DNA of 45,485 nt, taken from positions 1 to 45,485 of IMG/VR virus record IMGVR_UViG_2869970738_000006. One strand, written 5' to 3'. A program made the position numbers and the translations under genes. The notes beneath the pieces were generated by a model. It was not told where the DNA came from. It worked only from the letters and a program-made list of their open reading frames with translations, and ran no database searches. This document shows positions 1 through 45,485 of this stretch, piece by piece. Source of the stretch: a virus. Lineage: Duplodnaviria > Heunggongvirae > Uroviricota > Caudoviricetes. Within the stretch, counting starts at the first letter, position 1; each line of letters starts with the position of its first letter.

Positions 1-662
<662 letters not shown>

Positions 663-663
663 C

Positions 664-2412
664 TTTTGCGCTGATTGCCGCCTGCTTCGCGCTCTGCTGC
701 TGTTCAAACCGCGCCGCCTGCTGTGCCAGCTCATTCAGCCGCTTCTGGTGTTCAATCTTGTCTCCCAGCTCAGCCAGCTGGCGTTTGTACTCCAGCGTCT
801 CTTTCTCATGAGCCAGCAGGGATTTTTCCTGCTCAGATAACTGCCGTTTCGTGGCGGCCTCTTTCAGGACCACATACTGATTTTCCGCTTCCCATAAATC
901 CCGGCGCTGCTGGCTGATTTTCTCATTCACACCGCTGTGTTTTTCCAGCGTCCTGAGCTCGGTTTCAAGCGCCAGCATGGCTGCATGCGCCCGGTCTTCC
1001 TGGCGCTCACCGGCAGACACCTTCACACCGGACGGCTTTTTCAGCGTCTATTCATAATCCTTTTTTGCCGACGCCATCAGCGTGTTGCAATCCGCCTGCA
1101 GGATTTTTCCGTCTTTCAGGGCCTTATTCAGCTCTTTCTGACGGGCGGTATATTTATCCAGCGGCGTCTGCAGGCGCTCATACGCCTTCTGCGCCTCTCC
1201 GGTATACTTCAGCTGTGACGCCTCACGCTCAGCCCGGTCCCTTGCCGCCAGTTCACCGGCTTTTTCCATATCCGACTGCAGCGTGGCCGCTGCCAGACCC
1301 AGACGGGCATTTTCCCGGTCATCCCATGCCCCCTGAAGGTTCGCACGAAAAGAGGAGGTCTTTCCCCGGCGCTGGCTCCGGCTCTGGTACCACTGCCATT
1401 TTTTATCCGCCTCATCAAATGCCTTCTGCGCACTGGCGAGCATATCCGCTGAGGATTCAGGACGACCGATATCCAGAATGGCATCCCACATCGATTTGAA
1501 TGCCTTCCCTGTTTTATCCGCCCAGGTCTCCAGTGTTCCCATGTTTTCTTTCAGGCGACGGGTCTGCTCATCAAAGCCTTTCGTGGCGATATCGTTCGCC
1601 GCCTGCAATGCCCCGGCCTCGTCTCCGGAACGCTGCAGCTGTGCAACATACGCAATCTGCTCTGCCGTCACGTTACGGAACTGGCGCGCCATCGCCATCA
1701 GTCCCGACGTCGGGTCAGTGGTCAGCTTCCCGAAGGCTTCAGCGACTTTATCCACCTCCACACCGGATGCAGACGCAAAACGCGCGACACTCTGGTTGAT
1801 GGCATCAAACTGTTCACCACCACGCACACCGGCATTCACCAGGGCTGCCAGTGACTCTTTCGCCTGGTTAAACGTCAGCCCTGCTGCCTGCCCGGCTCTT
1901 GAGAGAGTCAGCATACGATCGGCAGTCAGTCCTGACTGATTACCGGAAAGAACCAGGGTTTTATTAAACGCTGAAAGCGTGGAATCTCCCTGGTACCAGG
2001 CGTACACCAGCGCACCTGTCGCCACCGCCAGCGAGGTGACCCCGACCATCGGCAGGGTGATCGCACCGGCAAGCCCCCTGAACATGGGGATCATCCCGCC
2101 GAAGGAGTCCTTCACCTGACCGCCCTGTTGCAGCAGGATCAGCCAGGGATTCTGACCACCTGCAAGCTGCGTGGCGATATCCGTAAACTGTGCGGGCAGG
2201 GTTCGCATGGCCGCTTTATACTGCCCGACGGAAATCCCGGCTTTTTGTGCAGCCAGCGCCTGGCGGCTCAGGCCCTGTTCAACAGCACTGGCGGTTTTTC
2301 TGGCGTCGGTATCCAGACCTGAAAAATGACGCCTTACCCGGCTCATCTGCTCATCGAAACGGACAGCATCCAGACTCAGGTCAATAACAAGATCACCAAC
2401 CGGCTGGGACAT
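664..2412 (-). pseudogene. Tail tape measure protein (lambda H-like), copy A: in-frame TAG at 1048-1050 and 3' end cut by the IS3-family element
   Basis: 454-aa N-terminal ORF aligns with lambda H; reading frame continues past the TAG (..KKDYE*TLKKP..) with conserved sequence until the IS junction. Confidence 0.8.
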
Positions 2413-2806
2413 ATCTCACACCTCCCGGAATCCCCGCTGAAGCCATCATTAATGCGGCATCATCCACCATGACATCCGCCACATCCGCAGACGATAAAAT
2501 ATCGCGCCCTCCGTCCCCACCGAACCGGACGCCTCCGGCAAGTCCTGCCGCTTTCTGCATCAGCATTTTGTCCTCATCCGGCCTCTCCACCTGCTCTTCC
2601 TCATGCCGGGGGACAAGCAGACTGAAATCAGAGGGATGCATATCCGGATCGCAAAAAAACAGGCTGAGTACAGCGTACGTCAGCCCGGAAAAATGCATAT
2701 CCAGCTGGGTATCCTGAAAATAATGCGTGCGGTAAAAACGGTGCCAGTCGGCATATTCGGTGGATGTCATCCCGGCAAGCATGGCGCGCCAGTCGAGTCT
2801 CCCCAT
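2393..2806 (-). CDS. Tail assembly chaperone T-frame segment, expressed as G-T fusion by -1 frameshift (copy A)
   Basis: T-like ORF in -1 frame relative to G; open from the slippery site at 2851-2857. Confidence 0.75.
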   Translation of the reverse strand: MGRLDWRAMLAGMTSTEYADWHRFYRTHYFQDTQLDMHFSGLTYAVLSLFFCDPDMHPSDFSLLVPRHEEEQVERPDEDKMLMQKAAGLAGGVRFGGDGGRDILSSADVADVMVDDAALMMASAGIPGGVRYVPAGW

Positions 2807-2832
2807 CTCACGCGCCAGTCTGAGGGCAAAGT

Positions 2833-3264
2833 TCAGCTCGCCGTCGAAGACTTTCCCGCAGAAAAATCATCATCAGTCAGCGTGTTATTTTTCGCCACTT
2901 CAGTAATATCAGTATCCGGACGAACAGCTTCGATCATCCCGGACAGGCACAACACCACGTCTTCCGCCCGGGCAATGGCATCGGCAGGCCAGGTGGTGAG
3001 CACTTCCTGCTCTATCTTCATCACGGCCTCATTCATTGACGGTGACTGCGTTTTCTGTGGATGGTTATGCCACAGGGACATCGCCACCAGAAACGCGCCG
3101 GTTCTGACGAGATCTTCCACGCTTACCTGCAGGTTGCCGCAGGATTCTGCCTGTTCTGCACGCCGTTTCAGGAGGGCAAGATGCTCGATACGCTGCAGCG
3201 CAGACAATTCGGAAAGCGTGACAGACACACCGTTATATTCAAATTGTTCTGTTTTCAGAAACAT
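2833..3264 (-). CDS. Tail assembly chaperone G (copy A)
   Basis: 143-aa ORF starting MFLKTEQFEYNGV, lambda G-like, ending ..SAGKSSTAS just after the slippery heptamer. Confidence 0.85.
   Translation of the reverse strand: MFLKTEQFEYNGVSVTLSELSALQRIEHLALLKRRAEQAESCGNLQVSVEDLVRTGAFLVAMSLWHNHPQKTQSPSMNEAVMKIEQEVLTTWPADAIARAEDVVLCLSGMIEAVRPDTDITEVAKNNTLTDDDFSAGKSSTAS
2851..2857 (-). other. Programmed -1 ribosomal frameshift heptamer G GGA AAG (G to GT)
   Basis: Minus-strand GGGAAAG in X XXY YYZ register within the last codons of G; T frame open downstream. Confidence 0.7.
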
Positions 3265-3277
3265 GTATTACCTCCGT

Positions 3278-4030
3278 TTACCCTGCAGCGCCCGCTTCAG
3301 TAACGGTGACTTCAGCCACTGCGGCGAACTGACCATTTCCGCTCACCACAGGGATCTGCACCTTACCTGTCGCCACGCCGTTTACCGTAATTGTCATATC
3401 TTTCACACTAATGGTGGCTTTCGACGGATCGGCGGAAACCGCTCTGAACGTCTTGTCGGTTGCACTTTCCGGCTCAAAAGAAACCGTCAGGGTGGTTGTT
3501 TTCCCTTTTGCCACCGTACCGGATGTCGGCGTCATCTTAATCGCACTGACCGGCGTAATTTTGCTGCGTTCTTCCGCTACAGAAGGTTTACCCACGTTAG
3601 TGACTTTCACCGTGCGGGTGATCACTTCTTTCGCCGTCACGGCCTTACCGATACTGCTGACCCAGCCACGAAACACATCCACCGTGCCATTCGGAAAACG
3701 GATTTTATAGGCCCGGACATCGCCGCTTTCAAACCAGCCTATAAGCCCTTTCTGGCCTTCCTCTCCCGGTTTCCAGGCCAGCGTAAAACTGGTATCACCT
3801 GCAGATTTCTGCCCCTGCCCGGTCGCGGTCCAGTCCGCGTCTTCATCATCCAGGTAGTTATCATCGTAGGATTCTGCCGTCATCTCGCCCGGCGTCAGAT
3901 CCTTCACCTTAGCCAGTCGCTGCCAGTCATCGTCTGACAACGGGTTTGCATAAGCATCACCCTTGCCGTTGTAAACCCACAGAGTGGTACCGGCACCTTT
4001 TACCGGCTCAAGGGGATTTGGTGTTGCCAT
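3278..4030 (-). CDS. Major tail protein V with C-terminal Ig-like domain (copy A)
   Basis: 250-aa ORF, lambda V-like; gene order between G and U. Confidence 0.9.
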
Positions 4031-4037
4031 ATCGTCC

Positions 4038-4433
4038 TCACATCTCGTATGTAATGGAATAAGTCAGATCTGCAGAACTCCATAACGCCATATCGTCATC
4101 ACGACGATACTCATAGCCCTGCGTAACCATCGTGGTAATCAGTCCTGCCAGTGCCGGGATCGCGGTCATCGCCGGGTAAATCCGGCTTTCCATCCACTGA
4201 TCAAGCTCTGAATCCGGTACCTGTGCCGGTAAAAACACCTCAATATGCAGCGTGGCCCGCCAGGTATCTGCATCCAGCTCTTCACCGGTATACTCTGCAT
4301 CCGTCAGATAAACCGCGATCGCAGGAAAATCCTCTTCGTCAAAAACAACGGGGCGACCATCAAACAGCGTCGCCCCGTGTTCATGCTGCTCGAGCGCATC
4401 CAGCACTGCGGCACGAATGTCAGTGTGTTTCAT
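4038..4433 (-). CDS. Tail terminator protein U (copy A)
   Basis: 131-aa ORF, lambda U-like, position between Z and V. Confidence 0.9.
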
Positions 4434-4963
4434 CGTTTTATTGCAATCCTCAGTTGTTGTTTCAGCGCGTATGCCAGTTCTTTAGGCAGGCGTTCACGCC
4501 GGATACGGTCAACATTCTCATCAAATGCCTGTTTCAGTGGGGCCGCCATCGGGATTTTCACCACATCAATGGGGTAACGGTTTTTCCCGGCCACACGCTG
4601 CATGACATGCCAGCGACCATTTTTTAATCGCTGAATAAATGCCCGCTGATACCGATGCTGACCGGCTTTAAGTATGCTGTTCGGGCGACGCCCCAGCATC
4701 CTGATCCCCAGCTTAATCACAGGGAGATCACCGCGGTTAACGATAATTTTGGCATTCGGATTTCTGACCGTCGCCCGTTTCAGTCTGGACCGTTCCTTAA
4801 CCAGTTTCCGGCGAACCTTTGTCTCCCGGGCAACCTGTGATGAAGACTGATTAATCGCCGTTGTGGCCACGCGGTTAATGGCCATTGCTGAAGCCGCCGG
4901 AATGGCGTTTTTACGAACCCGGCTCAGATTGTCAATCGCCTGATCAAGCCCTTTTATCGCCAT
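4430..4963 (-). CDS. Tail completion protein Z (copy A)
   Basis: 177-aa ORF, lambda Z-like; overlaps U start. Confidence 0.85.
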   Translation of the reverse strand: MAIKGLDQAIDNLSRVRKNAIPAASAMAINRVATTAINQSSSQVARETKVRRKLVKERSRLKRATVRNPNAKIIVNRGDLPVIKLGIRMLGRRPNSILKAGQHRYQRAFIQRLKNGRWHVMQRVAGKNRYPIDVVKIPMAAPLKQAFDENVDRIRRERLPKELAYALKQQLRIAIKR

Positions 4964-4978
4964 AATTTCACCCTGCGT

Positions 4979-5332
4979 TTATCGTCGCCGGTTAACTGCG
5001 GGTGGTTGACCACGGTTGAGCCAGAGATAACAGCTGCCCCCGTCATCCGGAGAAACACGATCCACCCAGAATATCTCACCATTAATGGTCAGCGTGTCAC
5101 CACGCCGCACGGCACGAACCGTATCCGTCCGCACAAATAATGACGGGCTGCTTCCTTCAATACGGACCCCGCCACCGGTAAACCCCAGCGACTCCGGATC
5201 ATCAAAAACCCCCTGAACTTCGCTGCCACACTGTGCCCCCGAGGTGAACTGCGCACAGAGCCCCATCACTTCAACGATCGTACTGTCTACCCCGGCGAGG
5301 GCAGCATCAAAGGCATTCTGAAAATCACGCAT
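4979..5332 (-). CDS. Head-tail joining protein FII (copy A)
   Basis: 117-aa ORF, lambda FII-like, conserved position. Confidence 0.85.
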   Translation of the reverse strand: MRDFQNAFDAALAGVDSTIVEVMGLCAQFTSGAQCGSEVQGVFDDPESLGFTGGGVRIEGSSPSLFVRTDTVRAVRRGDTLTINGEIFWVDRVSPDDGGSCYLWLNRGQPPAVNRRR

Positions 5333-5708
5333 ATTCAGCCGTTCCGTGCTGTATCATGGCCGTTGCCAGTGATGATGGCACCAGAACACACATACCCCGT
5401 AACGCCAGCTCAACGGGACGACCTGTCTCCGGGCAATACCCCATTACTTGCAGGCACTTCCGTACCCGGACGGCTTTAACATCATCCGGAGCATCCGTGT
5501 TGTTCAACTGCTCACCATCGTCTGTGTGATTTTGATCAGCCCCGCTCTCATCAGAGTGCATAATGCCCTCCGGGGAAACAGCAAGCTCCTCTTCCCACTC
5601 AGACACACGTTGAGCAATATCCGCAGCACTCCCCGACATATCCGCCTCGCGCCCCGGCAGGCCAGCCAGTTGACGAAGACGATTCAGATTTTCTTCTTTT
5701 GTTGCCAT
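5325..5708 (-). CDS. DNA packaging protein FI (copy A)
   Basis: Start taken at MATKEENL preceded by AGGAGG; acidic protein between E and FII. Confidence 0.75.
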   Translation of the reverse strand: MATKEENLNRLRQLAGLPGREADMSGSAADIAQRVSEWEEELAVSPEGIMHSDESGADQNHTDDGEQLNNTDAPDDVKAVRVRKCLQVMGYCPETGRPVELALRGMCVLVPSSLATAMIQHGTAEYA

Positions 5709-5759
5709 CTCAGCCTCCTGTGAAAAAAGACACGGGGGCATTTCGCCCCCGCTCACGGA

Positions 5760-6788
5760 TTATTTCACCTGTACCACCACAAACTCATCCGGATCCGGCA
5801 GCACCATCAGCGGAGCGGACTGCGTCATGGTGAATTCACAGGACGGATCGCCCACGGTCAGCCAGTGTTTCGGGTAACGGGAAGAAGCCACCACTCCTTC
5901 AGACAACGCCTGTGCATCCTTAATGGCACCATAGCAACGAATCCCCTCTGCCGCCGTATTCCCCAGCACCAGCATGCCCTCCGGCAGATAACGTTTTTCG
6001 GTACCGTCCTCTGCCACATAAGACGTTTTCGCCACCACAATGGCCAGATCGCCGTAATACCCCTTGAAGGACACCACTGCGCCCAGATCTTTCACTGCCG
6101 TTTCGAGTTGTGAATTTGAGCCGCGACGGGTATCCAGTTTTTCGCGGAACAGCTTAAAGCCATTCAGCAGACGCCAGACCGTACCGTCCATAATGGCGAT
6201 ATTCACAAGGCCGCTGGCCTGATCGCAGTAGAGGTCAATATCATGCGTCGGATCAAACGTATCACGGTCCTGCTCAGACCATTTTTTACCGTCAGCCTGC
6301 TCAATGTTATTTCCTTCAGAGCGCCCGAAATCCACCTCGACAGTATCAAACTGATCCCCTTCCATGGTGTATTTGCCATACAGCACGGCATTCACCGCCT
6401 GCATTTCTTCCACCTGGACAATGGCGTGCTCTTCCTGTTTGAGGTTATCGGTAATGATACGCAGACGACGGTAGGCCGGGTCGTTCAGCTGAGCCGGATC
6501 TTCACCAGGAAGGCGCTCAACCGCCTGCTGGTAATTAAATTCGTGTTTCGGCTTGACGTAGCCCGGACGTAACACGCGGGTTTCACCACCGCGATGGCGA
6601 AGCACTTTTCCTTCAACGATCGGGGAGACATAGGCCGCCACCGGCGTTTTTCCGGTAATTTTGTCCAGCATCACCTCTTCGGTGTGGAAATTCACCGTAC
6701 GGCGGAAAAACAGCTCCAGAAACAGCGCACGGAATTTCACTTTTTGTTCGGTATAACCGAGTAACTGGCGGGTCGTAAACAATCCCAT
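5760..6788 (-). CDS. Major capsid protein E (copy A)
   Basis: 342-aa ORF, lambda E-like. Confidence 0.95.
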   Translation of the reverse strand: MGLFTTRQLLGYTEQKVKFRALFLELFFRRTVNFHTEEVMLDKITGKTPVAAYVSPIVEGKVLRHRGGETRVLRPGYVKPKHEFNYQQAVERLPGEDPAQLNDPAYRRLRIITDNLKQEEHAIVQVEEMQAVNAVLYGKYTMEGDQFDTVEVDFGRSEGNNIEQADGKKWSEQDRDTFDPTHDIDLYCDQASGLVNIAIMDGTVWRLLNGFKLFREKLDTRRGSNSQLETAVKDLGAVVSFKGYYGDLAIVVAKTSYVAEDGTEKRYLPEGMLVLGNTAAEGIRCYGAIKDAQALSEGVVASSRYPKHWLTVGDPSCEFTMTQSAPLMVLPDPDEFVVVQVK

Positions 6789-6845
6789 AAATCAGTTCCT
6801 TTCATTCAGAAATCAGTCAGGCCACCATGGTGGCCTGATAACGTG

Positions 6846-7193
6846 TTACGGCAGAGCCGCGTGACTCAGGGCTGTGCCGGCAAAGGCATTTGCCTTTTTG
6901 TGTTCATCCACACTGTCAGGCCAGCGGATTGCCTCCGTCGCAAAGGTCCCCGACTTGTAATAGGTCAGCACCGTCTCTGTGCCTTCAAGCGGCAGTACCA
7001 GTATGCCAACCGCACTACCGGCTTTCTGTCCATCCCAGACCACCAGTTTCCCGGTGGCTTCATCCAGCATCAGGGGCGTCAGAGCCGGTGTTGCAGAAGA
7101 AATCCCGCTGCTGCCTGTGGCGGTATGAGCCGGATCATTACCAGCAAAAATACGTACTTCCGCACGCTGTTCAGTGATGGTTTTCGTCACCAT
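6846..7193 (-). CDS. Head decoration protein D (copy A)
   Basis: 115-aa ORF, lambda D-like, between C and E. Confidence 0.9.
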   Translation of the reverse strand: MVTKTITEQRAEVRIFAGNDPAHTATGSSGISSATPALTPLMLDEATGKLVVWDGQKAGSAVGILVLPLEGTETVLTYYKSGTFATEAIRWPDSVDEHKKANAFAGTALSHAALP

Positions 7194-7229
7194 ATTGTTA
7201 AAACCTCGTATTGATGTTCAGCACTGACT

Positions 7230-8735
7230 TCATGGCATGGCCATGAGCATTTTCACGTCCGCATCACCGTCTTCTGATGCCTGTGACACGCCCCCCTGGA
7301 CCGCAGCCGGTGAATGGTTCGCCATGAAATGTTCAAACAGGGCGGTTGTGGATGCAGAGACCGGTTCTGCCTTACCTGATCCCGCAGCCAGCACAGCCCG
7401 GGCGCTCTCCACAGTCATTCCCGGGCAGGCAGCCAGCTGTTCAGCCTGCGCCTCAGCCCCTTTTGCCTCATCCAGTGCCATGATCTGATCACGGAGTGAT
7501 GGTCCGGCATTCGCCTGCGGTGAAGCAGCCAGGATCGGGCGGGCTTTTTCCACCGTCATCTCCGGCATCGCCGCCAGCGTTGCTGCCAGTTGTTCACGAC
7601 CGTTCGCTTCTTCACACGCCATAATGCGATCGGCTTCACTCTGCGCGGATGCCACCGGCTGCTGCGGTGCCGCCGCGGCCAGAATCGCCCGGGCCTGTTC
7701 AACGCTCATGCCCTGTTGCCCTGCCAGCATCGTGGCAAGCTGTTCACGTCCTTTCGCTTCCTGGCATGTCAGGATCCCCATCACTCGCTGGTTCTCCTGC
7801 ACGGCGGCTTCCGTTGCAGTTAATTGCGGCATAGTGCCTCCTCTGACATTACTGTTCAGCGCCGTGGCCATCACACTGATGGCATCCGACGCATTGATTA
7901 ATTCATCCGCCAGCCCGGCCTCAATGCCGGACTGACCTTCAAAAACGGCGGCCTCTGTTCCCGTGACCGCATCCACAGACAACCCGGTATACATCGCCAC
8001 TTTTTCGGCAAACATCCGGTGCGCCGCATCAATCCGCTGCTGCATATCCTGGCGAACCTCTGCCGGCAACGCTTCAAACTGATTGCCATCCACCTTGTGC
8101 GCCCCGGCATAAATCAGCGTGATATCCACACCGGCCTGCGCCAGATGACCGGCATAGCTGACATGGCTCATCATCACGCCAATGGAGCCGATACGGGATG
8201 TCTGGGTAACCAGCCGTCGGGAGCAGGCCGACGCCAGCAGCATGGCTGCAGAACAGGCCGTGTCATTGCACAGTGCCCAGACCGGCTTCTGCTGACGGAG
8301 GCGGTAAATCATGTCAGCGCAGTCAAACGCGCCGGCGGCCTGCCCGCCCGGACTGTCAATGTCCAGCAGTATGCCCCGCACCTGGCTATCTGCCATTGCC
8401 TGCTGAAGACAGGCGACAATGCCGTCATAGCCAGTCATTCCGGAAAATGGCCGCATCCCCCCCAGCCGGTGCACCAGCGTGCCGGTCACCGGCAGTACCG
8501 CAATACCGTTCACCACCCGGTAAACACGGGCCGGTCGTTTACCTCCGGCCATGTACTCGTCCGTTTCAGCCAGCATTCCGGGAGCATCAAGCTGTACCTG
8601 CTGTTGTGGTACCGAAAGACTTGCTGCGCCCATCTCGCGCCCGAGCGCGCAAAAGAAAACCCGCGCATAGGCGGGCTCCAGAAGCAGCGGTTCATTGAAT
8701 GCTGCGGCAATAATGTGTGAAAGATTACGTCTCAC
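7230..8735 (-). CDS. Head maturation protease/scaffold (lambda C/Nu3-like, ClpP/S49-type), copy A
   Basis: 501-aa ORF with serine-protease core and C-terminal threefold ~40-aa repeat. Confidence 0.9.
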   Translation of the reverse strand: MRRNLSHIIAAAFNEPLLLEPAYARVFFCALGREMGAASLSVPQQQVQLDAPGMLAETDEYMAGGKRPARVYRVVNGIAVLPVTGTLVHRLGGMRPFSGMTGYDGIVACLQQAMADSQVRGILLDIDSPGGQAAGAFDCADMIYRLRQQKPVWALCNDTACSAAMLLASACSRRLVTQTSRIGSIGVMMSHVSYAGHLAQAGVDITLIYAGAHKVDGNQFEALPAEVRQDMQQRIDAAHRMFAEKVAMYTGLSVDAVTGTEAAVFEGQSGIEAGLADELINASDAISVMATALNSNVRGGTMPQLTATEAAVQENQRVMGILTCQEAKGREQLATMLAGQQGMSVEQARAILAAAAPQQPVASAQSEADRIMACEEANGREQLAATLAAMPEMTVEKARPILAASPQANAGPSLRDQIMALDEAKGAEAQAEQLAACPGMTVESARAVLAAGSGKAEPVSASTTALFEHFMANHSPAAVQGGVSQASEDGDADVKMLMAMP

Positions 8736-10316
8736 GTGGTGTTGTCTCCTCTTCCGGCCTGCGACTCTCCGCTATCTGCTGCTGATACGCCTGCGCTATC
8801 CACACCGGACGTGAGAGTCCGGCTTTTTCCCGCTCTGCAGATTCCCTGACCTGCTGGCGGAAAATGTCCTGATAATCCTCGCCCATCAGCGCCAGCTCTT
8901 TCTCATACGTGCTCAGTCCGGCCTCAATGCGCATCACTGATTCCTGAACCTCCTTGAGCCCGTCAATGGCCATTCTTCCGGCTCCAATCCACTCAGCCCG
9001 TGACCAGGCTGATCGCGCCTGATAAAAATCAAAACGTGCCCGTGGCGGACGAATAATCCCCGAAGAAGTGCCTCTTCCAGCCAGCAGGAAAACATCTGCG
9101 TGGCCAGCCGGGACGCAATAAATTTTCGCCGCCCCATAAAATAGCGCCACGACTCATTGGCGGATGCGCGGGCACTTGAATAACTGACCTTCGAGTAATC
9201 ACGGGACAACTGTTCGTAGGAAACGCCAAGACCGGCGGCGATATACCGCAGCAGCGCCTGTTCAAGCGCCGAAAATCCATTGTCTGAATCCTGCGCGGTC
9301 TGAAGTTTCAGATCATCACCGGGGAAAAGGTGCGGAATTTTGACACCGCCCAGCGTCACGCTATTCGTGTCATACCAGGTGGAGAACTTATCCAGAATAT
9401 TAATAAGCGGATTATCCTTCTGCCCCTGCGGCGCACCGGCGATATATTCAAAGGCCTTTTCGGTATCAAGGTCACTTTCAATCGTCGCTGCATACATCGC
9501 CTTCACTATGGCCGACTGAAGCTGTGTTGCCTGCAGGGAATCGAGCATCTTCAGCCGTTCCATTACGCTGTAAAACTGATTGGCCCCACGGGTCTGCCCG
9601 TCCTCCACCGGCTCGAAAATATGCAGCATGGCCGGACGCCCGGTGGGAAGTTCACGCGGGATCCGTTCCCATCGTCCACTCCCAGAGAACGGAAAATCAT
9701 CCTCACAGATATGGTACGCAACGGCACGACCATATCGATCGACCTCCACACCGGCCCGCAGAAAACGGTTCCCCATACCGTGTCCTGGCGTGTCCACCCG
9801 TTTCGGACTCACGGCTTTAAAACGCGTACGAAACAGTTGCGTGCTCTCCGTATCCCAGACCGGCTGCACAAAGATTTCGCCGTTAAACGCATGAACGCCC
9901 ACACCTTCACGAATAAATTCCGTAAACGTGCGTTTCTCTTCCACGTCGATCTCGCCAAACATCCCTTCGGCGTATTCCGACCAGGCCGCCTCCACCTCAT
10001 CGACAAAACTTTTTGCCGCAGTCTCCCGCATCCCCAGCCAGCGCCAGTTCGGACGGTAGCTGATCAGAAACATATGCCCGACAATATGATCCTTATGCAG
10101 GGCCACCGCATTGGCCGCTATCCCGTTATTGCGCACCAGATCATCTGCCCGGGCATTCCCCAGACGCAACGCAGGCAGCAGGGCTGCATCGGCACTCTGC
10201 GCCGGTGGCAACCACTCCGCCATTTGCCCACCAAATCCTGCGCCGCCCCCGTTGTAGCTGAGACTCTCACGAAGCGGAACGCCGTTCACATCAATCAGGA
10301 CAGGCGTTCGTTTCAT
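8725..10316 (-). pseudogene. Portal protein B (copy A), apparent -1 frameshift at a C4 run 9058-9061
   Basis: 460-aa ORF is lambda B-like but its C-terminus goes out of frame; the conserved C-terminus (..ARSAWS..RMAIDGLKEVQ) continues in the overlapping 141-aa ORF. Confidence 0.8.
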
Positions 10317-10519
10317 AACCTCACTCCCAGCGGACGACGGCGACGTCGGGTTGTCCCCAGTACCGACTCCGCATCATTGATCGCCCGGTTAAGCTCATCC
10401 AGAGAAGCCGCCGTATATTCAATTCTGCGACCATCTTTCTGGACAGACACCACCCGTTTACCGGTTAATAAATCAAGGCGTGCCTGACGCAGCGCCTGTA
10501 GTTCAGCGACTGTAACCAT
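10313..10519 (-). CDS. Head-tail connector protein W
   Basis: 68-aa ORF with lambda W-like motif TGKRVVSVQKDGRRIEY. Confidence 0.85.
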   Translation of the reverse strand: MVTVAELQALRQARLDLLTGKRVVSVQKDGRRIEYTAASLDELNRAINDAESVLGTTRRRRRPLGVRL

Positions 10520-12430
10520 TCACTCCTCCGGACAGCTTCGCTGCCAGTTCTTTAAGGGTTGGCCGGGTCGTCTCTTCTTCCCGGGATTTTGCCAGTACAG
10601 CCAGATCAAGCTGCCAGCGTTGCACGGACACACGTAATGCCGCGTAGGCATACACCAGGCAGTCCAGCGCTTCGTTACGCCGCTTTTTGTTATCCCACAG
10701 CAGACGCATCTTTCCTTTTTCCCACTTCTCCACAAGCTCTTCCGCGACCAGTTGCTGCGCCTCTGTCTGCGAAAAAATCTCCGGATCATCAGGAAAACGG
10801 ATGGCATACGACGTGGCTTCATCCGCAGGCGTGGGATCGGCTTTCATACGGGCATAGAGAATTTCTTTTGCGGTGTCCGTCCCCACTTCACACAGATACA
10901 CGCCCCGCTGATTGCGGGTTTTCGGCATGGTGATCACCGGCTTGCCATAGACAGATGCGCCTTTTACCGGCAGCACCCGGAAAACACCGTGTTTTTTTGA
11001 CCTCTGATAGACAATTTCACCATCGATCCCCCGGTGTCCCAGCAGACACGGGAAATGGTCATTTCGGTTCCGTCTGCATGGCAGTATTTTTTGTTGATCG
11101 CCGCATCCACACGTAACAGCGTCTCTTCCTCATCGGGACGGCCCATAATGATGATTTTATCCACCAGAAAAGCTTCCTCTCCCGGTGCCCATCCCCAGAC
11201 ATACATCTCAAAACGGTTTCGCTGCGAGTCAATGCCCGCCGTCAGATAAACCACCCGGGCAGGTACCGCCGCCGTGTAATGCACGACCTTATCCATCAGT
11301 ACCTGGTGATCGAGTTTTTCGCCCACGGCTTCTTCCCAGGTCTCGCCCAGCGTGGTGTTCACAAAGGTTTTCAGGCCGTTGGGATCTTTCAGTGCATCCA
11401 GCCAGTCATAGACTATCTGTACCCAGGTGGTAAACGGACTGTACGCCGTCCAGATATGGAACGTGATGGAGCGCGGCGGCGGAATTTCATTACCCGCAGC
11501 GCTGAAAAACGTCAGACCGTCACGGGTCCACATGCCCGTGTTTTCACAGATCCACCGCCCGTTGCTCTGGTCCAGTTCAGACTGATGGATCACGCAGCCA
11601 TGATGTTCACAGAGGTAGAAAACACTTTCGGGACTGTCCTTCTCCCATTTAAGCCCAAAAGGCGTGGACTCATCGCCAAATTTCAGATACTGCTCCTCCC
11701 CACAGTGTGGGCAGGGCACATAAAAACGCATAAAATGCGCCGACTCGTTGGCCGCTTTTTCGATCTGGCAGGTGCCTTTGATTTTAGGCGTCGAGCCGCG
11801 AATGGATTTGGGCCATACAGAGCCCTCAATACGTTTATCCCCCAGCAGGGTTGGCGAACCCTCTTTTTCGACATCCGGTTCGAACGAGGAAAGTTCGTCA
11901 TAGCAGACCACGTCCACGGATTTTTCACGGTAGTTTTTAGCGGCAGCCCCGCCCAGGCACCAGAAGCCCACGCCCGATGAAAAACGTTTCAGCGTGAGGG
12001 TATTATCACGATGTTTACGACCCAGCCATGGGGAAAGGTCTTTCAGGCATGGCACATCCCGAATCGTCGCCTCCACGTGAGACTTCATAAAATCTTCAGC
12101 GGCAGAATCCGTGGGCTGAAAAAGCAGACTGTTTCGTGATTTATGCTCAATAAAATACCCGACCACCCCCAGCAACATCTTTGTATAGCCAACACGGGCA
12201 GATTTAATCAGGTTAACCGTGCGAACCTGGTCGTTACCCATACAGTTCATAATGGCGACCTGGAACGGCAGCGTTTTCCATTCTCCCTCACCATATGAAG
12301 ATTCTTTAGGCAGATAATAATTTTGATCAGCCCATTCAACTGGCGTCACCGGCAATGCCCTTATCAGGGGCTGTAATGCTGTTGTGACAGCACTCATCAT
12401 ATTATTCAGTTGTTGCTCTGATATATTCAT
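10503..12430 (-). pseudogene. Terminase large subunit (lambda A-like), frameshift at a C5 run 11028-11032
   Basis: 507-aa ORF matches the A N-terminus and ATPase; conserved C-terminal nuclease part (..KGASVYGKPV..) is in the neighbouring 157-aa ORF. Confidence 0.85.
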
Positions 12431-33763: not shown

Positions 33764-36371
33764 CGCCCGCTCCCCGATAACAGACCGCCATCACGCAACT
33801 GCAGCCGGAGCTCATCCTGCGCACCTTTACGGGCCATCTCATACACCGCTTTCATCAGCTGCGGCCCTGCCTGCCCGTTGGGGCCGTCGTTCTGAATCAC
33901 CACGTGATTGTTCTGATTAAAATTAATGCCTTCGGCCCGCCGCATCTGCGCCGGACTTCCGGCACCGCCGACATAACCACCTTCCGCATACCCGCGCATC
34001 AGACGATACAGGTTGCCGACACCAATCCGGCTGGTCGCCTCCTTCGTGAAGACAAACTCCCCGCGATGGACAATCCCCGCAGGCTCATATTTGCCGCCCG
34101 TCCCCGTAAATCCTCCGGTCGCGAAATGGAAGTTCGCCGCCGCAGCCTGAATGGCCGTCCCCGTGGAAGCGGATGCGCCACCACCGAAAGCACCACCAAT
34201 GGCGCTGCCGATACGCCCGACAATCCCCACCATCGCCTGCTTCAGAAAAATCTCTGTCAGCATGGAGAGCACGGAACGGGTGAAACCACGCCAGTTCTGT
34301 TCGCTGCCGGTCAGCATCGCCGCCATATTCTGTGCAATACCGTCAAAGGTCTGCGTGGCCACACTTTTTACCTGCGAAAAACTGTCCGTCGCACTTTCCG
34401 CCCACTCGCCCCAGCCGGACTTCATCCCGGCCATCCAGCTTCCACGAAGCTGCTCCTCCGCAGACCAGGTGTTCTTCAGTGCAGATGTGGCCTTCGCCAG
34501 CGCAGCCGGATTATCACCGTACACCTCACGAAGGCGCTGCTCTTCCGACTCCCGCTGCGCCTGACGGTCGGTGAGTCCGCGGGCTTTTGCGCTGATTGCC
34601 GCCTGCTTCGCGCTCTGCTGCTGTTCAAACCGCGCCGCCTGCTGTGCCAGCTCATTCAGCCGCTTCTGGTGTTCAATCTTGTCTCCCAGCTCAGCCAGCT
34701 GGCGTTTGTACTCCAGCGTCTCTTTCTCATGAGCCAGCAGGGATTTTTCCTGCCAGGATAACTGCCGTTTCGTGGCAGCCTCTTTCAGGACCGCATACTG
34801 ACTTTCCGCCTTCCATAAATCACGGCGCTGCCGGCTGATTTTCTCATTCGCACCGCTGTGTTTTTCCAGCGTCCTGAGCTCAGCTTCAAGGGCAAGCAGA
34901 GCCTCTCTTGCCTGCTCCTCTTCCCTCTCCCCGGCAGAGCGCGTTTTCGGTGATGTATGCTTTTTACCTGTCAGCTCTTCAGCCAGACGGCTGACGGCTT
35001 CCTGCTGCCCAAGACCTTTGCTGACGCCTGTTGCACGCGAGCGGTTGATGTACCCCATTTCCCCCTGGCGTATACGCGCATCCCGTTCCGCAATGGATTT
35101 TCTCAGCGCCAGTTCATCGCGTTTTGTTTTCTCAATAAATACGCGGTTCTCTTCTGCCAGTTCACCAAACAACGCACCAACGCCGGGCACATTCTTTGTC
35201 GTTTCCCAGGCTGACTGAATAAATTCAGCCAGCGCCAGATCCCCCTGCACAAGCAGCAGCTTCACCTGTTCAACGGTTCCGGCCACCACGTCAGTGATCA
35301 GACTGAGTGCCCCCAGTGTATGATCACCTATCCATGCCCATGCGTCAGAAGTCCAGGTTTTAACATCGTCCCAGATTTTTTCCACCGGCGTGGCCGCTTT
35401 ATCAAGTTGCTCCAGACGTGCATTCATGACATCCGCAAACAGGGACATCGCCTCCGTCACCGCAGCCTGTTTACCTTTCGTGCGCTCAAGCTCATCAATA
35501 TGGCGTAACTGGGAAACGCTCAGGAAGTTATACTGCTGATTCAGGGAGGCCAGCGCCTTCACCGGATCTGCTGCAATCCCTTCAAAGGCTTTTTCCACCT
35601 TCCCGGCATCGTCCCCCACCGTCTGCAGCCATCTCTGAGAGGTTTCCCCCATGATCCGTAGCTGCCCGGCGGTATATTTCCCGCTTTCTGCCAGACGGGC
35701 CAGATTTTCTGCCGCCTGTCTGATACCACCACCGGCTTCATCGCTGATCACCCCGGCCATTTTCCACAATTCTGCCGTTGTGGTGGCAGCCGCCCCTCCG
35801 GTCAGGATCAGTGAACGCAATAAGGCCCGGTCAGCCTGCTCTGCCTGCCAGGCGGCGACAGCAAGCGCGGCCAGTACGGCAACCCCGCCACCTGCCGCCA
35901 CACGGACCACCGACATAAATCGTCCCAGCTCACCGGCATTCCGGGCATTTTCAGCCAGTGCATTTGCCGTATCTGACAGCGACTCCTCTGATGATTCAGA
36001 GGCATCCCTGATCCCGAGAAGTTCCTCCTTCAGCAGGGTAAGCAGGCTGAGCGGTTCACCGAATGAATCGCTGATCTGCCCCCCTGCTGCAGCATGATAA
36101 GGAAGGGATTCTGACCACCGGCAAGCTGAGTGACAATATCCGTGAACTGTGCGGGCAGTGTGCGCATGGCAGCCTTATACTGTCCGACTGATATCCCGGC
36201 TTTTTGTGCAGCCAGCGCCTGTCGGCTCAGCCCCTGTTCAACAGTACTGGCGGTTTTTCTGGCATCCGCCTCCAGACTGGAAAAATGACGGCGTACCCGG
36301 GCCATCTGTTCATCAAACCGGGCCGCATCCAGACTCAAATCAATAACCAGATCACCCGCTGGCTGGGACAT
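33760..36371 (-). pseudogene. Tail tape measure protein (H-like), copy B: apparent 1-nt deletion in a C6 run at 36079-36084
   Basis: N-terminal ~95 aa in ORF 36030-36371; rest in 718-aa ORF; the adjacent frame reads ..LQQGGQISDSFGE.. continuously into the long ORF. Confidence 0.8.
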
Positions 36372-36765
36372 ATCTCACACCTCCGGAAATCCCCGCTGAA
36401 GCCATCATTAATGCAACATCATCCTCGCTGACATCCACCACATTCGCAGAAGGTGAAATATCGCGCCCTCCGTCCCCTCCGAACCGGACGCCTCCGGCAA
36501 CTCCTGTCGCTTTCTGCATCAGCATTTCTTCCTCGTCCGGCATCTCCGTCTGCTCTTCCTCACACGCTGGAGCAAGCAGACTGAAATCCGCCGGATGCAT
36601 ATCCGGATCGCCAAAAAACAGGCTGAGTACGGCGTACATCAGCCCGGAAAAATGAGCGTCCAGTTGGGTATCCTGAAAATAATGCGTGCAGTAAAAACGT
36701 CGCCAGTCGGCATATTCGGTGGATGTCATCCCGGCAAGCATGGCGCGCCAGTCGGGTCTCCCCAT
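36352..36765 (-). CDS. Tail assembly chaperone T-frame segment (copy B)
   Basis: 137-aa ORF homologous to copy A T; T frame closed by a stop at 36790-36792 upstream. Confidence 0.7.
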   Translation of the reverse strand: MGRPDWRAMLAGMTSTEYADWRRFYCTHYFQDTQLDAHFSGLMYAVLSLFFGDPDMHPADFSLLAPACEEEQTEMPDEEEMLMQKATGVAGGVRFGGDGGRDISPSANVVDVSEDDVALMMASAGISGGVRYVPASG

Positions 36766-37183
36766 CTCTCGCGCCAGTTTCAGGACAAGTTACCGGCTCA
36801 GTCGCTTCTGCTTTCCCGGTTTGTTCAGGATCGGCATCGTGCCGGTTATCCAGCATACCTGAAAGATAAAGCACCCGGTTCGTTGCCTGATTCAGTGCAT
36901 CAGCAGGCCATCCCAGCATCACTTCACGGCGGATCTGCTGCATCTCTGTCTCCGGAGAGGCCAGAGTGCCTTTGAGGGAATGGGTATGCCATAGCGACAT
37001 CGCCACAAGCAGGGATGCCGTTTCCAGATATCGCTGGTTAATGTGCACGACATCATGCTTCGTTGTCTCCTGTTGTTCTGCGTCTGAAACAAACTTTATA
37101 TAATCAAACCGCTGCAGCGCAGACAATTCGGAAAGCGTGACAGACACACCGTTATATTCAAATTGTTCTGTTTTCAGAAACAT
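36560..37183 (-). CDS. Tail assembly chaperone G (copy B) with aberrant 3' end: reads through ~75 extra codons, no in-register slippery site
   Basis: First ~130 aa G-like; middle and 3' part diverge from copy A; GGGAAAG at 36811-36817 is in GGG AAA register. Confidence 0.6.
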   Translation of the reverse strand: MFLKTEQFEYNGVSVTLSELSALQRFDYIKFVSDAEQQETTKHDVVHINQRYLETASLLVAMSLWHTHSLKGTLASPETEMQQIRREVMLGWPADALNQATNRVLYLSGMLDNRHDADPEQTGKAEATEPVTCPETGARDGETRLARHACRDDIHRICRLATFLLHALFSGYPTGRSFFRADVRRTQPVFWRSGYASGGFQSACSSV

Positions 37184-37196
37184 GTATTACCTCCGT

Positions 37197-37949
37197 TTAC
37201 CCTGCAGCGCCCGCTTCAGTAACGGTGACTTCAGCCACTGCGGCGAACTGACCATTTCCGCTCACCACAAGGATCTGCACCTTACCTGTCGCCACGCCGT
37301 TTACCGTAATTGTCATATCTTTCACACTAATGGTGGCTTTCGACGGATCGGCGGAAACCGCTCTGAACGTCTTGTCGGTTGCACTTTCCGGCTCAAAAGA
37401 AACCGTCAGGGTGGTTGTTTTCCCTTTTGCCACCGTACCGGATGTCGGCGTCACCTTAATCGCACTGACCGGCGTAATTTTGCTGCGTTCTTCCGCTACA
37501 GAAGGTTTACCCACGTTAGTGACTTTCACCGTGCGGGTGATCACTTCTTTCGCCGTCACGGCCTTACCGATACTGCTGACCCAGCCACGAAACACATCCA
37601 CCGTGCCATTCGGAAAACGGATTTTATAGGCCCGGACATCGCCGCTTTCAAACCAGCCTATAAGCCCTTTCTGGCCTTCCTCTCCCGGTTTCCAGGCCAG
37701 CGTAAAACTGGTATCACCTGCAGATTTCTGCCCCTGCCCGGTCGCGTTCCAGTCCGCGTCTTCATCATCCAGGTAGTTATCATCGTAGGATTCTGCCGTC
37801 ATCTCGCCCGGCGTCAGATCCTTCACCTTAGCCAGTCGCTGCCAGTCATCGTCTGACAACGGGTTTGCATAAGCATCACCCTTGCCGTTGTAAACCCACA
37901 GAGTGGTACCGGCACCTTTTACCGGCTCAAGGGGATTTGGTGTTGCCAT
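37197..37949 (-). CDS. Major tail protein V (copy B)
   Basis: Near-identical to copy A V. Confidence 0.9.
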
Positions 37950-37956
37950 ATCGTCC

Positions 37957-38352
37957 TCACATCTCGTATGTAATGGAATAAGTCAGATCTGCAGAACTCC
38001 ATAACGCCATATCGTCATCACGACGATACTCATAGCCCTGCGTAACCATCGTGGTAATCAGTCCTGCCAGTGCCGGGATCGCAGTCATCGCCGGGTAAAT
38101 CCGGCTTTCCATCCACTGATCAAGCTCTGAATCCGGTACCTGTGCCGGTAAAAACACCTCAATATGCAGCGTGGCCCGCCAGGTATCTGCATCCAGCTCT
38201 TCACCGGTATACTCTGCATCCGTCAGATAAACCGCGATCGCAGGAAAATCCTCTTCGTCAAAAACAACGGGGCGACCATCAAACAGCGTCGCCCCGTGTT
38301 CATGCTGCTCGAGTGCATCCAGCACTGCGGCACGAATGTCAGTGTGTTTCAT
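37957..38352 (-). CDS. Tail terminator protein U (copy B)
   Basis: Identical protein to copy A U. Confidence 0.9.
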
Positions 38353-38924
38353 CGTTTTATCGCAATCCTCAGTTGTTGTTTCAGCGCGTATGCCAGTTCT
38401 TTAGGCAGGCGTTCACGCCGGATACGGTCAACATTCTCATCAAATGCCTGTTTCAGTGGGGCCGCCATCGGGATTTTCACCACCTGAATGGGAAGGCGAT
38501 TACGCTTTTTCCTTCCCTTGTCGTCATTGCCCTCCTCATATCTGGCCTGGGGAAGACGTTGCATAACATGCCAGCGCCCATTATTTAATCGCTGGATAAA
38601 TGCCCGCTGATAACGATGCTGACCGGCTTTAAGTATGCTGTTCGGACGACGTCCCAGCATTCTGATCCCCAACTTAATCACAGGGAGATCACCGCGGTTA
38701 ACGATAATTCTGGCATTCGGATTTCTGACCGTCGCCCGTTTCAGTCTGGACCGTTCCTTTACCAGTTTCCGTCTCACCCTGGTTTCCCGGGCAACCTGTG
38801 ACGAAGACTGATTAATCGCCGTTGTGGCCACGCGGTTAATCGTCATTGCTGAAGCCGCCGGAATGGCGTTTTTACGAACCCGGCTCAGATTATCAATCGC
38901 CTGATCAAGCCCTTTTATCGCCAT
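38349..38924 (-). CDS. Tail completion protein Z (copy B), 14-aa insertion relative to copy A
   Basis: 191 aa versus 177 aa; extra segment LPQARYEEGNDDKGRKKRNR. Confidence 0.85.
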   Translation of the reverse strand: MAIKGLDQAIDNLSRVRKNAIPAASAMTINRVATTAINQSSSQVARETRVRRKLVKERSRLKRATVRNPNARIIVNRGDLPVIKLGIRMLGRRPNSILKAGQHRYQRAFIQRLNNGRWHVMQRLPQARYEEGNDDKGRKKRNRLPIQVVKIPMAAPLKQAFDENVDRIRRERLPKELAYALKQQLRIAIKR

Positions 38925-38939
38925 AATTTCACCCTGCGT

Positions 38940-39293
38940 TTATCGTCGCCGGTTAACAGCGGGTGGTTGCCCACGGTTGAGCCAGAGATAACAGCTTCCC
39001 CCGTCATCCGGAGAAATACGATCCACCCAGAACATCTCGCCGTTAATGGTCAGCGTGTCACCACGCCGCACGGCACGCACCGTATCCGTCCGCACAAATA
39101 ATGACGGGCTGCTTCCTTCAATACGGACCCCGCCACCGGCAAAACCCAGCGACTCCGGATCGTCAAAAACCCCCTGAACTTCGCTTCCACGCTGTGCTCC
39201 CGAGGTGAACTGCGCACAGAGCCCCATCACTTCAACAATCGTGCTGTCCACCCCGGCAAGGGCAGCATCAAAGGCATTCTGAAAATCACGCAT
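38940..39293 (-). CDS. Head-tail joining protein FII (copy B)
   Basis: Near-identical to copy A. Confidence 0.85.
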   Translation of the reverse strand: MRDFQNAFDAALAGVDSTIVEVMGLCAQFTSGAQRGSEVQGVFDDPESLGFAGGGVRIEGSSPSLFVRTDTVRAVRRGDTLTINGEMFWVDRISPDDGGSCYLWLNRGQPPAVNRRR

Positions 39294-39669
39294 GCTCAGC
39301 CGTTCCGTGCTGTATCATGGCTGTCGCCAGTGGTGATGGCACCATAACACGCATGCCCCGGTACGTCAGTTCAACGGGACGGCCTGTCTCCGGGCAATAC
39401 CCCATCACATGCAGGCATTTCCGCACACGGACCGCTTTAACATCATCCGTAGCATCCGTGTTGTTCAACTGCTCACCATCGTCTGTGTGATTTTGATCAG
39501 CCCCGCTCTCATCAGAGTGCATAATGCCCTCCGGGGAAACAGCAAGCTCCTCTTCCCACTCAGACACACGTTGAGCAATATCCGCAGCACTCCCCGACAT
39601 ATCCGCCTCGCGCCCCGGCAGGCCAGCCAGTTGACGAAGACGATTCAGATTTTCTTCTTTTGTTGCCAT
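39286..39669 (-). CDS. DNA packaging protein FI (copy B)
   Basis: Near-identical to copy A; start at MATKEENL. Confidence 0.75.
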   Translation of the reverse strand: MATKEENLNRLRQLAGLPGREADMSGSAADIAQRVSEWEEELAVSPEGIMHSDESGADQNHTDDGEQLNNTDATDDVKAVRVRKCLHVMGYCPETGRPVELTYRGMRVMVPSPLATAMIQHGTAEHA

Positions 39670-39720
39670 CTCAGCCTCCTGTGAAAAAAGACACGGGGGC
39701 ATTTCGCCCCCGCTCACGGA

Positions 39721-40749
39721 TTATTTCACCTGTACCACCACAAACTCATCCGGATCCGGCAGCACCATCAGCGGTGCGGACTGCGTCATGGTGAATTCAC
39801 GGGCCGGATCGCCCACAGTCAGCCAGTGTTTCGGATAACGGGAAGAGGCCACCACACCTTCGGACAACGCCTGCGCATCCTGAATGGCACCATAGCAACG
39901 AATGCCCTCTGCTGCCGTATTCCCCAGGACCAGTGTGCCCTCCGGCAGATAACGTTTTTCGGTACCGTCCTCTGCCACATAAGACGTTTTCGCCACCACA
40001 ATGGCCAGATCGCCGTAATACCCCTTGAAGGACACCACCGCCCCCAGGTCTTTCACTGCCGTTTCGAGTTGTGAATTTGAGCCGCGACGGGTATCCAGTT
40101 TTTCGCGGAACAGCTTAAAGCCATTCAGCAGACGCCAGACCGTACCGTCCATAATGGCGATATTCACAAGGCCGCTGGCCTGATCGCAGTAGAGGTCAAT
40201 ATCATGCGTCGGATCAAACGTATCACGGTCCTGCTCAGACCATTTTTTACCGTCAGCCTGCTCAATGTTATTTCCTTCAGAGCGCCCGAAATCCACCTCG
40301 ACAGTATCAAACTGATCCCCTTCCATGGTGTATTTGCCATACAGCACGGCATTCACCGCCTGCATTTCTTCCACCTGGACAATGGCGTGCTCTTCCTGTT
40401 TGAGGTTATCGGTAATGATACGCAGACGACGGTAGGCCGGGTCGTTCAGCTGAGCCGGATCTTCACCAGGAAGGCGCTCAACCGCCTGCTGGTAATTAAA
40501 TTCGTGTTTGGGCTTGACGTAGCCCGGACGTAACACGCGGGTTTCACCACCGCGATGGCGAAGCACTTTTCCTTCAACGATCGGGGAGACATAGGCCGCC
40601 ACCGGCGTTTTTCCGGTAATTTTGTCCAGCATCACCTCTTCGGTGTGGAAATTCACCGTACGGCGGAAAAACAGCTCCAGAAACAGCGCACGGAATTTCA
40701 CTTTTTGTTCGGTATAACCGAGTAACTGGCGGGTCGTAAACAATCCCAT
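39721..40749 (-). CDS. Major capsid protein E (copy B)
   Basis: 342 aa, a few substitutions versus copy A. Confidence 0.95.
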   Translation of the reverse strand: MGLFTTRQLLGYTEQKVKFRALFLELFFRRTVNFHTEEVMLDKITGKTPVAAYVSPIVEGKVLRHRGGETRVLRPGYVKPKHEFNYQQAVERLPGEDPAQLNDPAYRRLRIITDNLKQEEHAIVQVEEMQAVNAVLYGKYTMEGDQFDTVEVDFGRSEGNNIEQADGKKWSEQDRDTFDPTHDIDLYCDQASGLVNIAIMDGTVWRLLNGFKLFREKLDTRRGSNSQLETAVKDLGAVVSFKGYYGDLAIVVAKTSYVAEDGTEKRYLPEGTLVLGNTAAEGIRCYGAIQDAQALSEGVVASSRYPKHWLTVGDPAREFTMTQSAPLMVLPDPDEFVVVQVK

Positions 40750-40806
40750 AAATCAGTTCCTTTCATTAAGAAATCAGTCAGGCCAACGCGGTGGCCTGAT
40801 AACGTG

Positions 40807-41154
40807 TTACGGCAGCGCCGCGTGACTCAGGGCTGTGCCGGCAAAGGCATTTGCCTTTTTGTGTTCATCCCCACTGTCAGGCCAGCGGATTGCCTCCGTC
40901 GCAAAGGTCCCCGACTTGTAATAGGTCAGCACCGTCTCTGTGCCTTCAAGCGGCAGTACCAGTATGCCAACCGCACTACCGGCTTTCTGTCCATCCCAGA
41001 CCACCAGTTTCCCGGTGGCTTCATCCAGCATCAGGGGCGTCAGAGCCGGTGTTGCCGAGGAAATCCCGCTGCTGCCTGTGGCGGTGTGAGCCGGATCATT
41101 ACCGGCAAAAATACGTACTTCCGCACGCTGTTCAGTGATGGTTTTCGTCACCAT
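40807..41154 (-). CDS. Head decoration protein D (copy B)
   Basis: 115 aa, near-identical to copy A. Confidence 0.9.
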   Translation of the reverse strand: MVTKTITEQRAEVRIFAGNDPAHTATGSSGISSATPALTPLMLDEATGKLVVWDGQKAGSAVGILVLPLEGTETVLTYYKSGTFATEAIRWPDSGDEHKKANAFAGTALSHAALP

Positions 41155-41190
41155 TTTGTTAAAACCTCATATTGATGGTCAGCACTGACT

Positions 41191-42696
41191 TCATGGCATG
41201 GCCATGAGCATTTTCACGTCCGCATCACCGTCTGCTGACGTCTGTGACACGCCACCCCGCACCGCTGCCGGTGAATGATTCGCCATGAAATGTTCAAACA
41301 GGGCGGTTGTGGATGCAGAGACCGGTTCGGCCTTACCTGATCCCGCAGCCAGCACAGCCCGGGCGTTCTCCACGGTCATTCCCGGGCAGGCCGCCAGTTT
41401 TTCAGCCTGCGCTTCTGCCCCTTTTGCCTCATCCAGGGCCATGATCTGATCACGAAGTGAGGGCCCGGCATCCGCCAGTGGTGCAGCCGCCAGGATCGGG
41501 CGGGCTTTTTCCACCGTCATCTCCGGCATCGCCGCCAGCGTTGCCGCCAGTTGTTCACGACCGTTCGCTTCTTCACACGCCATAATGCGATCGGCTTCAC
41601 TCTGCGCGGATGCCACCGGCTGCTGCGGTGCCGCCGCGGCCAGAATCGCCCGGGCCTGTTCAACGCTCATGCCCTGTTGCCCTGCCAGCATCGTGGCAAG
41701 CTGTTCACGTCCTTTCGCTTCCTGGCATGTCAGGATCCCCATCACTCGCTGGTTCTCCTGCACGGCGGCTTCCGTTGCAGTTAATTGCGGCATAGTGCCT
41801 CCTCTGACATTACTGTTCAGCGCCGTGGCCATCACACTGATGGCATCCGACGCATTGATTAATTCATCCGCCAGCCCGGCCTCAATGCCGGACTGACCTT
41901 CAAAAACAGCGGCCTCTGTTCCCGTGACTGCATCAACAGACAGACCGGTAAACATCGCCACTTTTTCGGCAAACATCCGGCGCGCCGCATCAATCCGCTG
42001 CTGCATGTCCTGGCGAACCTCTGCCGGCAACGCTTCAAACTGATTGCCATCCACCTTGTGCGCCCCTGAGTAAATCAGCGTGATATCCACACCGGCCTGC
42101 GCCAGATGACCGGCATAGCTGACATGGCTCATCATCACGCCAATGGAACCGATACGGGATGTCTGGGTAACCAGCCGTCGGGAGCAGGCCGACGCCAGCA
42201 GCATGGCCGCAGAACAGGCCGTGTCATTACACAGTGCCCAGACCGGCTTCTGCTGCCGGAGGCGGTAAATCATGTCAGCGCAGTCAAACACGCCGGCTGC
42301 CTGCCCGCCCGGACTGTCAATGTCCAGCAGTATGCCCCGCACCTGGCTATCTGCCATTGCCTGCTGAAGACAGGTGACAATGCCGTCATAGCCAGTCATT
42401 CCGGAAAATGGCCGCATCCCCCCCAGCCGGTGCACCAGCGTGCCGGTCACCGGCAGTACCGCAATACCGTTCACCACCCGGTAAACACGGGCCGGTCGTT
42501 TACCTCCGGCCATGTACTCGTCCGTTTCAGCCAGCATCCCGGGAGCATCAAGCTGTACCTGCTGTTGCGGTACCGAAAGACTTGCTGCCCCCATCTCGCG
42601 CCCCAGCGCGCAAAAGAAAACCCGCGCATAGGCGGGCTCCAGAAGCAGCGGTTCATTGAATGCTGCTGCAATAATGTGTGAAAGATTACGTCTCAC
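41191..42696 (-). CDS. Head maturation protease/scaffold C/Nu3-like (copy B)
   Basis: 501 aa, near-identical to copy A. Confidence 0.9.
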   Translation of the reverse strand: MRRNLSHIIAAAFNEPLLLEPAYARVFFCALGREMGAASLSVPQQQVQLDAPGMLAETDEYMAGGKRPARVYRVVNGIAVLPVTGTLVHRLGGMRPFSGMTGYDGIVTCLQQAMADSQVRGILLDIDSPGGQAAGVFDCADMIYRLRQQKPVWALCNDTACSAAMLLASACSRRLVTQTSRIGSIGVMMSHVSYAGHLAQAGVDITLIYSGAHKVDGNQFEALPAEVRQDMQQRIDAARRMFAEKVAMFTGLSVDAVTGTEAAVFEGQSGIEAGLADELINASDAISVMATALNSNVRGGTMPQLTATEAAVQENQRVMGILTCQEAKGREQLATMLAGQQGMSVEQARAILAAAAPQQPVASAQSEADRIMACEEANGREQLAATLAAMPEMTVEKARPILAAAPLADAGPSLRDQIMALDEAKGAEAQAEKLAACPGMTVENARAVLAAGSGKAEPVSASTTALFEHFMANHSPAAVRGGVSQTSADGDADVKMLMAMP

Positions 42697-43465
42697 GTGG
42701 TGTTGTCTCCTCTTCCGGCCTGCGACTCTCCGCTATCTGCTGCTGATACGCCTGCGCTATCCACACCGGACGTGAGAGTCCGGCTTTTTCCCGCTCTGCA
42801 GATTCCCTGACCTGTTGGCAGAAAATGTCCTGATAATCCTCGCCCATCAGCGCCAGCTCTTTCTCATACGTGCTCAGTCCGGCCTCAATGCGCATCACTG
42901 ATTCCTGAACCTCCTTGAGCCCGTCAATGGCCATTCTTCCGGCTCCAATCCACTCAGCCCGTGACCAGGCTGATCGCGCCTGATAAAAATCAAACCGTGC
43001 CCGTGGCGGACGAATAATCCCCGAAGAAGTGCCTCTTCCAGCCAGCAGGAAAACATCTGCGTGGCCAGCCGGGACGCAATAAATTTTCGCCGCCCCATAA
43101 AATAGCGCCACGACTCATTGGCGGATGCGCGGGCACTTGAGTAACTGACCTTCGAGTAATCACGGGACAACTGTTCGTAGGAAACGCCAAGACCGGCGGC
43201 GATATACCGCAGCAGCGCCTGTTCAAGCGCCGAAAATCCATTGTCTGAATCCTGCGCGGTCTGAAGTTTCAGATCATCACCGGGGAAAAGGTGCGGAATT
43301 TTGACACCGCCCAGCATCACGCTATTCGTGTCATACCAGGTGGAGAACTTATCCAGAATATTAATAAGCGGATTATCCTTCTGCCCCTGCGGCGCACCGG
43401 CGATATATTCAAAGGCCTTTTCGGTATCAAGGTCACTTTCAATCGTCGCTGCATACATCGCCTTT
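42686..43465 (-). pseudogene. Portal protein B (copy B): 5' ~270 codons missing (homology to copy A ends about 43465) and same C4-run frameshift at 43019-43022
   Basis: ORFs 42895-43458 and 42686-43111 match the copy A portal C-terminal half; upstream sequence unrelated. Confidence 0.8.
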
Positions 43466-43593
43466 ATGAAAAGACAGGAAAAAATAAAATTTAAAAACAG
43501 TACATTACGAATGCTCAGACCTATCGTTTAAAGGAGTCGCAATACACACTGCAATACACGATTATTTATAAGATGAGCGGCATCCGTCATAAA

Positions 43594-43819
43594 GCTGGTG
43601 GATGCTTTTTCTATGCATATATGCACAGTTTTAGTGGGCGTTAATGTCGATATAGGGATCCCCATATCGAGATTGGATACCAGGCTTTTTTAATCAGGCT
43701 GGTGGGCTTTACCTGTTTTGTATGAGTGGTCATCATGACCATGTCATAACAAAAACCCCATATTCGTGGTTTTTCTGTGTCGGGCTATTCTGTCGTTGCT
43801 GTGCTGATTTGGCTGGTGG
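43594..43819 (+). other. Three co-oriented Chi sites (GCTGGTGG) within ~230 bp
   Basis: Exact octamers at 43594-43601, 43698-43705 and 43812-43819; the latter two inside a repeated ggctggtgggct 12-mer. Confidence 0.6.
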
Positions 43820-43888
43820 GCTGAATCATCATTACGGCGATGCAGCTATGTAGACGTTCCGGCCTCCTCAAATTGAGGATTGTGGAAG

Positions 43889-44060
43889 AATCAATGGGTT
43901 AGTCTTACTTTCCCGACATCCCCCAATGGGGGGTTTCGAAACAATCAATAGCTTAGGCTTACTTCCCAGATTTCCTGCATTGCAGGTTTTCGAAATAATC
44001 AATGGGTTAGGCCATCGTGCAATTTTGCACTTTGCCAGCCAGCGCAATGTCGCGTTATCA
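43889..44060 (+). repeat. Three tandem ~54-bp imperfect repeat units, each an AATCAATgGgTTAG box plus a GC-rich hairpin
   Basis: Units start about 43889, 43943 and 43997; hairpins cccccaatggggg, cctgcattgcagg, gtgcaattttgcac; a related gccagccagcgcaat..gcgttatc element recurs at 44033 and 44221. Confidence 0.6.
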
Positions 44061-44260
44061 GTCCTCAGATGTGAGGGATGTAGCCAGCTTTTCCCCCAGT
44101 GGGGGATATCCAGCACCGACGGCTTAACTGTGCGTGCCAGCACAAGGTAGCCTTGAACTACTTACTGCATCCCATCTTACAGGCCGTGCCTTCCTGCTTA
44201 ACTTTTTGCAATGCAACAAGTCAGCCAGCGCAATTTTGCGTTATCGGGAATATCAGCAAG

Positions 44261-45485: not shown

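Follow-up and report, generated by a model that had tools for sequence, protein, structure and literature searches.

Introduction

The sharing of a late-gene block by a pair of prophages is ordinary in E. coli and Shigella genomes and is already known. E. coli O157:H7 carries several lambdoid prophages with near-identical late-gene modules that rearrange (Iguchi et al. 2006, as cited in PMC6379469), and rearrangement is also documented in Shigella (PMC8072062). Helper-embedded PICIs (HE-PICIs) are a described class of element whose integration sites include one in the portal gene, B:Phage_portal_2:241 (Tommasini, Mageeney and Williams 2023, PMC10111431).

The locus analysed here is a stretch of 45,485 nucleotides, referred to as the window throughout, and it resembles the multi-prophage genomes of E. 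coli O157:H7 and Shigella in its few-percent mosaic similarity over kilobases of head and tail genes, its decay by insertion sequences (IS) and deletion, and its recombination potential. Nothing essential differs, except that the pair lies in direct orientation, 33.9 kb apart around aspS, in an arrangement that is apparently specific to this assembly. The data are best explained by the late-gene regions of two different lambda-like prophages, A and B, which were independently acquired and are now defective, in the IS-rich, Shigella boydii-type chromosome CP026795.1. High confidence attaches to this explanation as a whole, that is, to prophage origin, IS-bounded rearrangement, PICI end and frameshift artefact taken together.

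Two prophage remnants

The window is made up of the following segments:

1..663, + strand: 3' part of an IS3-family IS that truncates the tape-measure gene of A (NCBIfam transposase match; homology to intact prophages begins at 663)
664..12534, - strand: prophage remnant A, with H', T, G, V, U, Z, FII, FI, E, D, C, B (portal), W, A (large terminase) and the last 133 bp of Nu1
3191..9503, - strand: repeat copy A, with the end of G, V-U-Z-FII-FI-E-D-C and the C-terminal two fifths of the portal gene
12535..16560, no strand assigned: IS composite of ISSso6 (IS110 family, ~12535-14057) and an IS66-family element (~14058-16560, genes on the - strand)
16562..16678, + strand: right end of IS1 (117 bp) in yebB, a direct repeat of 23512-23628
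16679..22860, no strand assigned: chromosomal block with yebB' (3' end), ruvC, yebC, nudB, aspS, an interrupted yecD and a 5' stub of yecE
22861..23628, + strand: complete IS1 (768 bp) with a 9-bp target duplication, CGGTTGGGG, at the boundary between yecE' and prophage B
23629..43464, - strand: prophage remnant B at the yecE site, with a DinI-like gene, tail-fibre genes, lom, J, I, K, L, M, H, T, G, V, U, Z, FII, FI, E, D, C and portal'
37110..43464, - strand: repeat copy B, delimited by self-alignment
43465..44623, - strand: terminal 1.16 kb of a helper-embedded PICI, with a 93-aa ORF and the 3' end of the PICI small-terminase gene
44624..45485, - strand: IS3-family IS cutting the PICI remnant (NCBIfam match; PICI homology ends at query position 1184)

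The lambda gene order Nu1-A-W-B-C-D-E-FI-FII-Z-U-V-G-T-H(-M-L-K-I-J) was recovered with matching protein families. The Pfam matches run GpA_ATPase/nuclease, gpW, Phage_portal_2, Peptidase_S49, HDPD, Phage_cap_E, Packaging_FI, Phage_attach, Minor_tail_Z, Phage_tail_U, Phage_TTP_12, Phage_TAC_2, Phage_tail_T and TMP_2, and in B they extend to Phage_min_tail, Phage_tail_L, NLPC_P60, Lambda_tail_I and GpJ domains.

Remnant A is colinear over 11.9 kb with the yecE prophage of E. coli O111:H21 (97.1%) and is cut by an IS at both ends. Its H' gene has a nonsense codon at 1048-1050 and stops at 663, Nu1 is cut, and tail-tip, lysis and early genes are missing, so A is not an intact inducible prophage. 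The IS at 1..663, whose terminal repeat we take to resemble that of IS911, meets H' at a junction that is also found in CP026762.1, CP026866.1 and a Logan Illumina contig. Both CP026762.1 and CP026866.1 contain A with the same IS-cut H' and the same pot-side flank, and an 11.9-kb Illumina contig spans A from the terminase to H'. On its tail side, remnant A still adjoins its own integration locus (pot-pepT-phoPQ), which reads as a tail-fibre-assembly gene fragment followed by potB, potA, pepT, ycfD, phoQ, phoP and purB.

Between the remnants, the chromosomal block matches E. coli O111:H21 without gaps (98.5%) and its genes have NCBIfam matches. The yecD gene is broken by an IS110-family element (21015-22465) that is inserted identically in S. 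boydii Sb227. The IS1/yebB junction is also identical in Sb227, where ruvA and ruvB are still present upstream, and the complete IS1 at 22861..23628 is absent from that strain. Insertions and junctions that this chromosome shares with CP000036.1 and CP001063.1 would place the host in the S. boydii clade. The IS composite has NCBIfam matches, is 100% identical to an annotated ISSso6 next to an IS66 tnpC, matches ISEc23 at 87% and recurs many times in related genomes. A tRNA scan found no tRNA genes in the window. A conserved prophage-IS66 junction shared with E. coli 2013C-4991, suggested by an 85% match to 668-16560, was discarded, as the match consists of two separate pieces and the IS lies elsewhere in that prophage.

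Remnant B occupies the classical yecE attachment site and is similar to the prophage found there in E. coli O111:H21 strain 15A (NZ_CP077477.1), with which it shares the left junction (yecD, yecE stub, DinI-like gene) and gene order at 93-98%. It differs in that everything past mid-portal has been lost in the window, in the PICI remnant and IS found there instead, and in its G and H alleles; no closer alleles of its mid-G and mid-H were found among the fetched loci. Only the C-terminal part of the portal gene remains, G is a 207-aa allele, H is split at a G7 run and lom has a 10-bp deletion at 27257. With its portal gene interrupted by PICI and IS, and lom carrying that deletion, B is not an intact inducible prophage either. 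The same PICI and IS3 end is found in at least nine assemblies, including S. boydii CDC 3083-94.

Extent and mosaicism of the repeat

Self-BLAST of the window aligns 3191-9503 with 37110-43464 as a direct repeat of 96.84% identity (6,355 columns, 159 mismatches, 3 gaps), which bears out the near-identical V-to-portal segments reported in the preliminary description of this DNA. A match of 6.3 kb at this level is far beyond chance. The offset between the copies moves from 33,919 at one end to 33,961 at the other, and the 42-bp shift comes from Z, which carries an in-frame deletion in copy A (177 aa, against 191 aa in B). Weaker homology covers T and the H N-terminus (2099-2829 and 36059-36788, 86.9%) and part of H (663-977 and 34584-34898, 95.2%); mid-G and mid-H gave no A-B alignment in the window self-comparison. 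The differences in G/T, the tape measure and Z described earlier are therefore all present in the sequence. Identical residues between A and B proteins number 247 of 250 in V, 131 of 131 in U, 113 of 117 in FII, 135 of 143 in FI, 338 of 342 in E, 114 of 115 in D and 488 of 501 in C. When the density of differences between the copies was compared, as had been proposed, it proved patchy, ranging from 0-1 up to 50 per 200 bp in mosaic blocks.

The two copies also differ in the slippery heptamer at the G/T boundary. In copy A, GGGAAAG stands in the correct phase (the lambda pattern G GGA AAG) with T in the -1 frame; in copy B the heptamer is out of phase, the G ORF is 207 aa and T is in the +1 frame. 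The B allele is likely a real lesion or variant, since the CDC 3083-94 reference genome has it too.

A satellite attachment site ends the repeat

The repeat ends at 43464 because a HE-PICI integrated in the portal gene of B. The PICI remnant, junction included, matches many E. coli genomes at 98.4-98.7%, and a complete 11-kb relative lies inside the portal gene of an E. coli EC28 prophage. That element has the att core ATCGCCTT at both of its junctions in the portal gene, as expected of an attached HE-PICI; the window has one junction only, at 43457-43464, and it is the same as that of EC28. Comparison with copy B and both EC28 junctions locates the corresponding empty site in copy A:

9496..9503, no strand assigned: unoccupied HE-PICI attachment core ATCGCCTT in the copy A portal gene

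Relatives of the element (loci L004-L012) carry a PICI gene set of integrase, AlpA, Bro-N zone, primase/replication and late zone, of which the window keeps the 93-aa ORF and the terS 3' end. As in published HE-PICIs, a satellite with genes for integrase, AlpA, Bro-N, primase, capsid, decoration and small terminase lies within a lambda-type portal gene in the same orientation (PMC10111431). The portal gene is interrupted near position 238 of the Phage_portal_2 profile, against 241 for the published site, and the two are putatively equivalent. Unlike complete HE-PICIs, the element in the window is reduced to its last 1.16 kb and cut by an IS, an arrangement also seen in S. boydii CDC 3083-94 and others.

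Apparent frameshifts

Three single-base losses in G or C runs produce apparent frameshifts:

9053..9062, - strand: G5-to-G4 loss in the portal gene of copy A, near 9057
43014..43023, - strand: G5-to-G4 loss in the portal gene of copy B, near 43018
11022..11030, - strand: C6-to-C5 loss in the large-terminase gene of remnant A

The preliminary description pointed out a portal frameshift common to both copies. The observation holds, the same G being missing from GGGGG in each, but as biology it is not supported, with the runs intact in relatives. The identical portal loss in A and B is most likely a long-read homopolymer consensus error and the terminase frameshift is probably another. The tape-measure break of B at its G7 run is less certainly of this kind, since an assembly of the same lineage (L028) has the same break and it could be real.

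Discussion

A and B have the V-to-portal block in common because it is a widespread, freely recombining module among lambdoid phages of E. coli and Shigella. Of 5,426 complete E. coli genomes, about 1,550 carry it at 80% query coverage or more, in up to 10 places per genome. Copy A matches prophages of ETEC strains at 99.0% over its full length; the prophage of ETEC-2265 (NZ_CP023346.1) and its relatives share 6.3 kb with it at that level, including the 177-aa Z, although the ETEC-2265 prophage is complete and lies at ompW whereas remnant A adjoins potB-potA-pepT. Copy B matches prophages of other E. coli at 98.4% and the O111:H21 yecE prophage at 98.1%. At informative sites, B agrees with O111 and A with 2013C-4991 at 85 positions, and A with O111 and B with 2013C-4991 at 39, and these allegiances change from block to block.

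It had been left open whether the pair was a segmental duplication or two related prophages exchanging modules. The second part of that alternative stands, in the form of two related lambdoid prophages with mosaic differences. Copying of one late region within the chromosome, with later divergence, is extremely unlikely, even though the blocks are colinear, direct and just 33.9 kb apart and A agrees with B against both outgroup prophages at 22 sites, which is only a small number. Each copy is closer to prophages elsewhere than to its partner (99.0% and 98.4% against 96.8%) and the sites switch allegiance by block, so a duplication is not borne out: the copies are not mutual closest relatives of low, uniform divergence, their divergence being patchy, and relatives are not missing one of them. 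In related genomes both remnants are present, at separate loci (pot and yecE), distant and inverted; the G, T and H segments flanking the block are different alleles; and A and B differ from each other by 3.2%, more than the 1.5% by which the housekeeping genes of this genome differ from those of an E. coli strain. Homogenisation of A and B by gene conversion in this genome found no support, near-identical A/B blocks being equally identical to prophages of other strains and SNPs near the frameshift telling A and B apart. The adjacency of these two independently acquired prophages is a separate matter. In CP026762.1 and CP026866.1 they lie on opposite strands, 0.34 and 0.97 Mb apart, and A next to ruvC, which makes the copies direct repeats around ruvC-yecE, is found in this assembly only. 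The Nu1 side of A is joined to ruvC through the IS66::ISSso6 composite and the IS1 stub in yebB, and the breakpoint would consist of that stub and the IS66-family end beside it. We infer that a single IS-bounded rearrangement may have moved A beside ruvC and turned a distant pair, inverted in the ancestor, into direct repeats 33.9 kb apart, most simply by an inversion of ~0.8-1 Mb across the terminus region. The map positions behind this model are assumed from the E. coli K-12 map. An assembly artefact, in which the second copy does not exist or real remnants were mis-joined near ruvC at a repeated IS, is quite unlikely. In its favour, 12535-16678 is all IS DNA that recurs many times per genome, in the closest relative (whose chromosome differs in length by 59 bp) the two remnants are inverted and separated by 340 kb, and this assembly series contains consensus errors. 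No second assembly with the A-to-ruvC junction (12535-16678) was found, nor was the reciprocal inversion junction, a lookup of the IS66 TnpC giving other genomes only. A collapsed or phantom copy, which the preliminary description had wished to see excluded, is ruled out by ~200 A/B differences, by distinct flanks and by the separate presence of each remnant in independent assemblies. Against a mis-join, the composite is ~4 kb long, a length that long reads normally span, and IS-bounded inversions are very frequent in Shigella, such that a real difference between close relatives is to be expected (PMC8072062).

The portal frameshift invites a different alternative, in which the loss is real and either passed from one remnant to the other through short-patch gene conversion or resulted from slippage on two occasions, as a form of concerted decay. 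Exactly the same base is lost in both copies, among 1,563 E. coli records only 4 match the G4 allele best, which makes two independent chance events unlikely, and the unique regions of the window have no 1-bp indels relative to relatives. Concerted decay is nevertheless unlikely. SNPs that lie 23 bp and 123 bp away from the lost base put A and B on two local haplotypes, and any conversion would have been confined to a patch of less than 146 bp. The portal and terminase runs of copy A are intact in the closest relative, CP026762.1, and in Illumina contig SRR8186700; for copy B, S. boydii CDC 3083-94 (CP001063.1, presumably a Sanger-sequenced genome) and five other assemblies have the full portal run. 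Compared with CP026762.1, only two indels occur in 21 kb, both of them single-base losses in G/C runs, and these give the portal and terminase frameshifts. In sister assemblies of the PacBio series, the loss is sporadic, and the 1-bp indels that set them apart from the CDC 3083-94 reference are nearly always sporadic G/C-run deletions; two of these assemblies (L024 and L025) have 25 SNPs to that reference in common, yet differ in the portal run. A fuller version of the alternative, in which both portal deletions are real and were moved by a conversion patch of <146 bp, inactivating mutations spread between the remnants and the direct repeats make the 33.9-kb ruvC-aspS-yecD block amplifiable, is very unlikely.

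With the frameshifts read as consensus errors, the portal, terminase and possibly tape-measure pseudogene calls in this assembly need short-read polishing before they are relied on. In direct orientation, the two blocks could serve as substrates for RecA, and the earlier suggestion that they could drive deletion or amplification of the intervening genes is sound in principle. Its deletion half falls, since loss of the DNA between the repeats would take the essential aspS gene, and only tandem duplication, amplification or gene conversion could be recovered. No evidence of duplication or amplification between the repeats was found.

The significance of the locus lies mostly in annotation, as a further case, in an IS-rich Shigella chromosome, of lambdoid remnants with a common late-gene module. 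Provided that the IS-bounded junction is genuine, 6.3-kb direct repeats flank an essential gene in an arrangement that would allow duplication and not deletion. Furthermore, HE-PICI satellites are, in decayed form, also present in Shigella prophage remnants.

Results

Self-comparison of the window returns one long direct repeat, 3191-9503 against 37110-43464, at 96.84% identity (159 mismatches and 3 gaps over 6,355 aligned columns), with one copy in each of two lambda-like prophage remnants, A on the left (copy A) and B on the right at yecE (copy B).

Features of the window, with strand where assigned
1-663: end of an IS3-family element
664-12534, minus strand: prophage remnant A, truncated H to truncated Nu1
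~11027: apparent frameshift in the large terminase gene of A, a single-base loss in a G/C run
12535-16560: ISSso6 (IS110 family) and an IS66-family element
16562-16678: last 117 bp of an IS1
16679-22860: truncated yebB, ruvC, yebC, nudB, aspS, split yecD and yecE stub
21015-22465: IS110-family element splitting yecD
22861-23628: complete IS1 within the yecE stub, 9-bp target duplication CGGTTGGGG
23629-43464: prophage remnant B, tail fibres to the C-terminal part of the portal gene
about 35,920-36,030: apparent frameshift in the tape measure gene of B, a single-base loss in a G/C homopolymer run
43465-44623: end of a satellite element (helper-embedded PICI, HE-PICI)
44624-45485: second IS3-family element

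To the left of the repeat, weaker colinear matches cover T and the start of the tape measure gene H (2099-2829 against 36059-36788, 86.9%) and a part of H (663-977 against 34584-34898, 95.2%), and the middles of G and H do not align between the copies. The products of V, U, FII, FI, E, D and C are 94-100% identical between copies, and the offset shifts from 33,919 to 33,961 because Z of copy A is 42 bp shorter, in frame (177 vs 191 aa). The preliminary description of two direct copies, differing in Z, G/T and H and sharing a portal frameshift, agrees with this comparison.

Both prophages are defective. In remnant A, H carries a nonsense codon at 1048-1050 and is truncated by an IS, Nu1 is truncated, and no tail-tip, lysis or early genes are present; in remnant B the portal gene is interrupted and lom is split by a 10-bp deletion at 27257. 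The H nonsense codon recurs in CP026762.1, CP026866.1 and several short-read assemblies and the lom deletion in CP026872.1; unlike the homopolymer losses, these two are genuine inactivating lesions. In copy A, G and T follow the canonical -1 arrangement, with the heptamer in phase at 2851-2857; copy B has a G ORF of 207 aa (36560-37183) and T in the +1 frame, and its GGGAAAG heptamer (36811-36817) is out of phase. The CDC 3083-94 reference genome of S. boydii has the copy B allele too, which makes a real lesion or an unusual variant probable.

Both portal genes have lost one G from a GGGGG run (G5 to G4) at the same position, ~9057 in A and ~43018 in B, but several comparisons speak against a biological frameshift. 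SNPs 23 bp and 123 bp from the loss distinguish the copies, so they share no converted tract of useful length. Over 21 kb in the A region, comparison with the closest relative, CP026762.1, shows 9 substitutions and 2 indels; the indels are the portal and terminase frameshifts, each a single-base G/C-run loss in our genome, and an Illumina-derived contig has both genes of remnant A intact. The CDC 3083-94 reference genome and five further assemblies carry the copy B portal fragment without the frameshift; the tape measure loss of B is absent from most relatives but shared with one same-lineage assembly (L028). Relative to the CDC 3083-94 reference, nearly all 1-bp indels in the CP0267xx-CP0268xx series are sporadic G/C-run deletions, the pattern that homopolymer consensus errors in long-read data are known to leave, and at the copy B portal run itself even two sister assemblies (L024 and L025) differ; we take the series to be PacBio-derived and CDC 3083-94 to be Sanger-sequenced. 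This sporadic variation among sister assemblies suggests that the portal, terminase and, less certainly, tape measure losses are consensus errors. The portal frameshift is probably one of them, and despite the identical loss in both copies it is quite unlikely to be real.

Beyond 43464 the window runs into sequence that many E. coli genomes carry at 98.4-98.7% identity, junction included. In E. coli EC28 the homologous stretch is the end of an 11-kb element within a prophage portal gene, with genes for integrase, AlpA, Bro-N, primase, SSB, capsid, decoration and small terminase, and eight more examples of this type were found. The identity block at both element junctions is ATCGCCTT; the junction core lies at 43457-43464 in the window and an empty ATCGCCTT site at 9496-9503 in copy A. 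Helper-embedded PICIs are known from portal sites, e.g. B:Phage_portal_2:241 (Tommasini et al. 2023, PMC10111431), and the window satellite fits that family in its portal-gene integration, with a break at approximately profile position 238 against site 241; unlike a complete HE-PICI it retains only its last 1.16 kb, cut by the IS3-family element at 44624. Its integration in the portal gene of prophage B accounts for the right-hand end of the repeat at 43464. The exact product of its 93-aa ORF (44261-44542) occurs in 6,301 blocks of a public collection, and complete 11-kb satellites lie inside the portal genes of many E. coli prophages.

Discussion

The repeat had been proposed to be either a segmental duplication or the product of two related prophages exchanging modules. 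Differences between A and B are patchy, stretches of 200-1,300 bp with 0-1 difference per 200 bp alternating with stretches with 10-50, and in a four-way comparison that adds the E. coli prophages O111 and 2013C-4991 allegiance switches blockwise: 85 sites group B with O111 and A with 2013C-4991, 39 support the opposite grouping, and only 22 set A and B together against both E. coli prophages, which argues against duplication. Among complete E. coli genomes, full-length matches reach 99.0% for copy A, in ETEC strains (the ETEC-2265 prophage sits at ompW), and 98.4% for copy B, both above the 96.8% between A and B, and at least 80% of the block is present in about 1,550 of 5,426 genomes, at up to 10 places per genome. 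These closer external matches and the wide distribution show the block to be a module in common circulation among the lambdoid phages of E. coli/Shigella, and A and B are two draws from that pool rather than a duplication; the phenomenon is well known (reviewed in PMC6379469). Two related prophages are thus upheld. The four-way comparison and the other genomes gave no evidence of exchange between A and B within this genome, because in the blocks where A and B agree, phages elsewhere are just as similar.

Remnant B occupies the known yecE site, and its junction there is that of E. coli O111:H21, to which the housekeeping genes of the window are 98.5% identical and gap-free; in a search of complete genomes, no complete E. 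coli RefSeq genome covered the region. By exact protein matches the window belongs to CP026795.1, a chromosome of 4.58 Mb. The yecD::IS110 insertion and yebB::IS1 junction are common to the window and S. boydii Sb227 (CP000036.1), which lacks the complete IS1 of the yecE stub (22861-23628), and S. boydii CDC 3083-94 (CP001063.1) carries remnant B too, down to the satellite and the IS that ends it (strain names as in PMC2974192). The IS1/yebB junction by ruvC (16562-16741) is 100% identical to the Sb227 locus (L032, 4546-4726), where yobI, ruvA and ruvB lie upstream of the yebB IS1, like in E. coli. In the window this IS1 is cut to 117 bp and joined to an IS66::ISSso6 composite and the Nu1 stub of remnant A, and the join of the IS1 stub to the IS66-family element would mark the breakpoint of a large rearrangement.

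Past the IS at its truncated H end, remnant A adjoins a fragment of a tail-fibre-assembly gene, followed by potB, potA, pepT, ycfD, phoQ, phoP and purB, a flank present in this genome and two relatives and presumably the locus at which A integrated. A and B are inverted relative to each other in CP026762.1 and CP026866.1, at distances of 0.34 and 0.97 Mb; only in this assembly are they co-oriented and 34 kb apart. A single IS-bounded inversion across the terminus region would join the Nu1 end of A to yebB'-ruvC, a model that we infer from the locus contexts and from what we take to be the E. coli K-12 map positions. An IS66 TnpC lookup did not find the reciprocal junction expected of an inversion, and as the A-to-ruvC junction is wholly repeated IS DNA, this assembly could instead be wrongly joined there. 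Shigella genomes are documented to undergo frequent IS-mediated rearrangement (PMC8072062).

In the composite (12535-16560), ISSso6 directly adjoins the tnpC end of the IS66-family element. Related Shigella chromosomes, and E. coli FDAARGOS_943 as well, carry this pairing at many loci, which provides many 4-kb repeats; the arrangement suggests that ISSso6 targets the IS66 end site-specifically. At 157-5590 of the CP026866.1 locus (L014), a Nu1 fragment adjoins the tnpA end of the composite on the strand opposite the rest of remnant A, and a further IS3-family element lies in between, suggesting that the composite first inserted in Nu1 and that further local inversions have occurred.

Copies A and B have 18 stretches of 100 bp or more without a single difference between them, the longest of 461 bp, and are therefore plausible RecA substrates, in keeping with the earlier proposal that they could drive deletion or amplification of the intervening genes, although no evidence of duplication or gene conversion between them was seen in this analysis. 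Unequal exchange between the two would leave the 33.9-kb unit either deleted or duplicated, but aspS is essential in E. coli (Keio collection) and would go with a deletion, so that only duplication or gene conversion would be recoverable.

Follow-up and report, generated by a model that had tools for sequence, protein, structure and literature searches.

Frameshifted genes in two prophage fragments of Shigella boydii ATCC BAA-1247 very probably mix cytosine-run consensus errors with ordinary prophage decay

The window, the whole stretch of 45,485 nucleotides that was analysed, is part of the chromosome of Shigella boydii ATCC BAA-1247 (CP026795.1); strand for strand, its position x lies at x + 2,212,072 in that record. 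In it, ruvC-aspS-yecD is flanked by two IS-truncated lambdoid prophage fragments, A and B, and yecD itself is interrupted by an IS. An earlier note on this DNA had listed frameshifts in the terminase, both portal copies, lom, the tape measure of prophage B and a ykgJ-like gene, and had treated them as one class that is either real or artefactual. The features are, by position:

1-654: IS3-family rve ORF, beside fragment A
663-12534, minus strand: lambdoid prophage fragment A, with IS elements at both ends; tape measure (N-terminal 454 aa), T, G, V, U, Z, FII, FI, E, D, C, portal, W, large terminase, truncated small terminase
8725-10316, minus strand: portal gene A, apparent frameshift at C4 9058-9061, C5 in other assemblies
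10503-12430, minus strand: large terminase (gpA) gene, apparent frameshift at C5 11028-11032, C6 in other assemblies
12617-13792: IS110-family transposase, beside fragment A
22466-22469, plus strand: C4 run at the IS/yecD junction, the right end of an IS110-family element inserted in yecD, C5 in other genomes
24326-24650, plus strand: ykgJ-like (CxxCxxCC) pseudogene with two one-base frame changes
25080-43464, minus strand: prophage fragment B, adjoining yecD; gp38-like adhesin, stf, lom', J, I', K, L, M, H, T, G', V, U, Z, FII, FI, E, D, C, partial portal
26978-27567, minus strand: lom (Ail/Lom) pseudogene, 10-bp deletion with junction at 27258-27261, split into 103 + 93 aa
33760-36371, minus strand: tape measure gene of prophage B, frameshift at C6 36079-36084, C7 in intact alleles
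36560-37183, minus strand: G' ORF of 207 aa, 31-nt deletion at about 36789/36790
42686-43464, minus strand: portal B C-terminal fragment, apparent frameshift at C4 43019-43022, C5 in other assemblies

Fragment A aligns to E. coli prophages in a single piece at 97.9-99.2% identity and is truncated by IS elements at 663 and 12534. Fragment B is 94-99% identical to E. coli O145 RM9872; its tail end next to yecD has the same junction in O104:H4, and an IS3-family element truncates it at 43464. The elements that cut the two prophages belong to the IS3, IS110, IS66 and IS1 families. Both prophages are defective through this truncation, whatever the status of the C-run lesions. The earlier view that both copies are defective is correct, but its cause is not: the defect lies in the IS truncation of A and B, together with the loss of the G-T frameshift cassette in B.

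The genome of S. boydii CDC 3083-94 (CP001063.1), a strain that may be the same as ATCC BAA-1247, is the source of all ACD-series protein accessions resolved here. Treating this record as the same clone as the window was given up, since the two differ in prophage B by 12 substitutions in 13.4 kb and their distal tail regions are swapped. CP001063.1 serves here as a close relative only, and not as a second sequence of one clone. Substitutions at 31247, 31469, 31890, 35858, 39617 and 42298 in prophage B are private to the window and absent from other assemblies; at these positions either the strain or the assembly is idiosyncratic.

The four C-runs of the phage structural genes lie where the earlier note had placed them (CCCC at 9058-9061 and 43019-43022, CCCCC at 11028-11032 and CCCCCC at 36079-36084), and each is exactly one C short of its intact E. 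coli homologues, which have C5, C5, C6 and C7, respectively. Intact ancestral forms were identified for the portal (530 aa), terminase (642 aa), tape measure (870 aa) and Lom (199 aa), and for the ykgJ-like gene as a stitched CxxCxxCC domain.

In portal gene A the C4 run divides the ORF into 460 and 141 aa. The run is C5 in E. coli references, in the Logan contig of SRR8186700 and in CP026762.1, and addition of one C yields a 530-aa protein identical to ACD06878.1, which is found on 11 contigs. The 460-aa truncated product occurs, among about 15 billion proteins, in CP026795.1 only. The C4 state of portal A is thus most likely an assembly-private undercall, and the true state would be C5. The terminase gives the same picture. 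Here the C5 run divides the ORF into 507 and 157 aa, C6 is present in the comparison loci L001-L003 and L017 and in the SRR8186700 contig (L019), and with the C restored the protein equals the 642-aa ACD08087.1 / WP_012421407.1 of S. boydii CDC 3083-94, letter for letter. The window's contig is the longest source of the 500-aa truncated terminase product, for which there is no other source among about 15 billion proteins. The terminase C5 run, too, is most likely private to this assembly and undercalled, with C6 as the probable true state.

The portal B fragment is divided into 187 and 141 aa. Eight assemblies have C5 at this site (CP041513.1, Logan SRR15361493, CP001063.1, CP026762.1, CP026814.1, CP026867.1, PTES01 and AMJS01), and the unshifted 257-aa product (ACD06323.1 / SPZ88596.1) is found on 107 contigs. 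The shifted 187-aa product is restricted to four (CP026795.1, CP026797.1, CP026866.1 and CP026872.1), which differ in size and prophage structure and share an accession block, CP026795-CP026872. The lesion hence tracks submission batch and not phylogeny. We consider the portal B call most likely an undercall specific to that block, the true state again being presumably C5. Both portal copies carry the same C4, since the alignment between copies A and B is free of gaps (97.0% identity over 4,909 nt). The earlier note took this identity, should the lesion be real, to mean that the copies diverged after the mutation. That claim finds no support; the shared local sequence context explains the identical call better.

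Comparison with independently assembled sequence speaks to the nature of these calls. We assume that Logan contigs derive from accurate short reads. The SRR8186700 contig aligns to window positions 635-12410 over 11,776 bases with no mismatch; the only two gaps are an additional C in the contig at 9058 and another at 11028. Against CP026762.1, gaps occur only at the same two sites over 21,365 nt. The extra C and the intact ORFs that a comparison with related genomes should reveal if the shifts are artefacts are therefore seen at the terminase and both portals, in archive-read contigs and in CDC 3083-94. Conversely, the same lesion in independent assemblies, as expected of a genuine pseudogene, was not found for portal A, portal B or the terminase. 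Over 23 kb of sequence from independent assemblies, each of the three assembly-private indels lies within one of the 32 C/G runs of at least 5 bases, and none lies in the roughly 93 A/T runs of at least 5 bases or elsewhere. This clustering is far from chance. The flanking chromosome has no indels in 9 kb against CP026762.1, and ruvC-aspS has none in 4.3 kb against E. coli. Sister assemblies show the same type of lesion at higher density, with 20 extra one-base deletions in 19.4 kb of CP026872.1 and 4 in 6.8 kb of CP026866.1, every one of them in a C/G run of 4-7 bases. Sporadic minus-one calls at the portal and terminase sites of unrelated complete E. coli genomes, 2 of about 1,850 and 3 of about 1,713, respectively, also count in favour of the artefact; the two retrieved examples are annotated 'frameshifted'. 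In the literature on how CP026795.1 was sequenced we found the strain name and no platform description; the label long-read undercall is suggested by the error pattern.

A further private C-run undercall, the fourth, lies at 22466-22469 and was absent from the earlier list. Five other covering assemblies, including CP001063.1, read CTCCCCCG at this IS/yecD junction, where the window has CTCCCCG. The 123-aa ORF that results from the C4 run is found on 8 contigs, all from NCBI records and none from Logan. Like the calls in portal A, the terminase and portal B, this one alters the length of a homopolymer run by a single base.

The remaining lesions are of a different kind. The lom lesion was correctly located near 27256-27260, but its cause is not a homopolymer: 10 bp are lost between 3-bp ACG repeats, TTCACG[CGTACAGACG]GCC, and the intact 199-aa lom genes in L002 and L007 retain them. 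The 103-aa product is found on at least 28 contigs, and in 10 of these the site aligns to the window without gaps, including Logan SRR28368849 and ERR182142 and four drafts (LPTM01, LPTS01, AMKD01 and AMKE01). The lom lesion is a real pseudogene mutation, a microhomology deletion. In the ykgJ-like gene the frame changes lie in the T4 run at 24371-24374 and at about 24555/24556. The earlier claim that two changes are needed holds, and the three frames, once stitched, match PF03692 (the CxxCxxCC domain) over its full length (positions 1-85 of 85, E = 7e-11). Both sites have identical sequence in E. coli cM8a and NMBU-W12E19, and RefSeq labels the gene 'frameshifted' in these two and in O104:H4 C227-11. 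The ykgJ-like lesions are old and real. Absence from independent assemblies, seen for portal A, the terminase and portal B, is thus not seen for lom or the ykgJ-like gene.

The G-T region of copy B carries a further deletion. Alignment to E. coli O145 (L002) reveals that the missing 31 nt included the stop codon of G as well as A_AAA_AAG, the slippery heptamer of programmed G-T frameshifting. The resulting 207-aa G' product is an exact match to ACD07415.1 of CDC 3083-94 and occurs on 109 contigs, Logan contigs included, and the deletion of copy B is real. In copy A, G-T retains a genuine site for programmed frameshifting (G_GGA_AAG, at about 2851-2857).

The tape measure gene of prophage B is the most difficult case. 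Its C6 run divides the ORF into 113 and 718 aa. C7 gives an intact 870-aa tape measure in E. coli O145 and in CP001063.1, and the gene is intact in most S. boydii. The 870-aa protein (ACD07867.1) occurs on 102 contigs, and A172V is all that distinguishes it from the repaired protein of the window. C6 together with the same 113-aa fragment is found in CP041513.1, in Logan SRR15361493, SRR5312128 and ERR200271, and in the draft GCA_013998195.1. The C7/C6 tract is thus polymorphic among S. boydii isolates on two SNP backgrounds, archive-derived contigs included, and the C6 allele is genuine and recurrent in this species. For the window itself the closest haplotypes conflict. Its SNP-haplotype relatives CP001063.1 and PTES01 carry C7 and therefore point towards an artefact, while the draft GCA_013998195.1, of similar haplotype, carries C6 and hence points back towards a real change. 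We lean towards a real C7-to-C6 slip in this strain; a fifth undercall would look alike in this assembly.

Taken together, the lesions very probably are a mixture of two unrelated things, consensus errors at C-runs and the ordinary decay of Shigella prophages. The assembly would be one C short at four runs (portal A at 9058, terminase at 11028, portal B at 43019 and the IS/yecD junction at 22466), and the portal and terminase genes would be unshifted in the organism itself. The portal 'lesion' would be seen twice because both copies share the local sequence GAATAATCCCCCGAAG, in which a context-dependent undercall would recur; it is seen again in three sister assemblies of the accession block. 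That the errors cluster in prophage DNA probably reflects the several near-identical lambdoid prophages of this genome, since such repeats would leave fewer uniquely mapped polishing reads. A methylation motif as the cause was considered and rejected; GATC adjoins the terminase run, but neither GATC nor CCWGG is present at the portal run. The part ascribed to decay would comprise the ACG...ACG 10-bp deletion in lom, the two old one-base deletions in the ykgJ-like cargo gene, the 31-nt loss of the G-T slippery site in prophage B and the IS truncation of both prophages. The treatment of all lesions as one class consequently stands as artefact for the terminase and both portals, and fails for lom, the ykgJ-like gene and probably tape measure B.

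Alternatively, all one-base losses might be real replication slippage at G/C runs during the history of ATCC BAA-1247 or its passage in the laboratory. G/C runs are slippage hot spots, the tape-measure tract does vary in S. boydii on more than one SNP background, and the affected genes lie in defective prophages without selection. We nevertheless regard this reading as unlikely. Two indels and zero substitutions against the SRR8186700 contig over 11.8 kb is a ratio that is rare for real divergence, and a mismatch-repair mutator was likewise rejected as the origin because the indels are unaccompanied by substitutions. Independent slips at the same run would be needed in both portal paralogues, and the portal B allele, which 107 contigs lack, is confined to four strains that differ in structure and have nothing but an accession block in common. 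In the sister assemblies the same type of lesion is dense enough to split essential phage genes everywhere.

A broader form of this idea is more doubtful still. It holds that G/C runs in lambdoid portal, terminase and tape-measure genes are slippage hot spots that repeatedly and independently inactivate Shigella and E. coli prophages, the short alleles being real minority or clonal variants. The one part of it that found support is the tape-measure C7/C6 tract on its two SNP backgrounds. The recurrence of the same minus-one alleles at the same runs in unrelated E. coli, and the variation of the tape-measure tract among close relatives, could also speak for heterogeneity of tract length within the culture, similar to phase variation, with assemblies reporting differing majority lengths. 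This seems very improbable to us. Known phase-variable tracts are longer than the 5-6 bases found here, the recurrences affect no more than about 0.1-0.2% of genomes, those of portal B follow submission batch and not phylogeny, length variants of portal and terminase are confined to long complete-genome records, and IS-truncated prophages leave no function to switch.

That every listed lesion is artefactual, those of lom, the ykgJ-like gene and the tape measure included, hardly merits belief. Several homopolymer errors are demonstrable in the window; against this, the lom deletion is not a homopolymer event and is present in at least 10 other assemblies, archive-derived contigs and drafts among them, unrelated E. 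coli have the very same ykgJ-like shifts, and tape-measure C6 is found in three Logan contigs and one draft. Programmed ribosomal frameshifting of the lambda G-T kind at the portal and terminase sites can be set aside with near certainty, since only their place in phage structural genes and the true G-T site in copy A speak for it, while thousands of homologues, those in about 1,850 E. coli genomes among them, have an additional C and one unbroken ORF each, a two-frame arrangement is not conserved, and no X_XXY_YYZ slippery heptamer lies at the sites.

The mixture of C-run consensus errors and ordinary decay has mainly practical value, and the underlying biology is ordinary. Residual homopolymer indels in long-read-only assemblies inflate pseudogene counts. 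In CP026795.1 and its sister Shigella records, C/G-run undercalls would in this way inflate both the number of pseudogenes counted and the number of prophages claimed to be inactive, CP026872.1 and CP026866.1 being much worse than CP026795.1. The decay lesions can already be seen in public records, for instance as the 207-aa 'minor tail protein' ACD07415.1 of CDC 3083-94.

The undercalls resemble the residual homopolymer indels of long-read-only bacterial assemblies in several respects. They are single-base deletions only in G/C runs of at least 5 bases, independent assemblies (drafts, archive-derived contigs and CDC 3083-94) lack them, the same contexts recur within the batch, and they lead to 'frameshifted' annotations. 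Their density here, 4-5 in 45 kb with every one in prophage or IS DNA, is far below that of sister records, for instance CP026872.1. With the lambda G/GT programmed -1 frameshift the locus shares the lambda-type site retained in copy A, and A_AAA_AAG serves this purpose in the E. coli relative of copy B; in contrast to that system, the C-run lesions are not programmed sites, and in copy B the slippery site is deleted. In Shigella, the decay of prophages through IS elements and deletions is well known. IS-cut prophages, an IS-split yecD and small inactivating deletions common to S. boydii isolates are found here as well, and lom, the ykgJ-like gene, G-T and probably the tape measure fit this pattern with no difference in kind.

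Four C-runs in the window are each one C shorter than in intact E. coli prophage references, at exactly the positions where the earlier note had placed frameshifts. Judged from sequence comparison, three of these four frameshifts, plus a further site at 22466-22469, are most likely consensus errors of the assembly.

C-run lengths in the window and in intact references
Portal A, 9058-9061: window C4, references C5
Terminase, 11028-11032: window C5, references C6
Tape measure B, 36079-36084: window C6, references C7
Portal B, 43019-43022: window C4, references C5

The window lies on the same strand as the Shigella boydii chromosome CP026795.1 (GCA_002950275.1, 4,575,738 bp), given in two papers as strain ATCC BAA-1247, where the record position is the window position plus 2,212,072. 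Every phage gene is on the minus strand.

Layout of the window
1-662: IS3-family element
663-12534, minus strand: prophage fragment A, from the N-terminal half of the tape measure gene to the large terminase, then a truncated small terminase
12617-13792: IS110-family element
14085-16474: IS66-family element
16562-16678: IS1 end remnant
16679-21014: chromosomal yebB'-ruvC-yebC-nudB-aspS-yecD'
21015-22465: IS110-family element within yecD
22861-23628: IS1
23629-25079: dinI-like gene and ykgJ-like pseudogene
25080-43464, minus strand: prophage fragment B, from the tail fibre genes to the C-terminal half of the portal gene
43465 onward: IS3-family element

The head and tail genes common to both fragments are 97-99% identical, and 4595-9503 aligns to 38556-43464 with 146 mismatches and no gaps. 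The earlier note expected defective prophages if the frameshifts were real; both are defective whatever the status of the frameshifts, large parts having been lost to IS elements. The 117-nt IS1 remnant is 95.7% identical to 23512-23628, the end of the complete IS1, and borders the chromosomal segment, which begins within yebB; this arrangement points to a possible IS1-mediated deletion or rearrangement.

Independent relatives were found with a lineage-specific query, the IS-truncated 454-aa tape-measure fragment of copy A, which retrieved a Logan read-archive contig (SRR8186700) and the complete genome CP026762.1. Over window 635-12410 the Logan contig has no mismatch, and the sole differences are two single extra Cs, one at 9058 and the other at 11028. 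CP026762.1 carries these two extra Cs as well, together with five substitutions; no other indel is seen in 21,365 nt of alignment, 9 kb of flanking chromosome included. Once the two Cs are inserted, the portal (530 aa) is identical in every residue to ACD06878.1 and the terminase (642 aa) to ACD08087.1, which is titled 'phage terminase large subunit (GpA) [Shigella boydii CDC 3083-94]'. The truncated 460-aa portal is found on one contig only, CP026795.1, and neither it nor the 500-aa terminase product occurs elsewhere among about 15 billion proteins. By these comparisons, the portal A and terminase frameshifts are to be regarded as private to CP026795.1. The same one-base losses occur sporadically in unrelated complete E. 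coli genomes (2 of ~1,850 at the portal run, 3 of ~1,713 at the terminase run); the two examples fetched, RM12522-C8 (portal) and 95-3192 (terminase), are both annotated 'frameshifted'.

At portal B, the run is C5 in CP041513.1, Logan SRR15361493, CP001063.1 (S. boydii CDC 3083-94), CP026762.1, CP026814.1, CP026867.1, PTES01 and AMJS01. Contigs with the unshifted 257-aa fragment (ACD06323.1, SPZ88596.1) number 107, Logan contigs among them. Only four have the shifted 187-aa product: CP026795.1, CP026797.1, CP026866.1 and CP026872.1, all NCBI complete genomes from one accession block. These strains are unlike in genome size and prophage structure, so the distribution of the allele reflects the batch and not descent. 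The idea that the portal copies diverged after a shared mutation is thus not supported, the identical lesion being better explained by identical sequence context.

The fourth private undercall (a run one C short in the consensus), at the junction of yecD with the right end of its IS110-family element (22466-22469), had escaped the earlier note. The window has C4 and five other assemblies, including CP001063.1, have C5; the 123-aa ORF that the undercall creates is found in NCBI records only. Across the 23 kb covered by the Logan contigs SRR8186700 and SRR15361493, with 32 C/G runs and about 93 A/T runs of at least 5 bases, all three indels sit in C/G runs. The chromosomal ruvC-aspS segment has no indel against E. 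coli. Compared with the window, further one-base deletions number 20 over 19.4 kb in CP026872.1 and four over 6.8 kb in CP026866.1, all within C/G runs of 4-7 bases; J, the S49 protease gene, the capsid gene and others are split. We infer long-read undercalling from this error pattern, and its clustering in prophage DNA plausibly reflects fewer uniquely placed reads in repeats. The practical value lies in a caution: pseudogene counts are inflated in this block of Shigella reference assemblies. Such deletions reach up to about one per kb in CP026872.1, CP026866.1 and PTES01000001.1, where FII and the tape-measure gene are also broken and pseudogene counts are unreliable. CP041513.1 has C3 at window 40021-40024, where the window and a Logan contig have C4; its major capsid gene is cut to 309 aa, probably by an error of that record.

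Relative to CP001063.1, CP026762.1 and CP026814.1, the chromosome CP026795.1 has a swap of distal tail modules (K-I-J-lom-stf) between two inverted prophages that lie about 175 kb from each other, at window 31100-32120 (I-K region) and record positions 2,409,009-2,429,752; CP026872.1 has the same arrangement. The swap would imply either an inversion via recombination in L/K/I or a mis-join. Tail assembly protein I ends after 205 aa because a private substitution at 31467-31469 creates a stop codon. This 205-aa form is not found in the protein collection; the 226-aa form is on 413 contigs. In gene J, a nine-substitution patch with a compensating +1/-1 indel pair (28958-28981) differs from all ~15 other S. 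boydii contigs covering it; gene conversion with a different J-like copy as donor is one possible cause, paralogue reads mixed into the consensus another. At 38631 and 39617, unlike nearly all other assemblies, copy B has the base of its own copy A (4670, 5656), which suggests gene conversion or polishing cross-talk. For the other private substitutions (31247, 31890, 35858, 42298), copy A offers no such source.

For tape measure B, the C6 run and its 113-aa product recur in CP041513.1, three Logan contigs and the draft GCA_013998195.1, which makes C6 a genuine allele. The intact 870-aa protein (ACD07867.1) is on 102 contigs, CP001063.1 among them; A172V is its sole difference from the repaired window protein. 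The SNP background places the window with the C7 assemblies CP001063.1 and PTES01 and also with the C6 draft. We lean towards C6 being real in the window; an artefact is quite conceivable, since the CP026795.1 assembly has undercalls of its own.

The suspected signature of homopolymer artefacts holds for portal A, terminase and portal B, where independent assemblies have the extra C, and fails for lom and the ykgJ-like gene. The lom lesion was placed correctly, near 27256-27260, and is no homopolymer event but a 10-bp deletion between ACG repeats; the resulting 103 + 93 aa split, with the same DNA junction, is in ten other assemblies, including Logan SRR28368849, ERR182142 and four draft records. 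Both frame changes reported in the ykgJ-like gene are needed, and the three stitched frames span the whole CxxCxxCC domain. E. coli cM8a and NMBU-W12E19 have the same sequence at both sites, and the gene is annotated as frameshifted in these and in O104:H4. The C7 run at 24513-24519 within this pseudogene is variable, with C6 in cM8a and CCCTCCCC in NMBU-W12E19. In the G-T cassette of prophage B, 31 nt, ATCAAAAAAGCATTCGAAGGCGAGCTGAACT, are deleted at 36789-36790. With them went the stop codon of G and the A_AAA_AAG -1 slippery site, and G therefore extends to 207 aa in the wrong frame of T (G' ORF 36560-37183, minus strand; ACD07415.1), a lesion common to 109 contigs including CDC 3083-94. Copy A retains the lambda-type G_GGA_AAG at about 2851-2857. 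The lom, ykgJ-like and G-T lesions are real. Apart from the likely consensus errors, the lesions are ordinary Shigella prophage decay that public records already show, and nothing here is new in kind.

Follow-up and report, generated by a model that had tools for sequence, protein, structure and literature searches.

The tail-chaperone cassette (genes G and T) of one of two lambda-like prophage copies in the window, the whole 45,485-nucleotide stretch of DNA analysed here, is very probably pseudogenised by a 31-bp deletion within a prophage remnant on a Shigella boydii-type chromosome. We refer to the two prophages as copy A and copy B. The deletion lies in copy B, and both copies have their tail genes on the minus strand.

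The reference system for this cassette is the lambda G/G-T chaperone, which depends on a -1 frameshift (Levin, Hendrix & Casjens 1993; Xu, Hendrix & Duda 2004, 2013, 2014). Lambda tails do not assemble without both gpG and gpGT, in a ratio of about 30:1; the tape measure protein is bound through the G part, and the T part brings in the major tail protein (PMC5009743; PMC3296357). By analogy with lambda genetics, we infer that copy B has lost this function.

Reading frames of the two G-T cassettes

The window resembles lambda in its gene order, V-G-T-H, and in its protein families, PF06894 for G and PF06223 for T. The features of the copy A cassette are as follows.

2833 to 3264, minus strand: copy A G gene, 143-aa allele in a canonical cassette (ORF list and register check)
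2851 to 2857, minus strand: slippery site of copy A, the heptamer G GGA AAG, read in X XXY YYZ register
2393 to 2857, minus strand: T frame of copy A, at -1 to G, with 152 open codons counted from the heptamer

This cassette is canonical, as the first-pass annotation had described it. The heptamer at 2857-2851 is in register. Five sense codons separate its AAG from the G stop, TGA 2835-2833, and T occupies the -1 frame. Copy A thus shares with lambda its heptamer, the stop that soon follows and the position of T (PMC3296357 Table 1).

The corresponding features of copy B are these.

37197 to 37949, minus strand: homologue of lambda V, major tail protein gene, directly upstream of G (ORF list)
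36560 to 37183, minus strand: aberrant G ORF of 207 aa, PF06894 Phage_TAC_2 (ORF list)
36811 to 36817, minus strand: GGGAAAG, read GGG AAA in the G frame (register 0), fortuitous
36790 to 36792, minus strand: TAA closing the T frame upstream, in a +1 frame that is unused in intact alleles
36352 to 36789, minus strand: T reading frame (tail assembly protein T domain), uninterrupted and +1 relative to G

Recomputing the frames of copy B returned the arrangement that had first drawn attention to it. G starts at ATG 37183-37181, and its only GGGAAAG begins 366 nt further on (37183-36817), out of the canonical X XXY YYZ register and read as GGG AAA G... The G frame extends 83 codons past the end of GGGAAAG and stays open for about 75 codons into T, as far as TGA 36562-36560. 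Residues 1-132 of the 207-aa ORF are genuine tail assembly chaperone G, and the other 75 codons run out of frame across T. Relative to G, the conserved T sequence LKLAREMGRPDWRAMLAGMTSTEY... is offset by +1, in the frame that TAA 36792-36790 closes upstream, and the conventional ATG-started T ORF covers 36352-36765 (137 aa). Its product differs from WP_000533440.1 at one residue. In an identical locus (L013), PF06223 Phage_tail_T falls on the T gene and PF16461/PF02368 on the V gene, which relatives carry under the annotation phage tail protein or V.

Copy B keeps the layout of the cassette, with two overlapping ORFs between V and H (H from 36371). Because of a single deletion, it lacks an in-register heptamer in the last third of G, a nearby stop and an open T frame at -1; an in-register heptamer is present in copy A and in all intact relatives. 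Unlike lambda, copy B thus has neither heptamer nor G stop and carries T at +1, which makes it a broken member of the family and not a variant mechanism. Its GGGAAAG is no more than chance would supply, since the window holds six such motifs against 6.66 expected from shuffles.

A comparison of the two copies revealed 96.8% identity from V to the portal gene and 86.9% across T and the beginning of H. In the central and 3' portion of G the alleles are unrelated, of a 143-aa class in copy A and a 140-aa class in copy B, with different slippery heptamers. Because this unrelated segment (window 2830-3190 vs 36789-37109) sits between more alike flanks, the former identity applying upstream and the latter downstream, mosaic boundaries fall inside the chaperone gene.

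A 31-nt deletion in the copy B cassette

Aligning the copy B G-T DNA with its homologues, a check that the first-pass annotation had proposed, revealed one 31-nt gap that explains the frames. The intact relatives read GGTAAC, then the 31-nt segment, then TTGTCC, where the window reads GGTAAC-TTGTCC.

36788 to 36789, minus strand: deletion junction, 31 nt missing (ATCAAAAAAGCATTCGAAGGCGAGCTGAACT), placed by alignment with intact relatives

We compared the 861-nt G-T region with 5,426 complete E. coli genomes by megablast and found 510 records with at least 99% identity to it. The best E. coli matches always come in two pieces that span 892 nt against the 861-nt query, i.e. 31 nt more, and Stx1a-converting phages (99.3-99.4% identity) likewise match in two pieces spanning 892 nt. 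The closest relatives of the region, 99.3-99.5% identical to it, all carry the 31 nt. Known carriers of the 140-aa G allele include VT1-Sakai (G/T), CP-1639, the Stx1a phage Stx1_9793 and O157:H7 and O145 prophages. Nucleotide identity between copy B and these phages is 99.3-99.5% at best and 93-94% for VT1-Sakai and CP-1639, and the flanking genes are the same. Unlike copy B, they retain the 31 nt: their A AAA AAG is in register, a stop comes five codons on and T is at -1.

What copy B has lost is, in the intact alleles, the segment with the in-register A AAA AAG, the stop of G and the beginning of the -1 T frame. The heptamer is at nt 399 of G and the stop, TGA, follows five codons later, which gives a G of 140 aa. 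After a -1 shift the reading proceeds as ...TSKK-AFEGELNFVLKLAREMGRPDW... or ...SKKAFEGELNFVLKLAREMGRPDW... and remains open for 152 codons. The unrelated 143-aa allele of copy A can be aligned across this segment, where it has a GGGAAAG...TGA of its own; the segment is thus ancestral, and copy B carries a deletion.

Each peculiarity of the copy B frames can be traced to this loss. T moved from -1 to +1 because 31 = 30 + 1 nt were removed, and G reads on across T because the deletion took its stop. The TAA now stands in the T frame because the deletion shifted GG TAA C out of a formerly unused frame; the same GGTAAC context is found in intact alleles.

The alignment also bears on the choice of slippery site. 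GGGAAAG occurs in register 0 (nt 367) in the intact alleles L002 and L016 as well, reads GGTAAAG in an O157:H7 prophage (L001) and is absent from VT1-Sakai and CP-1639. A AAA AAG, a dnaX-type heptamer and the one most prone to -1 shifting in E. coli (PMC5009743), lies 32 nt downstream of this position in the intact alleles. Judging from these alleles, the GGGAAAG of copy B is a bystander and not the frameshift site of this allele class. The premise that 36811-36817 is a displaced frameshift site thus gives way, as the intact alleles shift at A AAA AAG instead. A lambda-like heptamer can therefore mislead, since the slippery site of this G allele class is A AAA AAG rather than GGGAAAG.

We propose the following course of events. 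The G of copy B belongs to the 140-aa class, whose G-T arises by -1 ribosomal frameshifting at an A AAA AAG that precedes the end of G by five codons. Loss of 31 bp, perhaps as a single event or as a 30-bp loss between two AAC triplets together with one T, took away the slippery heptamer together with the stop of G and about nine codons at the beginning of the extended T frame. With T displaced from -1 to +1, G now reads 75 nonsense codons, and the TAA shuts the T frame upstream. The predicted product is a G that ends in 75 nonsense residues; no G-T is expected, and copy B alone would be unable to support tail assembly. Against decay, the copy B T frame is uninterrupted, with one amino-acid change from the E. 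coli allele and no visible decay beyond the deletion; this fits a recent deletion, but it is no proof that function was lost.

Other origins of the frames were considered and excluded. A pair of 1-nt insertions, placed upstream of GGGAAAG and between it and T, does not agree with the 99.5%-identical alleles, which show a single 31-nt gap and no upstream indel. An insertion of the 31 nt in the E. coli alleles is excluded by the 143-aa allele of copy A, which spans the segment with its own heptamer and stop. A mosaic recombination joint is excluded by the flanks, both of which match the same intact alleles at about 99.5%.

T at +1 with an uninterrupted frame is also what would be seen if a programmed non-canonical shift, +1 or -2, joined G to T in copy B, and such tail-chaperone shifts are known in other phages (PMC5009743). 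A GGG G quadruplet at 36763-36760, eight to nine codons past the T-frame TAA, would let a P-site tRNA-Gly re-pair at +1. We nevertheless regard a programmed shift as very unlikely, since a recent 31-nt deletion from a canonical -1 cassette accounts fully for the arrangement and copy B, a remnant truncated by IS elements, shows no evident selection for tail assembly. At GGGAAAG, a +1 slip would run into the TAA seven codons later. The quadruplet itself is Met-Gly coding sequence of T that is present in every allele, and it is the only +1-compatible site near the T start after the TAA. The next 0-frame codon after it, GAG, is in common use, and no 0-frame stop adjoins the site. A scan of the G frame for +1 and -2 re-pairing sites found none that pairs a shift-prone codon with a next 0-frame stop. 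All the relatives found beyond the deletion lineage show the -1 arrangement, and no shift-prone motif with a slow or stop codon in the A site was found to be conserved with the frames of copy B. Xu and colleagues reportedly described +1 and -2 shifts in 2004 for tail chaperones of other phages.

The first-pass annotation had left a choice between a copy B that cannot make G-T and one that uses a non-canonical shift. With the slippery site and the G stop both deleted, the former is the part that stands, and the latter falls away, as a canonical -1 ancestor explains the frames.

Agreement and disagreement among assemblies

We found the junction to be identical in 10/10 loci fetched (L005-L014), which comprise nine NCBI assemblies, including CP001063, and one Logan contig seen in 19 samples. 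Over a longer distance, window 30560-43183 is 100% identical to CP026795.1:2242632-2255255. CP001063 is the genome of Shigella boydii CDC 3083-94 and was deposited by 2008; its copy of the 207-aa ORF was entered as ACD07415.1 'minor tail protein [Shigella boydii CDC 3083-94]' (UniRef100_B2TVZ9) and is on 109 contigs. An exact-protein look-up located the ORF in 142 blocks of the collection. Automated annotation had thus deposited a read-through ORF as a 'minor tail protein', which is a second reason for caution.

Outside these loci the junction was not encountered. A contiguous match to a 72-nt junction query was found in 0/5,426 complete E. coli genomes, 554 of which contain both flanks, with best matches that span 103 nt for the 72-nt query. 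Scans of genome_contigs (species representatives) and viral_contigs likewise did not return the exact junction. Because the identical junction recurs across independent assemblies and is found in none of the E. coli genomes, the deletion is, on the sequences compared, real and inherited, and within the sampling it is restricted to a Shigella lineage.

The window's other frameshifts are of another kind. One of them splits the copy B tape measure gene.

33760 to 36371, minus strand: tape measure gene of copy B, homologous to lambda H, broken into ORFs of 113 aa and 718 aa, one base short at 36079-36084

One-base shortfalls in runs of C or G occur here (36079-36084, 6 vs 7), in the portal genes (43019-43022 in copy B and 9058-9061 in copy A, each 4 vs 5) and in the large terminase gene of copy A (11028-11032, 5 vs 6). 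The tape measure run is 7 long, with an unbroken gene of 870 aa, in 8/10 sister assemblies, and the copy B portal run is 5 long in 6/10; S. boydii CDC 3083-94 is among the assemblies with the longer form of both runs. Because the copy B run lengths vary among sister assemblies, the window's homopolymer frameshifts are probably consensus errors in some assemblies, the window's source included. The portal and terminase runs of copy A were compared with one E. coli relative only and are less certain as errors.

That the source assembly has such shortfalls, breaking the tape measure, portal and terminase genes and varying between sister assemblies, might suggest that the G-T lesion is itself a sequencing or assembly artefact and that the true genome is canonical, with an indel error in the window. 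The lesion is, however, 31 nt of complex sequence, unlike a homopolymer miscall, and the same junction is present in the ten independent assemblies, with CP001063 and the 19-sample Logan contig among them, and the ORF on more than a hundred contigs. The possibility had been raised that resequencing would restore a canonical in-register site followed by a G stop; the ten independent assemblies instead keep the identical deleted junction. An artefact is accordingly a vanishingly small prospect, refuted for practical purposes by the agreement across the assemblies compared. The window thus mixes a genuine inherited deletion with probable homopolymer errors, and only the comparison of sister assemblies separates them.

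Insertion sequences and the remaining tail genes

The window is dense in insertion sequences, with two IS3-family elements, two IS110-family elements, one IS66 element and one IS1 fragment.

1 to 654, plus strand: insertion sequence
12617 to 13792, plus strand: insertion sequence
14085 to 15677, minus strand: insertion sequence
21242 to 22438, plus strand: insertion sequence
23236 to 23613, plus strand: insertion sequence
44667 to 45485, minus strand: insertion sequence, IS3-family transposase gene

An IS3-family element cuts the copy A tape measure gene at about 655, and the terminase end of copy A adjoins IS110-family and IS66 elements. Copy B breaks off inside the portal gene at about 43464, roughly 1.2 kb before the IS3-family transposase gene, and no terminase or early genes were found on the portal-cut side. 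Between the two copies lie the housekeeping genes aspS, yebC, ruvC, nudB and yecD and further IS elements. Insertion sequences truncate both prophage copies, and both copies are remnants. With IS3, IS110, IS66 and IS1 elements flanking and truncating them, the two copies resemble the defective, IS-ridden prophage remnants of Shigella genomes, and there is nothing distinctive about the pattern seen here. Also in the window, a yecD-like hydrolase ORF (22440-22811) lacks about 72 N-terminal residues and lies beside an IS110-family element.

Copy B has the marks of a pseudogene: near-identical intact homologues, a discrete indel, a reproducible lesion and other inactivating lesions. Its tail module could still work if the chaperone were supplied in trans, by copy A or another prophage, or if T were made alone from ATG 36765. 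Copy A keeps its canonical G GGA AAG cassette with a 152-codon open T frame, and the M, L, K, I and J genes of copy B are apparently intact, as is H in most sister assemblies. Such rescue seems highly improbable nonetheless, as the copy A tape measure gene is cut by the IS3-family element, IS110 and IS66 elements separate copy A from any late promoter, and ATG 36765 is preceded only by a poorly spaced GAGAG. Levin and colleagues reportedly found in 1993 that no free gpT is made in lambda. It is equally improbable that spontaneous +1 slippage at GGG G (36763-36760) yields a trace of G-T-like fusion that would, with the copy A cassette, give rise to tail-like particles from two IS-truncated remnants.

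A cassette pseudogenised by the 31-bp deletion, the reading that we prefer, has little biological weight, as it adds one more inactivating lesion to a decaying Shigella prophage. The intact cassette, the decay of Shigella prophages and the 207-aa ORF were all already known.

Alleles outside the window provided two further observations on this chaperone class. In VT1-Sakai (L015) and CP-1639 (L019) the -1 T frame is 117 codons long vs 152 elsewhere, which makes the T domain shorter or truncated. Three E. coli G alleles of 148 aa (P0002, P0003 and P0015) are 140-aa-class copies that end ...TSKSIRRRAELCPETGA. Read from the protein sequence, these endings suggest one A fewer in the A AAA AAG run, and the slippery site may be a hotspot for indels or sequencing errors.

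What the first reader, a model, noticed from the sequence alone, without database searches (positions are those of the whole stretch)
43466..44260. Repeat-dense non-coding region replacing the portal 5' end: Chi cluster plus tandem hairpin units
Homology to copy A stops at 43465 in mid-portal. The next ~800 bp contains no convincing gene. It holds three exact Chi octamers in the same orientation within 230 bp, where about one per several kb is expected. It also holds several palindromes (tgcatatatgca, a ggatcc-centred palindrome, tggtcatcatgacca, cctcaaattgagg) and three tandem ~54-bp units of AATCAATgGgTTAG plus a GC hairpin and TTTCGAAA. This resembles an origin or iteron-like control region, a recombination hotspot or an sRNA array rather than ordinary intergenic DNA.
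Basis: seen in the sequence. Interest (0 to 1): 0.7.

Follow-up and report, generated by a model that had tools for sequence, protein, structure and literature searches.

The report
Satellite end with Chi and IHF sites
The "repeat-dense" stretch is the non-coding end of a small phage satellite (a helper-embedded PICI) that has inserted into the portal gene of a lambda-like prophage; it carries the satellite's integration arm, three recombination-hotspot (Chi) sites and three tandem copies of a protein-binding module otherwise found inside the phage gene roi.

Summary
Homology to the other portal copy stops at 43464. No gene is detectable. The window's only three Chi octamers lie within 226 bp on one strand. 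There are three 54-bp tandem units and several palindromes.

The interpretation needs revising. The portal 5' end is not replaced. The portal is split at a 13-bp core (CATACATCGCCTT) by an ~11-kb helper-embedded PICI, a satellite class described in 2023. 43465-44260 is its integrase-distal end.

Contents:
- The published HE-PICI doubled arm motif lies 81 bp from the core centre.
- Three Chi sites sit in modules conserved across satellites. Chi runs at about 2 per kb in this terminal region in 19 of 19 sequence clusters, roughly 10 times the E. coli mean.
- Each of the three units is a dyad-symmetric box plus a perfect IHF consensus. Each matches a different allele class of the module inside lambdoid roi genes.

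Most likely it is a protein-binding and RecBCD-engaging terminal module, not an origin. An sRNA array is not excluded but has no specific support. The element class is known. The Chi cluster and the roi-box/IHF array appear undescribed. Interest is moderate.

The parts
43452..43464 (.). att core (identity block) CATACATCGCCTT; junction between the portal C-terminal half and the satellite
   Evidence: The same 13 bp lies at 9491-9503 in the intact copy-A portal. In E. coli EC28 it is duplicated at both ends of the ~10.9-kb insert (L003 1604-1616 and 12502-12514).
43537..43561 (-). HE-PICI doubled arm motif (reverse complement of tgTGTATTGCantgTGTATTGCa), a putative integrase arm-type or AlpA site
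   Evidence: GCAATACA occurs at 43539 and 43551, 81 bp from the core centre at 43458. The published position is 81 +/- 2 bp (PMC10111431). The second copy sits near int in L003 at 12357 and 12369.
43579..43606 (+). Chi 1 (43594-43601) inside a hairpin followed by a T-run (terminator-like)
   Evidence: The same ATCCGyCATnAAGCTGGTGGATG module sits next to the att arm in satellites with other integration sites.
43614..43674 (.). Palindromes TGCATATATGCA (43614-43625) and the GGATCC-centred dyad (43643-43674)
   Evidence: I7, I3. The GGATCC dyad recurs in related satellite ends L012 and L013.
43684..43708 (+). Chi 2 (43698-43705) in the conserved module ...TTAATCAGGCTGGTGGGCTTTACCTG
   Evidence: D4. 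The module occurs in many satellite clusters.
43727..43741 (.). Palindrome TGGTCATCATGACCA
   Evidence: It is conserved in cf-PICI L004 and in L012/L013.
43798..43822 (+). Chi 3 (43812-43819), a diverged repeat of the Chi 2 module
   Evidence: D4, 76% identity. It is also present at the end of a cf-PICI beside thiM (L004 9085).
43859..43912 (+). Unit 1: dyad TCCTCAAATTGAGGA (43865-43879) plus IHF consensus AATCAATGGGTTA (43889-43901)
   Evidence: A 50-bp stretch is 96% identical to codons ~41-57 of a lambdoid roi allele (L005; phages phi330, Lahn2, JLK-2012).
43913..43966 (+). Unit 2: dyad CCCCCAATGGGGG (43920-43932) plus IHF consensus AATCAATAGCTTA (43943-43955)
   Evidence: A 53-bp stretch is 89% identical to the same position in a second roi allele (L006; VT2-Sakai, HK629).
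43967..44020 (+). Unit 3: dyad CCTGCATTGCAGG (43974-43986) plus IHF consensus AATCAATGGGTTA (43997-44009)
   Evidence: HK022 roi has CCTGCATTGCAG followed by AATCAATGATTTA at the same codons (L028 ~4784-4820).
44017..44030 (.). Terminal palindrome GTGCAATTTTGCAC that closes the unit array
   Evidence: It follows the last unit in the arrays inspected in HE-PICIs, cf-PICIs and P22-like prophages.
44036..44245 (.). Direct repeats CAGCCAGCGCAATnTnGCGTTATC (44036-44059 and 44222-44245) flanking a ~185-bp insert with further dyads (CCTCAGATGTGAGG 44063-44076, CCCCCAGTGGGGG 44093-44105)
   Evidence: D3, D5, I1. The insert is absent from cf-PICI L009, where the array abuts the gene directly.
44261..44542 (-). 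Last satellite gene: a 93-aa protein of unknown function (phrog_1561)
   Evidence: It is the terminal gene in HE-PICIs and cf-PICIs. The model is three helices (pLDDT 72) with no fold match.
44554..44623 (-). 3' remnant of the satellite's Nu1-like small terminase gene, cut by an IS
   Evidence: The window aligns to EC28 only up to 44623 (L003 2788, inside terS 2719-3261).
44624..45485 (-). IS3-family insertion sequence (transposase orfB 44667-45485) truncating the satellite in this window

Best explanation
[quoted passage not shown] This is a phage satellite that integrates by site-specific recombination into the portal gene (lambda gene B) of a lambdoid prophage.

**Shown:**
- the identity of the element;
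- the 13-bp core;
- the published doubled arm motif at its published distance from the core;
- the absence of a detectable gene;
- the Chi enrichment;
- the three IHF-consensus sites;
- the homology of each unit to a different roi allele.

**Inferred mechanism.** The region works at the DNA level and has three parts.

1. **attP arm.** The first ~100 bp is the attP arm used by Int (and possibly AlpA) for integration and excision.
2. **Chi cluster.** The satellite carries no recombination module and no RecBCD inhibitor. The Chi cluster, and the high Chi content of the whole satellite, would let host RecBCD switch from degradation to RecA loading. That would protect satellite DNA and recombine it when it is linear or broken. 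The three sites face a RecBCD that enters from the terS-proximal cos end, about 1.4-1.7 kb away. This follows the logic published for lambdoid phages that are Chi-rich and lack a Rec module.
3. **Unit array.** Each of the three 54-bp units would bind host IHF at a perfect WATCAANNNNTTR core. The adjacent dyad would bind a dimeric DNA-binding protein, most plausibly a phage Roi protein, with one specificity class per unit. Spacing of about five helical turns puts the IHF bends in phase. The result would be a bent nucleoprotein array at the satellite's end.

**Not established.** What that complex then does is unknown. The candidates are sensing or titrating Roi from resident or incoming lambdoid phages, or acting as a roadblock or boundary to late transcription running out of the satellite.
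For: **Identity of the element**
- The full region occurs in 48 of 5,426 complete E. coli genomes, always between a portal C-terminal fragment and the 93-aa gene.
- In EC28 the insert runs hyp93, Nu1-like terS, an AlpA-like gene, D-like and E-like capsid genes, SSB, primase, Icd-like, BRO-N, HTH and int. The portal N-terminal half, W, terL and terS follow (Pfam).
- A 13-bp direct repeat flanks the insert.
- The HE-PICI doubled motif lies 81 bp from the core centre on one arm and ends 131 bp from it on the other. The published values are 81 +/- 2 and 132 +/- 2.
- The core falls near Phage_portal_2 profile position ~240. A B:Phage_portal_2:241 site group is published.

**Chi**
- The window has three Chi sites, all in this region.
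- The EC28 satellite has 10 Chi in 10.9 kb (P = 1.8e-4), against 1 in the ~19.5 kb of the locus beyond the insert (helper prophage and adjacent DNA).
- Across 19 sequence clusters of the 800 bp beyond hyp93, all 19 carry Chi. The total is 31 against 3.3 expected.
- At least 7 unrelated sequence contexts hold a perfect octamer.
- Lambdoid phages without a Rec module are Chi-rich, with Chi clustered near one genome end (PMC12315714).

**IHF and dyad units**
- The window has 5 matches to WATCAANNNNTTR against 1.17 expected. Three are in this region, on the same strand, 54 bp apart.
- Across 36 distinct units the most conserved columns are the ATCA and TTAG of the IHF core, while the N4 positions vary.
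- The dyad arms are complementary in 92.8% of cells against 70.7% in shuffles. Double changes number 35 against 12.3, with 0 of 500 shuffles reaching that.
- The only matches in 50,697 phage records are inside roi genes.
- HK022 roi carries the same layout.
- Dyad class tracks the recognition-helix variant in three roi allele classes.
Against: **No binding or activity was measured**
- Binding of IHF, Roi or RecBCD to this DNA was not tested here.
- That HK022 Roi binds within its own gene next to an IHF site is recalled from Clerget & Boccard 1996. That paper could not be read here. Whether the dyad is the Roi site is inference.

**Against a Roi link to the helper**
- The EC28 locus (32 kb, including the helper's late and nin-region genes) and the window show no roi, so Roi would have to come from another phage.

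**Against a simple Chi model**
- Chi orientation across satellite clusters is mixed: 18 in the window's orientation against 13 opposite.
- A helper that makes Gam would silence RecBCD during its own lytic growth.

**Against a single fixed function for the array**
- The array's orientation relative to the neighbouring gene and to the element's end differs between PICIs and P22-like prophages.
- Duplicated fragments of the 3' flank of hyp93 within arrays look like recombination debris.
Confidence: 0.68

Rival explanations
1. Structured RNA or antisense-RNA array. The hairpin units would be transcribed. All satellite genes run on the - strand, so read-through from terS and hyp93 would yield RNA antisense to about 50 nt of the roi mRNA of three allele classes. 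That RNA could silence a helper regulator, comparable to P1 c4 or P4 CI/seqA.
For: - Both strands fold better than shuffles (z = -3.3 on the + strand, -4.3 on the - strand).
- The stems change by compensatory substitutions.
- Two units are 96% and 89% identical to roi sense sequence over 50-53 nt.
- The satellite operon runs antisense to the units.
Against: - No Rfam family matches at gathering score or at E <= 10, apart from one chance-level hit.
- Promoter and terminator counts do not exceed shuffles.
- The stems are only 5 bp with 3-nt loops.
- Wobble variants are not consistent for one strand. CCTGCATTGTAGG favours the + strand, while CCTCAAATTAAGG and CCCCCAATGAGGG favour the - strand.
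- In P22-like prophages the array lies in the sense orientation, downstream of perC.
- The best-conserved columns are the IHF core, not the stems.
Confidence: 0.13
2. Functionless recombination debris. The units would be leftover fragments of roi genes, and of the 3' end of hyp93, picked up and duplicated during mosaic exchange between satellites and lambdoid phages. The Chi sites would have accumulated passively, as in any long-resident chromosomal DNA.
For: - The architecture is mosaic and highly variable between elements, with 1-4 units and indels.
- Repeated fragments of the gene's 3' flank occur (D3).
- The 54-bp period equals 18 codons in the roi frame, and a 98-codon open frame lacks a start codon.
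- The late zone of PICIs is reported to capture helper DNA.
Against: - Chi runs at ~2.07 per kb, about 10 times the chromosomal mean and about 3 times the satellites' own coding DNA (0.65 per kb). It occurs in 19 of 19 clusters and in at least 7 sequence contexts.
- Dyad symmetry is maintained by double substitutions.
- The IHF core is near-invariant across classes.
- The units share the same boundaries and exclude the flanking roi codons in most arrays.
Confidence: 0.14
3. Silent-cassette donor array. The three in-frame 18-codon units would be alternative versions of the roi wing segment. They would be stored without a start codon and copied into roi genes by Chi-stimulated gene conversion, switching Roi specificity.
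For: - The units are in frame, free of stop codons and flanked by conserved repeats.
- Each matches a different natural roi allele exactly at the polymorphic segment.
- A Chi cluster lies alongside.
Against: - Spacing is not a multiple of three in other arrays (55, 48, 116, 88), and stop codons follow some units (L015).
- The Chi sites are oriented to stimulate exchange on the att side, away from the units.
- No roi target exists in the window or in the EC28 locus examined.
Confidence: 0.04
4. Replication origin or iteron control region of the satellite.
For: The region has tandem repeats, low GC and IHF sites, all of which occur at some origins.
Against: - There is no exact DnaA box.
- The region lies at the opposite end of the element from the primase.
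- The PICI origin is described as lying downstream of pri.
- The same module occurs in elements with different replication proteins and in P22-like prophages.
Confidence: 0.02

Closest known systems
Helper-embedded PICIs (HE-PICIs; e.g. Eco567.11capE, site groups B:Phage_portal_2; NAR Genom Bioinform 2023, PMC10111431)
   Same: - Integration inside a lambdoid late gene, here the portal.
- A short att identity block.
- The doubled TGTATTGC motif at 81 and ~132 bp from the attP centre.
- The Int-Bro-Replication-Late gene order, co-oriented with the helper's late operon.
- Its own E-like capsid gene.
   Different: That paper does not discuss the terminal non-coding region, Chi sites or IHF-type sites in it. 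The only IHF remark is that the doubled motif does not resemble one. In this window the satellite is also cut by an IS, so only its last ~1.2 kb is visible.
Chi-rich lambdoid phages without a recombination module (phage LLS and 71 others; Genome Res 2025, PMC12315714; Bobay et al. 2013, PMC3784561)
   Same: - A cos-packaged lambda-type element with no Red/Gam-type module.
- A Chi density several-fold above the host's: 1 per 1.1 kb here, 1 per 1.86 kb in LLS.
- Local clustering of Chi near one end of the packaged genome.
- Neighbouring Rec+ lambdoid DNA that lacks Chi.
   Different: This is a satellite, not a phage. The three clustered sites are non-coding and face the left (terS) end rather than the right end. 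Orientation across satellite relatives is mixed. Dependence on RecBCD is untested.
Intragenic Roi/IHF site of phage HK022 roi (Clerget & Boccard 1996, J Bacteriol 178:4077; recalled, not read here)
   Same: The layout matches: a dyad followed by an IHF consensus ~10 bp after its end. The sequence is 89-96% identical to roi alleles. HK022 itself has CCTGCATTGCAG followed by AATCAATGATTTA.
   Different: The copies here lie outside any roi gene, in tandem, with three specificity classes side by side, in satellites and P22-like prophages. No Roi gene is nearby.
IHF sites in lambda attP (H1, H2, H') and cosB (I1); RIP/BIME-1 elements (REP palindromes flanking an IHF site)
   Same: A consensus IHF core with an upstream A/T-rich tract, next to palindromes, in non-coding DNA at an element boundary.
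   Different: The sites are 430-540 bp from the att core and about 1.1 kb from cosN, too far for the classical intasome or cosB roles. They are shared by elements with unrelated integrases. By inspection the palindromes are not REP sequences.
P1 c4 / P4 CI-seqA antisense immunity RNAs
   Same: Short repeated hairpin modules complementary to a phage regulatory gene (ant/icd) in a satellite or phage. HE-PICIs can carry C4/isrK-type RNAs in their Bro zone.
   Different: No match to the C4 or isrK covariance models here. The location is the far end of the element rather than the Bro zone.

Membership tests
HE-PICI (helper-embedded PICI) | Inserted within a prophage late gene, bounded by an attL/attR identity block | tested here: met
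   The portal is split at CATACATCGCCTT. In EC28 both junctions and both portal halves are present. Only one junction lies inside this window.
HE-PICI (helper-embedded PICI) | Doubled motif tgTGTATTGCantgTGTATTGCa, 81 +/- 2 bp and 132 +/- 2 bp from the attP centre | tested here: met
   In the window the motif is at 43539 and 43551, 81 bp from the centre at 43458. In L003 it is at 1691/1703 and 12357/12369.
HE-PICI (helper-embedded PICI) | Integrase of the HE-PICI clade with an adjacent AlpA, and a unidirectional Int-Bro-Replication-Late order | tested here: inconclusive
   In the 98%-identical EC28 element, a tyrosine integrase with an Arm-DNA-bind_3 domain, an adjacent HTH regulator, a BRO-N protein, primase, SSB and capsid genes are all co-oriented. 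The Phage_AlpA match was shown for the late-zone HTH next to terS, not for the int-adjacent HTH. No integrase phylogeny was run. These genes lie outside this window.
Chi recombination hotspot | Exact octamer 5'-GCTGGTGG-3' | tested here: met
   Three exact copies at 43594, 43698 and 43812, all on the + strand.
Chi recombination hotspot | Density above genomic and local background | tested here: met
   Three in 226 bp against 0.05 expected. There are none in the other 44.7 kb of the window. Relatives have 2.07 per kb against a host mean of 0.217 per kb.
Chi recombination hotspot | Orientation-dependent stimulation of RecBCD-RecA recombination | not testable with these tools
   This needs genetic crosses or RecBCD nicking assays. 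Only the orientation relative to cosN could be derived.
IHF binding site | Core consensus WATCAANNNNTTR with an upstream A/T-rich tract | tested here: met
   AATCAATGGGTTA, AATCAATAGCTTA and AATCAATGGGTTA. Units 2 and 3 are preceded by (T)TTTCGAAA; unit 1 is preceded by TTGTGGAAG, which is less A/T-rich. The window has 5 hits against 1.17 expected. The core columns are the most conserved in 36 units.
IHF binding site | Binding and bending by IHF | not testable with these tools
   No binding data are available here.
roi intragenic Roi/IHF module | Sequence homology to the dyad + IHF segment of roi (codons ~41-57) | tested here: met
   96% over 50 bp, 89% over 53 bp, and the HK022-type dyad.
roi intragenic Roi/IHF module | Located inside a roi (pRha + KilAC) gene | tested here: not met
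   No roi ORF is present. tblastn finds only the 17-residue unit, and there is no Pfam hit for the open frame.
Replication origin / iterons | DnaA boxes or iterons adjacent to the element's initiator gene | tested here: not met
   There is no exact DnaA box, and the primase lies ~4-6 kb away at the other side of the late genes.
Known RNA families (Rfam 15) | Covariance-model match at the gathering score | tested here: not met
   There are 0 matches in the window at gathering score. In 43400-44600 the only hit is a chance-level STnc310 match at E = 6.2.

The most novel reading that the evidence does not exclude
The three tandem units are a multi-specificity sensor or sponge for helper-phage Roi regulators. 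Each unit reproduces the operator plus IHF site that a different roi allele class carries inside its own coding sequence. A satellite (or a P22-like prophage) could then detect or titrate Roi from whichever lambdoid phage is active in the cell. The flanking Chi cluster would keep this exposed end of the satellite from being degraded by RecBCD. A corollary is that in roi the DNA-binding protein and its operator are encoded by the same bases and diversify together.
Probability: 0.2. Interest if true: 0.75.

Novelty: new variant of a known kind. Interest (0 to 1): 0.45.

Why it matters
Phage satellites shape gene transfer and phage resistance in enterobacteria, but their non-coding ends have been ignored.

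- **Chi cluster.** If it is functional, the published rule "no recombination module means many Chi sites" extends from phages to their satellites. That would predict RecBCD-dependent establishment or multimer processing of PICIs.
- **Dyad/IHF array.** If it binds IHF and Roi, it would be a cis-acting device by which satellites and prophages read the identity of co-resident lambdoid phages. It would also revive a phage regulator (Roi) that has barely been studied since 1996.
- **Annotation.** A truncated portal followed by "junk" is an HE-PICI junction, recognisable from the 13-bp core and the doubled TGTATTGC motif.

Tried and rejected
- **Tandem Repeats Finder** found nothing at minimum score 30 because the units are too divergent. 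The repeat finder with 6-nt seeds found them.
- **Rfam** gave nothing at gathering or E-value thresholds.
- **Promoter and terminator scan** showed no enrichment. The one terminator-like hairpin on the + strand contains Chi 1.
- **RNA folding** gave significant z-scores on both strands, so it does not discriminate for palindromic DNA.
- **cos site.** I looked for cosN in the region and it is absent. In intact relatives it lies upstream of terS, outside this window.
- **Origin.** No exact DnaA boxes and no informative skew.
- **Coding potential.** The 98-codon open frame and the 91-aa antisense ORF have no Pfam or PHROG match. The in-frame 54-bp period is not general in other arrays.
- **The 93-aa neighbour as a candidate array-binding protein.** It has 977 homologue clusters, all unnamed. 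The AlphaFold model is three helices (pLDDT 72). Foldseek against the PDB gives no hit below E = 1. This is a dead end.
- **Genome-contig scan with the 93-aa protein** returned 167 pattern hits but none confirmed. The viral-contig scan worked.
- **roi allele survey.** The viral-contig scan with Roi returned only >=95%-identical proteins, though these still split into the two sub-classes of dyad type 1. Together with L006 and HK022 that gives three dyad/recognition-helix classes, so the link between dyad class and recognition helix rests on a small sample.
- **Clerget & Boccard 1996** is not in the held library.
- **attP accessory IHF sites** were considered and rejected. The sites are 430-540 bp from the core and are shared by elements with different integrases and att sites.
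Full report
**1.

- A self-comparison of the window shows that 42600-43464 is 99% identical to 8639-9503 and that the similarity stops there.
- The next ~800 bp has only short overlapping ORFs. PGAP annotates nothing in the equivalent stretch of 98%-identical RefSeq genomes. The two longest frames match no Pfam or PHROG family.
- The octamer GCTGGTGG occurs three times in the whole 45.5-kb window, at 43594, 43698 and 43812, all on the + strand. At the E. coli K-12 density (1008 per 4.6 Mb, quoted in PMC12315714) the chance of three or more in 226 bp is 1.9e-5, or about 4e-3 after correcting for position.
TRF missed the units because they are only 63-72% alike.

**2. What the region belongs to**

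- Megablast against 5,426 complete E. coli genomes finds the whole region in 48 of them. It always lies between a portal gene fragment annotated "missing N-terminus" and a 93-aa hypothetical gene.
- In strain EC28 the gene order is: portal C-half, this non-coding region, hyp93, a Nu1-like small terminase, an AlpA-like regulator, a D-like decoration protein, an E-like major capsid protein, SSB, primase, an Icd-like protein, a BRO-N protein, an HTH protein, a tyrosine integrase. Then come the portal N-half, W, terL and terS of the prophage (Pfam).
- Aligning the intact copy-A portal to EC28 shows a 13-bp overlap, CATACATCGCCTT (window 9491-9503), duplicated at both ends of a ~10.9-kb insert.
- So the portal 5' end is not replaced. 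The gene is split by a site-specific integrative element.
- In this window an IS3-family element cuts that element at ~44624, inside its terS. Only its last ~1.2 kb is visible.

**3. The element class is already described**

- A literature search found [quoted passage not shown] (PMC10111431).
- It defines HE-PICIs, maps 14 sites in nine lambda late genes including three in B (portal), and reports an HE-PICI-specific doubled motif tgTGTATTGCantgTGTATTGCa. One copy lies 81 +/- 2 bp from the attP centre and the other 132 +/- 2 bp.
- The window carries its reverse complement at 43539 and 43551, exactly 81 bp from the core centre. EC28 has the second copy at the int-side arm, ending 131 bp from the centre.
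- The core falls at about position 240 of the Phage_portal_2 profile, which fits the published B:Phage_portal_2:241 group.
- The first ~100 bp of the finding is therefore a known attP arm.
- That paper says nothing about the rest of the terminal non-coding region.

**4. The region is a module shared among satellites and prophages**

- From 43728 onward the sequence, together with hyp93, also ends a capsid-forming PICI next to thiM in an O157 strain. A shorter version ends another cf-PICI next to bioD.
- Arrays of the same units lie downstream of perC near the end of P22-like prophages.
- Parts of 43850-44262 match in 1,243 of 5,426 genomes.
- Next to the att core each element has its own pair of short direct repeats: GCAATACAC here, AACTGACCACAC at thiM, ATTAACTACACC at bio. 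This is the expected pattern for arm-type sites.
- The modules further in are shared regardless of integrase.

**5. Chi**

- The EC28 satellite has 10 Chi in 10.9 kb (P = 1.8e-4). The ~19.5 kb of the EC28 locus beyond the insert (helper prophage and adjacent DNA) has one, and the non-satellite 43 kb of the window has none.
- I collected 80 loci encoding hyp93 homologues from viral contigs and clustered the 800 bp beyond the gene at 90% identity. All 19 clusters have at least one Chi. The total is 31 in 15 kb against 3.3 expected, or 2.07 per kb. The coding parts of the same satellites have 0.65 per kb.
- Perfect octamers sit in at least seven unrelated sequence contexts. This argues for selection on the octamer itself rather than inheritance of a single module.
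- Orientation is not uniform across clusters (18 against 13).
- Intact relatives have an exact lambda cosN (GGGCGGCGACCT) just upstream of terS. Relative to it, the three sites here face a RecBCD entering from the terS-proximal (left) end, 1.4-1.7 kb away. Four of the six Chi on the other side of cos face the right end.
- The satellite's annotated genes include no recombination module or RecBCD inhibitor.
- This mirrors the published finding that lambdoid phages lacking a Rec module are Chi-rich, with terminal clustering, while Rec+/Gam+ phages lack Chi (PMC12315714; also PMC3784561).
- A text search for PICI together with "Chi site" returned only one incidental mention.

**6. The 54-bp units**

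- Each unit is a dyad with 5-6-bp arms and a 3-nt centre, about 10 bp of spacer (TTTTCGAAA or TTGTGGAAG), then AATCAATnnnTTAG.
- That last element is a perfect match to the IHF consensus WATCAANNNNTTR. The window has five matches against 1.17 expected. Three are here, co-oriented and 54 bp apart. The other two lie beside an IS1 copy (the IS1 transposase ORF ends at 23613). IS1 ends are known IHF sites (my own knowledge), which serves as a sanity check on the scan.
- In an alignment of 36 distinct units from many elements, the invariant or near-invariant columns are the ATCA and TTAG of this core. The four N positions vary.
- The dyad arms stay complementary in 92.8% of cells against 70.7% in shuffles. 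Both-side changes number 35 against 12.3, reached by 0 of 500 shuffles. Controls with the pairing slid out of register give at most 50%.
- At least five dyad classes exist: CCTCA/TGAGG, CCCCC/GGGGG, CCTGC/GCAGG, CAGCC/GGCTG and TTTCCAC/GTGGAAA.

**7. Link to roi**

- The only matches of the region in 50,697 phage records are 50-53-bp stretches inside genes annotated roi. In E. coli genomes the equivalent hits lie in "antirepressor KilAC" genes of the nin region.
- Unit 1 is 96% identical to one allele and unit 2 is 89% identical to another. Both match the same codons (~41-57), just after the helix-turn-helix of the Phage_pRha domain.
- HK022 roi has the unit-3 dyad (CCTGCATTGCAG) and an IHF consensus at the same place.
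- Dyad class follows the recognition-helix variant: KRHDNVKRTIETL, SRHDKVKQSIERL and SRHSNVKVSIDRL.
- The Leu of the INxLG motif is TTA, a codon I know to be rare in E. coli, in all alleles seen. That fits a DNA-level constraint.
- From memory, Clerget & Boccard (1996) showed that HK022 Roi binds a site within its own gene closely linked to an IHF site, and that IHF stabilises the binding. The paper is cited in PMC3430580 and PMC4587872 but could not be read.
- I therefore infer that the window's array is three Roi-operator/IHF modules of three specificity classes in series. This is inference, not demonstration.
- No roi gene is present in the window or in the 32-kb EC28 locus, which includes the helper's late and nin-region genes.

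**8. Alternatives**

- An RNA reading is possible. Both strands fold better than shuffles, and satellite read-through would be antisense to roi.
- Against it: there is no Rfam match and no promoter or terminator signal beyond chance. Wobble variants are not strand-consistent. Array orientation is opposite in P22-like prophages.
- The units are 18 codons in the roi frame, and the frame is open for 98 codons. But spacing is 55, 48, 116 or 88 elsewhere, so a coding or cassette reading is weak.
- Nothing supports an origin.
- Pure debris is hard to reconcile with the Chi excess, the compensatory dyads and the invariant IHF core.

**9. Verdict**

- The element is a known kind, an HE-PICI at a portal site.
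- Within it, the Chi cluster is real and fits a recently published principle that, as far as I could find, has not been applied to satellites.
- The tandem roi-box/IHF array appears undescribed.
- Function is inferred, not shown. Interest is moderate.

Noticed in passing
window 9491-9503 (copy A portal, 8725-10316, - strand): The second lambdoid prophage in the window keeps an unoccupied copy of the satellite's 13-bp attB (CATACATCGCCTT). Its head-gene block is 97% identical to the occupied one (4595-9503 against 38556-43464).
   Followed up: partly
window 8725-10316 and 42686-43458: Both portal copies share a 1-nt deletion relative to the EC28 homologue. It splits each into two overlapping ORFs (8725-9150/8934-10316 and 42686-43111/42895-43458). 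This is either a shared frameshift, meaning a defective portal, or a sequencing artefact.
   Followed up: partly
window 44624-45485: An IS3-family element (transposase orfB 44667-45485) is inserted in the satellite's small-terminase gene. Only the last ~70 nt of terS (44554-44623) remain before the window ends, so this copy of the satellite is probably disabled.
   Followed up: partly
L003 (E. coli EC28) 3255-3470, 2719-3261 and 3858-5249: Intact relatives carry an exact lambda cosN (GGGCGGCGACCT) upstream of their terS, with a Chi octamer ~45 nt inside the cosB position. Their TerS matches only the C-terminal half of Nu1. They also encode their own E-like capsid and D-like decoration proteins.
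   Followed up: partly
L005 2880-3602, L006 2879-3601, L028 (HK022) 4656-5378: In lambdoid roi genes, a dyad plus an IHF consensus is embedded in the codons just after the helix-turn-helix. Dyad class changes together with the recognition-helix sequence, and the Leu codon within the IHF core is TTA in all alleles seen.
   Followed up: partly
L007 6929-7140, L008 6930-7090, L014, L015: P22-like prophages carry 1-4 of the same units immediately downstream of a PerC-family regulator gene near the prophage end. Their orientation relative to the element's end is opposite to that in PICIs.
   Followed up: partly
window 12617-23613: The chromosomal genes ruvC-yebC-nudB-aspS (16819-20486) lie between the two prophage blocks. 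They are surrounded by IS110-family (12617-13792, 21242-22438), IS66-family (14085-15677) and IS1 (23236-23613) transposase genes, which marks an IS-rich genome.
   Followed up: no
window 43451-43469 and 43587-43605: The att core region (GCATACATCGCCTTTATGA) is 79% complementary to the Chi 1 module (TCATAAAGCTGGTGGATGC) 117 bp away. This could be chance or a second core-like site.
   Followed up: no
L003 1-32001; window 36352-44542: All satellite genes are co-oriented with the helper's late operon. Antiterminated late transcription should therefore read through the integrated satellite and out through this non-coding end into the portal C-half. The HE-PICI paper also notes this.
   Followed up: no
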